From Cyanobacteria bacterium auto_48_18 (GTDB lineage Bacteria; Cyanobacteriota; Vampirovibrionia; Obscuribacterales; Obscuribacteraceae), in the NCBI GenBank assembly GCA_036170915.1, contig JAVHQC010000010.1:169423-233422 (forward strand): a stretch of 64,000 bases of DNA, in the 5' to 3' direction. Positions within the stretch are counted from its first letter, which is position 1; each line of letters opens with the position of its first letter. The notes beneath the pieces were generated by a model, which was not told the origin of the DNA, made no database searches, and saw nothing but the letters and a program-made list of their open reading frames with translations. Positions 1 through 64,000 of this stretch are shown here, in pieces. The position numbers were made by a program, and so were the translations under genes.

Positions 1-2
1 CT

Positions 3-620
3 AACGATAATCTTCTGCGAGAATTGAGCAAACTAAAAAGCCTTTATCGATTAGACATGCGAGAGTGTATTTTCTCTGAACAGGGCTTGCGGGCCCTTTC
101 GCAATTAGACTATCTAGAAAGATTGGCGATGGAAGGGTGTGCGATCAAGGGTGACTGCAATGAAGCCCTGCACCAATTTAAGAAACTTCGATATCTGAAT
201 ATAAGCGGTTGCCATACGGCACCAGCAACAGTGGCACAACTATTTAATCTTCCACACCTTGAATATTTTGCCATAGCTCGTTGCGGCATTAATAACGAAG
301 CGCTCAAAGGTGCACTGGCCGCTAAACATCTGAAGTTTTTAGATTTAAGTTCAAATGCGGAGGTAACGGGCGCAGGGCTAGCCAATCTAAAATCTTGCCG
401 TTCGCTAACCAATCTCAGAATAAAATTTACTGGCATTCGCGCCCGCGATTTGCTCATGCTAAAAGGTTTGCCTTTGCACCTCGTAGACTTGCACGAGAGC
501 AGCATCTCTGCCAGCCTGCTTAACGAGTTGCAAATCGCGTTTCCCGGATGCATGTTTACTCTTGCGAAGAAAGAACCTTCGGGTGATTACAAAATGCTTT
601 TCGCGCCTACAACGCGGTAG
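3..620 (+). CDS. Leucine-rich repeat protein, C-terminal part (runs off the left edge)
   Basis: Repeated LxxLxxLxLxxC/N units (LKSLYRLDMREC, LRYLNISGC, LKFLDLSSN); frame is open to the window start. Confidence 0.85.
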   Translation, partial: NDNLLRELSKLKSLYRLDMRECIFSEQGLRALSQLDYLERLAMEGCAIKGDCNEALHQFKKLRYLNISGCHTAPATVAQLFNLPHLEYFAIARCGINNEALKGALAAKHLKFLDLSSNAEVTGAGLANLKSCRSLTNLRIKFTGIRARDLLMLKGLPLHLVDLHESSISASLLNELQIAFPGCMFTLAKKEPSGDYKMLFAPTTR

Positions 621-746
621 TTGAAGTATGCCTCGAAGTTTGCAAACATACAACAAACCCTTGACTACTAACCGTTGAGTTAGTACTCTGTATAATAAGG
701 AATCTCTGGCGCGCGCCCGAGTCCTTGAAAAGCTCTTACCAAAACG

Positions 747-773
747 CAGAGAAATTTGCGGGAAATTTCTCTG
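747..773. promoter_or_regulatory. Perfect 11-bp inverted repeat upstream of the RND operon; probable repressor operator
   Basis: CAGAGAAATTT-gcggg-AAATTTCTCTG, ending 24 bp before the adaptor ATG. Confidence 0.5.
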
Positions 774-797
774 TAAAATGTCAGGCACGCAGGAGAC

Positions 798-2090
798 TTG
801 ATGAACCGATTGCTGGCGGCAATATTAATCTCTTGCTTTAGTCCAATTTTAATCGGCGCCTGCTCAAGCACGCAGCAAAAGTCGGCCGAACAAAGCGCAC
901 CGCCACCTCCAGTAGTGCAGGTGATCAAGTTGACACCTGAGGCGCTAGACATTTATCGCGACGTTCCAGCCCAAACTTACGCCCGCAACAAAGTCGACGT
1001 GCGCGGCCGCGTGGACGGCTACATCGAAAAATGGCTGTTCAAACCAGGTCAGCAGGTTAAAGCCGGGCAGACTCTTTATGTATTAGACACGAGACCCTAT
1101 CGAGCCGAACTGGCCGGGGCCCAGGGCAAACTGCGCGAGGCGGAAGCCGACTTGCATTTTGCCAAACAACAAGTCTCACTGGCCGAAGCTCAGGCCAATC
1201 TGGCCAGCGCCAATGCCACTCTTCTAAAAGCCAAACAAGACTATAGCCGCACCAAAGAATTGGTGGCAGAAGGCGCAGTATCGCGTCAAGATTTCGACAC
1301 CGCGACGGCCAATTTGACATCGGCTCAGGCCACCGTTAAAGCGCGCACAGCGTCGGTGCAACAGGCAGACGTGACTACGGCCACGCAGATTGATAGTGCC
1401 GGCGCCAAAGTTGAGCAGCAAAAAGCGGCAGTTTCTACCGCCTCACTCAATGTGCGCTATGCCACCATCATCGCCCCTATCGCTGGTGTCATCGGTGAGT
1501 CACAAATTCCGGTGGGCGGCCTGGTGACGGCAAATTCCACCACACCGCTAACCACAATCGTGCCCCTCGATCCGCTTTTTGTGCGCTTCAAGGTCACCGA
1601 GTCGCAATACCTGATTTACAAGCGTACGCACAAAGGCAGTGCGCCTATTTTAGAAATGTACATGGCCGACGGCTCTAAATTTCCCCACAAAGGTAAAGTC
1701 GATAACACTCTCAATGAAGTGGATCGTCGCACCGGTACACTCGAGGTGCAGGCTGAATTTCCTAACCCCGAACGTTCGGTTCTGCCTGGCCAATATGCCC
1801 GTGTGCGCTACATTCGCGAGCACCTGGCCGGTGCACTCACTGTGCCCGTTAAAGCAGTACAACAGACACAAAGTTTGAGCAGCGTGTTGGTCGTTGGCGC
1901 AGACAACAAAGCCGAGTCGCGGGTGGTCAAATTTGGGCCACGAGTAGGCGAACAGTTTGTGGTCGAAAGTGGGCTTAAAGCCGGCGAAACTATTATCGTC
2001 GAAGGTCAGATGGCAGTGCGCCCCGGCATGCTGGTCATCCCTGTGGCATCGCAGTCGCGCACGGCCGCTACCCCTCAAGAAATCAGGTAG
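798..2090 (+). CDS. RND efflux periplasmic adaptor (AcrA/MexA-like lipoprotein)
   Basis: Lipobox-like LIGAC, VRGRVDGYI, IIAPIAGVIG, FPNPERSVLPGQY; directly upstream of an RND permease. Confidence 0.95.
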   Translation: MMNRLLAAILISCFSPILIGACSSTQQKSAEQSAPPPPVVQVIKLTPEALDIYRDVPAQTYARNKVDVRGRVDGYIEKWLFKPGQQVKAGQTLYVLDTRPYRAELAGAQGKLREAEADLHFAKQQVSLAEAQANLASANATLLKAKQDYSRTKELVAEGAVSRQDFDTATANLTSAQATVKARTASVQQADVTTATQIDSAGAKVEQQKAAVSTASLNVRYATIIAPIAGVIGESQIPVGGLVTANSTTPLTTIVPLDPLFVRFKVTESQYLIYKRTHKGSAPILEMYMADGSKFPHKGKVDNTLNEVDRRTGTLEVQAEFPNPERSVLPGQYARVRYIREHLAGALTVPVKAVQQTQSLSSVLVVGADNKAESRVVKFGPRVGEQFVVESGLKAGETIIVEGQMAVRPGMLVIPVASQSRTAATPQEIR

Positions 2091-2093
2091 AAC

Positions 2094-5000
2094 ATGGCCC
2101 GCTTTTTTATCGACCGCCCAATTTTTGCCATGGTAATCGCCATTATCATTGTCATTCTTGGGCTCGTGGCCATACCATCACTGCCGGTGGCAAGCTATCC
2201 GCAAGTGGTGCCACCACAAATTCAAGTTACCGCCAACTACCTCGGCGGCAACGCTGCCGATTTAGAAAAAACAGTGGCGCAGCCAATCGAAGAGCAGCTG
2301 GTGGGCCTTGACGGCATGCTTTACTATCAGTCAACTTGCTCTAACAACGGCGCGCTCACTGTCACGGTCACATTTAAATTGGGCACCGACCCTGATATCG
2401 CTGCAGTGCAAACGCAAAACCGAGTCAGCCTGGCCCTGCCCCGTTTGCCGCCCGAAGTGCAACGCCAGGGAGTCAATGTCAAAAAAGTTTCGTCTGCATT
2501 TTTGATGGCCGTCAGTTTGATTTCACCGGATGGCCGTTATGATTCGCAATTTCTCACCAACTACGCGCAAATCAATTTAGTTAATCAACTGGGAAGTTTG
2601 AACGGTGTGGGCGAGGCGCGCCTGGGCTCACAAGAATTGTACTCAATGCGAGCGTGGATCGACCCAGATAAATTGACGCAATACAACCTTACGGCCACAG
2701 ATGTAAGCAATGCGGTGGCCGCTCAGAACAAGCAGAACCCGGCAGGATCGCTGGGTGAAGCACCGGCGCCGAAAGGCACCGACATGCAATATTCGGTCTC
2801 CGCTCCGGGGCGATTGACCGATCCAAAACAGTTTGAAGATATTGTTTTGCGAGCCACTCCTGATGCTTCGCTATTAAAAGTACGCGATGTGGGCCGGGTC
2901 GAACTGGGCTCACAGACATATTCAGGCTTCAGCCGCCTGCGCGGCAAACCGTCGAGCAACGTCGTAATTTATCTGGCACCTGGCGCCAACGCTGTCAAAA
3001 CGGCCGAATCAGTACTGAAATTTGTTGAGAATGCGAAAAAGAATTTTCCGGCTGGCGTAGATTTTGTGGTGCCGTACAACTCGACAATGTTCGTTAAGGC
3101 CGCCATCGAAGACGTAGTTAAAACTTTACTCGAAGCCATAGCCCTGGTCATTCTCGTGGTCTTCATCTTTTTGCAAAACTGGCGCGCCACCATGATTCCG
3201 CTATTGACTGTGCCGGTTTCCATCATTGGTACATTTGCACTATTTCCACTGCTGGGCTTCTCAATAAATATCACCAGCATGTTTGGTCTGATACTGGCCA
3301 TCGGTATTGTCGTAGATGATGCCATCGTGGTAGTAGAAGCTGTGCAGAGCCACATCGATGAAGGAATGAACGCGCGCGACGCCACTATTAAAGCCATGGA
3401 AGAAGTGTCGGGGCCGGTCATGGCCATTGCCATTATTCTCGCAGCAGTATTCGTGCCGGTGGCATTCATTGGTGGCATCAGTGGTGAAATTTTCAAACAA
3501 TTCGCCCTGACCATCGCCGTCTCTGTTCTCATATCAGCCCTTAGTGCCTTGACATTGAGCCCTGCTCTTTCGTCGATACTCTTGAAACCATCAGGTCAAA
3601 GAAAAAATCTACTGACTCCATTTTTTGGTGCTTTCAACTTCGCCTTTGAACACACGCGAAAGAAGTACACTTCGTTTGTGGAATTTTTGATCAGAAGATC
3701 AATCATCGCGGTGACAACGCTCGGCCTGGTGATCGGTGGAACCATCTTTCTCTTCAAAGCTCTGCCCACAGGCTTCCTGCCCGAAGAAGACCAGGGAGCA
3801 TTCTTTATATCAATTCGTCTGCCTGACGGTGCATCAACTGAGAGAACAGACAGAGCAACACAAAAAGTAGAAAAAATCTTGAGCCAGATACCTGATGTGG
3901 CAACATATTTTGTCATCGGCGGCATGGATATTTCAACAGGCACATCTAACTCAAATGTTTCCACAGTTATATGCGCACTTAAACCCTGGGAAGAGCGAAA
4001 AAAGCCAGACCAGCAGCTTACAGCCATACTGGCAGAAGCGAAAAAACAATTTGGTCAAGTCAACGAAGCGCGCATTTTCGCTTTTGGTTTGCCACCAATT
4101 TTAGGCTTGAGCGTAACCGGCGGCTTCCAGTTTATGCTTGAAGACACTGCGGGTGGAAGTATTGAGGCACTATCGGCGGCGGCAGACAAAATCGTAGCAG
4201 CGGCAAAAAAACGACCGGAATTGACCAATGTAATCAGCACCTTCAGACCATCGGTACCTACATATTTAGTCAATGTCGATAACGACAAGATGCAAACTCT
4301 CGGCATCAGCCCAATTGAGAGCTACAACACCCTGCAAACGTTCTTAGGCGGCCTCTACGTCAACGACTTCAATATCTTTGGCCGTACCTGGCAGGTGCGT
4401 GTACAGGCAGATCCCAAGTTTCGCGATGAGCCAGCAGACCTCGACCATTTTTATGTGCGCGGAGGCATGGGTGACATGGTGCCGGTCTCAACAATTGCCT
4501 CAATCAAACCGTCGGCCGGGCCAGATGTCATTTATCGCTACAACCGCTTCAGGGCTGTGCAAATCTTAGGCGGGCCCGCACCAGGTTACTCGAGCGGCCA
4601 GGCGACGCAAGCCATGCAAGAAGTAGCCAATGCCAATATTGGACCTGGTCTAAACTATGAATGGACCGGCACCACATTTCAAGAGAAGCAAGCTCAGGGC
4701 AATGAGCTTGCCATTTACGGTCTGGCAGCAATTCTAGTTTTTCTTTGCCTGGCAGCACTCTATGAAAAATGGTCGATACCGCTGGCGGTGCTCTTTGCCG
4801 TACCACTAGGAATGCTGGGCGCGCTGCTGGGAATTTACTTACGCGGCTTCGCTTACGACATCTATACTCAAATCGGCATCGTTACACTGATTGGGTTGTC
4901 TGCCAAAAATGCGATTTTGATTGTGGAATTCGCTAAAGAAAAACGAGACCACGGTGCCACCGCCGAAGATGCCGCCAGCGCAGCTGCTAATTTGCGCCTG

Positions 5001-5345
5001 CGGCCAATTTTAATGACATCGTTTGCGTTTATTCTCGGCGTCTGGCCGCTGGTGGCGGCAATGGGCGCGAGCTCAGGCGCCAGGCGCTCACTGGGAACAG
5101 CCGTATTTAGCGGCATGATCTCGGCGACCATTCTAGCCATCTTCATCGTGCCGGTTTTATATGTCTTGATTGAAAATGCGGTCAACAAAGAAAACAAGAG
5201 TCGTAGAAAGAAGCAGCAATCACTCAAGTCTGAAAATAGCGAGGGGGAAGATTTACCCGTTGCAGAGTCCGTACCAGAGTCCGTAGCAGAGTCCGTAGCA
5301 AGCTCGACTGATACCAATGAGACAAGAGTAAGCACGAAGGAGTAA
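2094..5345 (+). CDS. RND efflux permease, HAE1 (AcrB/MexB) family
   Basis: MARFFIDRPIFA start, GIVVDDAIVVVE, KNAILIVEFA, RLRPILMTSFAF. Confidence 0.97.
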   Translation: MARFFIDRPIFAMVIAIIIVILGLVAIPSLPVASYPQVVPPQIQVTANYLGGNAADLEKTVAQPIEEQLVGLDGMLYYQSTCSNNGALTVTVTFKLGTDPDIAAVQTQNRVSLALPRLPPEVQRQGVNVKKVSSAFLMAVSLISPDGRYDSQFLTNYAQINLVNQLGSLNGVGEARLGSQELYSMRAWIDPDKLTQYNLTATDVSNAVAAQNKQNPAGSLGEAPAPKGTDMQYSVSAPGRLTDPKQFEDIVLRATPDASLLKVRDVGRVELGSQTYSGFSRLRGKPSSNVVIYLAPGANAVKTAESVLKFVENAKKNFPAGVDFVVPYNSTMFVKAAIEDVVKTLLEAIALVILVVFIFLQNWRATMIPLLTVPVSIIGTFALFPLLGFSINITSMFGLILAIGIVVDDAIVVVEAVQSHIDEGMNARDATIKAMEEVSGPVMAIAIILAAVFVPVAFIGGISGEIFKQFALTIAVSVLISALSALTLSPALSSILLKPSGQRKNLLTPFFGAFNFAFEHTRKKYTSFVEFLIRRSIIAVTTLGLVIGGTIFLFKALPTGFLPEEDQGAFFISIRLPDGASTERTDRATQKVEKILSQIPDVATYFVIGGMDISTGTSNSNVSTVICALKPWEERKKPDQQLTAILAEAKKQFGQVNEARIFAFGLPPILGLSVTGGFQFMLEDTAGGSIEALSAAADKIVAAAKKRPELTNVISTFRPSVPTYLVNVDNDKMQTLGISPIESYNTLQTFLGGLYVNDFNIFGRTWQVRVQADPKFRDEPADLDHFYVRGGMGDMVPVSTIASIKPSAGPDVIYRYNRFRAVQILGGPAPGYSSGQATQAMQEVANANIGPGLNYEWTGTTFQEKQAQGNELAIYGLAAILVFLCLAALYEKWSIPLAVLFAVPLGMLGALLGIYLRGFAYDIYTQIGIVTLIGLSAKNAILIVEFAKEKRDHGATAEDAASAAANLRLRPILMTSFAFILGVWPLVAAMGASSGARRSLGTAVFSGMISATILAIFIVPVLYVLIENAVNKENKSRRKKQQSLKSENSEGEDLPVAESVPESVAESVASSTDTNETRVSTKE

Positions 5346-5391
5346 AATTATCCTAGTAAGCTATCTCGGCCAGAAAGCACACAAGGATAAG

Positions 5392-6099
5392 ATGGATATT
5401 ACAGATTTAACTATCAAGATCTGTCGACACGCGAAATCAGAACAAAATGCCGGAGCTCTCGACGTCAGAGACATCGGTGATTATCGCATTCCACTTGCCT
5501 ATGGTGGGGCTGAAGCAGCTATGCAAGTTGGCCGCGACCATGCGGAATTTTTACGCGCACCAGGCACGCTTTTCTATCGCTCTCCCTATTTACGTGTGCG
5601 GCAGACCATGGAAAATATTCTGAGGGGTGCAGACTTGCTTGGGCCAGGTGGTGAGCCTCTGGTGCGTGTCTATGAAGATCCGCAGTTACGTGAAGTTGAA
5701 CATGGCTATAAAAGTATTGATGTTCAAGCACCGCTGCGCGAATTGCACGGATGGTTTTATTATCGCTTTGAAGGTGGAGAATCGCCCGCAGACTGTTACG
5801 ATCGCTGTTCGAGTTTTATCGAATCGATGATGCAGCAAATCAGACGTAGACCGGAAACACGCCAGGTGTTCATCTGCACTCACGGGCTAACAGCAAGGCT
5901 TTTGGTAATGCGGTTTCTCTATCTGTCTGTGGAACAATTTGAAATTTTGGAAAACCCGCATAATTGTGATGTCATAACCATCGCCTCTCTCAACAATCTG
6001 GAAAATCCGCAATTTGCCAGTCGCCGCTGGGGCGTAACCGGATTGCGAGTCAGACAAGAATCGGAGAAAAATACTCCGCAAATGTTAGATGACGTCTAG
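5392..6099 (+). CDS. Histidine phosphatase (phosphoglycerate mutase family)
   Basis: RHAKSE, SPYLRVRQT, GGES, THG motifs. Confidence 0.9.
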   Translation: MDITDLTIKICRHAKSEQNAGALDVRDIGDYRIPLAYGGAEAAMQVGRDHAEFLRAPGTLFYRSPYLRVRQTMENILRGADLLGPGGEPLVRVYEDPQLREVEHGYKSIDVQAPLRELHGWFYYRFEGGESPADCYDRCSSFIESMMQQIRRRPETRQVFICTHGLTARLLVMRFLYLSVEQFEILENPHNCDVITIASLNNLENPQFASRRWGVTGLRVRQESEKNTPQMLDDV

Positions 6100-6107
6100 C
6101 AGTAGCC

Positions 6108-7145
6108 ATGACCTATGAACTTCCCGAACTTCCAGAACCGATACCACACGTAGAATCACGTCGCGACGCAGGCGAAAGACCACCAGCAATTGAACGCTTG
6201 GTGCCGCTAGAAAAGAACTTCTACTCTAAAGTCATTCGCTATAACCAAATTCCAATCAAGTCGGCAGAAGCCGTTGACGACCGGGCGCTACAAGAAGCCT
6301 GGAAGAGACTGCACATGATGCTGGCAAAGGTTCCAGAGATCGCGGCCAATCTCAGCGCAAATGGTGCCGAGCTTCACATCATTGGAAAAAATCAGGTCAC
6401 ATCTGATCTGCCTGAGAACAGCCAATACAAAGGCAAACCTTTTGCCGGAGCTAAAGATTTTGACGAACGCACCAGAGGTGTTGGTGGACTATTTGCATCT
6501 TGCGGTGAAGAAAATCTTTTACGACTAAAAGAAGATAGATATTTTGGTAGTGACATTTGCGTTCACGAATTTGCGCACACCATCTATACCTACGGGCTCA
6601 ATAATAACGTGCGTGAATCGATAAAGAAACAATATGAGTCGTCGCTAGACAAAGGCAAATGGAGCGGCTGCTATGCTGCCACAAATGTTGAAGAATTTTT
6701 CGCAGAGCTTTCGACATGGTTTTTCGGTTCTCATGGCGACTATGGGAAAATTTCACCAAGTCCGAAGGTTGGCCCCACATGGCTAAAAGAATATGATGCA
6801 GACGCATTCACAGTTCTGTCTGACCTTTACTCCGGCCGCACCAAAGTTGCACGACCCCCCTCCACTGTTCTTCAAAAATTGCCGGTGAATATAGAGGCGA
6901 AAGTCAAATCTACGTCGTCTGCCATCCCAACTGAAATTCGTTTTGTTAATGAGTTGAGCTATCCGGTAAAGGTTTACTGGTTAGATTATCAAGGAAAGCG
7001 AGCTTACTATGCCGAAGTTGAGCCGCATGCCACTTTTACTCAGCAAACATTCTTGACTCATCCCTGGCTAGTCACAGACGGCAACGAAAAACCGTTGGCA
7101 ATATTTTTGCCGACCGAGCAGTTAGGCGTTGCGATCATAAAATAA
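6108..7145 (+). CDS. Zinc metallopeptidase (anthrax lethal factor/M90-like) fused to a VHL beta-domain
   Basis: HEFAH and YAATNVEEFFAE; C-terminal IRFVN..VKVYWLDYQG..QQTFLTHPWLVTD is VHL-like. Confidence 0.75.
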   Translation: MTYELPELPEPIPHVESRRDAGERPPAIERLVPLEKNFYSKVIRYNQIPIKSAEAVDDRALQEAWKRLHMMLAKVPEIAANLSANGAELHIIGKNQVTSDLPENSQYKGKPFAGAKDFDERTRGVGGLFASCGEENLLRLKEDRYFGSDICVHEFAHTIYTYGLNNNVRESIKKQYESSLDKGKWSGCYAATNVEEFFAELSTWFFGSHGDYGKISPSPKVGPTWLKEYDADAFTVLSDLYSGRTKVARPPSTVLQKLPVNIEAKVKSTSSAIPTEIRFVNELSYPVKVYWLDYQGKRAYYAEVEPHATFTQQTFLTHPWLVTDGNEKPLAIFLPTEQLGVAIIK

Positions 7146-7200
7146 CTAGTCGCTCGAACCAACCAGAGGCCACGAGAGCTTCAAATCTATTCTAGCGGGA

Positions 7201-8823
7201 ATGATAAAGGCAATCGTAATATGTGATGGAGCAAAATCGGTCATGCAAACGAAAACTGATGAATTTGGCATTACGTTCGCAGTTGAGAAGGTTGAGCGCG
7301 CAAAAGATCTGCTGCCAACCCTCAAGACCGATCAAGCCTTGATGCAGTTGCTCGGTGACACAACAAAAATTGAATCTTGTTCCGGATTCAACAAAAATTG
7401 CATTAATGGAGTCGCCTTCCATCCGCTAGTTGCTGCTGCACACTTTGCTTTCAGCCAGCACCGCCCACTCTGCCTTTCGCCAGATATGATCTGGGTCACA
7501 ATTGTTCAAGGTTTGGGCCGGCACATTAAGAACAACCCTGAAAGGCTTAGGCACCACTTTGTCGCCCACAGCGGAAAGCAAATTATTACAGTCGTACGCG
7601 ACGATTTGCTTAAGGGCACGCCTGAAAATGCCTGGGAATCTGTGATCAACTCTATTTCGGCCGGAGTGCGCAATTCTGTTGGATCAAAATATGACCAATT
7701 AATATCAGATTTTTCAACCACGCAGTTGATCGAGCGCACCGCCTGCGAGGTCGCACTGCTAGACGCGTTCCAACCGTATTTCGAGTATGAGGTTTATTGC
7801 ATCTGCGGCATTCCAGAAATTACGCTCGAAGGTTCGCCCACCGACTGGCAGCGACTGCGCGCGAAAATTGAATATTTATGCGACTACGAGCTTGACTGGT
7901 GGCTGCCGCACTTACGGAACATTGGTGACGAATTTGTTAAGGCCTCGCAAGGCGACATAAACCTGAATCACTGGAGTAACATTTATAAACGCCATGACGC
8001 GTACGGATGGGACGATGTTAATGGATGGATAACTGATTTAATACCGTATTTGGAAAACAAAGCTACTGGTGATTGCACAACTAGAAATCCGCTGCTGGCG
8101 AGAGATCCTAATGTACCTTTTGTCGATGAAGTTAAGAACCACACTGCATCTCCTTATGGCAATTGTGACTTTGCGATTTCGAGTAATAACATTCCTAGCG
8201 GTGTTTCACAGGCACCGTTCACGATTCAATTTGCAGACGAAATCGATTCTGAATCAATGGAATTTTTAGGTGGTTTTCTCGGCGTCACTCAAGATTCGAG
8301 TTCAGGCACCTTACGCCCGATGTTAGGTTGGGCGGTGCGTCAAGAGTCGGTACTTGACCAACTTTATACTCGTCTCACACCCTACAACTGCTCGCCGCCC
8401 CTCGATGCAGATTCCTATATAGAGTGCATGCAAAAAATTCTTGACCAGGCAAATTACTTTGGGCCATCCATACCTGGCGACCTGCTGAGATTTTACAAAT
8501 TCTGCAACGGTGTCACACTGAATAGTGGAAAATACAAAATATTGCCCTTCGAGATGCTGCAGGATTGCAGCCCTAAAATCGCTGCAGAAGATCTGGAAAG
8601 TTTGCCTGAAGAAGAAATTTTAAGAGCCTTGCGCCCAGGTAGCTGCCTGAAGATCTGCGAACTCGCTGATCAAAGTTACGTTGACATTGAACTTTTTGCA
8701 TCAACTCATGGAGATAGGGACGACTGTTCTAGAGTCTTACGTCATTTTCCGGATGGAGCCAAAAAGGTTGTTGCGTGGTCCTTCAGAGAATTCATTGAAA
8801 TTTGTTTGAAGAACGAGTTATAG
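7201..8823 (+). CDS. DUF4419-like protein with a C-terminal SMI1/KNR4-like domain
   Basis: HRPLCLSPDMIW, FSTT, CGIPEITLEGSPTDW, NGWI; C-terminal IPGDLLRFYKFCNG...SFREFI. Confidence 0.7.
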   Translation: MIKAIVICDGAKSVMQTKTDEFGITFAVEKVERAKDLLPTLKTDQALMQLLGDTTKIESCSGFNKNCINGVAFHPLVAAAHFAFSQHRPLCLSPDMIWVTIVQGLGRHIKNNPERLRHHFVAHSGKQIITVVRDDLLKGTPENAWESVINSISAGVRNSVGSKYDQLISDFSTTQLIERTACEVALLDAFQPYFEYEVYCICGIPEITLEGSPTDWQRLRAKIEYLCDYELDWWLPHLRNIGDEFVKASQGDINLNHWSNIYKRHDAYGWDDVNGWITDLIPYLENKATGDCTTRNPLLARDPNVPFVDEVKNHTASPYGNCDFAISSNNIPSGVSQAPFTIQFADEIDSESMEFLGGFLGVTQDSSSGTLRPMLGWAVRQESVLDQLYTRLTPYNCSPPLDADSYIECMQKILDQANYFGPSIPGDLLRFYKFCNGVTLNSGKYKILPFEMLQDCSPKIAAEDLESLPEEEILRALRPGSCLKICELADQSYVDIELFASTHGDRDDCSRVLRHFPDGAKKVVAWSFREFIEICLKNEL

Positions 8824-9942
8824 GCCCGGTTTGCTCAAAGCCGGAGCAGACTGTTCAGACAGCTGAGTAGCTGGGGGGTTCAAACGAATTCCCCGCTTTT
8901 GCAGGGCTTCAATAATTGTGGGCAGTGCGGCTCGCGCCGCAGACTCGCCTGCTGCCATTGCATTTGCAGCATCCTGCTTCTTCGTTGAAAGTAATCCAAT
9001 TCCGTCAACATTAGGATGAATGACAATATCTGCTCTTGTCAGAGCACGATAATCTCTTCTAGCGAGCTCAAGGGTAATCAACCTTTTTGCGACACTGCCA
9101 AGCTTGAGAAAAGATTCTGCAGATTCTTTTTTAAACCGTTCATCAACATCAACAGCAATAACAAAGTGCGCGCCTAAGGCACTGCGAGCTTCATTAACAG
9201 GGAGGTTCTGGATTACCGCACCATCAACGAATAAATCGTCGCCAATACGCACAGGACGCCTTAAAACGGGCACCGCCGAACTGGCTTGCATAGCGAGAAT
9301 CAGATCACCTTTAGTCAATGCATAAACGTGGCCGTCAACAAGATTGAGCGCCACGGCACAAAAAGGAATGGACAAATCTTGAATGTTTCTACGGTCGTCA
9401 GGCAATTCTTTGGCTAAAAATTTGGTAAAAAGGCCACCTTTATATATTCCATCAAAATGTTTCTTGCCAAATACGTAAGGCACCACGTGCAGTGGCGCTG
9501 TTACAACTCTTACTGTTGGCGACGGAGCCATGAAAGCCTTCATGATTTTATTGTTGCGAAATTGCTTTTCTAATTCGGGCAGCGGAACTCCCGCTGCATA
9601 CATTCCCCCGACAATCGCACCAATGCTAGTGCCGGCAATACAGTCAATGGGCACACCAGCTTCAACCAACACTTTTAAAACACCGACATGGGCGCCACCA
9701 CGAGTGCCACCACCACCTAAGGCGAGGCCAACGCGCGTACCTGAAGTCTCGACAGCTGAACCACGTCTAAACTCTGGCGAGGCCGCGTCAAAGAGGTTAT
9801 CGAAGCTCCCAGACCCGGTGGGAAACTGTCTGTCAGTAACTCTCGCAGCATGAGCGACCGGCGGAAAGAACAAGCTCAGGCAGGCCGTCGCTACTAGTAA
9901 CCGTTTAGAGATGCACATAGAATGTGCCATAGAATTCCCCAT
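8818..9942 (-). CDS. Patatin-like phospholipase with signal peptide
   Basis: GGGGTRG, GTSIG nucleophile motif, DGA (DGG variant). Confidence 0.92.
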   Translation of the reverse strand: MGNSMAHSMCISKRLLVATACLSLFFPPVAHAARVTDRQFPTGSGSFDNLFDAASPEFRRGSAVETSGTRVGLALGGGGTRGGAHVGVLKVLVEAGVPIDCIAGTSIGAIVGGMYAAGVPLPELEKQFRNNKIMKAFMAPSPTVRVVTAPLHVVPYVFGKKHFDGIYKGGLFTKFLAKELPDDRRNIQDLSIPFCAVALNLVDGHVYALTKGDLILAMQASSAVPVLRRPVRIGDDLFVDGAVIQNLPVNEARSALGAHFVIAVDVDERFKKESAESFLKLGSVAKRLITLELARRDYRALTRADIVIHPNVDGIGLLSTKKQDAANAMAAGESAARAALPTIIEALQKRGIRLNPPATQLSEQSAPALSKPGL

Positions 9943-10324
9943 CTAATCGTTTTGAGCTTTGAGCGTTGAGCGAGGCAGTGCAAGGCTGTTGGCGCAAGTT
10001 TCAAATTTCGCTCTTCTACAAGCATAGCCTCAAAGTGAGTCACTATGCTGATAAGAGATATGTAGCCAACTTAGCCGGCCACCACGTGAAACCGCCAGCC
10101 AGGGGCCGTAGTGTCAGAAATAGGTTTAACTGAAAATGTGAAGTATCCTTCAGGTTTTGGGTTTTTGCGATTTTGGAGACAAAGAGCCTCAACAAAAGGC
10201 GAAGCCAGCCACACTTGACATCGGTCGAAGTTGGCCCCATTGATACAAAAAGCTCGGTAATTAGATTGATGGTCATGGCGTGCTAAAGTTTGCCGAATTC
10301 CACTCTAATAAAAGAGGTCTTCTA

Positions 10325-11113
10325 ATGGAAACGCACAAGCACGCAGTTGATGCTCGCAAATCGACAGATCCAAAGTTTATGCACTGGAAATCAAGATTTA
10401 AATTAGCAGCGGCCGTTTTCGAAGAAGGAAATGCAAGCGAAGCACGCACCCTCATATATAAAACGCTGATGGAAGCAGAAGGATTGGCTGACCGTGACTT
10501 TGCAGTGCCAGCCTCACAAATCGCTATGGCTATTGTCTGTATGGAAGAAGGCAATTTAAAGGAGTCGAAAGAATATTTTGACAAAGGCTTGAACAGCCTG
10601 CGCCTTCTCGGTGACGACGCCGGTCGCGAGCTGTATGCCGCCGCACTTAGATTTAAGGCAATGTGGCACGACCAAAATCAAGATCTCACTAGTGCAGAAA
10701 CTTGCCTGAGAGAATCTGTCGATATTTTGAAAAACCAGGCAGGCGCCAGTGCCGTGCAGCTGGCGTGTTCGCTAAATGACCTGTCGTTCGTGCTCATACG
10801 ATCAGAGCAGCTGGAAGAAGCCAGTGAATTGATTCGTGCATCAATGGGAATTCTAGCCAACACAGTCGGTGTAGAAGACGCTTCGTATGACTGGGCAAAA
10901 ATGCTGTATCAAGTTTGCCTTACACGCAATGACGAAGCGCTTTTCATAGAAACATTTGAGCTGTCCGCCACTGAACTTCAGTACAAGCGGGGTGGCAAAC
11001 ATCCGAATCTTGTACGTGCCCTCAATGCGTACGCGGCTGCGTTGAAAAAACGGGGAATGACCGAACAACTTGAAGAGGCGAAAGAAAAATTTGTTGCTTT
11101 ATATAAAAGTTGA
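10325..11113 (+). CDS. TPR-like helical repeat protein
   Basis: Helical repeats with HPNLVRALNAYA-type tail; ATG 10325 follows AAGAGG. Confidence 0.7.
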   Translation: METHKHAVDARKSTDPKFMHWKSRFKLAAAVFEEGNASEARTLIYKTLMEAEGLADRDFAVPASQIAMAIVCMEEGNLKESKEYFDKGLNSLRLLGDDAGRELYAAALRFKAMWHDQNQDLTSAETCLRESVDILKNQAGASAVQLACSLNDLSFVLIRSEQLEEASELIRASMGILANTVGVEDASYDWAKMLYQVCLTRNDEALFIETFELSATELQYKRGGKHPNLVRALNAYAAALKKRGMTEQLEEAKEKFVALYKS

Positions 11114-11142
11114 TTCAGTTGCTTTGAAAAATCGCAACTGGA

Positions 11143-11589
11143 TCACGCGCTGACAATTTTAGACTTGTTTGTCGCCTTCTCTTTAGACAAAAAAAGATCA
11201 GCACTGACGCTAAAATGCTCAGCAAGGGCCAAAATATGTGCTTTGCTAAGATCACGCTTTTCATTCCAGATCTCACTAGCACGGCCGGATGGCAGTCCCA
11301 CTAATCTTCCGAAATCAGCTTGCTTCAATCCGTTCATTTCGAACAAATATTTGACGTTTTCGATAGGTGAGAACTCAATCTTTACTGAGTGGTGCTCTTT
11401 TTCGTAAATACCTATCAATGTGCCAAGCACGTTTAAATAATCCTGTTCTTCTTGATTAAGACTGCCTAGCCGTTCATAAAGTTCAGTCGATACTTCAATC
11501 GCATCATCCAAATCAAATTCACTTTTGAGCGGCCGCAATGGCAGCCTTTTGATGAGACCCATATAGGTGGTGGTTTTCAGCTTACTCAT
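11143..11589 (-). CDS. higA: HigA antitoxin (C-terminal XRE HTH)
   Basis: LGTLIGIYEKEH, LKQADF, SEIWNEKRDLSKAHILALAEHF; downstream of higB. Confidence 0.9.
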   Translation of the reverse strand: MSKLKTTTYMGLIKRLPLRPLKSEFDLDDAIEVSTELYERLGSLNQEEQDYLNVLGTLIGIYEKEHHSVKIEFSPIENVKYLFEMNGLKQADFGRLVGLPSGRASEIWNEKRDLSKAHILALAEHFSVSADLFLSKEKATNKSKIVSA

Positions 11590-11613
11590 CGCCGCACATT
11601 ATCCTCAAATCAA

Positions 11614-11898
11614 TTAAAATTTTTCTTCGTCATACTCTGCATGAGTCATTATTTTCAAGACGAATACTGTTTGAGTCTGATACCAGACCATCGCAGCAAG
11701 CCTGTAATTCCCTCCACCAATATCGAATATCCATTTTCGATCACCTACGCAGTCGGCTGTGTTGAACGTGTTCAATACGTCAGGCGGGTTTGTCCATTTT
11801 GCCGCTCGCACTGCGACAATCCAATGAGCTAAAGGTGAGCCTGACTTGGGATGCTCTGTGGCAAAACGCCAGACAGCTCTTTCGTTTTTGATCTGCAT
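11614..11898 (-). CDS. higB: HigB toxin (mRNA interferase)
   Basis: IFDIGGGNYRL and THAEYD motifs; toxin-first order. Confidence 0.92.
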   Translation of the reverse strand: MQIKNERAVWRFATEHPKSGSPLAHWIVAVRAAKWTNPPDVLNTFNTADCVGDRKWIFDIGGGNYRLAAMVWYQTQTVFVLKIMTHAEYDEEKF

Positions 11899-11925
11899 CT
11901 AGTGCTCGCCTCACTAAGATTATCG

Positions 11926-11984
11926 TCACATAATGTGAGCGAATGCGCAACGGAATTCGGAGAAAATTCCTCACAAATTGTGAG
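11926..11984. promoter_or_regulatory. Two TCACA-N3-TGTGA palindromes; probable HigA operators
   Basis: TCACAtaaTGTGA at 11926-11938 and CTCACAaatTGTGAG at 11970-11984, just upstream of higB. Confidence 0.7.
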
Positions 11985-12018
11985 ATTTAACCTTATCGCG
12001 CTCATCCGCTATCTTATA

Positions 12019-12047
12019 AGACGGTTATTCGTCGATTAAAGTTCAAA
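12019..12047 (-). promoter_or_regulatory. Recurrent motif copy 1 (TTTGAACTTTAAT-N11-CGTCT), upstream of higBA
   Basis: Plus strand AGACG-gttattcgtcg-ATTAAAGTTCAAA. Confidence 0.7.
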
Positions 12048-12462
12048 TCACGAGTAAAAACGAACTCTGCAATATGCGCGCCAATGCAGGAAAACGCTAG
12101 ACCTTAGAGGTATTCGACAACCTGAGACTAGGATACCCTGCGATAGGAATGAGCTGGCTGTACTTAACTCCAGCACTGGTTTCGGTGAAGTGTTCGACCA
12201 ATTGAGCAAGCTCTCCAGCGGCAAAGTGGCTTTCAGAAGAAGCGACCTTCTGCAAATCGACACTACCTGGATTATTCTTGCCAACGTGCGCCGTCATCTC
12301 ACTGGTGGCTGCAGCCGTTGCCTTAAACGCTTGCGGTCTACTAGTTCTCTGCTTTCCCACTTAGACATTACCTGGACTGGAATACCATTCGGATTTCAAG
12401 AATACCCGACAGCTGCGGCAAAAGTACAGCAATGTATTGGTAGACGCAAATATACGTTGAAC

Positions 12463-13494
12463 TTACCGAGTAGCCGACTCCATCACCGAACGGACAAACT
12501 TTCTCGGAATTTCCATGTGCCCTTCGTTTGTTGGTTTAAATAAAACGCCCTGCTTGTCGCCTCGCTTCTCCCCCTTATAGGCGGCCAGTTCGCGGGCTAC
12601 AAACTTAGCTTGTTCCATGCTCTGTCCATGGGTGCTGCTGCCAAAGATGTTCTGAAATTTCTTTTCACCGCTGGCGAGATCGGCGATGTTGCTTTTGATC
12701 CAGCCATTAAAACCGTGCGTGTCATACAGAGAGTCTAGAAGTGTGACGCTATTGACCTTTTTGGACAATTCAGGGTTAGCGGCTAACTGACTTTTGGTAG
12801 GAATGAAGCCAGCCGAATGAGAAATTAAGCCAATGTGACGAACGTCAGCCAAGGTTTTTCCTTTCAGCTCTGGTGTCTTATCGAAAACATCTTGCACCAT
12901 TTTTGTGGCGAAATCTTTGGAAGCATATGCGCCCTGTTGATTGCCACTCGCTTTCTGCCCGCCTGGATTGACTTGCCACTCAGGGACAATTAGCACCGTA
13001 TTTGGTGGTGCAGCTTTCATCTGTTCTTGCAAGTTTGCATTGCGAAATGAACTAGAAGCGGTATCACGCCATCCGTGATTATAGATCACCAGATTGATTG
13101 GTTTAGTAGCATCGAAATTCTTAGGCAATAGCACCACAGCGTCGGCAGATTTGCCTCCATGCACACTATGCTTTAAGTTGAGTTCGTACTTTTTGGCTTC
13201 AAAATTAGAAGTGATAGGGGCGACAGGTTCTTTTCGCTCTACTCTCGAATCGGCCGGAGTAAGCTTCTTTCCATTATCTTCAATGGTCACCCGAGGAAGA
13301 TGCCGCTCGGCCGAGTTAGGCGTGAGCGCCTCGAAGCCATTAGGCTCGAACTTTTTGACTCGGTCAAACTCTTTATGAACGCCAGATAGCGGGTTATTCC
13401 TCATCACGTTATCAAAAAGTTGCTCCTCCGCGCGAGAAACCTTTTTGGGGTCGGCAGGTTGTTCGCGCCATTCGGCGGCTCTTTGACCGGTCAT
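12463..13494 (-). CDS. Alpha/beta-hydrolase-fold protein
   Basis: IYNHGW, ISHSAG nucleophile-like motif, LLDSLY, C-terminal His (GHMEIP). Confidence 0.65.
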   Translation of the reverse strand: MTGQRAAEWREQPADPKKVSRAEEQLFDNVMRNNPLSGVHKEFDRVKKFEPNGFEALTPNSAERHLPRVTIEDNGKKLTPADSRVERKEPVAPITSNFEAKKYELNLKHSVHGGKSADAVVLLPKNFDATKPINLVIYNHGWRDTASSSFRNANLQEQMKAAPPNTVLIVPEWQVNPGGQKASGNQQGAYASKDFATKMVQDVFDKTPELKGKTLADVRHIGLISHSAGFIPTKSQLAANPELSKKVNSVTLLDSLYDTHGFNGWIKSNIADLASGEKKFQNIFGSSTHGQSMEQAKFVARELAAYKGEKRGDKQGVLFKPTNEGHMEIPRKFVRSVMESATR

Positions 13495-13585
13495 GCTACA
13501 CCTGGTGTACGGACCTGATGCCTGGTAATTTGCTACTATCTCTCAAGCAGCATACTTCGCAAGTAGTAAAGGATTTGTAAACGGA

Positions 13586-14317
13586 ATGAGCAAATTAGAC
13601 AGAATCGCTCTGGTCACCGGCGGTAATAAAGGAATTGGCTTTGAGGTCGCCAAACAGTTGAGCCAGACCGGCTGTACAGTTGTTTTGACGTCTCGCAATC
13701 GCGAGCAGGGAGAAAGCGCCGTTGCCAGACTCAAAAGTGACGGCGGTGATGTTTATTACTCACAGCTTGATGTATGCGCTCCAAACACAATTGCCGCCAC
13801 TTACAAATTTATCGAATTAAAATTTGGTCGCCTTGATATTCTCGTCAATAACGCCGGCATTATTGAAAGCACTGATGGGCCAGCTTCAGCTGCATCGATG
13901 GACGCAATCGAAAAAACATTGAAGACAAATTTTCTTGGCCCAATTCAAGTAACTCAAACTCTGCTTCCACTTTTGAAAAAATCGAAGCACGCTTCGATAG
14001 TCAATGTTTCAAGTGGGCTCGGCTCTTTGACACTGAATGGCGACGAAAAACATATGTGTTCGCAGGTTCCATATGTTGGCTATTGCGCGTCGAAAGCTGC
14101 GCTGAATATGTTCACGGTGAAGCTGGCTTTTGAGTTGAAAGACACACATATTAAAGTCAATTCTGCCGACCCCGGATATACAGCAACAGACTTGAACAAT
14201 AATCAAGGATATCAATCAATCGAGGAAGGCGCCGCGGAGACTGTTAGGCTGGCTTTAATAGAGGAACATGGTCCTACTGGAACTTACTCTGATAAAGAAG
14301 CAGTTTTGCCCTGGTAA
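13586..14317 (+). CDS. SDR oxidoreductase (carbonyl reductase-like)
   Basis: TGGNKGIG, NNAG, YCASK, DPGYTATDLN. Confidence 0.95.
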   Translation: MSKLDRIALVTGGNKGIGFEVAKQLSQTGCTVVLTSRNREQGESAVARLKSDGGDVYYSQLDVCAPNTIAATYKFIELKFGRLDILVNNAGIIESTDGPASAASMDAIEKTLKTNFLGPIQVTQTLLPLLKKSKHASIVNVSSGLGSLTLNGDEKHMCSQVPYVGYCASKAALNMFTVKLAFELKDTHIKVNSADPGYTATDLNNNQGYQSIEEGAAETVRLALIEEHGPTGTYSDKEAVLPW

Positions 14318-14351
14318 ACAGCCGATTACGCGTCGTACCGGAGGAACATAT

Positions 14352-17300
14352 TTGTCATTGCCTAAATTTAAAATTGGCACTTGCATCGTCTGCGCACTAT
14401 CAATTAGTTTTTTCACGACACAAACAATATGCATTGCCCAAAATAATCCACCTGCGCAATTGCTGACTGAGCCTCCAGACGCAATGTCGGAGCCGACTGC
14501 TTATAACCACGATCTTTCGGCTCTCTTTGAAGCAATGCATCCGTTGGACGGCAGCGAAGGGCCGTTTGCTGTGCAACGCTTTAAAGAAATGGGCAAAATT
14601 TATCTACAGCAAAACGCTGATTTACTCTCTCTGGGCGCCGACCTAGAAGCTTTAAAGCTTATGGCCGCCTGGCCGCTTGCCTCCAAATATCCTTTAAATC
14701 AGACGGCGATTGCGGCACTGTCTCACGCACTGACTGCTGGAAATATCAAAGCTGCTGATGTTTTTTGGGATAAAGTCAAAAGCAGTTTAGACTTTGAAGG
14801 AGCCAAAGCCGAAAATATCGCTGAGAATTATCCTCAAGTGATTATTCAACTCGTGCAAGCAGGGCGAAGGCCTGATGCAATTCTACTAGCAAGAAAACTG
14901 TTACCAATATTCAACGGTAAGCAAATTGATGCCAGCGACAGCTATAGATATACTGATTACCAGTATCGACATGACGTGCTCAAAGCGTGTGCCATAGCTC
15001 TCGCCGGCGAGTCAAAAGTAGAAGCCCTGGCTGTCTGCGATCAACTTTTTGACTTAGACCGCGACAATCAATGGCTTGGCGAAATGTACTTGGCCCTGGG
15101 TCAAAAAGAAAAGGCTTCAGCTTGCTATAAACGCGCTATCGCGCTCGAAGAAAAACGGAGAGCTGGTGGCGCAGAACAAAATACTGCACTGCCAAACCCG
15201 TCTCTATTTGACGCTAAAAAATTTAATTCAACAATTGACACTTCAGCTACCTACGCTTTGCTTAACCGCGCCCACCAGCTGATTGAGCAAGGCATAGTGC
15301 CAGAAAAAGAAATCACTGAACTGGTAAACCTGACTGATGATTACACTCTCAATAAGCCTGCCGCGCTGTTGAACCTGGTTCGAAATTTAAGCGATCATAA
15401 GATGATCAAGCAGTCAAACGATTTACTGGCTGGTCTTAGCGGCACGGCTAAACAACAACACTGCACGCCGATAACTGCGCTGTTTCTCGCGACCGAACAG
15501 GCAATCAATTCTGTTCGCAGTGATGGCACAGACAAACAAAAGTGGAATGAAATTGAAAATTATTTGACACCATTGGGCGAATTTTCCACCGATAGATTTC
15601 GCATTCTTGCACTTGCGTATGCGACGGCAGGCGACTTTAAGCGGGCCAAAATAATCCAGGATCACGCACTGCCACATCTGCAAACCGAACTATTCATCAA
15701 GAAAAATAGCAGAGGACGGATTTTATTTTTACTTGATCAAGCAGCTGTTTATTCAGCCCTGGGCGATGATGAAAATGGGCAAAAGCAATTTGATCAAGCA
15801 ATGACACTTACAGCCGCCGAAGCCGCACGTAATGACCGAACAATCAGCGCAACCGATTGGCCCGGCATGACAGCCATGGCTAAAGAAGGTGAATTCAGAT
15901 GTTCTCTTGTTACTAAAATTGTTAATTACATCATTGAAGATTCGACAGAGGATAACAAAAACGATCGCACAGAAAAAAACTTGCGGGCGGCCCTTAATGC
16001 CACCGAAGCTTTAGCACCTGTACCGACCAATATCACCTCAGCCAATAATGGCATGAACAGCTCTATGTTAATTGCAAGGGCCCAGCCCGCAATCAGAGTA
16101 ATGTTAGCCAGACACCTGATGAAAAAAGGTGACCACACTCAAGCGAATGATATTCTGTCGAAAGTTGATCAGTCGGCTTGGGACAACTCTTTTGGCGACC
16201 TTGACGTTTTAAGGGCAGAGCTTGAAGCAGCAGCCGGCAATTGGAACAGGGCAATGGAAATTTATCTTACTGTGCCTTTCAGCGGCCAGACTATTAATCC
16301 TGGCTATGAGACAGCAGGCTACACCAGGCTGTATTTAACAAAAGCCCTTGAGGCAGCAAAAAAGCTTCCCAGTCTAAATTCGGCAAAACTTGCTTTCATT
16401 TACCACCAATTAGCTATGACGTATGACACACAGCCGTATGCACCAGAGCAAGCAATTGAATTTTACAAGCAAGCCTACTCGCTCTATCCGGATACCGATA
16501 GCAACAAATCGGTAGTCGCGCAAAAAATCGCACAGACCGAACAGGCCATGATTTCGCAAAAATCGGATGCTGCGATTGTCTCTTGCGAAATAACTAAACC
16601 TCTTGATCACAACACCACAACAGTCATCGAAATGCTACACAACGCGGCGTTACTTGCTGAAAAAAATCAAGCTGAGACCAGAGTTACCGAATGGCTTAAT
16701 TTCGCTTCGGCGGAGGCACAAGCAGGTTTGCTTGACAGCGCCATAGAGCATGCGCAACATGCCATTTCTATTTTTCACAAACCTACTGATCAACAGTTAT
16801 ATATTCGTACAATGGAATTAGAGGCGGTAGTTTCAGCGCTTAGCGAACGCGGAAAGGCAAGCGCAGCAGAACAACTACTTATTGACGCAGCACAAAAAGT
16901 CGCCGAACTATTTGGCCAACCGAGCATGGAGTACGAAACTCAACAAGCGCAGCTCTTTCGATTTTATTACAATCAGGAGAATTACAACAAAGCGCTAGAG
17001 GTGGTTGACCAAATACTTGCTGTCGCGCCACAGACAGTAGAATTGAATCGACCATTTAATGACCACGGTCGTTTATCAGTTCTTAATTGGGTTCCTTATA
17101 TTTCAACAGATAGGAAAGATCCTAAAATGGCACTAGAACTGTTGAACAAGTCCTATCAGGCCTATCAAAAATATTATGCTAAAGACGATTATCGTATGGC
17201 CCATCTTCTAAAAATGAGGGCCGATCTTGAAAGCTCTGATAATTTTGCTGCGGCATTATCAAACTATGAAAAAGCTTTGGCTATTGCAGCACTGAACGGC

Positions 17301-17993
17301 GGAAGCTCTGGCGAGTATTACCTGATAGCCGCAGCTACAGAAGACTTCCTGATAAAGAATGGTAAGGCTAAAGAGTTGGCTTTACTCCGCAAACAGCGTG
17401 ACAAATTTGAATTGGTCAGGCAAGAATTTGATCTAACTTATCGCCGCATCGAACCCGTAAATATTGAAGCCAAATATTTTCATGTTTCAAACACAGCTCC
17501 ATATAGCGAATATGCTGCTGTCATACTTGATACGATGCTCACCGATTTTGAAAAAAAGCATGATACTGAAGCGATCAACAAATATGTGCCGCTCGTTTTA
17601 GATGTGCTCAACCATACAAATTATTTTAACCACTACTTCGCTTACGGTCAGCTGTCGCCGCTTTCTGCTCGCTACAAATACTTAAAGATGATCATCGCCG
17701 CCAACAGTCGTAGCGATTTCAAAACCGCAAAGTTATGGTTACAAAAAGCACACGATTTAAAACTGCCGTTAGCGACTGTCGAAGAACTGACCTTCCTTTC
17801 TCAGGCAGAACTTCTATGTGGGAACCGGCAATCAGCGCTTGAATATTATAAACAGGCCTGCAAACTTTATCTTGTCGATAACAACAAGGACATTCATCGA
17901 GAAGCACTGATTGTTATGAGAAAGAAACTGGGTCAACGGGAAGATTTAAAATCGCCAGGGCATCCAGGGGTGCAGAGCGGAGCAAAGAAATAA
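14352..17993 (+). CDS. Large secreted TPR-repeat protein
   Basis: Signal peptide after TTG 14352 (GGAGG RBS); TPR units such as LGEMYLALGQKEKASACYKRAIAL. Confidence 0.75.
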   Translation: MSLPKFKIGTCIVCALSISFFTTQTICIAQNNPPAQLLTEPPDAMSEPTAYNHDLSALFEAMHPLDGSEGPFAVQRFKEMGKIYLQQNADLLSLGADLEALKLMAAWPLASKYPLNQTAIAALSHALTAGNIKAADVFWDKVKSSLDFEGAKAENIAENYPQVIIQLVQAGRRPDAILLARKLLPIFNGKQIDASDSYRYTDYQYRHDVLKACAIALAGESKVEALAVCDQLFDLDRDNQWLGEMYLALGQKEKASACYKRAIALEEKRRAGGAEQNTALPNPSLFDAKKFNSTIDTSATYALLNRAHQLIEQGIVPEKEITELVNLTDDYTLNKPAALLNLVRNLSDHKMIKQSNDLLAGLSGTAKQQHCTPITALFLATEQAINSVRSDGTDKQKWNEIENYLTPLGEFSTDRFRILALAYATAGDFKRAKIIQDHALPHLQTELFIKKNSRGRILFLLDQAAVYSALGDDENGQKQFDQAMTLTAAEAARNDRTISATDWPGMTAMAKEGEFRCSLVTKIVNYIIEDSTEDNKNDRTEKNLRAALNATEALAPVPTNITSANNGMNSSMLIARAQPAIRVMLARHLMKKGDHTQANDILSKVDQSAWDNSFGDLDVLRAELEAAAGNWNRAMEIYLTVPFSGQTINPGYETAGYTRLYLTKALEAAKKLPSLNSAKLAFIYHQLAMTYDTQPYAPEQAIEFYKQAYSLYPDTDSNKSVVAQKIAQTEQAMISQKSDAAIVSCEITKPLDHNTTTVIEMLHNAALLAEKNQAETRVTEWLNFASAEAQAGLLDSAIEHAQHAISIFHKPTDQQLYIRTMELEAVVSALSERGKASAAEQLLIDAAQKVAELFGQPSMEYETQQAQLFRFYYNQENYNKALEVVDQILAVAPQTVELNRPFNDHGRLSVLNWVPYISTDRKDPKMALELLNKSYQAYQKYYAKDDYRMAHLLKMRADLESSDNFAAALSNYEKALAIAALNGGSSGEYYLIAAATEDFLIKNGKAKELALLRKQRDKFELVRQEFDLTYRRIEPVNIEAKYFHVSNTAPYSEYAAVILDTMLTDFEKKHDTEAINKYVPLVLDVLNHTNYFNHYFAYGQLSPLSARYKYLKMIIAANSRSDFKTAKLWLQKAHDLKLPLATVEELTFLSQAELLCGNRQSALEYYKQACKLYLVDNNKDIHREALIVMRKKLGQREDLKSPGHPGVQSGAKK

Positions 17994-18041
17994 TGCATCA
18001 AGCAGCTCGCAGCACTTCCCACGTTAATAGGTAACCATTAA

Positions 18042-18076
18042 GAAAGGCACCCAGCAATGCTGAGTGCCTTTTCTTT
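18042..18076. terminator. Probably bidirectional intrinsic terminator
   Basis: GAAAGGCAC-CCAGCAATGCTGA-GTGCCTTTTC between convergent genes. Confidence 0.8.
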
Positions 18077-18097
18077 CGTTTGAGGTCTGTTTAAAAA

Positions 18098-18622
18098 CTA
18101 AACAGCTTTTACAGCCTGGTCATTTACTCGTTTCACATCGGTTGCGCCATGAGTCTTGAAGATATCTTCAGCGCGCTTAAGATCATCGTTGATCTCGCTG
18201 TGAGCGGCAATAAGAATATTGCCTTCTCTCAATTTACCTTCGAACATTTTGGCTTCGTATTCTGGAATTCCCATACCGATAAGAGCTCCGGTGATGCCAC
18301 CAAGGGTAGCGCCGACGCCTATACCACTTAAAGTAGCCATGATCGGTCCTGCAGCAATAAATGGTCCTACGCCTGGAATTGCCAATGCGCCAATACCAGC
18401 CAGAAGGCCAAGTGTGCCGCCGATCACGCCGCCGGTAGTGGCACCGGTTGCAGCACCTTCTGGAGCTTTAGTTGAATTGTCGTGTGCGAAATCTTTTGTG
18501 CCTTCCTTATCTGGGAAAAGCACCGAGAGGTCGTTGCTCAAAAATCCAGAATCTTGCAGAGCACTGACTAGATTTTCTGCGTCTACACGAGTTTTGACAA
18601 GGCCGATTACTGATTGTGACAT
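18098..18622 (-). CDS. General stress membrane protein (YflT/17M-like)
   Basis: GLLAGIGALAIPGVGPFIAAGP, GMGIPEYEAK. Confidence 0.85.
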   Translation of the reverse strand: MSQSVIGLVKTRVDAENLVSALQDSGFLSNDLSVLFPDKEGTKDFAHDNSTKAPEGAATGATTGGVIGGTLGLLAGIGALAIPGVGPFIAAGPIMATLSGIGVGATLGGITGALIGMGIPEYEAKMFEGKLREGNILIAAHSEINDDLKRAEDIFKTHGATDVKRVNDQAVKAV

Positions 18623-18673
18623 TATTGTCTCTCCTAAAATTCTGTATTAGTTGTATTTCTGATTAGTCGCTAA

Positions 18674-19063
18674 CTAGTGAGGTTTAGCGGCCACGCTTAA
18701 GGAAGTCTTGATGCCTTTAACGCCTTTGCAGGTTTTAACAAGTTCTTCGAGGCGCTCCTTTTCTTCAAAGCTATTAACAGGTCCACGAAGAACGACAAAA
18801 TTACTGTCAGACACAAGAATTTTTACGTTCTTAGCGTCCATAGACAGATTTTTCTGTTTCATGATTACTCTGCGGACATTGCCAAGAATTTTGATCTGCT
18901 CTCGGCCATTGCCTTGTTTATCGGCAACCACAGCATTCTCTTCTAAGGCTCCACGATTCTGTTTTGTATTATCTGCCTTCACTGGTTCTGCTTGTGCTGT
19001 GTTGACGCTAATCACCAATAGTGCACAAACGCCAGCTGATGCCAACAAACTTTTCATTTGCAT
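18674..19063 (-). CDS. BON-domain (OsmY-like) secreted protein
   Basis: ADNT, LSMDAKNVKI, VVLRGPV, GVKGI; signal peptide. Confidence 0.88.
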   Translation of the reverse strand: MQMKSLLASAGVCALLVISVNTAQAEPVKADNTKQNRGALEENAVVADKQGNGREQIKILGNVRRVIMKQKNLSMDAKNVKILVSDSNFVVLRGPVNSFEEKERLEELVKTCKGVKGIKTSLSVAAKPH

Positions 19064-19325
19064 TCAACCTTTGTCTTATGTTTTTGTACGGCCTCGCACT
19101 GTTTTTATCATCACAACTCGACAATGTTGAAATAAAGCTCAACAGCAAGTTCCCGAAAACCCGCTGCGCAGAGCAGCGAGCAGTGAACGTATCTCACAGT
19201 GATGTCAGTACAATTCCGAAGAGTACGACCATCGTCGGTGCCAAAAGTTCCAAAAAAAATTTCGCAGCGAAATTATGCAAATGACATCTTCATCTGCAAA
19301 TCGGGAGAACATTGGGGCGCGGCAG

Positions 19326-20687
19326 CTACCTGTTAAACGGCTTCTCATTCACCCAGTGAAAACCACGATTGAGAAGTAGGTAATTGCTGCGGTTGATGCG
19401 GTGTAAGCGAATTTCGCATTGGATACCGTCAACTTCGCCGCGTAATATCCAATGAGTGGCATCGGGCATTTCGCTTACTAAATGCGCCTTCCAATCCTGA
19501 TCTTCTTTTGCCACCAAATCTAAATCTTTGCCATTGTTGAGTTTGGTTAGTTTGTACGTCGTCCACTCTTCGCCAGCATTGCTGGCAGCAATACTTTTTT
19601 CATGTACCCACAGTGACTCCCAGCGGCAGTCAGCCAGCAAATCAGCCGGCAATGGTTGACCAGAATATTGATATGAATCAACTGTCCATGAACCTTTGTA
19701 ATCGCCAACTCTAGGTAACTCCGCAACAGATGTTTTGAAACTTTTGTAGGAATAGAAAAAACCAAAAAATGCGTGATAGGCGAGGAAGCACCAGGCAACG
19801 CTCCACACAATTAAATTGAATTTCTTGTTTTGAAAAAGATTGAGTGAAGTAAAAGCAGAAGCGCTTCGCTGCCTACAAAAAATATTAAACAGGTTTCTAG
19901 TATCGGGCAAAAGCAAGAAAATCGAAAGCACCAACAGATGCCCTGAAAGTATTTTGACCGGCACGTCATAACACATATTGAGCATGACAATTTCGCCTGC
20001 CACGGTCACACACAAAAGCGTGCCTAATACTCGCGTATAAGGTATAGCCAGTAGTAAACCAGCGGTGAACTCAACGAGCCCTGTGAAAATCGTATAGGGC
20101 TGAGACGCGCTCATGAATGTCCAGAGCAGGCCCATGGGAGATTTTTCGCCAACGGTCTGGGTCAAAATATGGTTCTGCAGGGGCGGAAACTGGCTGGGAA
20201 ATATCTTGCAGGCACCATAATCGAGCATGTTAGACGATACAAAAAGCAGAGACCAGATGCGCAGAAGTGCAAAGAGAGAAGTGTAGTGGCGGCGTTTTCG
20301 ATCCAGAACGCTCCAGATAATCGCCCCGAATCCGGCAAAGCCTGCGTAAGTTGCTATTTCTATCCAACGAATCAGTTGATCTCCGCTGCCCGACGCTGCC
20401 GAGGACCAATCAGGCGGAGTATGAAAACAATAGGCAGCTGTTACGGCGATCAGTGCGCGAACGAAAAAGTCCCACGGTACGGCGATTAGATTTAATAGGG
20501 GAATCGAGCTAAAAGGAAACGGAAAGAGATAGAGAAAGAGGTAAACAAACCAATAACGAAAAAGAACTAGCTGCCAGAGCGGCCACACAATTGACGGCGC
20601 TGCTGCACCAGTTGTAGTGGTATCAGATATGGTTTCTGATTTTTCGGGAGATTCTTCAGGCAAAAAGCACCATAACGAGTTAGGCAT
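19326..20687 (-). CDS. DoxX-like multi-pass membrane protein
   Basis: YGACKIFPSQFP, SPMGLLWTFM, LNMCYDVPVK, LLNRGFHWVNEKPFNR. Confidence 0.75.
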   Translation of the reverse strand: MPNSLWCFLPEESPEKSETISDTTTTGAAAPSIVWPLWQLVLFRYWFVYLFLYLFPFPFSSIPLLNLIAVPWDFFVRALIAVTAAYCFHTPPDWSSAASGSGDQLIRWIEIATYAGFAGFGAIIWSVLDRKRRHYTSLFALLRIWSLLFVSSNMLDYGACKIFPSQFPPLQNHILTQTVGEKSPMGLLWTFMSASQPYTIFTGLVEFTAGLLLAIPYTRVLGTLLCVTVAGEIVMLNMCYDVPVKILSGHLLVLSIFLLLPDTRNLFNIFCRQRSASAFTSLNLFQNKKFNLIVWSVAWCFLAYHAFFGFFYSYKSFKTSVAELPRVGDYKGSWTVDSYQYSGQPLPADLLADCRWESLWVHEKSIAASNAGEEWTTYKLTKLNNGKDLDLVAKEDQDWKAHLVSEMPDATHWILRGEVDGIQCEIRLHRINRSNYLLLNRGFHWVNEKPFNR

Positions 20688-20760
20688 TCATGCCAAAAGG
20701 CTATCACAGCGAATGCAAAAAATCGAACATCCAAGTACAATATTTATGCTTTAAAAAAGT

Positions 20761-21420
20761 ATGGAAGAAATGAATAAGCAAATTTCTACAATCGTCGTCT
20801 TGGCAATTTTTGCGCTCACCAGTTGTGCCGAAATTTCACAATTTCGTTTCGAGCCACCAAAGGAAGTGCTCGAGGATAAGACACCTGAGCAGTACTACCG
20901 AATGGGCAGGAATTACAAAGATGCAGGGTGGCCTGAGCAGGCCAGGGAATGCCTGACTCGTGCCATAAAGGCTGACGAAAATGGCGAAGTTGGTAAAAAA
21001 GCAAAAATATACCTCAAAGCATATTTGCCGCGTGAGCCAATTTCGCAGACTGCAATTAGTCGAAATATCACTGCGTTTAATCAAGCGGCGAGCGGCAGCG
21101 AAGATGAAGCTATCGCCGGATATCAGGCATGCATTAAAGACTATCCAACTTTCGAATGGCCATACGGAAATCTTGCCGCACTTTACACTAAAGCTGGCAG
21201 GTATAAAGACGCTCAGGCTACAGTGCAGAAAGCACTGACTTTGAATCCAAATTATTTAAATGGGTGGCTTCATCTGGCAAGAGCCTTAGCAGCTGATAGA
21301 GACAGGGCAGGCGCGATTCGCTGCACGAAGCGAGCACTTGAAATAGACCCAGATTCCACCGCAGCTACCGAGCTCATGAAGTCGTTGATGCATCACCACA
21401 CAGACAGACAACTGCAGTAG
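20761..21420 (+). CDS. TPR lipoprotein (paralog of 23364..24008)
   Basis: Lipobox LTSC; TPRs FEWPYGNLA, NPNYLNGW. Confidence 0.85.
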   Translation: MEEMNKQISTIVVLAIFALTSCAEISQFRFEPPKEVLEDKTPEQYYRMGRNYKDAGWPEQARECLTRAIKADENGEVGKKAKIYLKAYLPREPISQTAISRNITAFNQAASGSEDEAIAGYQACIKDYPTFEWPYGNLAALYTKAGRYKDAQATVQKALTLNPNYLNGWLHLARALAADRDRAGAIRCTKRALEIDPDSTAATELMKSLMHHHTDRQLQ

Positions 21421-21544
21421 TGGTGGAATTAATGAATTCCAACGGTGGCAATCAGGCTTTAATCAATTAAGCAATGACTGCGCAAATAAATCAATCAGGT
21501 GTTAATCAAACCTCTCAAAAGAACCACGAATGATTTCTTCCTGT

Positions 21545-21952
21545 CTAGACATGCCTCAGCGCCTTCAGCTCAGTGCTTAGCCGCGCCAAATAGTTGCGAA
21601 GTTCTTGCTCGCTGGCACGGCAATCGTGAATGTCTTTGACACATTGTGCCGGTGTCGCAATTTCGAAATCAATGTCTGAAATAATCGAGTCGATCATTGT
21701 GCTCTCTTGAGTCTTTAATAGTTCTTGTGCCAGTTCTGATGCCCTGGTAGACGGAACTTCGTCAAAGATAACGGCATACAGGGCAATGGCGAGCGTATTT
21801 GGTTTCAAAGTCAATTTGATAACGTCACTTTGGTGAAAAACAGTTATAAGCTTACCGCACTTAAAACCGCTCCTCAAATGGAAGGTTAGCAGCGGCCGTG
21901 GCTGGGTCATGGTGCAAAAGCGGACCGAGTTAGCCCCGGTCCGCTTGTTCAT
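21545..21952 (-). CDS. Hypothetical protein (true start probably further downstream)
   Basis: ORF with a plausible helical C-terminal ~85 aa; no recognised motif. Confidence 0.45.
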   Translation of the reverse strand: MNKRTGANSVRFCTMTQPRPLLTFHLRSGFKCGKLITVFHQSDVIKLTLKPNTLAIALYAVIFDEVPSTRASELAQELLKTQESTMIDSIISDIDFEIATPAQCVKDIHDCRASEQELRNYLARLSTELKALRHV

Positions 21953-21972
21953 TCAAAACCACATCGGTTTCG

Positions 21973-22437
21973 TTATTTCATGTTCGACATCTTTTCACAA
22001 CTTTCGACGCACTTGCGACACTCAGCGGCGCAGTCTTTCATTTGTTTGTCATCGCCAAAAGATTCACAGCTTTCGGCGCAGAGCTTGCATATGTCAGCGC
22101 AAAAACCGCACGATTTTGCATGGTTTGCTGAATTGCGAGAAAGAAATTCGGCGCTCATTTTACATGCAGCAATGCAGTCTCTAAGCGTATCTAGATGCTT
22201 ATTTTCTGCATGTTTGCCGCCTTTCTTTCGACAATATGCCAAGGTTTTCTCGCACACTTTTTGGCACTTGCGGCACACAGCCTCACAGGATTCCATACTG
22301 GGCATTGTTGCATTTTGAGTGTTTGTGCCTGTTTGAGCACTTATGCTGGTATTGCTCGAAAATGCAAAACATCCCAAAATCAACATGAATAGAACAACGA
22401 TTTTTTTCACAACTATTTCCTTGATGAAGTAGGCCAT
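21973..22437 (-). CDS. Cys-rich four-helix-bundle copper-binding protein (Csp/DUF326-like), exported
   Basis: Repeated CxxxC and CxxC helices (CEAVCRKCQKVC, CADICKLCAESC, CAAECRKCVESC). Confidence 0.9.
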   Translation of the reverse strand: MAYFIKEIVVKKIVVLFMLILGCFAFSSNTSISAQTGTNTQNATMPSMESCEAVCRKCQKVCEKTLAYCRKKGGKHAENKHLDTLRDCIAACKMSAEFLSRNSANHAKSCGFCADICKLCAESCESFGDDKQMKDCAAECRKCVESCEKMSNMK

Positions 22438-22582
22438 AAAGAGAACTTATGCTGCCAAAAGTTCCCTTGAATTTAAAAATAAAGATGCCTAGGTGGCGCT
22501 CGACGCGACTAGTATTGATAAGTTCCCGATTACAAAGTCTTCAGAACATGGTAAAGAAGCCAGGTGGCTCAAGCACAGTAAC

Positions 22583-23023
22583 TCACGCTTTCCTTTTTTG
22601 ATTGCGAACATGCTTGGTCAAAATCTGACGCAGATAAGGTTGATAATCAAGACCCTCACCAGCAGCAAGCTCTTTCAAATCTCTAATCAGCGTTTTTTGC
22701 AAACGCACAGAGATTACATCGCCGTCGGTCATATCAATCGACAGCTCTCTGTTCAAAGCTTGTGCAATCTTGTTCAACATGGTGAGCGAATGCCCCTCAT
22801 AATCGGCATCCTCAAGTCGGCTTATTACTGACTGGGTAGTGCCGATCAATCCAGCAAGCTGCTTCTGAGTTAGGCCTGCATCTTCACGGTAATCAAAAAT
22901 GAGACGCGCGATTTTAGCATTGACACGCTCTTTATCAAACGTATCCTCACGCTCGGACGAGCCCGCAATGAACTTTTTGTGCAGGATCTTCACGGCATTT
23001 GATTGCTTACTGATATTTCTCAT
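22583..23023 (-). CDS. Orphan chimeric antitoxin: XRE HTH fused to a CopG/RHH-like tail
   Basis: LTQKQLAGLIGTTQSVISRLEDADYEGHSL followed by VISVRLQKTLIRDLKELA..YQPYLRQIL. Confidence 0.75.
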   Translation of the reverse strand: MRNISKQSNAVKILHKKFIAGSSEREDTFDKERVNAKIARLIFDYREDAGLTQKQLAGLIGTTQSVISRLEDADYEGHSLTMLNKIAQALNRELSIDMTDGDVISVRLQKTLIRDLKELAAGEGLDYQPYLRQILTKHVRNQKRKA

Positions 23024-23100
23024 TTTGCATCCACTGAAGAATTGGGCGTCATTGCTGACAGACAAAACTTTCTCTGCTCTTGGTACAAAACCATCATTTC

Positions 23101-23129
23101 AGCATATCGCAAAATTGCTATCTTTACAA
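23101..23129 (-). promoter_or_regulatory. Sigma70-type promoter with overlapping palindromic operator (near-identical copy at 25491-25519)
   Basis: TTGTAA-N17-TATGCT; spacer region carries ATAGCAA-TT-TTGCGAT. Confidence 0.65.
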
Positions 23130-23263
23130 CCGTTGTTGCCCAGCGCACCAGGAGTCTGCGCTATGACCAAAATTGCATCCTCAGTACAGACAAGAACGCA
23201 TTGCGAAAAGGCTATTACGATAGCTGCGAAAAGGCTATTGGGATTTCAGCAGGGCGACCAGCC

Positions 23264-23357
23264 TTATTAAAGCTACCTTTAATAACGAAACCTGTTATTA
23301 AAGCGAAACCGGTTATCCTTTAATAAGGGTTAGCTCTATTAAAGGAACCTTTAATAG
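23264..23357. repeat. Six alternating TATTAAAG/CTTTAATA units forming three tandem inverted repeats
   Basis: TTATTAAAG-ctac-CTTTAATAA; TTATTAAAG-14nt-CTTTAATAA; CTATTAAAGG-aa-CCTTTAATAG. Confidence 0.85.
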
Positions 23358-23363
23358 CCGTGG

Positions 23364-24008
23364 GTGACAACAAATATCAAAATGAATAGGACTTTAGCGA
23401 TTGTTGCCTTTGCAGTGATAGGACTGACAAGCTGCTCTGGTATCCGGCTATTTCGCGCAGAACCACCCAAGGTAGTGCGAGAAGGTAAGACACCAGTGCA
23501 GTACTATCAAATGGGCGTGCACTATAAATCTGTGGGCTGGCCTGAGCAAGCGCGCGAGTGTATGGAACGCACAATCAAAGGTGACGAACACGGGGAGGTA
23601 GGTAAGAGAGCAAAAGTCTATCTTGCAGCCTATCTACCGCGTGACCATGTTTCGCCAGAAGCTGTTCATCGAAATATTATCGCTTTCAATTTGAGGTCGC
23701 GAGGTAAAGACGAAGAAGCGATTGCAGCATTTCAGGCGTGCACCATCGACTACCCTGCATTCGAATGGCCTTATGGAAATTTAGCCGGGATCTACACTAA
23801 AGCAGGCCGCTACAAAGAAGCCCAAGCAACCCTAAATCAGATACTAAATCTAAACCCAAATTATCTAAACGGCTGGGTTCAACTCTCGAGAGTTCTAGCA
23901 GCTGCCGGAGATAAAACCGGTGCAATGCGCTGTGCAAAACGTGCACTGCAAATTGATCAATACTCTAGCGAGGCGAAAGAACAGTTGAACTCGCTAGAGC
24001 AGGAATAG
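23364..24008 (+). CDS. TPR lipoprotein (paralog of 20761..21420)
   Basis: LTSC lipobox; shares GWPEQAREC, AYLPR and FEWPYGNLA with the first copy. Confidence 0.85.
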   Translation: MTTNIKMNRTLAIVAFAVIGLTSCSGIRLFRAEPPKVVREGKTPVQYYQMGVHYKSVGWPEQARECMERTIKGDEHGEVGKRAKVYLAAYLPRDHVSPEAVHRNIIAFNLRSRGKDEEAIAAFQACTIDYPAFEWPYGNLAGIYTKAGRYKEAQATLNQILNLNPNYLNGWVQLSRVLAAAGDKTGAMRCAKRALQIDQYSSEAKEQLNSLEQE

Positions 24009-24062
24009 GGTGCGTTTGCGAACATACTCGCACCGTCCTTGATACCAGCAAAAAACGCCCGA

Positions 24063-24566
24063 TTATTTTAGCGCAGCGTTCTTCAATGCCTCGCGAACCT
24101 TTGCAGTCCAAACTTCCATAGAAGATTTCACTTCTGGATCTGATTGTAAGAGGTAAAGAATGAACTGAGCCTGAATGGCTTGATCCCGACTTTCATCACT
24201 AAGAGACTGTTCTTGAACGAGCATGCGTTTCACCGGGTCTACATGATCGTATCTAGCATATTTCGTCCCAAGATCCTTACAATCAGACCAGGCCAATTGG
24301 GAGTTATTAAGATGACTGTTGTTTTTTTGCGCACGAACAAATTCTGCAAGAACCTCATTGATCTTTGTTTGATAGCCAGGTCCCATAGACTTAAAGAAAC
24401 GTACAACCTCAGGATCAAGTCTTATCGAAACAGTTTGCTTCCCAGTCCTAGAAGAACCTACAGACACATTTTCAATCGTGCCAGCATCAAAGCCAATGTC
24501 GTCATCATCTGAAATCTCAGCACCGCTGTCCTGTTGCAATTTTAGTTTCTTCCAATTTGTAGCCAT
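24063..24566 (-). CDS. brnA: BrnA-family antitoxin with C-terminal extension
   Basis: KQTVSIRLDPEVVRFFKSMGPGYQTKINEVL. Confidence 0.88.
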   Translation of the reverse strand: MATNWKKLKLQQDSGAEISDDDDIGFDAGTIENVSVGSSRTGKQTVSIRLDPEVVRFFKSMGPGYQTKINEVLAEFVRAQKNNSHLNNSQLAWSDCKDLGTKYARYDHVDPVKRMLVQEQSLSDESRDQAIQAQFILYLLQSDPEVKSSMEVWTAKVREALKNAALK

Positions 24567-24580
24567 ATCACTCGAGTCCT

Positions 24581-24808
24581 TAACTATTCTTTTTTGCGTG
24601 CCACAGTTTACGATCTGCCAGACTTGAAACGAAGGCCGAGATTATTCTTGTAACATCACCGCCGCGTCTTACCGTAAAAATGACTGAGACATTGACACCC
24701 TCAATGCAAACAAGACGCTTTGTACGAATCTCATCGTCCACGACTTGATCAATATCTATGAAATCAAACTCGTCAAACCAATCTATAACATCGTTAAAAT
24801 CGATGTCG
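24581..24808 (-). pseudogene. brnT: 5'-truncated BrnT toxin
   Basis: My translation DIDFNDVIDWFDE...DEIR...VIFTVRRGGDVTRIISAF...DRKLW; N-terminus missing; directly upstream of brnA. Confidence 0.75.
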
Positions 24809-25480
24809 GAAATGAACGGTTATCTCTAATGAACCACCTAACTTCTCGATGTAATCTCTCAAAGTGCTGATGTACATATCAGTACGCTGCTCTATTTTTG
24901 AAATTTCGCGCTGCTGAACCTGCAACTTCTCCGCTAAAGCTCGTTGTGAACATTTCAAAGCTTTGCGCAATTCTTGCAAACCCATTTCTTCGGCCAGCAT
25001 TTCAGCTGCGCGAGCATCAATCTTGCTACGCCTTTCGGGAGACAACTTTTGAAGATAATCATTGAGATTCTTTTTCATGCAGAGCATATCAATCGATAGC
25101 TTTCTATTTAAAGCTTGTGCGATTTTGTTCAACATGGTGAGTGAATGCCCTTCGTAGTCGGCGTCTTCAAGGCGGCTTATCACTGACTGGGTAGTGCCAA
25201 TCATTTCGGCAAGCTGCTTCTGAGTTAGGCCCGCATCTTCACGGTAATCAAAAATGAGACGCGCAATTTTGACGTTAACACGCTCTTTATCAAGCGCAGC
25301 CTCACGTTCAGACGAGCCCGCAATGAACTTTTTATGCAGGACCTTCACGGCATTTGATTGTTTGTTGTTATTACTCATTTTGCTCAATATATGTATGCTT
25401 GGTTGGAGATTTTTCAAATAGAGGAACGGGCTCGATCCATCGCTATTAGCAAATAAGACGACCTCCGTTCTGGGCATCAT
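24794..25480 (-). CDS. Chimeric ORF: RelE-like toxin N-terminal stub + XRE HTH antitoxin + second HigA-like antitoxin
   Basis: MPRTEVVLFANSDGSSPFL stub after AAGGAGG; HTH core duplicated from 22730-23005; then MKKNLNDYL...TDMYISTLRDYIEKLGGSLEI. Confidence 0.75.
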   Translation of the reverse strand: MMPRTEVVLFANSDGSSPFLYLKNLQPSIHILSKMSNNNKQSNAVKVLHKKFIAGSSEREAALDKERVNVKIARLIFDYREDAGLTQKQLAEMIGTTQSVISRLEDADYEGHSLTMLNKIAQALNRKLSIDMLCMKKNLNDYLQKLSPERRSKIDARAAEMLAEEMGLQELRKALKCSQRALAEKLQVQQREISKIEQRTDMYISTLRDYIEKLGGSLEITVHFRHRF

Positions 25481-25587
25481 CCCTCCTTTCAGCATATCGC
25501 AAAATTGCTATCTTCACAACCACCGAAGGCCACTCAATTAGAAACACCCACAGGCCACAGTAACACCACCATGCATTGCTTTCTTAT

Positions 25588-25616
25588 AGACGTCGAAATA
25601 TCGATTAAAGTTCAAA
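25588..25616 (-). promoter_or_regulatory. Recurrent motif copy 2, upstream of the chimeric TA cluster
   Basis: AGACG-tcgaaatatcg-ATTAAAGTTCAAA. Confidence 0.7.
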
Positions 25617-25725
25617 GCGACAGTTTAAACGGGCAACTTTTGCACAAAATTTGGGCTCGACCGCAAATATGGTTGATGCTGTCATACTTAACATGATTTC
25701 AATACCGGACGCTTAAACATCACTT

Positions 25726-26067
25726 ATGCCAACCAATAACAAACAAGCCCCACAACCATGGCTCAAGAAGGCGACAGACCAACTGAAAAAACTCTGCAGA
25801 GATGCTGCTGCGGTGGTCGACGAAGGCGATGTACTCCCCAGCAAACAGGCCGTAAACACTGCGATCGAAATTTTGCAGACATTCCAAAGGGTCAGCAGGC
25901 CGAAAATAAGATTGACTGTGGACGGCGAAATCGCATTATCGTGGAATCACACTCGCGATGAATTTCAAGCGTTCATTCAACCAAACGGGTCCGTCCATTT
26001 TTTTCATAACCGAAAGCACATCGACAAAGCTGACTTTAGCAAACTACTGATGGGGCATTCAGCTTAG
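25726..26067 (+). CDS. Hypothetical protein
   Basis: 113-aa ORF with a globular-looking sequence (PKIRLTVDGEIALSW). Confidence 0.6.
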   Translation: MPTNNKQAPQPWLKKATDQLKKLCRDAAAVVDEGDVLPSKQAVNTAIEILQTFQRVSRPKIRLTVDGEIALSWNHTRDEFQAFIQPNGSVHFFHNRKHIDKADFSKLLMGHSA

Positions 26068-26112
26068 CAATTTCTTTGAACGCAAGTCGTGCCGCTCTTC
26101 GCCATCTAGGTG

Positions 26113-26469
26113 CTAGCTTTTTGTTGCCTTAGGTACAGACGAAACTTTCTTCTGTACTAAAATCTTTTCCAAGCGATCGAATCGCGAATTAATTACTGCC
26201 ACTATATCTTCACCTAATTTTGTCATTTCATTACCGGAATGACTATCCTCTTCGGCGAGGCGCTCCAGCACCCACTCCCGTGCCATGGTACCGACCGGTT
26301 TCTTCACGAGACTGGCACGATCATAAAGCTTTTGAACGCTCTCTTCGTCAATTCGAAATTGCACAATTCCCGTCTTCGCAACTTCTGCTCGCGCCTGTAA
26401 AAGTGTTTGTCGCTTTCGCTTTGAAAGTTCCCCTGGTGTCATTTTCGACATCGTCATCAACTTATCCAA
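26113..26469 (-). CDS. Ribbon-helix-helix/CopG-like DNA-binding protein; possible orphan antitoxin
   Basis: IVQFRIDEESVQKLYDRA..PVGTMAREWVLERL; own TTGACA-N17-TACATT promoter at ~26494-26522. Confidence 0.6.
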   Translation of the reverse strand: MDKLMTMSKMTPGELSKRKRQTLLQARAEVAKTGIVQFRIDEESVQKLYDRASLVKKPVGTMAREWVLERLAEEDSHSGNEMTKLGEDIVAVINSRFDRLEKILVQKKVSSVPKATKS

Positions 26470-26589
26470 TCCATCTCTTCTAGGAACCCCTACAATGTAT
26501 TACAAATGTCACACATTGTCAAGATCGGCTACCGACCGCGTTCGGAGAATGCAAGTCAGCTTTGCCGCCAGATGACAGTCACTTCTCTT

Positions 26590-26618
26590 AGACGGCAAAT
26601 CCACAATTAAAGTTCAAA
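26590..26618 (-). promoter_or_regulatory. Recurrent motif copy 3, upstream of the RHH gene
   Basis: AGACG-gcaaatccaca-ATTAAAGTTCAAA. Confidence 0.7.
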
Positions 26619-26744
26619 AACAACTCGGCAATGCTCGTCTTACCGACGCCAAACACCGAGCAAATAAGCTTGAATATTTGATCATGGCGCTGTACTGGCC
26701 GCCCCAGTACCGCCACTGCCCATTCGCTTGTTAGTCACATCCTC

Positions 26745-26782
26745 GCCACAATTGAGAAACACAATACTTGAACAAGTCGATA
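26745..26782 (+). repeat. 38-bp leader element (also at 29721-29758 and 36458-36495)
   Basis: GCCACAATyGAGAAACAnArTACTTGArCAAGTCGATA in three intergenic positions. Confidence 0.85.
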
Positions 26783-26799
26783 AGTGAGGGCTGCACTAA

Positions 26800-27642
26800 A
26801 TGCCGATATCCAGAGGCGAAAAATCAATTGATGTAGATTATGCAGAATCAGATTCGAAGGAGCAACTCTCCAATAAATTTGCGGGCCTTGATTTTGCTCA
26901 GGTTCCATTGAGTAACTCGAGCAGAGAATCTCAAGATAAGGCCTTACAAGAGAAGCAGATCTTGCCCAATGTCAACATTGCCCAGTCTGGCAATTGGTTT
27001 ATAAAAAATGTTGATAAATTTGACGACAAATTCGAAACAGGAGATTTATATCTTGAAGATATCCGGCTTGCATTAGAGTCGAAAACCAAAGCCTTGACCC
27101 TCGACGAGCGCGCACATTTAGAATTTTACAAAAAACACTTCGAATACTTTACGAGCTTGAATGCAGAATATGTTCCGGCAATAGTTCAGTCGATAACTAA
27201 AGGCGACATGCGCGCGTTCAACAAGCAGTTAACTGAATATGGGGATGAATTGTCTACGTTGAAACAGTACGAGCCCGGAAGATATGAAGCGGTTTCATCT
27301 TTAAGACAGAACTTCAAATGGCTTGACCAAAACAAAGATGGCAGTGTCTCTTACGAAGAGGTAAATGCCGGCATAAATTTACCGAATTTGCCCGAGGTTT
27401 ACAAACGCGGGTTAAAAACAGTTGCTAGCTATTATCCAATTATTACAGAGACGCCATCGAGTGTGGGCTACGATCGACCAATTGGTCCCGAGACAATTAC
27501 CAGCTTTATTCTCAAATCAAACCTCCCATACCAGAAAGTTCACTCCAGTAGGTATGGCTATAGACAGCCGGAGCTAGACCCATATAAACGCGAAAGATTA
27601 ACTAAACTAGAGACGTTATTTCAAGCACCTAATTCGCCTTAA
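26800..27642 (+). CDS. EF-hand-containing protein, copy 1
   Basis: Canonical loop DQNKDGSVSYEE; close paralog at 29776. Confidence 0.75.
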   Translation: MPISRGEKSIDVDYAESDSKEQLSNKFAGLDFAQVPLSNSSRESQDKALQEKQILPNVNIAQSGNWFIKNVDKFDDKFETGDLYLEDIRLALESKTKALTLDERAHLEFYKKHFEYFTSLNAEYVPAIVQSITKGDMRAFNKQLTEYGDELSTLKQYEPGRYEAVSSLRQNFKWLDQNKDGSVSYEEVNAGINLPNLPEVYKRGLKTVASYYPIITETPSSVGYDRPIGPETITSFILKSNLPYQKVHSSRYGYRQPELDPYKRERLTKLETLFQAPNSP

Positions 27643-27699
27643 TTGGTTCTTCTGTTTTTGTCTTCAACTCTAGCTTCTGCCCAGCCTGTATCTTCTCTT

Positions 27700-28509
27700 T
27701 TACGCACCACCATCTAAATGATATTTGAGTACGTTGCCGGCAAAAACTTTTGTTTTAAAGTCGGGGTCGTTATCTTTCATATTCGTCAGCGCATCGACCA
27801 ATTGTTTATCCAGTCCCACTAAGCCCAATCTAGGCCGTTCACGAAGCGTTGTTAGTGCCAGGTATCTCACTTCTGACCTGGAGTCGACAAAGCAAAGTTT
27901 AACTAATCGCAGCCGCAGATCAGTAAAGTTTTCCAAACAGCGAAAGATCAAACCTAAGTCAAGCAACGGAGACTTGGACAATAGCATTTCTTCAGCGTAT
28001 TGAAATAATTTTTCCGCCTGCTGCAGATCGTTAATAGTTCTCTCGAATAACCAACCGCCGTTACGCCCTTTCTCAATCATCCTGAAAGTTTGCTCCCATG
28101 TATCGATATCTAAATACACGGCAGCATCGCGGGCCCTCCAGAAGGTTGAATCATCTTCCTCTTTCAACACCGCTTTTATGCGACTTGGCCAGTCTGGACG
28201 CGCTAAAATACCATCACACAATTCCGTTAGATTACTTGCCAGCTGCAACAACCGATCATCTTTTGACGTAGGTTGGCCAAGCTTAAAACTGGCAACATAA
28301 TCTCTGATAGATTTGACCATCAGAAATTGTTCAATACTTATCTGCTTCGAATGAAAATGTGTCAGCAAAGTTGAAAGTGCTTCACATACTTCACTGTCCA
28401 GAGGAAAGTTGAGGTAAGCCGGAGGATCATCTGTAGGGGGCCATTTCATAAGACTGAAACGTTCAATCAGTCTTTCAATTTCTCTGTCATCCTTTTCCAC
28501 AATTAACAC
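27700..28509 (-). CDS. Hypothetical HEAT-like helical protein
   Basis: DSRSEVRYLALTTL and NDPDFKTK-type helical repeats; 11 bp downstream of the kinase. Confidence 0.55.
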   Translation of the reverse strand: MLIVEKDDREIERLIERFSLMKWPPTDDPPAYLNFPLDSEVCEALSTLLTHFHSKQISIEQFLMVKSIRDYVASFKLGQPTSKDDRLLQLASNLTELCDGILARPDWPSRIKAVLKEEDDSTFWRARDAAVYLDIDTWEQTFRMIEKGRNGGWLFERTINDLQQAEKLFQYAEEMLLSKSPLLDLGLIFRCLENFTDLRLRLVKLCFVDSRSEVRYLALTTLRERPRLGLVGLDKQLVDALTNMKDNDPDFKTKVFAGNVLKYHLDGGA

Positions 28510-28520
28510 TCCGCGCGGTA

Positions 28521-29522
28521 CTATTCAAACTGCTTCCAAGCCTGGCCCAACTCGGCAACACTTTGGTAGCGCTTGTCTGGATCCCGCTCTAAGCAACGTT
28601 GAACCACCGCCTCCAGTTCATCAGAGAACTTAAGATCTTGAGCAACAGAACCCATTAATGGCGGCTTGTCGCGCACCTTTTTCAGCATGGTCTCCATGGC
28701 GTCTCTGCCTCTTAGTGGAGCGGCGCCCGTGAGAATTTCAAACACCATGCAGCCAAGGGAATAGACTTCGGAGCGGCAATCGGCTTCTTGCCCATTGCAC
28801 TGTTCAGGGCTCAAATAAAGAGGGCTGCCGAAAATTTCACCAGGCTGGGTCAAGGTCTGTAGCAATGCTGCTACTTCTTCGGTGGGCCTATCAGCAGCCC
28901 AGTCCATCGACTGCAATACGGCCACACTGGTTGGACAGATTTCACCGGTCGACGCACAGGCTTTGGCTATGCCGAAGTCGACAATCTTAACTTGTGGTGG
29001 GGTGGTGCCGGCAATCAACATGATATTGCTTGGCTTGATATCGCGGTGCACGACATTTGACTCGTGGGCGTAACTAAGCCCGGCGCATACCTGAGAAAAT
29101 ATCGGAGCGAATATTTCGATAGGCAGCCGTCCACTGGCTTCTATCATGTCGTCTAGGTTTTCGCCTTGGAGATATTCCATAACCATGTATGGCTCAGACG
29201 CTTCGGTCAATCCAAAATCAAAGACTTTAACGATGTTAGGATGTTGTAGACTGCTGGCCAATTGGGCCTCGCGTTCAAAGCGCAGCACATTAGCAGCATC
29301 GGCTTTGAGGTGCCGGTGCATAACCTTAACTGCATAGGTTGCCTTAGTCTCGCGCTCAATCGCTCGAAATACTGTTCCCATACCGCCAACACCAAGCTCA
29401 TTGAGCAGTTTGTATCGCTCAGAAACATTCTTCAGATTAGCTCCATTAGAACTGTCTACCGTGAGCTCAGAGCTCACTGCTGGACTGAGAAGTTTCTTGG
29501 TTCTCTCTGTGTTTTCAATCAT
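28521..29522 (-). CDS. Hanks-type Ser/Thr protein kinase
   Basis: GVGGMG, AVK, HRDIKPSN, DFG, GSPLYLSPEQ. Confidence 0.96.
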   Translation of the reverse strand: MIENTERTKKLLSPAVSSELTVDSSNGANLKNVSERYKLLNELGVGGMGTVFRAIERETKATYAVKVMHRHLKADAANVLRFEREAQLASSLQHPNIVKVFDFGLTEASEPYMVMEYLQGENLDDMIEASGRLPIEIFAPIFSQVCAGLSYAHESNVVHRDIKPSNIMLIAGTTPPQVKIVDFGIAKACASTGEICPTSVAVLQSMDWAADRPTEEVAALLQTLTQPGEIFGSPLYLSPEQCNGQEADCRSEVYSLGCMVFEILTGAAPLRGRDAMETMLKKVRDKPPLMGSVAQDLKFSDELEAVVQRCLERDPDKRYQSVAELGQAWKQFE

Positions 29523-29775
29523 GGTTTATTGGCTCTTTTGAGAACTAGTTAGACAGTTCATTATTCCCGGGAATCAATGATCTGACAAATTGAAATTACT
29601 TGGTGGCGCGCCTAGTTTGTTCATCTGCCAGATCTAGCATCGAAGCGATCGATCATAGAGTTTCGGCCTGCAATTTAACTTGACGTTGATCAACGGTTCG
29701 CTTTCAATGGACACACCCCTGCCACAATCGAGAAACAGAGTACTTGAGCAAGTCGATAAGTGAGGGATGAACTAA

Positions 29776-30618
29776 ATGCCGATATCCAGAGGCGGAAGCT
29801 CAATTGATTTAGATTATGCAGAGTCAGATTCGGCGGAGCAACTCTACAACGAATTTGCGGGCCCTGATTTTGCTCAGGTTCCATTGAGTAGCTCGAGCAG
29901 AGAATCTGAAGATAAGGCCTTACAGCAGAAGCACATCTTGCCCAATGTTGACATTGCCCAGTCTGGCAATTGGTTTATAAAAAATGTAGATAAATTTGAC
30001 ATCGCCGAAGGCGCATTCAAAACAGGAGATTTATCTCTTAAAGAAATCGAGCTTGCATTAGGATCGAAAACCGAAGCAGTGACCCTCGACGAGCGCGCAC
30101 ATTTGAGATTTTACAAAAAAAACTTCGAATACTTTACGAGCTTGAATGCAGAATATGTTCCGGCAAGTGTTCAGTCGATAACTAAAGGCGACATGCACGC
30201 GTTCAACAAGCAGTTAACTGAATATGCGGATGAATTGTCTACGTTGAAACGGTACGAGCCCGGAAGGTATGAGGCGGTTTCATCTTTAAGAAAGAACTTC
30301 AGATGGCTTGACCACAACAAGGATGGCAGTGTCTCTTACGAAGAGGTAAATGCCGGCATAAATTTACCTAATTTGCCCGAGGTTGACAAACGCGGGTTGA
30401 AAGCAGTTGCTAGCTATTTTCCAATTATTACAGAGTCGCCATCTGGTGCGGGCTACGATCGACCAATTGGTGCCGAAACAATTACCAGTTTTATTTTCAA
30501 ATCAAACCTCCCATACCAGGAAGTTTACTCCGGTCGGTATAGCCCTCGTCAGCCGAAAATAGACACATATAAACGCGAAAGATTAACTAAACTAGAGGCG
30601 CTTTTGCAAGCACCTTAA
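29776..30618 (+). CDS. EF-hand-containing protein, copy 2
   Basis: DHNKDGSVSYEE; colinear with 26800..27642. Confidence 0.75.
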   Translation: MPISRGGSSIDLDYAESDSAEQLYNEFAGPDFAQVPLSSSSRESEDKALQQKHILPNVDIAQSGNWFIKNVDKFDIAEGAFKTGDLSLKEIELALGSKTEAVTLDERAHLRFYKKNFEYFTSLNAEYVPASVQSITKGDMHAFNKQLTEYADELSTLKRYEPGRYEAVSSLRKNFRWLDHNKDGSVSYEEVNAGINLPNLPEVDKRGLKAVASYFPIITESPSGAGYDRPIGAETITSFIFKSNLPYQEVYSGRYSPRQPKIDTYKRERLTKLEALLQAP

Positions 30619-30636
30619 TTCGCCTGAGAGGTGGCG

Positions 30637-33600
30637 TTATAGGTTATCCGGCCTGCCAAGGCTTGGCGGCTTAGTTAATGGCATGATTTGATCCTCAGCA
30701 CCAGCCCGCCGCATGAACTCGCGATACTGTTCTTGCATTGTGGTGGAACTATATCCGAAAGCTCCAGGGTAGTCGTGCAGGGGTTTTGCAACCTGCTTCG
30801 CCCACTCAAGAGCCTCTTCTCTTTTGCCCATTGAAAGTAAAACGTTTGCCAGGCGCAGCTTATCTTTCGTCTCCGAGATGACTTCACCAGTGGGAGCCTT
30901 CGTAATTTGATCAGTACAAAGAGCGGCCTTCGCCAGTTTATTTTGCAATAAATATATCTCGGCAAAATTGATCATGCACGTGAACTTTGGTACAGAGCAC
31001 TTACCGTACTGTTCATTCAAAATTTCGAGTTCACGCAATTGAATTTGCTCAGCTTCGTCATAACGCCTCTGCTGCACATAAAATTTGGTCAGCGCATCAT
31101 ACGCTTTAAGAGCGTCAACGCTGCCAGCGCCATGGGTTTCAATGGTTTCTGAAAGAATCTGCTTCAACGGTTCTTCAGCAGTAATTGCATAGAGTTCAGG
31201 GGAAGCCGAATGAGAAGTATAAAATCTGATGTTATAAAGTTTTTGAAGATCTGGAGGTCGCCTTGTGCCTTCAGCAGGTTTTACAGACACTCTATCTGCC
31301 TCAGCGCTCTTTCCTTCTTTTCTTAAAATTGAAGCAAGCAAAACCGAACTAATCCTTCCACTGTTTCGGGAACCGCCTATCCAATTTTCCAAATCCAGGG
31401 CTTTTCTAGCAAAGCCTTCAGCTAAAATCAACTTGCTCTGAGCCTCTCGCAACTTTGCATAAGACTGAAAATTTTCAATAAACAAGGCGTTGCGTGGTCC
31501 TACTTCGGTCAATTGAATTTTAGTTGCCTGCTCCAGAAGATTTTCAGCAATATCAAATTGTTTTTGCTCAGTAAATTTATCAACAACTGAATAAAACAAA
31601 AAAGCAGACATGCTATTGCCACGAGAAAGACAGATTGACGGATATTGACTAAAGGTTGCTAATAGTGCCTCAGCCCACTTCTTAGCCTCACTGTAATTAT
31701 CCTCGTCAATAAATAACTCAGCTAGAAAAGCTTTCTCGATAAATGCGCTGGCATAAGTACCGGAAGCCCTATGCGTAAGAATACTCTGTTTAAGTATCGC
31801 TTCAGCTTCACGGTATTTCTTTGCTTTAACTAGAAGTGTAAATCCAAGGTCAGCTCTCATATTTCCAGGGTGATACATAGAGTGGTTGAAGCTTTCGCCC
31901 GACTCCATTGAAAGAGCGCGAAGCATTGCTGCCACACCATCTGCATACTGCTGTTTTCCCAGATGAATACGCGCAACATTAGCCCATTCAGAACTTGCGG
32001 CAGGGTTGAGTGCATTCTCTGAATTTTGAGCATGTTGCTTTGCTCCTAGCAGCGCTTGATCAACGTTGCCCGTGGCCAACTCAACAGACTGCAACCAATT
32101 TTTTAGAGTGTCTAGGCCAGCTGAACGAAAGTCGTTCTTCTCGGCCAGATTGATTATAGTTTGAACACTTACGGCACCATATCGAGTGGCAACAGATGTA
32201 TGTTGTCTTTGAGCGGCCTCGACAAGCGCTCTTATGGTGTCGGGAGAAATCGTAGGCAAAGTGTTCGCTAGCTCTACTGCTCTTGCGAAAGCCAATGCTT
32301 GAGCAGCACTACCTCCGCTGACTCGAAGAAAGGCCAATATCGCTTTATAAGTATTTCCGGTTTTAGCCAGCACTTCTGCTCTGAGAAATCTCACATTTAG
32401 AACTTCATGACCAGGAAGGCTGACGCTATCGTCGCCATCACTGAACTGGGACAGCGACTCTTTAAATCGGCCGAGCCTATACAAGATAAGTGCACGTCGA
32501 TAGGCCAATATCTTATCAACATTCGAACTTTCCGCACTTTCGGTTCTCAGTACGCTCAGACTCAAGTCGATATGACTGGTCCGAAAAAGCGCAACGCTTA
32601 AAGCACCTAACATTCTAGAGTAGTCATTACGTGATCTGTCGGGAACCATCAAAATATCAATTTTCTTTTGCGCTTCGGTTATGTTGTTCTGCAATAGATA
32701 TAAAATTGCTTCGTAGGCAATTGGTGAAACGTCTCGTTTTGTAGCTGCAGGGTATGACCGCGTGGCGTAGTTAAACAGACGATGTGCCTTCACAGGCTCT
32801 CCCAGAAAAGCATAGATATAGGACACAGTGATCATTTGCTGAAATCGCTTTTGTTGGTCTTCGTTAGAATCTCTTTCACGTGAGTTAAATTGGGCAACCT
32901 CAAGGTCATTGAGAAGAGTGGTTAAATTTGACCAGGCGGGCGAAGCGTCGCTATCATCTTTACCCATCAGAGCAATTTCGGCCGTCTGATACAATCGATT
33001 AGCACTAAAAGTGGTGCCCGGAGATGCCAAATAGCTATCCATGCGTCTTAGCATAGCTAAGGCTCTAGTGGTGGTTAACTGGGTTTTCAGTAATTTGACC
33101 AGGTTTATCAATCGCGTAATATCATCTGCACTGTGTGTGCTCTTTGCGAGCTCCTGCTCAAATAGTGCATCCAATGATGTAATAGCTTTACCTTGATTGG
33201 TGACAGCCGAGTCATAGACTAACCTCGCCAAGCGAGCATCTGCACTGCCCTCTACGACTTCAGTCTTAGGCCGATTCATTTCAGCAATTGCAAGCAGATT
33301 GTCAAATTCCTTAAACAACTGCTCTTGATTTGAAGCATCATTTCTTACAAGTAGAGCACTTAATTTTTCTAACTGCAAAACCGCTCGGCAGTCCTTGCCT
33401 AAGGCCTCGGATATTAAATTCTTGGCGAGGTCAACCTGCATCAGTGCTTGTGGCAATTGCTTAGCCCTGGCATATGAATTGGCCAAACGAATCTCGACAT
33501 CACTTAAGCAAGGTGATCCCCAACGTTCTAACTGCATCCTCTCTTGAGCATTCAACTTATCGGTGTAAATGGATGCAGCCTGAAGCAGAGCAGATTGCGA

Positions 33601-34761
33601 CTTTGTTGAGTCATCAAATTGTTCATAAATATCCGACAGTTTCAAAAGTGCCGATATTAGTTTCTGGTATTGAAAGATTCTTACGCTGCCCTGGGCATCG
33701 AGTTGCAAGTCCACAATGTGCCTTTGCGCAGCCTCGGCAATTTCCCGATGTTTACTGTCAACGGCGTAATCAACCAAACTTTTCAATGAAGCTAGCAAGA
33801 ACTCTCGCTGCAAATTTCCAGGCTGAGCACAATAATCGGCTACTTGCTTGTAGTCTCTCTGAGCAGCATCCTCATTTGGCCCAGCCAAACTTGCTCGACC
33901 CAGCAGCACTGTTATCCTATTTTGAATCGACAAAGTCGGCAGCAATTTATATAGAGTGTTATAGATTTTTTGTGCGCTTTCGGAGCAGCCATGTTGAGCA
34001 AGCATTGCGGCACATTGAGTAAGCGCCTTAGTGCCAGCATCAGAACATTTTGCAGAATGAGCCTCAGAAAATTCCAAGGCTTGTTTGGCGGCTGCATCGA
34101 ATTGCTCGAACATGCCAGTGAGTGCGTAAAAATCTAATGCCTTCGGCAACGCTTTAATTGGGTCCGAGAATAAAGCTGGAAACATAAAGTTTGGACAATT
34201 TGTAGCGGCAATAAAATATGGTACAGCCGCAAGGTTGTTGCCAGAGGCGTGGTGCCTTTCACCTAGAGCAGCGAGATCGTCTGCTGCATAGCCACTATTG
34301 GTAAAAAGGTCAGTGACATTAAGTAATGGCCCGTAGATCGACGCTGTTTTGTACATCGTTGCAGGCGAGTATCGAGTTAGAGTTTTCGTTAGGTATTGAT
34401 CACCTTGAATTAGTGTCACTTCTAATTTCGAATCAATTGGTCCGAAAAGCATAGCCGATAATTCTTCTATGCTTTTGTCTTTGGCATAGACAGGTCCGAG
34501 CTTTATGACTCTGCTATCTGATGGGAAATACAAATCGTTGCTGCGTAAAGGCGAAGGGGTGCCGGAGCCAGACTCAATGACGGTTGAACCGTCGGCCAAT
34601 CTGCGCAAGACGACGCCGGGATCGCCTAATTTGTCTGATGCACTATTGCCTGACACATGTTCACTGGAAACAGAATCTGCTACTGAATCAGCCCCACGGC
34701 AGGGTGATACCAGAGTTAGACACACGGCAAGCGTTGCTGATAGAAATTTGTACAAACGCAC
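30637..34761 (-). CDS. Large secreted TPR protein with an N-terminal PDZ-like segment
   Basis: Signal peptide; GVVLRR..GPIDSKLEVTL; many TPR-like helices (YVQQRRYDEAEQI). Confidence 0.75.
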   Translation of the reverse strand: MRLYKFLSATLAVCLTLVSPCRGADSVADSVSSEHVSGNSASDKLGDPGVVLRRLADGSTVIESGSGTPSPLRSNDLYFPSDSRVIKLGPVYAKDKSIEELSAMLFGPIDSKLEVTLIQGDQYLTKTLTRYSPATMYKTASIYGPLLNVTDLFTNSGYAADDLAALGERHHASGNNLAAVPYFIAATNCPNFMFPALFSDPIKALPKALDFYALTGMFEQFDAAAKQALEFSEAHSAKCSDAGTKALTQCAAMLAQHGCSESAQKIYNTLYKLLPTLSIQNRITVLLGRASLAGPNEDAAQRDYKQVADYCAQPGNLQREFLLASLKSLVDYAVDSKHREIAEAAQRHIVDLQLDAQGSVRIFQYQKLISALLKLSDIYEQFDDSTKSQSALLQAASIYTDKLNAQERMQLERWGSPCLSDVEIRLANSYARAKQLPQALMQVDLAKNLISEALGKDCRAVLQLEKLSALLVRNDASNQEQLFKEFDNLLAIAEMNRPKTEVVEGSADARLARLVYDSAVTNQGKAITSLDALFEQELAKSTHSADDITRLINLVKLLKTQLTTTRALAMLRRMDSYLASPGTTFSANRLYQTAEIALMGKDDSDASPAWSNLTTLLNDLEVAQFNSRERDSNEDQQKRFQQMITVSYIYAFLGEPVKAHRLFNYATRSYPAATKRDVSPIAYEAILYLLQNNITEAQKKIDILMVPDRSRNDYSRMLGALSVALFRTSHIDLSLSVLRTESAESSNVDKILAYRRALILYRLGRFKESLSQFSDGDDSVSLPGHEVLNVRFLRAEVLAKTGNTYKAILAFLRVSGGSAAQALAFARAVELANTLPTISPDTIRALVEAAQRQHTSVATRYGAVSVQTIINLAEKNDFRSAGLDTLKNWLQSVELATGNVDQALLGAKQHAQNSENALNPAASSEWANVARIHLGKQQYADGVAAMLRALSMESGESFNHSMYHPGNMRADLGFTLLVKAKKYREAEAILKQSILTHRASGTYASAFIEKAFLAELFIDEDNYSEAKKWAEALLATFSQYPSICLSRGNSMSAFLFYSVVDKFTEQKQFDIAENLLEQATKIQLTEVGPRNALFIENFQSYAKLREAQSKLILAEGFARKALDLENWIGGSRNSGRISSVLLASILRKEGKSAEADRVSVKPAEGTRRPPDLQKLYNIRFYTSHSASPELYAITAEEPLKQILSETIETHGAGSVDALKAYDALTKFYVQQRRYDEAEQIQLRELEILNEQYGKCSVPKFTCMINFAEIYLLQNKLAKAALCTDQITKAPTGEVISETKDKLRLANVLLSMGKREEALEWAKQVAKPLHDYPGAFGYSSTTMQEQYREFMRRAGAEDQIMPLTKPPSLGRPDNL

Positions 34762-34823
34762 GCTGGATGCCTCAGGTTGTCTAATTCAAAGTATTCTGGC
34801 TGCTAAGAACATCAAGCAGACCA

Positions 34824-36206
34824 CTAGTGCCGCTCGGCGACCTCGAGCAACTCCCGACTGAACCGATCGGCCGCAGCGACATCGAAAGTTACAAGTGCAA
34901 TTGTAATCAGATTGTTGAGAAGATCGATTTGCATTGCAAAATCATGAGTGCTCACTAGCTCAGTTTCCCAACGGCGACGGAAATAAAGGGCCTCAATGGG
35001 TAGAAAAACAATCGCAAAAACAAGCGCCGGAACAACGGCAAGAGCTGGATCAACTTCACGCGCGGCGGTTTTAAGCCTTTCCTGGTGGCATCTCATTCGG
35101 TCACGAACCATCGCTTCAGAGCGTTCAGTCACCGCTTTTTCTGTCTCATACTCGCCCAATGTACCAGCCTTTCGTTCCAATGTAAAAGCTATACACCGGT
35201 CATCTGTTGAATAATTCTCAACGCTGTAGGCATCAAATGGAGCACAAAGCGATGACAAAAAAATATTTTCATTTCTCGCTACAGGTTTTACATTCATCAG
35301 ATATTGAAGGCCAGCTGTCAGCCAGCGCACGGCTTCGGCCTTCACCTCAGCTGACAATATACGTCGATTAACTCTAATGATTTTAGATTTTTCAGGATGA
35401 TCAGGCCCAAATTGACATACATCCATCGTTAAACATTCAACCAGTTCGGCTGCTATTCGAGCGCATGATTGATCATCATGCTGTTGACCATAAAATGGCA
35501 ACGCCTTTTTATAATTTCCTACAGCATGGTGAGTAGCTTGCCTTGCGCCATTCAAATCATCCCTGAAATACTTCCCCATTGCCAGTAAACGGTTTGCGTC
35601 GCCTAGCTCGACTTGTCTATAAGCCACATGAGCGCTACCTTCACCATACACCAGCCGTACTATCTTATCGTTTTCATCAAATTGTTTTCCCCAGTAGCGA
35701 TCGCATGACCAAGACCACTGAGTACATAAAGCTGTTCTGCCTTTGATCCGAGACGGGTCGGGAATTGCCTTGTAAATATACTCAGCTGCGAGCATTTGGC
35801 CAGATTCAGCGCAGCCTTTGGCTAAAGCTAATCCGCTATACCAGGGAATAGAAAAACAACATTTCAGAATCAAAACAAGTAGGGCTACCGAGGTCAAGGT
35901 TTCGTGAGTTCCGCTCAGTAAACGAACGACTTTACTGGTTCTATTCATCTTTGCTTGTAAGTCTTGCCAGTGACAGGCCAACACCCCGAATTTAGTGAGC
36001 CTGCTCACAACGAAGTAGATCGCGCCTGCGAGAAGAAATATAACTGGCTGAAGAGTGTCACCGACAGATGGACCTAAATGCTCGTGCAATCGACATGGAA
36101 GTTGCTGTGCATGAAACTCTACGATTAGGTTATGTACAATCATCGACATGCTGGTAAGCATGCACAAAGCAACAGCTAAATTGAGAAGTGAAAAATTTCG
36201 GCGCAC
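34824..36206 (-). CDS. Membrane-anchored helical hypothetical protein
   Basis: Long ORF with several hydrophobic segments and a TPR-like middle. Confidence 0.65.
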   Translation of the reverse strand: MRRNFSLLNLAVALCMLTSMSMIVHNLIVEFHAQQLPCRLHEHLGPSVGDTLQPVIFLLAGAIYFVVSRLTKFGVLACHWQDLQAKMNRTSKVVRLLSGTHETLTSVALLVLILKCCFSIPWYSGLALAKGCAESGQMLAAEYIYKAIPDPSRIKGRTALCTQWSWSCDRYWGKQFDENDKIVRLVYGEGSAHVAYRQVELGDANRLLAMGKYFRDDLNGARQATHHAVGNYKKALPFYGQQHDDQSCARIAAELVECLTMDVCQFGPDHPEKSKIIRVNRRILSAEVKAEAVRWLTAGLQYLMNVKPVARNENIFLSSLCAPFDAYSVENYSTDDRCIAFTLERKAGTLGEYETEKAVTERSEAMVRDRMRCHQERLKTAAREVDPALAVVPALVFAIVFLPIEALYFRRRWETELVSTHDFAMQIDLLNNLITIALVTFDVAAADRFSRELLEVAERH

Positions 36207-36559
36207 AACTCGTACCCGTGAAACTTACTCCACTATGACACCGCAGCGGTGGTCTGTCACTCGTGGAAACATCATCCTTGCGGGGCGACTGCCCTTAACA
36301 CAGGCTCAACTCTGCGTCGTCTTACGCGTTTACGAATTCAAAGCTGATTAAAAACCCTATTCACCTTCGCTACGCAATCAACAGCTTACGCAATGCAGGA
36401 TCACGCATTTTCCAAAGCATGCTGAGTGTGCTGTTCGTTTTCAGTGGCCACATTCCCGCCACAATCGAGAAACATAATACTTGAACAAGTCGATACTTGA
36501 TGTTTCGCCCCGCAAAATTGCAGGAACAAGAAAATGATTAATCTCAGAGAGGTGTTCGC

Positions 36560-36820
36560 TTGATATTAATTTGGAAGGGTGCAGGCCTCCTGGTTTTATT
36601 TATTGGCCTTGGAACACTCGTTGTAACTCAGTGGATTCTTGGCCCCCTATATCAAGAGGGGTGGGCAAAAATATTAGGCTTGAGCATTGCTGGTGTTATC
36701 TGCTGGTTTCTAGGCAAGCATCTAAATAGGCACGCCAGCAACCACGACCTTTTCTTCATCCCGATGGAATATTGGGGCATTGTACTTCCTATCCTCGGAG
36801 TGTCGCTATCTTTTGTCTGA
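36560..36820 (+). CDS. Small membrane protein
   Basis: MILIWKGAG start, HDLFFIPMEYWG; GAGG RBS. Confidence 0.75.
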   Translation: MILIWKGAGLLVLFIGLGTLVVTQWILGPLYQEGWAKILGLSIAGVICWFLGKHLNRHASNHDLFFIPMEYWGIVLPILGVSLSFV

Positions 36821-36909
36821 CGCCGATCCCTCGACCTGCGCAAGTAATAGAAGGCATCACTGATAGTGTCATCAAAATGAGAAAGGTAAATGCGTAATTT
36901 GCGCCGGAA

Positions 36910-37269
36910 TTATAAGTGACAGCCAAGGCTGCCCAAACCAAGAGAATACATTCCGAAAAAGTACACACACAAAGGGACGAGGGCAAGCGCACAAATTTCG
37001 CCAACAAGTTGATTGCCTCTTACTTTCTGGCCTCTAAACCCGGCCAAAACACAAGCAAGCAGCGCTGCGTACCATGTGCTTAGTTGCACATGGTTTGTAA
37101 GCATCTCGTATCCAGCATCGGTAAACTTAATGACCTGAAGCACGTGAGGATCGCGTGGATCTAAGGGCGCTCCTACAAGACCCTGCGCATTTGCATGAGC
37201 AACGCACAAACAGCTAAGCAAAACAAAAACCAGGCAGGCGCCAAAGCGTAAGTTGATGATTGAAAACAT
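36910..37269 (-). CDS. Small exported/membrane hypothetical protein
   Basis: Signal peptide (AHA-NA) plus two hydrophobic helices. Confidence 0.55.
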   Translation of the reverse strand: MFSIINLRFGACLVFVLLSCLCVAHANAQGLVGAPLDPRDPHVLQVIKFTDAGYEMLTNHVQLSTWYAALLACVLAGFRGQKVRGNQLVGEICALALVPLCVYFFGMYSLGLGSLGCHL

Positions 37270-37499
37270 GAGTGCCTCACTCGAAAAAGAAAGCCAGCAG
37301 CCAAGCCGGGCTGCGTTGGATTGACAACTTTAAGCGCAGTTAACATGTGCGTAAAGAGGAAAAGCACCACTGAGACCGGCGAACGAAGGAGAAGCGCCGA
37401 ACTGGCTTCCGCATAAGCCCAGGCTATCCAATGCACTAATGGCTCAAGCGGCACGCGCTGTTTTTCGCTAAACTTTGATCGCACAAAGAGGATGACAAC

Positions 37500-37745
37500 T
37501 TGCAAGAACTGAAACCAGTTTCTATCGTGGCAGAGGGCCAGACCGGGCCGAAGTCATTTTCCTATCGGGTATTCTTCGAAAGTGACGGCGCTAAATCCGA
37601 TTTCACCTTCACCGTTAGCGACGACGAAATCACATCGGTCTCTTGGGATAGCGACAAATTTTGGGACATCACCCGTGAAGATCCGCGGATGCCGGCGCTC
37701 ATGCAAGCTATTCTTCGTTTGCACGATGCACGTCGAAGTCTGTAA
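37500..37745 (+). CDS. Hypothetical protein
   Basis: GAGGA RBS before TTG; compact 81-aa ORF. Confidence 0.55.
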   Translation: MQELKPVSIVAEGQTGPKSFSYRVFFESDGAKSDFTFTVSDDEITSVSWDSDKFWDITREDPRMPALMQAILRLHDARRSL

Positions 37746-37935
37746 ATTGCTTTCAACAACTAAGCGAAGAGTGCTATAGTCAGTTTTAATAAGAGCTCCC
37801 ACGCTTCCCGTTTACGTAGCGCACCAGGGAGCTCATTATTAACTTGCATGGCGATGTCTGCCTTATGGCGCATGATGCCCATGTATTTCTGATAGGTCGC
37901 TTTGACGAGCAGCGCCGGCGGATTAGGCACCACCT

Positions 37936-38259
37936 TTACGCTCCAGGGTAACGTTTAGACACTTTGCCCGCGGCTCTTTTAGCAACTCGCGTCTTCAGCT
38001 CATCTGGGCTCAAACCTAATTTTTGCAAACCCTTCTGAGCCCTGAGCATCAAATCGGCCATGACTTCACTCTGCGGCAGCAAGATGATGCAGCCTGGTAG
38101 CGAAATTTCTACGACAGTTTCACCAGCATGCAACCCATGTTGCTTACGCGCCTCTTTCGATAGCGTCACTTGCCCCTGTGTACTTACTTTTAGAGTGCTT
38201 ATTTGCGGTTCGTCGTGCGCTAAATGGCTCATAGTGCTTCCAAGCAGATGGGTAATCAT
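37936..38259 (-). CDS. AbrB/MazE/SpoVT-family DNA-binding protein (orphan antitoxin-like)
   Basis: LKVSTQGQVTLSKEARKQHGLHAGETV. Confidence 0.85.
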   Translation of the reverse strand: MITHLLGSTMSHLAHDEPQISTLKVSTQGQVTLSKEARKQHGLHAGETVVEISLPGCIILLPQSEVMADLMLRAQKGLQKLGLSPDELKTRVAKRAAGKVSKRYPGA

Positions 38260-38416
38260 TAGACTTTAGAACTTCAGTTAAATTTAGATTCTTTAGAAAC
38301 TATAGTCGAAAAAGCTGCAATTGACAAGCTCTGTATACACTAGTGTGGTCAATTGCAAGCCAGAGAGAGCTCCGACAAGATCGCCCATTAAAAACCGCAC
38401 AGTAGCTCGCTACACC

Positions 38417-39646
38417 ATGCCATATAATTATCTAAATACACTAATTGAGATAGCCGAATTGCCCATCAAAAAGAAAAAACTTTCTTCAAAACGTAATGAC
38501 AAAATTTATATAGAAGATGTGGTCGAACCGGCACGAATTCGCACACAATCATTTGCCTCGGCCTTTCCAGCATTAGCACAATGGTGGCATTATAAAAAGA
38601 ATTGTGGTTTCGGACCAGAAGATTTTTCATTCCGCTCCCATGTGCGCGCCTGGTTTAAATGTCCAAAGGGAAAAGATCATCTATTTCAAGTACAGATTGC
38701 TGCCATGGCCAATGCTGCGCTTTCGCAATCGAAAATAAAAGGTTGCGGCTTTTGTAATGCGAAAAGAGTGTCTGTGACGAATAATCTGGCCGACCATTAT
38801 CCAGACATAGCAGCAGAACTTGTAACCAAAAAAAACAATTTTGATCCCTCTAAAATCGCAAGCGGCTCAGGCAAGAAAGCCTGGTGGAAATGCAAGAAAG
38901 GTCACCAGTGGCAGGCAGCAATCAATAACCGCACCGCAGATGGTACCGGCTGCCCGCGCTGCAATGTTGGCGAGCCACTTGATTTGCGTAACTATCCGCG
39001 AGCGATGAAAGAGTTTGATAAAAAAAATAATCCGGGAGTAAACCCTCATGCCTTGCCTTTCACAGGCAAATTTGCCTGGATTTGCAGTAATGATGCGCGC
39101 CATAAATGGACCGCCGGCTTTTATCGCTCCAGCGAAAACCGAGTGCGATGTCCGCTTTGTCGAAGCCAAAAAGGTTCTACTGGAAATAACCTTAAACGCT
39201 CTTACCCGGCCATAGCCAAGCAGTGGCATCCGACGAAAAATAAATCAGTCGGCCCAGCCGATGTCACGTTCGGCAGTGGCTATAAAGCCTGGTGGAAATG
39301 TTCTGCCGGACCCGATCACGAATGGCAAACTGCGGTAGCAAATAGAACTTCTAATCAGACGGGTTGCCCTTTTTGCCTATTTAAAAAAGACTCAGTTACT
39401 AACTTAATCTCAACCGCCGCGCCCAAATTAGCCAGAGAGTGGCACCCGAGCAAAAACAAAAAATTGACTCCCGAAAAAACTAGAATTCACTCAATGCAAC
39501 CAGTATGGTGGCTCTGTAGGAAATGTTCATGTGAATGGCAAGCAGCACCAATTTATAGAGTGACACGGGGCAACGGCTGCCCCGCCTGTGCTCGCAAAAA
39601 TCATAGTAAAATCATGAAAGCGATCAGGGGCAAGCAGCGACTGTAA
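38417..39646 (+). CDS. Multi zinc-ribbon repeat protein (DUF4379-like); start uncertain
   Basis: About five repeats of WHPxKN..P..V..GS..KAWWKC..H.WQ..RT..GCPxC. Confidence 0.88.
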   Translation: MPYNYLNTLIEIAELPIKKKKLSSKRNDKIYIEDVVEPARIRTQSFASAFPALAQWWHYKKNCGFGPEDFSFRSHVRAWFKCPKGKDHLFQVQIAAMANAALSQSKIKGCGFCNAKRVSVTNNLADHYPDIAAELVTKKNNFDPSKIASGSGKKAWWKCKKGHQWQAAINNRTADGTGCPRCNVGEPLDLRNYPRAMKEFDKKNNPGVNPHALPFTGKFAWICSNDARHKWTAGFYRSSENRVRCPLCRSQKGSTGNNLKRSYPAIAKQWHPTKNKSVGPADVTFGSGYKAWWKCSAGPDHEWQTAVANRTSNQTGCPFCLFKKDSVTNLISTAAPKLAREWHPSKNKKLTPEKTRIHSMQPVWWLCRKCSCEWQAAPIYRVTRGNGCPACARKNHSKIMKAIRGKQRL

Positions 39647-39676
39647 ATTAATAGGCGCGAGCTACATCGATCGCTT

Positions 39677-39811
39677 GCTCCAGGGCGGGATTCTTACATT
39701 GGCTACATCGACGTGCAGGGCCGGCTAATCATCCCTCCTAAGTTCTCACCGGCGGAACAGTTTTCAGAGAGCCTAGCATGGGTATGCCCCGCTTCTGAAG
39801 TTAAAGGGTTC
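39677..39811 (+). pseudogene. WG-repeat gene remnant, left part
   Basis: Gap-free match to 61920-62054 (APGRDSYIGYIDVQGRLIIPPKF...KGF). Confidence 0.85.
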
Positions 39812-39870
39812 AGGAGCATTTCACGTTGTTACTGGTCATGAACAAAAGCATGGAATAAAATTGCAAATAG

Positions 39871-41151
39871 ATGGAGGTACTTACCGAACCAATGCGTCGA
39901 TATGCAATCGTTGAAATTGAAGATGTGCAAGAGGCTTTTTGCGGCGTCCGTCGTAAAAACATGGTGGCCCTTTCAGACGCAGAACCAGAGATCGCTGAAG
40001 AGTGGTGCTATAAACAAAATGCCGGCTGGGGTCCTGAACATTTCAGCCGCGGCTCTGGCGTAAGATGTTGGTGGGAATGCCCTGCATGCAAGCGGCCATA
40101 TAAGGCGCAAATAAACAACCGCACCAGCGCTATGCGCAGCGCCTGTCCATACTGCGCCAGTAAGAAGGTCTGTTGCGACAATGCACTTTCAGACTTGTTT
40201 CCGGAAGTAAGCAAAGAATGGCATCCGACCAAAAACAAAAAGTTGAAACCGTGCGATGTTACCTATGCATCAACTACAAAAGTGTGGTGGCTGTGCGGCA
40301 GGTGCAATCACGCTTGGCAAGCTGTTATAAGTTGCCGTACAGTCAGCCATTCAGGCTGCCCTGCTTGCTATGAAACTCGAATGGAGGAAGCTAGAGCGCA
40401 TCCGCAAAGGAAAGAGCAAATACAAATTGTGCTTAGCGCCTCAAGCAAAAATATCTCCAGAGCGTGGTATGAAATCGGTGAGCGCCGATTTGAGACACTC
40501 GCTAAAGGTTATCCAGCTGTCGCTAAACAGTGGCATCCAATCAAAAATGGTGAATGGACGCCCGCTGATTTTGCCGCTGGATCTGAAACTATTGCCTGGT
40601 GGAAGTGCACTAAAGGTCCCGACCATGAATGGCAAGCACCGATATACTCGCGCACAGGAAGCAGAAAAGGTGGTTGTCCCTTTTGTTCCGGAAAGCGTGT
40701 ATCAGTGACTAATTCTTTAAAGCACATGTTTCGCGAAGTGGCTGCAGAATGGCATCCAACGCTTAATGGCTCGCAAAAGCCGCAAGATTATACGGCAGGC
40801 TCAGGACAAAAAGTTTGGTGGCAGTGCAAAAACAATGCGGCGCATGAATGGGAAACATTAATTCACTTGAGAGCAGGCGGCAGTAAATGCCCCAAGTGCA
40901 GCTTCGTCAAAGTTGGTAATAGTTTCCATGCCACTGGTGACAATTCGCTTGCTGCTAAATTTCCGCACATTGCCGCACAGCTTCATCCAACAAAAAATGG
41001 GAATTTGAACCCAAACGAAGTGACATTTGCCTCGTCAAAAAGGCTATGGTGGGTCTGTCCAATAGACACAAATCATGAGTGGCAGACTAGGGTGTCAAAT
41101 AGGACCAAACTTTCATCTGGTTGCCCTGATTGCTATCGAGCGAGTAGATAA
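39871..41151 (+). CDS. Multi zinc-ribbon repeat protein (DUF4379-like)
   Basis: Five EWHPTKN/WWxC/HEW/GCPxC repeats; no nuclease domain seen. Confidence 0.9.
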   Translation: MEVLTEPMRRYAIVEIEDVQEAFCGVRRKNMVALSDAEPEIAEEWCYKQNAGWGPEHFSRGSGVRCWWECPACKRPYKAQINNRTSAMRSACPYCASKKVCCDNALSDLFPEVSKEWHPTKNKKLKPCDVTYASTTKVWWLCGRCNHAWQAVISCRTVSHSGCPACYETRMEEARAHPQRKEQIQIVLSASSKNISRAWYEIGERRFETLAKGYPAVAKQWHPIKNGEWTPADFAAGSETIAWWKCTKGPDHEWQAPIYSRTGSRKGGCPFCSGKRVSVTNSLKHMFREVAAEWHPTLNGSQKPQDYTAGSGQKVWWQCKNNAAHEWETLIHLRAGGSKCPKCSFVKVGNSFHATGDNSLAAKFPHIAAQLHPTKNGNLNPNEVTFASSKRLWWVCPIDTNHEWQTRVSNRTKLSSGCPDCYRASR

Positions 41152-41154
41152 TCG

Positions 41155-41412
41155 AAGCAAGTAATCGCCGACAAAGATTTCTTCAACCCTGAATCATTTT
41201 GAGAAGGATTGGCTCCAGTTCGTGCGCGAACAGCCGAATGTCAAAAAGACAACGGTCGCACCGAAGGCGTCAACATTCCGGGAAAATGGAAATACATCGA
41301 CAAGTCAGGCAAAACCGTCATCGCTCCTCAATTCGATGATGCCAACGAATTTCACCTGGGCCTGGCCGCCGTTAAACTCGCAAAAGAATAGTATTTCATC
41401 AATAAACAAGGC
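41155..41412 (+). pseudogene. WG-repeat gene remnant, right part, with two in-frame stops
   Basis: Matches 62070 onward (KQVIADK..EGLAPVRARTAE..FDDANEFHLGLAAVK); TGA at 41200, TAG at 41389. Confidence 0.85.
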
Positions 41413-42574
41413 GTAAGATACCTTCCGCATACTTCCAGTCAATGTGCTCTTGTTCTAACCGAATATTTTGTCCCCACCTGCCGTTCTTTAATGCCTGGTA
41501 CATCTCATAGTCTGGCTCAGATAGAGCTTCTAGATTACCGGCACCATGTTGATCTCTTTCTACACCCCAGACATACTGATGTGCTAGAAGCGTCCCTTGA
41601 TCCATAAGAATTGAACGTAAGTGCGGCAAATAAGTTCTCGCCGAATTTAAAATTGCAAAACCATGAGTATCTATATCGCCCCAATAAAGCACATCAAGAT
41701 TTTGCATCCAGGAAATTCTTGAAAGATAGTCGAGTCCATAGCCGGCGCCAAAGACGACCATGCTGCGCGGCATAGCAGGAAAAGCAAGAAAATTGATTTC
41801 ATTTTCGACAATGAAAACGCGCGACAGATTCAGCTTGAGTCTAGCAAAAGTATTCGCATCCAAGGTGACATCTTCTTGAGCACCGCCAAAAATAGACAAC
41901 TCTTGATCGAGAATGCGAAACCTTACTAGCAGCGGTTTCTCTCGAAATCCATATCGCTGAGAAAACTTCTTGGCGCCAGAATATGTTAAATCGAGAGCAT
42001 CGACCGGCAGAGCGAGGTCAAGCAATTCCAACAAAACAGAACGATTGTTCTCTATAAATTTGCTGTGAACACCAATAACATCAACCTGGCGCAGATAAAT
42101 TCCCGGCCTGTGGTTTTGCTTCATCCAGCTCACCACTCTCAAAATTTGCGGCCATTGATCGTAAAGCGCAAGAGCTTGCAAAGGTCGACGCTTTAGCCAC
42201 GGTATCAACTCAGAATGTTCAGTAGTCGTTGATTGCCAAAGTTGATAAAATTTCTCAGCGGCTTGTTTTTTTCCGATCAGCAAGAGCGCGTCGCCACACG
42301 ACTCTATCCATGCTTCTCTAGGAACAGAATTTTTTCCGATTATGCGATGACTGACTTCTTGATGCTTTAACCGAATCCCTTTTATTTCGCTCACCTGAGC
42401 AATCCATAATCGCACGTCTTCGAAATGTGTACTCATCTCCGAGGAAGTCGGTGACTTAAATTTCAGCCGCCTTGGAAAAGTTGGATCCTCCTGGTACGGC
42501 TCAACTAGAAGATCTCCTTTATCCCACCACCTGCTTATCTGGGCTTTAATGTCGGCAGAATTGGTCCAGGTCAC
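41399..42574 (-). CDS. jetD: Wadjet JetD, Toprim nuclease (DUF3322+DUF2220)
   Basis: GVHSKFIE, VFIVENEINFLAFP, YWGDIDTHGFAIL, RLEQE. Confidence 0.93.
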   Translation of the reverse strand: MTWTNSADIKAQISRWWDKGDLLVEPYQEDPTFPRRLKFKSPTSSEMSTHFEDVRLWIAQVSEIKGIRLKHQEVSHRIIGKNSVPREAWIESCGDALLLIGKKQAAEKFYQLWQSTTTEHSELIPWLKRRPLQALALYDQWPQILRVVSWMKQNHRPGIYLRQVDVIGVHSKFIENNRSVLLELLDLALPVDALDLTYSGAKKFSQRYGFREKPLLVRFRILDQELSIFGGAQEDVTLDANTFARLKLNLSRVFIVENEINFLAFPAMPRSMVVFGAGYGLDYLSRISWMQNLDVLYWGDIDTHGFAILNSARTYLPHLRSILMDQGTLLAHQYVWGVERDQHGAGNLEALSEPDYEMYQALKNGRWGQNIRLEQEHIDWKYAEGILRLVY

Positions 42575-45500
42575 TTGATAGATTCCTCAGGCAAGGTCTT
42601 CTCAATCTTGACTGAAAATTTGTCGAGAACATTCTTGCTTATAGATTGCAGCTTTGCTTTCTCTTCATGGTATTCCGCGATGGTTAAATTGCGCAGCTTG
42701 GAAGACTCGCCACTGGCATTTTGAACAAAGCCCACGTTGAATATATACGGCTCGATCACACCTATCTTTTGAAGAGGCGTAACTACCAGAAGCTGCAAAT
42801 TGAGCTTCTCGAAAAGCTGCAGACCATACTGGGTAGATTCATCGGACCCGCGACCAAAAGCTTCATCGATGACGACAAAACGGAAAGAGCGAGAGCGCAC
42901 GTTGCCCCACTCCAGGCCAAATTGATATGCGAGGCTGGCGGCTAGAATCGTATAGGCGAGTTTTTCTTTTTGACCGCCCGATTTGCCACCAGAATCAGAG
43001 TAATGTTCGTACTCGCTGTCGTCATTGCGCAACCGTTCCGAAGCAGCAAAAGTAAACCAGTTGCGCACGTCTGTAACTCTTTCGGTCCAGCGTTTATCAA
43101 TGTCAAAGAAGCCCTCTCGACCGCGCAGACGCTCGATGATTTGCTTTACTTGCAAAAACTTTGCTTCTGAATACTGTTCGTCGGCAGAGCCAGTCAGAGA
43201 GCCATCGGTGCAAGCTCTCAATTCAGTTTGAAAGTTGCGTATGTCTTGATCTTGAGTGTGATGAGCTTCCAGAATAATGTAATGTCCGTTCACGTAATCA
43301 ATTTGAGTGAGAGATTTGTTGATAATTTTGATGCGATCTTCAATAGTAACTCTCTCACGCGCCAGTTGCGATTGAAAGTTGGCGACCTCTCGAATTGTGT
43401 TTTCGTTGAGCAATTCTTTAAAACGAGCTTGAAAGCGCGGCAATCCGTCAGATTCGAGTGCCACCAGCATATCTTCAAACTCGCGGGCCGATTCAACTTT
43501 GGCATCCACCTCAGAACTTTCTTTGGGAAAAGCATGCATAAAGTTTTTCATCGCAGCAATAATTTTGTCGCGCAAGCGTTCAATTTTTTGACTATCGCTG
43601 TCAATTTTCGCCTGTAACCACTCTCGCATCGTCAGCTCGAGTTTATCGCATGATTCTATGCTGATTTGAAGCCCACCCACAGCATCGTCTTGCATTAGAG
43701 ACAGGGCTTCAAATTTAAAAACAAAGTCTTGCTCGTTCAGGTCGATTAGAGAAGCATTCGTCTCTGCCAATAATTTATTTGCGACGTCACGTCTTTCTTC
43801 AATCTTAGAAAGCAAAGCTCGATGGTCTACAAGCTTTTTCTCAGCCACGCCAATGGATAACACCACTTCACTAAGTTGCGCGTTCAGCTGTTTTAAAACG
43901 TCAGACGTGCTCTCGAGTTCTCGCCGTTCTCTATCAAGCCTGGCAATTTCGCGCGAAACGGAGGGCCAATCTAGGTCTTTGAACTCTCTATATTCTTTCA
44001 GGCCGGCAAGACTATTAGATTGAGCGCCCAGGCCGCTGATTTGCTGTTGCAAAACACTGATTTCACCGGCAATGTCGGCAATTTGTTTTTCAGCGCTTTT
44101 AAGCTTGCTTTGCAGCGCGGCGATTTTTATCTCATTGGTCCAACCAAGCACGTAGCGACTTTGATCATCAATTCGATGTCTGTCATCTTTTTCATGGCGT
44201 TCGCCGCTGCCTTTGATCTGACCAGACATGGTAATGGCGCGCGTTTCTTGCCTGAATTGCTGTTGGCTCAAGCAACATTTGATATCTCCGCGCTGTGCCA
44301 GCTCGGCTTCCAGCCATTCATAATAAGGCGAGTCGGGTTTGACGGATAACTTTTTTGCCAGCACATCTTTTTGCAGGGAAAAGATGGTTTTACGATTGTG
44401 TTTATTCAGGCTATCGAGAACTCGGAAATATACCAGGCGACCGCCCAAATGAGTATTGTTAACCCATTCGGCAACCCTGGTGTAGTGTTTGTCAGGCACA
44501 ATAAGGGAGAGGCCAAAACTATGAAAATAACGTTCAATAGCGCCTTGCCAGTCGCTGTCTTCAGCACGTACTTGAAGCAGTTCACCAACAAAAGGAATGT
44601 CGGCAATATCAATTTTCAACTTGCTGCACAACTCAGCCCGCATACTGATCTGGGAAGTTGGAATGTTACTGCGCCTTGACCTCAAACTCTCAAGTTCAAG
44701 GGCAAGAGCAGAGTGTTCTGATCGCTTCTCCTTCAAAAGAACGCTGGCTTCAGTGTGCAAATTTTGCAAATCTGCTGTCTGCTGAACAAGGCTTTCAGCC
44801 AGCAAAGTAAATTCATTTTGTTGCTCGATAAAACTATCTTGACTTTTAGCCGGTGAAATTTTAAGTGGTTTCAGGAGTTCTTCATAGCGCTCGGAGCGCT
44901 TTCGCTTATTCTCGAGATCAATATTTAGTTGAGCAATATCGGCAGTAATCTTCTCGATTCTGTCGCCGCCATTGGCTCGAATATTCTGTTTAAGCTCGTT
45001 CTCGTTGAGGCGCAGACCCTGCACATTGTCGTCAGCTGACTTGACTTTCGCTGCTTGCTTGGCTAGTTCGCTTTCAAGACTAACTATTCGCTCTGTGAGA
45101 AGATCAAGCTTTTGCCGGGCAAAATAAAATTTCAGGGCGTCGCGATAACCGCGCAGTCGCTCTTTCTCGATACTCAACCCTGAAAATTTATGGCAATCTA
45201 AAATCAGGGGCTTGAGCAATTCCACCTGCTGGACTGCCTTCAAAACAGATTCATGGGCTGAATTGAGATCATCAAAGTGGTGTATAAGCGCGCTCAATCT
45301 ATCAACTACATTAGAAGGCTCAAGCATGTGATTTCTCACAAATTCAGTCAGGTTGCCAACCGACTTCATCGATACAGTTTGATGAAAGAGCTCAAGTGCC
45401 TGATCGCTGTCAATGCCAAAGCGTCGGCGGAACCAGGCGCCGTATGGTGGAAATGTATCGAACAGCTCAGCCCCTTTGTCACGCAATCTCTTCTTCAAAT

Positions 45501-46077
45501 TATTCATTTCGATGCCGAAGCCTGAAAAATTCTCAGCAATAGACAGCTGTTGCTCAGCGCCAACGTAAAATCTGGCCGGCTGACCCTGGAGATCTTTCAT
45601 CCAGTAAACCTGCGCCAGAGTTACTGTTTGATCGTAGCCGGCATTGGAGAAAACTCCTAAGATCACAGAATAAGAATTAGGCCCTCTCAAAGGAACCGGT
45701 TTAGCTGCACCACTTTCATGCCGTTCAGATTTGTGATATCCAAGCACATATGATTTTGCCGTCCGTTCTTTATTATCGGCGCCGGCAGCTTTATTGTAAG
45801 CCGCACGGTTGGCCGGCACAAGCAAGGTGGTTATGGCATCAACAAGAGTAGATTTGCCGGAGCCGATATCTCCAGTTAGTAGTGCATTCTGACCATTGAG
45901 AGTAAAAGTCCAGACTTGTTTGTCGAATGTTCCCCAATTATAGATTTCCACCTGCTTAAGTCTGTAACCAGGCAGTTTTTGATCCACTAGTGATTTAACT
46001 TCGATGTCAATTTCAGCAGGTATTACTTCGGCATCAGAAGAATTTGCATCTAGATCTTCGGCGAGATCATTGCTCAT
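42571..46077 (-). CDS. jetC: Wadjet JetC, SMC-like ATPase
   Basis: NWGTF, Walker A GDIGSGKST, long coiled coil, SGGQKEKL signature, VVIDEAF; ATG 46077 overlaps the end of jetB. Confidence 0.95.
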   Translation of the reverse strand: MSNDLAEDLDANSSDAEVIPAEIDIEVKSLVDQKLPGYRLKQVEIYNWGTFDKQVWTFTLNGQNALLTGDIGSGKSTLVDAITTLLVPANRAAYNKAAGADNKERTAKSYVLGYHKSERHESGAAKPVPLRGPNSYSVILGVFSNAGYDQTVTLAQVYWMKDLQGQPARFYVGAEQQLSIAENFSGFGIEMNNLKKRLRDKGAELFDTFPPYGAWFRRRFGIDSDQALELFHQTVSMKSVGNLTEFVRNHMLEPSNVVDRLSALIHHFDDLNSAHESVLKAVQQVELLKPLILDCHKFSGLSIEKERLRGYRDALKFYFARQKLDLLTERIVSLESELAKQAAKVKSADDNVQGLRLNENELKQNIRANGGDRIEKITADIAQLNIDLENKRKRSERYEELLKPLKISPAKSQDSFIEQQNEFTLLAESLVQQTADLQNLHTEASVLLKEKRSEHSALALELESLRSRRSNIPTSQISMRAELCSKLKIDIADIPFVGELLQVRAEDSDWQGAIERYFHSFGLSLIVPDKHYTRVAEWVNNTHLGGRLVYFRVLDSLNKHNRKTIFSLQKDVLAKKLSVKPDSPYYEWLEAELAQRGDIKCCLSQQQFRQETRAITMSGQIKGSGERHEKDDRHRIDDQSRYVLGWTNEIKIAALQSKLKSAEKQIADIAGEISVLQQQISGLGAQSNSLAGLKEYREFKDLDWPSVSREIARLDRERRELESTSDVLKQLNAQLSEVVLSIGVAEKKLVDHRALLSKIEERRDVANKLLAETNASLIDLNEQDFVFKFEALSLMQDDAVGGLQISIESCDKLELTMREWLQAKIDSDSQKIERLRDKIIAAMKNFMHAFPKESSEVDAKVESAREFEDMLVALESDGLPRFQARFKELLNENTIREVANFQSQLARERVTIEDRIKIINKSLTQIDYVNGHYIILEAHHTQDQDIRNFQTELRACTDGSLTGSADEQYSEAKFLQVKQIIERLRGREGFFDIDKRWTERVTDVRNWFTFAASERLRNDDSEYEHYSDSGGKSGGQKEKLAYTILAASLAYQFGLEWGNVRSRSFRFVVIDEAFGRGSDESTQYGLQLFEKLNLQLLVVTPLQKIGVIEPYIFNVGFVQNASGESSKLRNLTIAEYHEEKAKLQSISKNVLDKFSVKIEKTLPEESIK

Positions 46078-46720
46078 CGCCCACCTCCACTCCAGATTCA
46101 GAAATCTTGGCTTTATATTGCGCCAGCTGATTATCGAAATCTGAGAGCCACTGGGCATCTACAAACGCCTTTAGAATGCGTCTAACTTCGTATAAATTTT
46201 GCTTGCCGGCAGTTGTTTTGATCTGGCGGAGAAAGCCGAGCTCAATGATCTTTTTGATATTAGTATCAACTTGATCAACAAGCTTGGCGTCATTGCTTCC
46301 TGAGGGTACAAAAATTCTGATCAATTCAACGATTTCATCCCCACTTAATATGAGCCTGGTCTCCCCACCTCTAGCATCAAATTCTGCCATTTTCTTGCGC
46401 AGCAGGGCCAATAGAAGACTGACTTGGAAAGAAAGCGGACGCCTTGCCACCAAGCGCGGCATCGCTGCACTGGCATCAACTTCACTTTCCTCAAAGCGCG
46501 AGCGCAGAAAGGCGTAACCCTCGGCCTCATCAAATATTAGTTCTAATCCCAGGATGGCGACGTAGTCGCGCACTCTTGCTTGTAACTTAATCAGCTCGCT
46601 CCAGAGTCGCGGATCGTTTTCTTGATAAACAACGCCTTTAAGCAGCGAAACGATAATCAGAGACAAATCGTCAACTTTAACGCTGGGTGAATTTGATGTT
46701 GCCGTTTCAGTTTCAGACAT
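46067..46720 (-). CDS. jetB: Wadjet JetB (DUF4194)
   Basis: LLKGVVY, DEAEGYAFLR, PRLVARRPLSF, YEVRRILKAFVDAQWL. Confidence 0.93.
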   Translation of the reverse strand: MSETETATSNSPSVKVDDLSLIIVSLLKGVVYQENDPRLWSELIKLQARVRDYVAILGLELIFDEAEGYAFLRSRFEESEVDASAAMPRLVARRPLSFQVSLLLALLRKKMAEFDARGGETRLILSGDEIVELIRIFVPSGSNDAKLVDQVDTNIKKIIELGFLRQIKTTAGKQNLYEVRRILKAFVDAQWLSDFDNQLAQYKAKISESGVEVGDEQ

Positions 46721-46726
46721 ATCTCA

Positions 46727-48169
46727 CTACCTTACAAAAATAACGCGCGGCAAGGTTGCCTGTTTGCGTTCACCATTGTCACCAATCCATTGAACAGTAT
46801 CGAGCACGTCTTCATCAGTGGTAGTTTCAAACGAATCGCTAGCCAGCTGCAAATAAGTTACTAATTCAGCAAGCCCATATTCGAGGGGCCTGATTTCGAG
46901 TAGTTCACTCAGTGTGATTTGTGACTTCAATTGTAAGGCGCGACGAATGGAATTGGCCAGAGCCGACTTATCAACCACCGAGTGCGAGAATAAAATATCG
47001 GTGTCTACGCTATCGCCATCGCCGTCAAGAGCGAGGCCAGCGATTCTTGGCTTGTTTGTTTTCTTGTACAAAGGCCTTTCAAAGGAAAGCTCAATTTGGG
47101 CCGACATACCATTGACGAAAAAGAACTCACCAGCAGGTGGCGAAGTCGAGACAGCCAGCGCATGCATTTCAACGTCTCGCAAAATTTCGATGATACGCCT
47201 GTTTTGCAGCCAGGCTGCATCATCAAGGAATCTGCGCAATTGCTGTGAGAGCTTGGCGACAGTCAGCTGTGTGTGCTCGCCAGCCTCTAACCAATCATAA
47301 TGAATTCTGTGCACCCGGGGATCAGGGTTTAATTCATTCACCGCCGGCAGTGACAAAACTCGCGACAGTAATTGAGTAAATTCTTCCTGCCTGCGGCTCG
47401 ACATAAGAAAATCCCAAAAAGCCCGAAAACTATTGCCCTGATCAGTATCGGAAATCTGGTCTCTCTCTCCCATAATCTCTTCCAGCAGGCTCCCTTTATC
47501 GCCTTTCCAGAGCGCTATTTTTTCACGCGCACTTCTATCTAGAGCGCGAAAGTTTTGCTCCACTTCGCGGAAATCAGAAAGAAGCTCTCGGGAAATTGAA
47601 GTAAATTGTTGAAAACGTTCTTTTACAGCAGTGTCAGCTAGAAGAGAAATATCGCCTGATTCAAGTTGAGCCATTTCTCTATCGATTTCGTCACGTCTTT
47701 TTTTCAGTTCGGCAATGCGCAAATCTTTGTCGGTTTCAGTACCTTCGCACATCTGCTTTAGTAGTTCAAAGACAGTAAGCAAGCGCGATTCGGTGCCAAC
47801 GAAACTACGAGCGGTCAAACTTTCAAGCCAGGAAATTGCTTTCTCAGTTGAAGGCATCAAATCAAAATAAGGTTCGTCTGAACCTTTCTGGTAAAACTTG
47901 CGCAGCCAACCTTTATCGTTGGCGGCCCAATCGTTTAAGTAAGCCTGGGCGTCTTTGGGAAACTCTTTAGCCCCAAGCAAATTACGTAGCGTAAATAGCT
48001 CGTCTTCTAAAGCCTCTGCCAGGTCAGCCTGCGCCATAACCCGCACATTCGGTTGAATGAATACACGGTTAAGAAAGCTTGCCACCAGCGGAGCCTGGTC
48101 TGCGCGCAACAGTCGCCATGACGGGTGGTCAAGGCGCATTTTTTCTAAGGTTAGATAGTCGAGCGTCAC
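46727..48169 (-). CDS. jetA: Wadjet JetA (DUF3375)
   Basis: HPSWRLLRADQAPL, FVGTESRL, DQGNSFRAFWDFL, GLAELVTYL. Confidence 0.93.
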   Translation of the reverse strand: MTLDYLTLEKMRLDHPSWRLLRADQAPLVASFLNRVFIQPNVRVMAQADLAEALEDELFTLRNLLGAKEFPKDAQAYLNDWAANDKGWLRKFYQKGSDEPYFDLMPSTEKAISWLESLTARSFVGTESRLLTVFELLKQMCEGTETDKDLRIAELKKRRDEIDREMAQLESGDISLLADTAVKERFQQFTSISRELLSDFREVEQNFRALDRSAREKIALWKGDKGSLLEEIMGERDQISDTDQGNSFRAFWDFLMSSRRQEEFTQLLSRVLSLPAVNELNPDPRVHRIHYDWLEAGEHTQLTVAKLSQQLRRFLDDAAWLQNRRIIEILRDVEMHALAVSTSPPAGEFFFVNGMSAQIELSFERPLYKKTNKPRIAGLALDGDGDSVDTDILFSHSVVDKSALANSIRRALQLKSQITLSELLEIRPLEYGLAELVTYLQLASDSFETTTDEDVLDTVQWIGDNGERKQATLPRVIFVR

Positions 48170-48525
48170 AGAATACCTGCCTGGTGAAGCAAATAAAGAT
48201 CAGGCGCAACAGCTGAGCGATTGAACAGAATTATAAGCGATGTTCGGTGTATATACTTTACATACGTATGGTCGGTGTGTCAAATTATATGCAACTATCG
48301 AAAGCTGCCCCAGTCAGCGCCTATCAATATAAAAGTGCCAAAATAACCACAAACTAGAACTCTAGGGAGTGGTATTTAAGGTATTCAGTTCTAAACTGGG
48401 CCCCAGGTGGCATGCAAGGCAGCGGCTCCCTAGGGCAACTAAATGTATAATACCCTACCCCAGCCGCCTTTGACAAGATTATTTAAAATTGGGTCGGTCG
48501 TCATTACGCTTTGTATGAAACACCC

Positions 48526-49254
48526 ATGCCAACCTTTCAATACAGCCAGCTAACTTTAGAGAAGCTTGAATCAGCCTTTTCCGTATCTCGTCTAGCGCGC
48601 TACAAGACGCTAGCTGGTGGCGATCTAAACCTAGCACTGGAATTGCACGTCTGGAACGCAGAGCTCGGCCAGGGCCTCCACCTTCCTATGCAGCACTTTG
48701 AGCTGCTTCTCCGGAACGCCTTCAACGATAGATTAACGTCATTGCACGGCGATGCTTGGTTCGATGTCCTCTTTGAGGACTTTCAACCAGAGTTTCAGCG
48801 TCAAATATCGGCTGCAAAAGATGAACTTGCGAAACAGAAAAGGAATGTAGTGACGCCTTCTGTAATTGCTCAATTCACACTTGGAACTTGGGTAGCAATG
48901 CTTGCGCCTTCCTACGATGATTTGCTATGGAAATTTTGCTTATATCAATCATTTGCAAATCCACCAGTTCCATTCTCGAGAAAGACGGCAAAGAAAGCAC
49001 TTGAGAAAATCCGTATGCTCCGAAATCGAATCGCTCATCACGAACCAATTTATCATCGAGCACTGGATAAAGATCTGGAGCATCTAATTAGCGTTGCCGG
49101 TTGGATTTGCCCAGACACAGCCCAGTGGATCGATGACCATTGCTTTTCATTTCGGCATGCTTGGGCAAGGCAATCTGAGCTTTATTCAATGGCAAATGAA
49201 AATTCGATAGCCGACTATAGCGCACGGTATGAATTGATAGATTGGACACGATAG
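48526..49254 (+). CDS. Abi_2 (AbiD/AbiF-like) HEPN ribonuclease
   Basis: SRLARY, ALELHVWN, ELLLRNA, HEPN motif RNRIAHHEPI. Confidence 0.88.
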   Translation: MPTFQYSQLTLEKLESAFSVSRLARYKTLAGGDLNLALELHVWNAELGQGLHLPMQHFELLLRNAFNDRLTSLHGDAWFDVLFEDFQPEFQRQISAAKDELAKQKRNVVTPSVIAQFTLGTWVAMLAPSYDDLLWKFCLYQSFANPPVPFSRKTAKKALEKIRMLRNRIAHHEPIYHRALDKDLEHLISVAGWICPDTAQWIDDHCFSFRHAWARQSELYSMANENSIADYSARYELIDWTR

Positions 49255-49463
49255 CCACCAACGGGCACCGCTGTCTAATTTACTTCGGCTCCAAAATCAA
49301 TCGCTGCCAATGATTGTCGCGCAACGACTAAAAATTAACAGGCGAAGACCTAACCGGCCCGAGATGCGGAAGGACGCCTGCACCAAGCCACAACAGGGTA
49401 AATTTATTCACAAGCGTGCGGCAGAATAAGTTGCTCTCTGAAATGATCTACAGTGACAACTAT

Positions 49464-49583
49464 GGAAAAACAACATTTAAGAATCAATCCAAGTAGGGCT
49501 ACGGAGATCAACGTTTCGCGAGTTTCGCTCAACAAACGAACGACTTTACTGGCTCGATTCATTTGAACTTGTAAGTCTTGCCA
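49464..49583 (-). pseudogene. Internal fragment of a paralog of 34824..36206
   Basis: Aligns with ~35850-35970 (WQDLQ.MNR.SKVVRLLS.T.ETL.SVALL.LILKCCFSI). Confidence 0.85.
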
Positions 49584-49607
49584 AGACACACCACTGGGAG
49601 CAATGGC

Positions 49608-50043
49608 TTGCCTGAACTGTCCTCTACCGCCAAAGAGACGAAACCAATACCGCCACTGCCCATTCGCTTTTTGGCCTGGACCGCAGCTTTTTGGTCTCCA
49701 TTTTTATGGCTGTTCGTTATTAGCATACGTCGGTATGCATGCAGTTCTCGATCTAAAACTGCCTGAAGAACAATTGCGCGCATTGATTTCAAATTGGATA
49801 GCGGGCGGCGCCTGGACCGGCCTTTTTCTGTTTGCAATTTGCTTTTGCGCGAATAGTTGGTTTAGAAGGAAATCGCCGCTGATTATATTGACGTGGCTGA
49901 TTATGATCTGCACCTACGGTAGCGGCATAACAATAGGCTCATTCACAAGCGCAATTATAAAATCAAGTCGGAGTGTCGGTGATCAGTTAGATCGGCTCAA
50001 AGAACAAAAAGAAGCTTCACGACGCGAAAACGGTGGCAATTAG
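49608..50043 (+). pseudogene. Frameshifted, WG-less paralog of the N-terminal membrane domain of 54461..55804
   Basis: MPELSSTAKETKPIPPLPIRFL in one frame; WFRRKSPLIILTWLIM in another. Confidence 0.75.
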
Positions 50044-50151
50044 TACAATACATGAGCCGAGCTTGTTGATTTGTGATCTGACAATCCAATAGGCCAGAGC
50101 GTCCAGACAAGATCTTCTACTTCCTCATTCTTACACGGACCAAAAAGCTAT

Positions 50152-50616
50152 ATGGAATCAAGCAGCGATAGCGTCACAATTTCGCTCAATAATGACCCTT
50201 TTGAGTGCGGAGCATCTTTTCGCATTTATGACGGTTCTCAAAACATTGTTTTTGATATCGAAGAGATTAGCGAGAAACTCAATCTCAAACCGACAATGGC
50301 GCATCTGAGAGGACCTAAGCCTCACAATAAGAACCATGTTTATGGAAGCAGCGCATGGCTTTTACATTCGGAAAAATCGGTCAAATCAAGTGAGCCCGGC
50401 AGGCACCTTTCGTGGATTCTAGATCAAATCGCACACGCACACAGTGCCATTAGGGAGTTCAAAATTCGTGGTTTTAAAGTAGAAATCTGGCTGACAATTA
50501 GAATAGGACATTGGAACACGCTAGCTGTTCTTTCGCCAGAAATCATTGCTGCACTTCAACACTTCGATATCCCCCTGCTCATCGACATCTATGATTACCA
50601 AGATCTTGGAGGCTAG
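50152..50616 (+). CDS. DUF4279-like protein
   Basis: ASFRIY..DIEEISEKLNLKPT..SAWLL..LSPEIIAAL..IDIY pattern. Confidence 0.7.
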   Translation: MESSSDSVTISLNNDPFECGASFRIYDGSQNIVFDIEEISEKLNLKPTMAHLRGPKPHNKNHVYGSSAWLLHSEKSVKSSEPGRHLSWILDQIAHAHSAIREFKIRGFKVEIWLTIRIGHWNTLAVLSPEIIAALQHFDIPLLIDIYDYQDLGG

Positions 50617-50704
50617 ATGTGCGCCATAAAATCGCCTCTCGGCTTTTAAAGCATATGCGGGCTTACTCAAGCTCGCACCGCTTCTGATACCACATACCTT
50701 TGCT

Positions 50705-52711
50705 CTACTTCGGCTCAAAAATTACTTGCCGACCCGGGTAGTCGAAGGTCACGGTCTTAAATCGGCGGAAAAAATGATCACCTAATACAATTTCGCTTGC
50801 CATTGAAGGAGCCTGCTCGGCAGAATACACGTCAAAGTAGGGCGCATCAAAATTAGACTTGCCAAGCTTGATACTCTTCAAGCGAACATGATTGGAGTCC
50901 AATCGTCCTATCCACGGGCCCGCTATGTGACCTTTGAAAATGAACTCTGTTTGAATCGGTTTAAGTAACGAGTCAGGCGAAATATTAAAAGGACCTCCGG
51001 TATCTAAAAGTGCTGATACCACAATGCGATCATCTAAAGTGACGCTGCAATAAGGTTTGTGGTCGCGCACTCTCATAGGCAAGATAATGATCGGGTTTAA
51101 ACCGCTTGGCTTTAACGAGCTAGAGAGAATGACCTTCTTGTTTAAATAATCTACCGTGACAATAAAATTCTCAAGAATATTTCCACCGAGGAAACCGCTC
51201 AAAGACTTGTGTCCAACCAAACCGTCATTAACAGCCATCGATACAGTCGGTAGAGTGACAGTGTCTAATTGAATGCTACGAGCAGTAAAGGAGCCGTAGC
51301 TATATCCTGTTCCATTAGCAGTAGCGCCGCGCAACGGAACATTTTCCAATTTACCAATTTGAGGCATTGCTTGTTTCCACAACTCTGAGTGATTGCAACC
51401 CGTATCAAGCATCAGCTCGAGAGCATGGTCGTTAACGCGCGCTGGAACACAAATATGATTTTGATCATCATAGTGAAACGGCAAGACGACGGACTTACTT
51501 TTGAGTTGCTGATCGATATTGTATTTGGGACTATGTTTGCTGTAATGATGCAAAACCACCATGGGATTACAAAGAGACGAGGAGCGTCGTTCACTTGGCG
51601 TCGCGAACCTATCTGCCTGATACCAGGCACTATCTGCCTGACTGATCTTCTCAAGCATCAGATAGTCTCGTCCGAGATTGACCCAATTGAACTGACTTTC
51701 AGCGTCGATACTCGAGATTTTAGTTCGAAACGGAATGGCTTTGTCATAGAGTCCAAGATCTTCGTAAGAGGCGGCAGTGGTGCAGAGAGCGCATAGTGAA
51801 TTAGCGTTCAGCCCTATCGCCTTACTGCAATCTGCCAATGCATTTTGTAGTTGCCCCAATTGATAATATGCATGGCCACGTTGCTCGTATACTTTTGCTA
51901 GCTGCGGACTGATTTGCACTGCCAACGTCAAATCGTCAATCTGCTTTTGATATTGACCAAGGTCACGGTAAGCATCCGCGCGTAACAAATATCCTTGAGG
52001 GGATTGAGGATTAAGCTTAATGGCAGCAGTATAGTCCTCCACCGCCTTGTGAAACTCACCGAGACGAAGGTAGATGAAACCCCGTTCGATAAAAGGCCCA
52101 GACTGCTTTGAGGTCAGGCTCAAAGCTTTGTTGCAGTCTTGTAGAGCTTCTTGATACTTCTTTAAGTGCCTCAAGGCCGTCGCTCGGAACAAATAATATC
52201 TCATGACCTTTGGTTCTAAGGCAATCGCTTTGTTGCACTCCTCGACGTCTTTGTCATAATTTTCTAGGCGCTCATACACCAGGGCCCGCATGCCATAAGG
52301 ATCGGCCAACTTTGGGTCTAAGGCGATCGCTTTATCGCTATCAGCAAGCGCATCCTGATAGCGTTTGACCAAGATATAAATTGCCGCCCTGGTGCAATAT
52401 GCGAGGGCAAATTTTGGGTCAAGAGCTATTGCTGCATGACTGTCAGCAAGCGCCTCGTCATATTTTTCAAGCTTGCCATATGCGAACGAGCGTTCTCGAT
52501 AAGCTTGCGCGTATTTAGGATTTTTTTTGATCAAGGTGTTCAGAGAATCAAGCGCAGCTTGGTCTCGATTTTGACTCAGTAAACCTTGGGCGTTCTCTAG
52601 CAGCTCAGATGGCGTAGGCGGGAAAGGACCGAGTCGGTACATCCACGCAAAAATAACGATTGAGGCAATGAGCACAGCTGCGATTAGTAAGTGGATTTTA
52701 AAACGCACCAA
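50705..52711 (-). CDS. TPR protein with two C-terminal retropepsin-like aspartyl protease domains
   Basis: About ten TPRs; LMLDTG, GFLGGNIL, ALLDTG, IVLGDHFF. Confidence 0.9.
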   Translation of the reverse strand: MVRFKIHLLIAAVLIASIVIFAWMYRLGPFPPTPSELLENAQGLLSQNRDQAALDSLNTLIKKNPKYAQAYRERSFAYGKLEKYDEALADSHAAIALDPKFALAYCTRAAIYILVKRYQDALADSDKAIALDPKLADPYGMRALVYERLENYDKDVEECNKAIALEPKVMRYYLFRATALRHLKKYQEALQDCNKALSLTSKQSGPFIERGFIYLRLGEFHKAVEDYTAAIKLNPQSPQGYLLRADAYRDLGQYQKQIDDLTLAVQISPQLAKVYEQRGHAYYQLGQLQNALADCSKAIGLNANSLCALCTTAASYEDLGLYDKAIPFRTKISSIDAESQFNWVNLGRDYLMLEKISQADSAWYQADRFATPSERRSSSLCNPMVVLHHYSKHSPKYNIDQQLKSKSVVLPFHYDDQNHICVPARVNDHALELMLDTGCNHSELWKQAMPQIGKLENVPLRGATANGTGYSYGSFTARSIQLDTVTLPTVSMAVNDGLVGHKSLSGFLGGNILENFIVTVDYLNKKVILSSSLKPSGLNPIIILPMRVRDHKPYCSVTLDDRIVVSALLDTGGPFNISPDSLLKPIQTEFIFKGHIAGPWIGRLDSNHVRLKSIKLGKSNFDAPYFDVYSAEQAPSMASEIVLGDHFFRRFKTVTFDYPGRQVIFEPK

Positions 52712-52802
52712 GACTCACCTTGTCAGTTGCCACAGTTTTGATGTCATTGGTTAGCACGAAAAATTGGCTCATTAACACCGAAACAACGACGAGTAGCAAC
52801 CG

Positions 52803-53237
52803 CTACATCTGCTGAGACTCTGCTGAAACGCCACCATCGCAGGTATAGTCGAAAGCAAACGCTACATTGATTGTTTCTGGAGCACCTGGCGGCAGGGGCC
52901 GAAATGGCGCTGCATTCTCCACCGCTTTCATCGCTGCATTATCTACAATTGCCAAACCACAAGATTGCTGTAGTTTCAAGTTACTCAGGCTTCCATCTCG
53001 TGAAACGATGAAAACAAGTCTTACTTTTTTGCTTTCAGTTCCTTTTGGAGGAAACCAAGCTCTTTTAATACGCTTGCATAAGTCTGCCATATACAGCTTA
53101 TGAACAATCTCTTTCGACAAAGTAATTGGGGGTTTGGCTGAGGGTTCAGCTGAAATTGGCAAAGAACAGCAGAGCCCGCAGAGCACTGTCAATGCAGAAA
53201 CTCTTGCCGTTTGCCAAACTAGATTTTTGACCTTCAT
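52803..53237 (-). CDS. TonB/TolA C-terminal domain protein
   Basis: RIKRAWFPP, SCGLAIVDNAAMKAVENAAPFRPLP. Confidence 0.88.
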   Translation of the reverse strand: MKVKNLVWQTARVSALTVLCGLCCSLPISAEPSAKPPITLSKEIVHKLYMADLCKRIKRAWFPPKGTESKKVRLVFIVSRDGSLSNLKLQQSCGLAIVDNAAMKAVENAAPFRPLPPGAPETINVAFAFDYTCDGGVSAESQQM

Positions 53238-53249
53238 CGAAATAACCTC

Positions 53250-54293
53250 TTATTCATCCGCACTATATGTGGTGCTAAACGCTTGAAGTAATGGGAACAT
53301 TGCTAGCAGACCAATTAGACTTAAAATGCCAAACATGGAGCAAAACAATGAGGCCATTTGCAGGTCAGACAGAGCTCCGACAATATCACCCATCAAAAAG
53401 CGCACATCAGCCCTATGCCTGGCAGCCCACCTGTCAGAAGGGTCGATGTTCAGCGCCTGGTCAAAGTCTGCGAGCGCGCTTTTCATATCGCCCATTTCTA
53501 AATGCAACAGGCCTCGATTGCCATAGGCCATACCAAATTGATTATCAAGCTTAAGGGCCATATTATAATCTTCTAGCGCTGCCGCTTTGTTCCTGTCGGC
53601 TAACCATGTGGCTCTTACGTTGTAACTCGACGAAGAAGTTGGACTAATCTTGATGGCTCGATTAAAATCATTCATAGCTAAATCGTAGTGTCCAGAAAAC
53701 GCAAGCGCTCGACCGCGAATGATATAAGACCAGGTGTCCTTCGGGGAAAGGCGAATCGCGATATCACAATCCGACACCGCTTCTCGAAACTTTTCAAGCT
53801 CAAGATAAATCTCCGCGCGCTTGCGGAAATCGTAAAAAAGATGCTGGCTTGGGGATTTGCTTTTAATAGCAATCACGCGACTTAAATCATCAATGGCCCC
53901 GGCCTTGTCAGACAATTTCAGTTTGGTATTCGCTCGCGAGTGAAGATCGAATGTGTCCTCAGGAGTTCGTTTTAAAACTTCGTTGTAGTCCAGTAGCGCA
54001 CTTTTGTAATCGCCTAAATCGAAATAATTGTCACCTCTACAAGAGATTGCTGTGACCAAGCTCGGGTCAAGCCTGATTGCCTCAGAGTAGTCCTGTACAG
54101 CATGGCGATAATCGCGGCACCCAGTCCAAAAATCGCCCCGGCGGGCCCAGTCATATGCGGTCTTTTGCGCAAGAGGCAGTTCTGTAGACTGCGGATTGTG
54201 AGGCCCACATGAATGAGTAGCCCAGGCAGCAGCAAATGAGCTGAGCGCCACGGCCGTTATCAAAACTGCAATTCTGGTGTGAAGGGTCGGCAT
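53250..54293 (-). CDS. TPR protein
   Basis: Repeated A..DY..AI.L.P and AYGNRG units. Confidence 0.92.
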   Translation of the reverse strand: MPTLHTRIAVLITAVALSSFAAAWATHSCGPHNPQSTELPLAQKTAYDWARRGDFWTGCRDYRHAVQDYSEAIRLDPSLVTAISCRGDNYFDLGDYKSALLDYNEVLKRTPEDTFDLHSRANTKLKLSDKAGAIDDLSRVIAIKSKSPSQHLFYDFRKRAEIYLELEKFREAVSDCDIAIRLSPKDTWSYIIRGRALAFSGHYDLAMNDFNRAIKISPTSSSSYNVRATWLADRNKAAALEDYNMALKLDNQFGMAYGNRGLLHLEMGDMKSALADFDQALNIDPSDRWAARHRADVRFLMGDIVGALSDLQMASLFCSMFGILSLIGLLAMFPLLQAFSTTYSADE

Positions 54294-54460
54294 TCTATGA
54301 TCATACCCACTGAAGACCGCAGTGGTAATGGTGATTACCTCACTGCGCGGAGGGTCAATTCGTCCCGGACGTTCTCCTGGTTATAGCCATGGTGCATTGT
54401 AATTTCGGTGAAACGGCCCAGATGCATCTAGAATAGACGCATACCAATCGGAGCCATGGC

Positions 54461-55804
54461 TTGCCTGAACTGTCCTCTACCGCCAACGAGACGAAACCAA
54501 TACCGCCACTGCCCATACGCTTTTTGGTCTGGACCGCAGTTGCTTGGTATCCAATCTTATGGTTGTTCATTCTATGTGCTGTAACCATTCCTGCGCTTAA
54601 CGAACAAGATATACGGCCCTTGGTTTCAACAATGATCACGGGCGGAGCTTGTTCGATTGTGGTTTTGTTTGCGGCTTGCTTCTATGCGAGCCACTGGTTC
54701 AGAAAAAGATCGCCAATCATCATTTTGTCGTGGGTGATCATGATGTTCAGCTGCTTTACGACGGAAGGCGCACTTACAAATGCAATCATTAACGCAAACC
54801 ACAGCGTCCACGAACAGTTGGTGCGACTCAGAGAACCATCAATAGCCGAGGTGCCGGTCAGCAGTAACAACTCAACGGCTGGTTTATGGGGATACATTGA
54901 TCGCACTGGAGCATTTGTCCTACAACCTCAATGGGTGGAAGCAGGAAACTTTTGCAGCAGTGAGGCAAAAGTTTTAAAAGATGGTACTCGGTATTACATT
55001 GACCGCAATGGCAAAACCGTCCCGGAGCATAAACTCTCCGCTTGCGCATGCGGTGATGAGGACAGAGTGATCAAGTTCGAGAAAGATATTTTTGATGCAA
55101 GTGGACACAAATTGATTGCCGCCAAGGGAAAAAACATCACTGTTTATAAGTTCTCGGATGGCATGGCTCTATTTTCTATGCCGATGCGCATGATACAGCG
55201 CTATTATCCTGAGCACTTTTTTGAGTATCGAGTCATGATACCGATGACGAAAGAAGAAATTGAGCCGTCAAAAAAATGGGGTCAATATGGTTACATAGAT
55301 ACGCGGGGCCGAATAATAATCGAGCCAAAGTACTATCGCGCCGAATCTTTTAAAAATGGCCTGGCGAAAGTACCACTCGATACGGCGCACGGTGGGCTTC
55401 AGAGCGGCTTTATAGATAAAAATGATCAACCACTTACAGGTGCGCTCTTCTCAGAAGTAGAGCCTTTTACAGAAGGAATTTCAGTTGTAAAAAAATTGAA
55501 CGGCATGCAGTGTCTAATAGATCGCTCTGGTCGATTAATCGCAGACAACTTACAAGATGCAAAAAATATTTCTAACGGATCGATTGTTGTGAAGCAGTTC
55601 TTCAATTGGTTTCTTATGGACACAGCAGGGAATCTACTAAAGCGGCTCGACTACGATGATATTGAGTATTTTCACGAGGGCTTAGCCGTGGTAGCGAAAG
55701 GAAACACGAAAGGCTACATTGATACAGCTGGCGAGCTGGTTATTCCTCTGAAATTCATGGACGCCAGCCGCTTTTCTAAAGGTTTGGCTGCCGTCCAAAA
55801 CTAA
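54461..55804 (+). CDS. Membrane-anchored WG-repeat protein
   Basis: Three TM helices, then WGYIDRTG, YGYIDTRG, FHEGLAVV, KGYIDTAG repeats. Confidence 0.88.
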   Translation: MPELSSTANETKPIPPLPIRFLVWTAVAWYPILWLFILCAVTIPALNEQDIRPLVSTMITGGACSIVVLFAACFYASHWFRKRSPIIILSWVIMMFSCFTTEGALTNAIINANHSVHEQLVRLREPSIAEVPVSSNNSTAGLWGYIDRTGAFVLQPQWVEAGNFCSSEAKVLKDGTRYYIDRNGKTVPEHKLSACACGDEDRVIKFEKDIFDASGHKLIAAKGKNITVYKFSDGMALFSMPMRMIQRYYPEHFFEYRVMIPMTKEEIEPSKKWGQYGYIDTRGRIIIEPKYYRAESFKNGLAKVPLDTAHGGLQSGFIDKNDQPLTGALFSEVEPFTEGISVVKKLNGMQCLIDRSGRLIADNLQDAKNISNGSIVVKQFFNWFLMDTAGNLLKRLDYDDIEYFHEGLAVVAKGNTKGYIDTAGELVIPLKFMDASRFSKGLAAVQN

Positions 55805-55889
55805 CCACACCGGAAAGTAAGTAATCGCCCCAGCATATCTGCGCCGTGCACTGGTTGTAGTTACGCTTGAGAAAATCACTACCAGACAT

Positions 55890-55929
55890 CATGGCAATCT
55901 TTGACAGTTATTGCCATGGCTCATAGAAT
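55890..55929 (+). promoter_or_regulatory. parD sigma70 promoter with operator inverted repeat
   Basis: TTGACA-N17-TAGAAT; CATGGCAAT...ATTGCCATG flanks the -35; same at 59889-59927. Confidence 0.85.
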
Positions 55930-55956
55930 TGGTTTAGCGGAAAGAGGTACTTGCTG

Positions 55957-56217
55957 ATGACTATGAATGTATCGTTGACACCTGAATTAGAAGGCTTTGT
56001 CACTGAAAAGGTCAAATCAGGGCTCTACAATTCTGCCAGCGAAGTTATAAGAGAAAGCCTAAGACTGTTGCGCCGTCAGGACGAGCTGGAACAACTTCAA
56101 TTGGCTCAACTAAGACGAGAAGTACAAGCCAGTATCAAGCAAATGGACGCTGGCAAAGGCATTCCACTTGCGACGGTTCGAGAAAATATCCAGCAACGCC
56201 GAAGTAAAAAGCGCTAA
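55957..56217 (+). CDS. parD: ParD-family RHH antitoxin, orphan copy
   Basis: MNVSLTPELEGFV..KVKSGLYNSASEVIRESLRLL. Confidence 0.92.
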   Translation: MTMNVSLTPELEGFVTEKVKSGLYNSASEVIRESLRLLRRQDELEQLQLAQLRREVQASIKQMDAGKGIPLATVRENIQQRRSKKR

Positions 56218-56502
56218 GAGGTGCAGCTGTTCGTGCGCTTACGTCGATGCCAAAGAATTTCACCAAGGCCTGGCCGTCGTAAAGCCCGGTAAAGAGTGGT
56301 GATAAAGGGTCGGTGATTGCCGCCGGGGTGAAGGCCTAGGCAAACTGTTTTTAAGGCTTCACCAGAATATAAAGACAGCACCAGCTGCGATACCACTAAT
56401 ATTCTACCGACCAGGACAGAAACTCAAGGGCATAATAATTCGCGACGCGAAAAATTTATGTTAGCCACGAACGCATGCAAATGTTCAACCTTTGCAGGAC
56501 GC

Positions 56503-56703
56503 CTATCGGGCAGTTTCCTCACCCTTTAAGGGGAGCCATGGACTTTGACAAGGCCGTCCAACTTCTAGCGCTATCTGACTAGCTAAATGCTGAAGTTTTA
56601 TGAGCATCTTAACCTTCTCTTCTGGAGATAATGATGCTAATCCCTGACGGCGGTCGAATTTTCGCCGATAAATAGCTTCTTTAGTGGTAAGGCTTTCGTT
56701 CAT
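56503..56703 (-). CDS. Small helical partner of the nucleotidyltransferase
   Basis: RRQGLASLSPEEKVKMLIKLQ; ATGA overlap with the upstream gene. Confidence 0.7.
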   Translation of the reverse strand: MNESLTTKEAIYRRKFDRRQGLASLSPEEKVKMLIKLQHLASQIALEVGRPCQSPWLPLKGEETAR

Positions 56704-57236
56704 GTTGTCATCTTACGCCATTTGTCTTCCAAGCAGTGCCGTTTAAGAATTTCGGTCAACTTTGACTCATCAGCGGGCTTAGAGTCTAATGATACCTGCA
56801 AACGCGCACGGTCTTTCGGTCGCCCAGTCTCTGCCATAATCGCCAGCAGATGCTCATATTGGAAAACTCGGGTAGGTACACCCGCAAAGGTTCTTTCGAC
56901 TGCACCATCAAGCGCCTCATCAACGAGAGAGCCCGTCGATGGTAAAAACTGAACAGGAACTCCTTCGATTTTAATATGTTCTGATTCAGCTTTATAGCCC
57001 CGCGCCGAAGTCCATTCAAAAAGTGGCTGCAAGTTTATCAGCAGCCCCTGTGAGGGTAAATGACAGAAAATATCTAAATCAAAGGTCAATGTAGGTTCGG
57101 TGTAAAACAACAGCGCCACCGCTCCACCAATGGCATAGCGTCCAATGATACCGCCCTGCTCAAGCTCATTTATTACTCGCAAGGCCTTATCCAGAACAAA
57201 ATCGTTTGAGTCAGAACTTTCACAAGATTCCGGCAT
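56700..57236 (-). CDS. DNA pol-beta superfamily nucleotidyltransferase
   Basis: YAIGGAVA, TFDLDIF, GRPKDRAR. Confidence 0.8.
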   Translation of the reverse strand: MPESCESSDSNDFVLDKALRVINELEQGGIIGRYAIGGAVALLFYTEPTLTFDLDIFCHLPSQGLLINLQPLFEWTSARGYKAESEHIKIEGVPVQFLPSTGSLVDEALDGAVERTFAGVPTRVFQYEHLLAIMAETGRPKDRARLQVSLDSKPADESKLTEILKRHCLEDKWRKMTT

Positions 57237-57495
57237 CTTCCACCCATTTATCACTAACTCGTAGAATATATTAACAAGTGTATCCACACTCACAGTCTTT
57301 AAGGGATCGACGAATGATCGTTAGCCATGTTTACCACTTCCTTTCCTGGGTGTGTACTGTTCTCCCCCCAGTAGCCTACTGTGCCATATTTTGGCAATTA
57401 ATTCGCTTCGAAAACTTTGCTAGAACTCGGATAAAATAACCCATGGTAGATTCATCTCGGCCCAAATGACACGACAGAAAAGTCGATTCTTTTTT

Positions 57496-58167
57496 TTATT
57501 CCCACTCGCAGCGCGGTGGATTGCATCTAAAGCGCAAATATTTCTTCTGACCGGGACGCTTTGCATAAAAACCCCACTGGCCGCAAATCTGGCTATTAAA
57601 TAAGTCCTCGGCGCTCTCACATTGCAAAAGATTTTTTTCCACAGCACGAACCAGAAACTGACAAGTCCTTACTATTTGCAGCTGAGGGCACAGGGCCTTA
57701 ACTAGCTCAACTCCGGCCTGGTCATCAATAAGTAGACTCCACTGACGAGAAATCGCAACAGCAATTGTCTCTGCCTCGCCAGGATCTAGACCCGTTAAAC
57801 GTTTACTGCCAGGACAACTCCTCCAAATATTTCCATTTCTATACGATAAGGCTAAGCGTTCTTCATCTGCGGTCAGGGCCACACTTCTCCAAAGAGTTTC
57901 ACGCCCAGCAATGAATGTTTCTAGCGGCAATTCTGCATTCTTATACTTACTATTCTGCTGTTGTCTAGCTACAAATAATGGCCTCAAGATTTCGGACTGC
58001 GGTTGTTCCAGTAGGAATTCAGCACCGAGTGGCTCCTCCGGATCGAGAACCACCGGTGTCAAATACACAGGCGCACGCAATGCCTTTTGAAGAAGAACTG
58101 CATTTCCAGTAAATACAAAATTGCTCAAAAAGCTTGTATCAGCTAGACACGGTATTGTGATCACCAT
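57496..58167 (-). CDS. PIN-domain protein (putative toxin)
   Basis: ADTSFLSNF, LDPGEAETIAVA, LLIDDQAG acidic tetrad. Confidence 0.8.
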   Translation of the reverse strand: MVITIPCLADTSFLSNFVFTGNAVLLQKALRAPVYLTPVVLDPEEPLGAEFLLEQPQSEILRPLFVARQQQNSKYKNAELPLETFIAGRETLWRSVALTADEERLALSYRNGNIWRSCPGSKRLTGLDPGEAETIAVAISRQWSLLIDDQAGVELVKALCPQLQIVRTCQFLVRAVEKNLLQCESAEDLFNSQICGQWGFYAKRPGQKKYLRFRCNPPRCEWE

Positions 58168-58168
58168 C

Positions 58169-59356
58169 TTAGCTACCGTAGGTTTTTGAAAACTCGCGGG
58201 ATTCTTTTAACTCGCTCGCGTCGGCATTTTGCGGGCCTTCGAGAAGCTCATTTTGGATGGTCATGGCATCAAGCCGCAAAAGCGAGGCTGCCTGCCCGAC
58301 AGACAATACATCATCTTCGATCAGCTCTCGGACACGTTTTAAAATTGATGCAGGATATCTAGACAAATACGGTGCATCATCGATGCGATTTTGAAACATC
58401 ACAGAGTCGAGTCCTATGTTTTTGGCCAAAGAACGAGGACTAAGCTTTTGCCAGTTATCTCGTTGCTCTAAATTGATATGTCGATCGAAATGTAATCGAT
58501 TAAGCATAAATGCGTAGCTAACCTTGAAATAACTTGCCAGCTGTAAGGCATCATATTCGGTGATGCAATTAAGCAATCCTAAGGCTTCAATAAATTGCTT
58601 GAGGCCCTTACTTGGCACGAGCAAGTTTGCAGCGAAGGCATCTGCAAACTGTTCACGAGATGAGGTTTCTCCCGAGATGCTCACGATACATTCGTTGGCA
58701 CCATAATGAAAAAGTGCGTGACCAAATTCGTGTGCCAGAGTAAACATCTGCCGTCCGTGAGAAGTCTGTGCATTAATCAGAATGCAATATCCTAATACTG
58801 GATGATTGTAAAAGGCACCAGAAATACCTTCGGCACTTATATCACCAAGGGAAGCTTTGCACACTAAAATATTTTGCTCATCAAGGAATGCGAATAAATC
58901 GGGAAGCGCGAAGTTACCCAATTCATAGAATTCGCGCACCTCGGCGCTTACTTTAGTAACGCTACGAATATCAGAAAAATCCGGGCCGCGATCGATTCTC
59001 TTTGGCGGTTGTTTCTGCATCCTCTTAGAAGGATCGGCGAGCTTAGTCCATTGATCTAAAAATGACAGCCAGTGATTGACCTCCATTTGAATAGCCGGAT
59101 CTTTAGATTCGATACCACGAAGTAGAACTTTGGCTTTACTAACATCTCCTTGAGTCTCAGATTTTTCGCCAAGCAATAGTTCAACTTCGGTGTTGAAGAG
59201 CTGTGCAATGTCCTCAAGCTGTTTCAGATTCGGACGTCTCGACCCGTTTTCCCACATTGAAATAAGCTCGCGCGGAACTTTGAGCGCAACTGCAACCTGA
59301 TGTTGGGTCCAGTCGCGGTCTTTCCTATATTTCTGCAAGCAATTACTCAAATTCAT
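58169..59356 (-). CDS. XRE HTH + ImmA/IrrE (M78) metallopeptidase
   Basis: WTQHQVA..ISMWENGSRRP; RQMFTLAHEFGH; EQFADAFAANLLVP. Confidence 0.93.
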   Translation of the reverse strand: MNLSNCLQKYRKDRDWTQHQVAVALKVPRELISMWENGSRRPNLKQLEDIAQLFNTEVELLLGEKSETQGDVSKAKVLLRGIESKDPAIQMEVNHWLSFLDQWTKLADPSKRMQKQPPKRIDRGPDFSDIRSVTKVSAEVREFYELGNFALPDLFAFLDEQNILVCKASLGDISAEGISGAFYNHPVLGYCILINAQTSHGRQMFTLAHEFGHALFHYGANECIVSISGETSSREQFADAFAANLLVPSKGLKQFIEALGLLNCITEYDALQLASYFKVSYAFMLNRLHFDRHINLEQRDNWQKLSPRSLAKNIGLDSVMFQNRIDDAPYLSRYPASILKRVRELIEDDVLSVGQAASLLRLDAMTIQNELLEGPQNADASELKESREFSKTYGS

Positions 59357-59693
59357 AAAGAACTCTCCAACAAATTACGACTTCACCAAACCCAATCGAG
59401 ACGTTCCGCGTATGGATTGTATATCAAAATCACGTAAATGGTCAATAGATGAAGTATTTAGCGGAAAGTGTTACCAAAATATCTTACATTCTGGCATGAA
59501 GGTGTTACATTCAATTAGAGGGTATCAAGCCAGTCGGGCCAAGCCAAACATGACTTATGTTCTAGTCGATGCCACTAAACATAAATCAGGCAAATAGTGC
59601 GCGCAATTAAGCGGCACAGGGCTTAGGTGCAAACTGCCACTTAATTGTTTACTCTTCACTTATTGCTCGAGGTAACTTGTTTACGAAAAAGAG

Positions 59694-59728
59694 AAAAAGC
59701 ACCGGCACTAATTGGCTGGTGCTTTTTT
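59694..59728 (+). terminator. Intrinsic terminator-like hairpin in an intergenic region
   Basis: AAAAAGCACCGGC-actaattg-GCTGGTGCTTTTTT. Confidence 0.7.
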
Positions 59729-59954
59729 GTGCGGTGTTTAGAGCAAGGAGGGCAATTGACTCGTACCAATGCTCAAGGAAAATATCTCCAATTGGCAGGA
59801 AACAAGCCAAAGCAAGTAATCGTCGCAGCATATCTGCGCTGTGCAACTGGTTGTAGTTGCGCTTAAGAAAATCACTACCAGCTAACTTATGGCAATCTTT
59901 GACAATTATTGCCATGGTTTATAGAATTGGTTTAGTGGAAAGAGGTACTTGCTC

Positions 59955-60215
59955 ATGACTATGAATGTATCGTTGACACCTGAATTGGAGGGCTTTGTCA
60001 CTGAAAAGGTCAAATCAGGGCTCTACAATTCTGCCAGCGAAGTTATAAGAGAAAGCCTAAGACTGTTGCGCCGTCAGGACGAGCTGGAACAACTTCAATT
60101 GGCTCAACTAAGACGAGAAGTACAAGCCAGTATCAAGCAAATGGACGCTGGCAAAGGCATTCCACTTGCGACGGTTCGCAAAAACATCCAGCAACGCCGA
60201 AGCAAAAAGCGCTAA
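59955..60215 (+). CDS. parD: ParD-family RHH antitoxin, copy 2
   Basis: As copy 1. Confidence 0.92.
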   Translation: MTMNVSLTPELEGFVTEKVKSGLYNSASEVIRESLRLLRRQDELEQLQLAQLRREVQASIKQMDAGKGIPLATVRKNIQQRRSKKR

Positions 60216-60254
60216 GAGGCGCAGCTTTAGTCATCGCTTCAATGATCTATCCCC

Positions 60255-60581
60255 TCAGGATAGGTCATCTTTTATTGATGCGATATCGCGGGAAGTGTGC
60301 CACACTCTCAGGATTTCCACTTTGTTGACGTTAATGCGATAGTAAATTGCATACTTGCCGGAAGTAACGGAGCGCACACCAGGCACAATTTCCTCCCTAG
60401 CTCTGCCTGCTCTGGGCATATGCGCCAGATCTTCGCAGCGGGCCACAATCTGGTCTATGAGCGTCTCGGCGGTGCTGAAATCAGCTTCCTCAGCTATATA
60501 GGCCTCAATTAGATCAAGGTTCTTTTCGGCATCAGGAGATAATTCTATTTCTAGTTTTTGTTGTTTTTCGGTATCTGACAT
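60255..60581 (-). CDS. parE: ParE/RelE-family toxin, convergent with parD
   Basis: LSPDAEKNLDLI..YIA, MPRAGRAREE, YAIYYR, VEILRVWHTSRD. Confidence 0.9.
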   Translation of the reverse strand: MSDTEKQQKLEIELSPDAEKNLDLIEAYIAEEADFSTAETLIDQIVARCEDLAHMPRAGRAREEIVPGVRSVTSGKYAIYYRINVNKVEILRVWHTSRDIASIKDDLS

Positions 60582-60722
60582 TTTCTAATCCAGTTGAGGT
60601 TGAGGCAGAGAGCAGTAGCTGCCAGGCTCAAGCATCTGAATGTCATACATTGCCAAGATCGCAGGACTGCCTTGTCGAGAAAGCAACCGCATTGGCATTG
60701 ATAAAACATTCGTTTCAATTAA

Positions 60723-60751
60723 AGACGTAATACGCGGAATTAAAGTTCAAA
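60723..60751 (-). promoter_or_regulatory. Recurrent motif copy 4, upstream of parE
   Basis: AGACG-taatacgcgga-ATTAAAGTTCAAA. Confidence 0.7.
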
Positions 60752-60790
60752 TGGTCGCATTAGGCACAGATCGTCACTTAGCGTGGCCAT

Positions 60791-60896
60791 CGCCGCACAA
60801 CGAAGCTACACAAGCCAGATTTCTCAAAAGACTTGAAGCCAACGTCGACCTGCGCAAGCCATCAGATAACCGCAGAAGAAGATATTTTTTCATGCT
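60791..60896 (+). pseudogene. Fragment of the N-terminal region of the WG-repeat gene
   Basis: Matches 61736-61843 (QARFLKRLEANVDLR.PSDNRRR). Confidence 0.85.
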
Positions 60897-61028
60897 CGCT
60901 GACCGGCTGGAAATCTTGCGAATATGCAAGCCTAAGAGCATTATTAGAAATAGCGTTAACCGGCTTTCCTAGGGTAATTACGTTGACTAACCGCTGCTGT
61001 CTCTTATACTGAAACAACCCTATGCCGG

Positions 61029-61628
61029 TTGTCCCAGATGCACATCGCAGCAATTCTTCAACAGAGAACTCATATCTCTTGCAAGACGCTTTTGTCTGCG
61101 ACATTTAAATGCGTGCTTCTTCTCAATGGCTTAGCCTTAGTCGTTGAAAATCAGCCGAATCCAACTTTCTATAGCAAAGATCCTAAGATTGCCCAAGCCG
61201 AAAATGCGAAAGCTGTGGTGGAAGGCCGGTTGCTATACAACACCTTTATGCAACAGGTCCATGAGCCTGCCTATGCAACATCCATTCAGTTCGTAATTAG
61301 CAATTATGAAAGTCGGCCTTTGCAGATTGCAACCAACGAATCAACCTCGTCGATTAAATTTAAATACGACCGCGATTACAAACTTGTGGTGTTTCCAGTC
61401 AGTGACAGTGGGCATTCCAGATTTAAAGAAGCCTTGAAAAACGCTCACATCAGCACTTCGAGAGTACTTTGGGGCGCGGAAAGGCGTTGTCCCCTTCCGC
61501 TAGAAATCGGAGAAGGCGTCTACAACTTTCTATCCCTCCTTTACACAATTCTTCCACCATTAGGATTTATTGCCATATTCTGGCAACTGATTCGTTTTGA
61601 AAATTTTGCCAGCACTCGGTTCAAGTAA
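61029..61628 (+). CDS. Hypothetical membrane protein (start uncertain)
   Basis: C-terminal TM helix; loosely resembles an FtsH extracellular region (LLYNTFMQQV). Confidence 0.5.
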   Translation: MSQMHIAAILQQRTHISCKTLLSATFKCVLLLNGLALVVENQPNPTFYSKDPKIAQAENAKAVVEGRLLYNTFMQQVHEPAYATSIQFVISNYESRPLQIATNESTSSIKFKYDRDYKLVVFPVSDSGHSRFKEALKNAHISTSRVLWGAERRCPLPLEIGEGVYNFLSLLYTILPPLGFIAIFWQLIRFENFASTRFK

Positions 61629-61661
61629 CCAATGGAGCATGTGCCGACTTACCTCCAACAA

Positions 61662-62327
61662 ATGCATAAGCTCACAAACTCTCTGCTCACATTGGCACTG
61701 CTCGCAATAACTTTCACGACTGCAACGCCAACTCTCGCCGCCGAAGACGAAGCAATACAAGCCAGATTTCTCAAAAGACTTGAGGCCAACGTCGACCTGC
61801 GCAGGCCATCAGACAACCGCAGGCGAGAATATATTTTCATGCTTGATCAATCAGGGCGCGAAGTCGCCAAACTCGATTACGAATCGGTCAGACCGTTTTC
61901 GAACGGCATGGCGGCGGTGGCTCCCGGGCGAGAGTCTTATATCGGTTACATCGACGTACAGGCCCGGCTCATAATCCCTCCCAAGTTCTTACCGGCCGCC
62001 CAATTTTCAGAAGAGCTGGCATGGGTGTGCCCAGCTGCCAAAGTCAAAGGGTTCATCGACCTCTCCGGAAAGCAAATAATCGCCGACAAAAACTTCTTCG
62101 GCGCCAAATCATTTTCAGAAGGCCTGGCGCCGGTGCGTGCGCGAACGGCCGAATATCAGAAAGATAACGGTCGCACCGAAGGCGAGAACATGCCACCTCG
62201 ATACGATGATGCCAACGAATTTCACCAGGGCCTGGCCCGTAAAGCTCGGCAAAGAATGGTTTTTCATTGACAAGCAAGGAACAGCCACAAGCGAAAAATA
62301 CAAAGCAGTCGGCGCGTTCTCAGAAGG
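61662..62327 (+). pseudogene. Secreted WG-repeat gene, degenerate (internal deletion, frameshift, 3' truncation)
   Basis: FSNGMAAV, GYID, FSEGLAPV repeats; lacks GKWKYIDKSGKTVIA present at ~41280; frameshift near 62237. Confidence 0.8.
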
Positions 62328-62634
62328 CGCGTTTACTGTTATGAACTTTACCATCAACTTAGAACTATCTGGCCGAGAATTATTTTCAGCCAAAATGGAG
62401 AAGTTGATAAACAAGGTAATACCAACTTCCCGAAAGGAAAGAAGCCCTATTTTTTAATTCATGAATCTGGCACTGGAAACAATCATGCTGTACTTGAAGT
62501 TAAATCCGCAAAAGGTAGCAGGCAAGGAGTAAAAAAAAGACATTGAAACTCTTCGCGATTTTCAAATTTGCGGTTACAAAAAGGCTATCTATCTTATCTT
62601 CTCAGAACAATTCTCGATAGAGAAAAGTAATTGA
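62328..62634 (+). pseudogene. Truncated, frameshifted PD-(D/E)xK-like gene
   Basis: My translation RVYCYELYHQLR..GEVDK..PYFLIH..AVLEVK..KK/DIETL..AIYLIF; frame shifts in an A9 run. Confidence 0.55.
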
Positions 62635-62843
62635 CAGAAAAACTGATAAGCCGGGAACGTGAAATCCATAGTACCCTAAGGTTTCGAAAGAAGGTTTGAT
62701 AATGACTGCTAATGCTGGTTCAAAATAACGTGGTGTCAAAAAGCGTGCGCGATTCGTTAGTTAGCTGACCTGCTCCCCGAAAGTTGACCCGTTGCAAAGG
62801 TGACAACTGCATTTAAAATTGAACCTAGAAAGGGGAGAAGTAA

Positions 62844-63110
62844 ATGCGTAAAAGCAAACACACAGAAGAACAGATCGTGGCAATCCTCAAAGAGATTGAA
62901 AATGGCGGCACCGTTTTAGAAGTCTCTCGAAAGCACAATCTGCAGCCACAATCCATCTATCGATGGAAAGAGAAATACGGTGGCATGCAAGGCTCCGACG
63001 TCAAAAAGTTGAAGGCTTTGGAAGATGAGAATGCCCGCCTGAAGAGGATGGTGGCAAACATGGCACTGGAAAACGAAGCCATGAAGGATCTGATTCAAAA
63101 AAAGTTCTAA
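62844..63110 (+). CDS. IS3 transposase OrfA
   Basis: [36 protein letters not shown]. Confidence 0.95.
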
Positions 63111-63976
63111 CGCCGAACGAGAAAAGAGAACTGGTTTGCCATCTCGTTCAGTTCGGCATCAGTAAACGCAAGGCTTGCGAGCTAGTTGGCTTGCCCCGCT
63201 CAACTGAGCGGTACAAGCACAAGCGCGTCCCTGACGCGGCCTTGGCCGAGAAGATCAAAACAATCGCAGGCGAGAGGCCAAGGTTTGGCTACAGACGAAT
63301 TTGCGTCCTGGTCAACTCTGGCACCGAGGTGGTTAATCACAAAAGGGTTTACCGCATTTACAGAGAGCAGAATTTGGCAGTTCGCAAGCGTGGCAGGCGC
63401 AAGTACTTCTGGGGGCGCAAAACTCCCAAGGAGCAGCCTCTAACACCGAATACGAGATGGTCGATGGACTTCACCAGCGACACACTTTCGCATGGAGGAA
63501 AATTCAGAACATTGAATATCATCGACGACTGCACGCGTGAATGCCTTGAAATCGAGGTTTCTCGCAGCCTTCCAAGTGCGGCGGTTATTGCTGTTCTTGA
63601 GCGTCTTGAATGGTGTCGTGGCCTACCGAAGGAGATTGTCGTTGATAACGGTCCAGAATTCACGAGCAAGAAGATGATCAAATGGGCCTGCAACAAAGGT
63701 GTCAACCTTCACTACATCGACCCAGGCAAACCCATCCAGAACGCTTTCGTTGAGTCATTCAACGGCAGATTCCGCGATGAGTGCCTCAATCAATACTGGT
63801 TCACCAGCCTGCCTGATGCAAACGAAATAATTGCTGCATGGAAGGTGGACTACAACGAAAACCGCCCACACAGCTCACTAGGCAATCTGACACCAGAACA
63901 ATTTAGACAAGAAGCAGAACTAAAAATTCAAAATCAAGGAGAGAAAGAAGACGGTCCCCGAAATTTAGACCACTAG
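63098..63976 (+). CDS. IS3 transposase OrfB (DDE), reached by -1 frameshift
   Basis: [45 protein letters not shown]. Confidence 0.95.
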
Positions 63977-64000
63977 CTAAGAGACATCTTTGCTTCTAAA

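Follow-up and report, generated by a model that had tools for sequence, protein, structure and literature searches.

The four copies of a 29-base motif that stand upstream of toxin-antitoxin (TA) genes in the window (the whole 64-kb stretch of DNA analysed here, from Cyanobacteria bacterium auto_48_18) are quite likely to represent one sub-lineage, lodged in TA leaders, of a family-specific and autoregulated ECF promoter of competence type. The pattern AGACG-N11-ATTAAAGTTCAAA was matched exactly four times in the window, always on the plus strand (Table 1), for a chance expectation of 0.01, and none of 100 shuffles attained four copies; no further copy with up to 2 mismatches occurs elsewhere in the window, these are the only perfect copies in the whole 4.94-Mb genome, and with a spacer of 10 or 12 nt the pattern does not occur in the genome even when 2 mismatches are allowed. 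An earlier, sequence-only reading had placed four exact copies in the same orientation at 121, 108, 121 and 142 nt from minus-strand gene starts, in agreement with the pattern search and the list of ORFs. It had also taken the fixed bases as invariant, which is true of the window copies; genome-wide, invariance is confined to the GAACT arm and CGT, whereas TTAAT and the final two bases differ at other sites. The exact TTTAAT…CGTCT form is followed by a TA module in all 10 cases found in the family (Obscuribacteraceae). Neither Rfam models nor a tRNA search matched anything in the window.

Table 1. Features of the window and the candidate sigma locus. Scores of the four promoter copies come from a matrix whose training set excluded the window sites.
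Feature	Coordinates	Strand	Basis or remark
TPR gene, higA, higB and most of copy 1	10223..12037		segment absent from syntenic contig of G006
higA-type HTH antitoxin	11143..11589	-	HTH_3 E 5e-4 (under cut-off); position after higB
higB toxin, ORF intact	11614..11898	-	PF09907 E 1e-23
Two TCACA-N3-TGTGA inverted repeats between copy 1 and higB	11926..11985		sequence
ECF-type promoter copy 1, TTTGAACTTTAAT-N11-CGTCT	12019..12047	-	121 nt before higB; score 23.5
BrnT-like remnant without clear start, then brnA antitoxin (24063-24566)	24063..24819	-	brnA by PF14384
Chimeric ORF	24794..25495	-	comparison with intact module G013:C134
ECF-type promoter copy 2	25588..25616	-	score 22.4
Orphan antitoxin-like gene	26113..26469	-	comparison with relatives
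sigma70-type promoter overlapped by inverted repeats	26494..26522	-	kept in relatives
ECF-type promoter copy 3	26590..26618	-	score 23.8
parD antitoxin (59949-60215) with own sigma70-type promoter (59899-59927)	59899..60215	+	PF03693; convergent on parE
parE toxin, ORF intact	60255..60581	-	PF05016 E 1e-18
Relic of copy-3-type sigma70 -35/operator box, -10 lost	60638..60661	-	leader comparison
ECF-type promoter copy 4	60723..60751	-	score 22.0
ECF sigma gene	G000:C23:45711-46352		followed by zf-HC2 membrane anti-sigma gene and Spy/LTXXQ-type gene

Pfam searches bore out the earlier labels higB, parE and brnA. The cluster behind copy 2, first described as a chimeric relE/HTH/brnTA arrangement, does hold the two ends of a Gp49/RelE-like toxin gene that has lost its middle and continues in frame into two HTH antitoxins, as well as brnA; its BrnT part is a remnant labelled by eye. 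The gene behind copy 3, formerly called RHH, encodes a product with no Pfam match over the cut-off, and its homologues in G010, G001 and G013 are preceded by a BrnT-like toxin gene that is deleted here. Deleted toxins are found at two of the four window copies. No antitoxin lies on the same strand as parE. The inverted repeats before higB are probably HigA operators. At least two of the genes had been credited with a sigma70 promoter closer in; the promoter scan gives only one (before the orphan antitoxin-like gene), none at 11800-12200, and before parE no more than a decayed remnant.

Read on the minus strand, the four copies are one variant of an ECF-type promoter that occurs genome-wide, WTTGAACTW(T-rich)-N-CGTHW. 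The core TGAACTTT-N14-CGT was found at 34 genome sites compared with 0-4 at each of 17 other spacings, and 44 strong sites reach a score of at least 18 compared with 1-9 when the spacers are shifted; a -35 (AAC) and a -10 (CGT) are thus held at a rigid spacing, as in ECF promoters. The second-best site of the genome lies 51 nt before the ORF of an ECF sigma factor on contig C23, the arrangement of an autoregulated sigma gene, and the other 11 sigma genes of the genome have no site upstream. Orthologues of the C23 ECF are preceded by a site in 27 of 30 cases. Across 37 family genomes the motif was matched 817 times (65 with a reversed control), whereas 24 genomes outside the family gave 19 matches (63 with the control); likewise, a full-length orthologue of the sigma is present in 34/37 and 0/24, respectively. 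Among the genomes searched, both motif and sigma are restricted to Obscuribacteraceae (genus Ca. Obscuribacter), and their distributions agree. The C23 ECF is therefore the probable reader of the motif. Fixed spacing, the site before the sigma gene and this co-occurrence give good support to the earlier proposal of an ECF-type promoter lying outside the TA modules' own promoters. The nearest solved structure to the sigma is SigW (E 3e-25), and the zf-HC2 anti-sigma protein has a predicted membrane helix. Melainabacteria are not mentioned in the main text of the ECF classification of Casas-Pastor 2021, and no promoter consensus for cyanobacterial SigG was found in the literature searched.

The predicted targets, identified by Pfam/NCBIfam, comprise comEC, comM, comF, yraN, radA, radC, recA, recJ, priA, orphan AbiEi-like genes and envelope genes. 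At a score of at least 12, a site precedes 26 of 29 comEC orthologues (controls 0-3) and 24 of 30 comM orthologues (controls 0-7), and comEC, comF, comM and yraN, which lie at four separate loci, each have one. Genes of DNA import and processing (comEC, comF, comM, recA, radA) are covered, as in a competence regulon. A weak site occurs at two of five dprA loci and none at the dprA of G000, no clear comEA gene was found with PF12836, and the uptake pilus genes of G000 (pilB, two Tad-type ATPases and three pilin-like genes) have no site. Two expanded orphan families are included: the AbiEi-like (DUF6088) family, with a site at 23/30 loci and 34 matches in one genome, and a Zn-ribbon/DprA-WH family, for which a protein atlas search gave only Melainabacteria clusters at 0.94-0.95 and IS1595-type leads below 0.9. 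Secreted or envelope proteins account for about a quarter of the targets of G000. Taken together, the regulon is most likely of competence type, combining DNA uptake and recombination with envelope functions.

The same promoter and sigma might instead serve a general envelope and DNA stress regulon resembling those of Bacillus subtilis SigM and SigW, with com genes as incidental members and the TA genes as an instance of ordinary stress coupling. The sigma operon does resemble an envelope-stress operon, with its zf-HC2 anti-sigma bearing a predicted membrane helix and its Spy-like third gene; a TolC-exporter operon, LTXXQ proteins and DUF1800 are among the targets; and the likeness to SigW and the pilus genes without a site fit this as well. 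However, it appears rather unlikely given the recurrence of the site at comEC, comF, comM and yraN, given that ComM-YraN is described as a pair dedicated to transformation (PMC13663708), and given that the genome has a separate lexA that is absent from the targets.

TA modules are a minority within this regulon. Of the 68 toxin loci tested, no more than 6 have it upstream; a regulon specific to TA genes is rejected, and the corresponding Gp49 module of G013 has no site. Of the earlier idea that an alternative-sigma regulon co-induces TA modules, the sigma regulon therefore survives and its TA-centred part does not, the response being family-wide and directed to DNA uptake and recombination. 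Scans with the exact pattern gave 49 loci in GTDB genomes, 13 in viral contigs and 91 in metagenome contigs (80 of these listed), mostly unrelated matches; 56 of 142 examined sites were intergenic and, among the matches listed, TA genes followed Obscuribacter-type loci only, which argues against a cross-phylum TA signal.

The sequence-only reading had regarded the flanks of the four copies as non-homologous. This applies to copy 2, for which no common descent with the others was seen inside the window, and the leader of copy 1 is borderline, but copies 3 and 4 share homology over the 130 nt downstream, with a local score of 44 where the highest of 364 null pairs reached 31. These two copies are therefore not independent, four independent recruitments are ruled out, and the homology extends between copies standing before different TA families. 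Such copies might be neutral hitch-hikers, if a mobile TA module gained the promoter and duplication spread it with no role for host or module. Of 13 TA-type sites, 7 have a broken or missing toxin; together with the few TA loci that carry a site, this suits neutrality, a possibility also raised for toxTA by the Haemophilus influenzae authors (PMC6957337). It is nonetheless improbable, since copies 3 and 4 are identical at 18/18 motif bases when their spacers (4/11) and downstream neighbours (4/20) have drifted to background level, and since, in one family of TA modules, neither -35 nor -10 shows any change although spacer and flanks have diverged, leaving an equal footprint in six genomes.

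It had also been suggested that the invariant arm is longer than a -35 needs and could mark a recombinase site where TA cassettes are placed. A T-rich tract next to the -35 is known for ECF promoters (PMC5758882), and the long arm corresponds to -35 plus such a tract, which leaves the recombination reading mostly unsupported. What speaks for it is the comparison with relatives: the close relative G006 lacks the 1.8-kb TPR-higBA segment, with one edge inside the -35 arm (TTTGAAC) of copy 1; the homology of G001/G013 modules with those of G010/G008 starts at the first motif base; and TTGAA-C-TTTAA is a near-palindrome. Yet the other edge of the G006 indel has no copy of the arm, the region is rich in indels, the edge in the motif being one alignment end out of 28, and the modules of G008 and G007 are flanked by 46-bp direct repeats that end 47 bp upstream of the motif. 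No case was observed in which exchange falls on one fixed base and the core lies at both ends of the module. No tyrosine recombinase (PF00589) was found on contig C10, which ends where the window ends (four exceed the cut-off elsewhere; the genome is 86% complete), and sites before core genes prevail genome-wide. In contigs from three DNA runs, one of which may be the source, the motif did not coincide with any joint, which weighs neither way. A role, even an additional one, in TA cassette insertion is thus very improbable. Dif/pdif, attC and LexA-box readings, judged against consensus sequences, were rejected because the conserved bases are misplaced and lexA is not a target. The near-palindrome might conceivably be bound by a repressor.

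That the TTTAAT...CGTCT variant is read by another sigma, a SigG-like C35 ECF or a C20 ECF, is hardly credible: several Nostocales genomes also have the 17-base pattern upstream of one conserved gene and the C20 ECF has a similar promoter of its own (TGAAAC-N16-CGTA), but C35-like sigmas occur outside the family with no enrichment of the motif there, and TTTAAK is also found at radA, priA, comF and radC of the ordinary regulon.

Under the favoured reading of an ECF competence-type promoter, the anti-sigma would release the C23 ECF, which would recognize a -35 TGAAC with its A/T-rich tract, a fixed spacer and a -10 CGTH. The freed sigma would then transcribe late natural-transformation genes (comEC, comF, comM, yraN, radA, recA, radC) together with recombination and restart genes, some envelope genes and the two orphan families that have expanded. 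A sub-lineage of the promoter would have become part of the 5' leader carried by toxin-first TA modules, in a variable region marked by many deletions, and the leader would have been recombined onto different TA genes, with selection holding -35 and -10 as the spacer drifts. The predicted outcome is extra TA transcription in the competence or stress state, directed from sites that lie 90-140 nt before the start codons and beyond the modules' own operators. As to benefit, we tentatively suggest, as a doubtful possibility, that a portable leader moved between toxin-first modules whose toxins were lost, the surviving orphan antitoxins and DUF6088 proteins forming an 'antitoxin bank' during DNA uptake, and the retained HigB and antisense ParE a competence-linked arrest or anti-curing device; cells with such a bank could withstand toxin genes that arrive with foreign DNA, or rid themselves of addictive elements.

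The mostly open-access literature searched holds nothing on an ECF or competence regulon in Melainabacteria/Obscuribacterales or on ECF-driven TA in the group. The proposed regulon predicts a competence regulator, an anti-sigma and about 40 targets for uncultured non-photosynthetic relatives of cyanobacteria, for which no such description was found, and it places the Zn-ribbon/DprA-WH and orphan DUF6088 families, both expanded and unstudied, in this response. The competence sigmas known so far belong to the ComX/SigH type; if the sigma is instead an ECF that regulates itself and is restrained by a membrane anti-sigma, DNA uptake would be coupled to an outside signal. The TA copies would add a further independent example of competence-controlled TA, and the question why TA systems join competence regulons becomes open to experiment, with one sigma and four promoters placed in a heterologous host.

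The -35 consensus of SigW is TGAAAC; that of the present promoter is TGAACT, and transformation genes dominate its targets, unlike those of SigW. With SigW, SigM, SigX and SigV of B. subtilis it shares a -35 AAC, a T-tract directly after it, a CGTH -10 and autoregulation (PMC5758882). As is reported for ComX/SigX in streptococci, SigH in Staphylococcus and Lactobacillus sakei and the recombination sigma MG428 of Mycoplasma genitalium, one alternative sigma would serve dispersed promoters of DNA uptake and recombination. In contrast to these, the sigma here belongs to the ECF type, is autoregulated, is paired with a zf-HC2 anti-sigma and has a predicted role in competence, -35 and -10 are both present, pilus genes are apparently omitted and envelope genes are included. 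Competence-controlled TA is known from toxTA of H. influenzae (PMC6957337) and from hicAB, higBA and chpSB of Escherichia coli (reviewed in PMC11951105). Like these Sxy/CRP-S operons, the modules described here are type II TA systems under a competence promoter, predicted in our case, with a separate antitoxin-repressed promoter nearer the gene. The toxin is often lost while promoter and antitoxin are kept, reportedly in 142 of 181 H. influenzae strains (PMC6957337) and at 7 of 13 sites here. The present system differs in that control would be exerted by an ECF sigma promoter instead of a CRP-S activator site, in a different phylum, and in that at least three TA families of one region share the element, whose leader has apparently moved between them.

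The 29-bp motif is a real feature of this genome. Its copies at 12019, 25588, 26590 and 60723 (before higB, a chimeric toxin/HTH ORF, an orphan antitoxin-like gene and parE, respectively) are exact and lie on one strand, with 0.01 chance matches expected in the window and no further window match at up to two mismatches. They are the only perfect copies in the host genome (4.94 Mb in 39 contigs, 86% complete), where five more at one or two mismatches all keep the 11-nt spacer. The pattern TGAACTTT-N14-CGT occurs 34 times in the genome compared to 0–4 times at each of 17 other spacings. Additionally, a promoter matrix trained on 28 sites, all outside the window, finds 44 sites scoring at least 18 against 1–9 with the spacer shifted by 1–3 nt, and gives the window copies 22.0–23.8; the four copies are one variant of a probable genome-wide promoter. 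Sites are mostly intergenic and gene-facing with a median gap of 31 nt, and the toxin–antitoxin (TA) copies lie 92–141 nt upstream of their genes. The motif is very probably an ECF promoter. The objection in the sequence-only reading that a 13-bp arm is too long for a -35 element falls away, since many ECF promoters have a T-rich tract right behind the -35 (PMC5758882).

The sigma factor reading the motif is probably the ECF encoded at C23:45711-46352, the only one of 12 sigma-70-family genes in the host preceded by the site (score 30.0; the host's own sigma and comEC sites belong to the training set). Downstream lie a gene for a zf-HC2 anti-sigma factor, predicted to have one membrane helix, and then a Spy/LTXXQ-type gene, and the closest solved structure to this sigma is B. 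subtilis SigW. Of 34 orthologues found, the 30 that score best were examined, and 27 have the site upstream, versus 0–5 in shifted controls. A full-length orthologue (at least 43% identity) was found in 34/37 Obscuribacteraceae genomes and 0/24 outside; a loose motif gives 817 matches inside the family versus 65 for its reversed control, and 19 versus 63 outside. The family boundary of sigma and motif is sharp, the family genomes being kin whose counts are not independent. A second ECF gene (contig C20) has a different promoter of its own, TGAAAC-N16-CGTA, and the targets of both sigmas possibly overlap in part. The C20 operon comprises a Spy-like gene and then the sigma, with the promoter about 680 nt upstream of 165051 (minus strand), and a site resembling this type is found at C13:33599. 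In several Nostocales genomes (L286, L306, L308, L315, L318, L322) the motif's 17-base pattern, with GA after it, lies ahead of a single conserved gene for a membrane protein; it is probably an ECF promoter of this kind in cyanobacteria.

Judging from the first downstream genes, the regulon is likely of a competence type. They include comEC, comF, comM (YifB), yraN, radA (followed by uvrC), radC and recA for DNA uptake and recombination, further recJ, priA, xseA, dnaE and a 5'-nucleotidase, as well as envelope or secreted functions (a TolC-exporter operon, two LTXXQ proteins, DUF1800 and several secreted unknowns). ComM-YraN and RadA are described as D-loop factors of transformation (PMC13663708). 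In relatives, the site precedes 26/29 comEC loci at scores of at least 12 and 23 at 16 or more (controls 0–3; 30 loci sampled from 59 matches, one lacking upstream DNA), and 24/30 comM loci, 21 at the higher threshold (controls 0–7; 30 of 57 matches). Against a full competence regulon, no site lies upstream of the host's pilB or dprA, of two Tad-type ATPase genes or of three genes resembling pilins. A weak site is present at two of five dprA loci, and a search with PF12836 gave no clear comEA; lexA is present in the host and absent from the target list.

Two orphan families also belong to the predicted targets. Nine Zn-ribbon/DprA-winged-helix paralogues, six of them Pfam-confirmed, represent an unnamed family that appears confined to Melainabacteria. 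Five host targets, three of them scanned, are DUF6088/AbiEi-like genes, a family expanded to 34 matches in genome G023; 23 of 30 such loci carry the promoter, and inspection directly 3' of these genes revealed no evident AbiEii-like partner. In the window, parE has no antitoxin on its own strand, and the convergent parD has its own sigma70-type promoter; the comparison genome G007 has an ordinary parDE operon. A Wadjet remnant in G009:C165 adjoins two motif-bearing TA modules.

Features of the window and orphan gene families preceded by the motif
Feature	Location	Strand	Remarks
Convergent parE and parD	59899-60581		39 bp between; same arrangement in G006
Second parD copy	55814-56228		94% identical to parD; without parE
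Complete Wadjet-type jetABCD operon	41399-48169		without promoter
HTH-peptidase M78 gene, 223-aa unknown, nucleotidyltransferase-like gene, 66-aa ORF cluster	56503-59356	-	no promoter site
66-aa ORF directly upstream of copy 1	12097-12297	-	DNA matches in about 8 genomes of the genus; no Pfam match
Numerous internal duplications and fragmented genes (TPR, EF-hand and DUF4379 pairs; WG-repeat pieces)	20761-30625, 35848-41411, 49462-62279
IS3-type element	62844-63976		at contig end
DUF6088/AbiEi-like orphan genes	Host C15:59451, C22:31146, C22:109896, C25:106000, C35:228941; loci L478-L507		promoter at 23 of the 30 loci
Zn-ribbon + DprA winged-helix paralogues, ~350 aa	L025, L026, L031, L033, L035, L049 and three more host sites		all nine with promoter

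One variant of the motif, the exact TTTAAT...CGTCT form, is TA-linked. TGAACTTTAAK-N11-CGTCT has 25 family matches (104 genomes scanned), and TA modules or relics follow 10/10 of the TTTAAT form and 2/15 of the TTTAAG form, the remaining TTTAAG matches preceding radA, radC, comEC, comF, recJ or various genes, or lying inside an ORF (gene labels in relatives mostly by inspection). Of 20 TTTTT...CGTCT sites in the genus, not one is followed by a type II TA gene. TA genes are nevertheless a minority of targets and appear to be recurrent minority members of the regulon: at scores of at least 16 the site precedes 6/68 toxin loci (HigB 2/30, sampled from 192 matches; ParE 1/6; Gp49 1/10; BrnT 2/5; PIN 0/17) versus 40/4307 host ORFs, an enrichment overstated because toxin loci had longer upstream windows (500–800 versus 360 nt) and include the window's own locus and three first found through the motif. 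The site is absent from the same Gp49 module in G013.

Four core-matrix draws would agree at all variable columns with a probability of about 1e-6, so the identity of the copies requires common descent or special constraint. The flanks, earlier read as non-homologous, are indeed at background in ungapped identity (10–18 of 51), but the copy 4 leader is homologous to that of copy 3 and to those of BrnT-like modules in relatives (scores 42–46, null maximum 31). Scores for copy 1 are borderline (29–32), and for copy 2 the match is to the Gp49 leader of G009, at 30; that Gp49 promoter region matches a G006 one preceding a CopG-type antitoxin at 31/51 flank bases (background 15.9 ± 4.1). Six homologous modules share an invariant -35 and -10 but differ in the spacer, and the TA region has many duplications, deletions and chimeric ORFs. 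These homologies suggest that a promoter leader was joined to different TA genes in this region with both elements retained, and the window copies probably reflect common descent with selection on -35 and -10. Of 13 TA-type sites, six have an intact toxin ORF; at the other seven, copies 2 and 3 among them, it is truncated or absent. An identical or near-identical 11-nt spacer recurs before genes with no relation to one another (a TA relic, a 409-aa gene and comM; L071 in G070, L079 and L207 in G118), which may point to copying of the promoter or to a preferred spacer.

That the motif is instead a recombinase or TA-cassette insertion site is highly improbable. The close relative G006 is syntenic without ~10223-12037 and its junction reads TTTGAATTTTTTTTGATGTCAAG, which places one indel edge within copy 1, in its -35 arm; however, this is one of 28 alignment ends (paralogous matches included), and the other edge has no arm copy, a shared 7-mer lying about 60 nt away. 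In G008 and G007, 46-bp direct repeats flank the module at -93..-47 and +697..+743, outside the motif, which is therefore internal cargo, and no tyrosine recombinase was found on contig C10. The 46-bp repeats at this BrnT-like module (L006, L007) duplicate the 3' end of a neighbouring TPR gene.

For sigma-driven competence and recombination genes, the systems for comparison are ComX/SigH and MG428. In the literature searched, nothing was found on an ECF or competence regulon in Melainabacteria/Obscuribacterales, or on ECF-driven TA in this lineage. Transformation has been proposed to cure chromosomes of mobile elements (PMC12378983). The proposed arrangement resembles two TA operons under Sxy/CRP-S promoters, E. 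coli hicAB (PMC11951105) and H. influenzae toxTA (PMC6957337), where a competence promoter lies upstream of the autorepressed one and, in toxTA, toxin loss is frequent.
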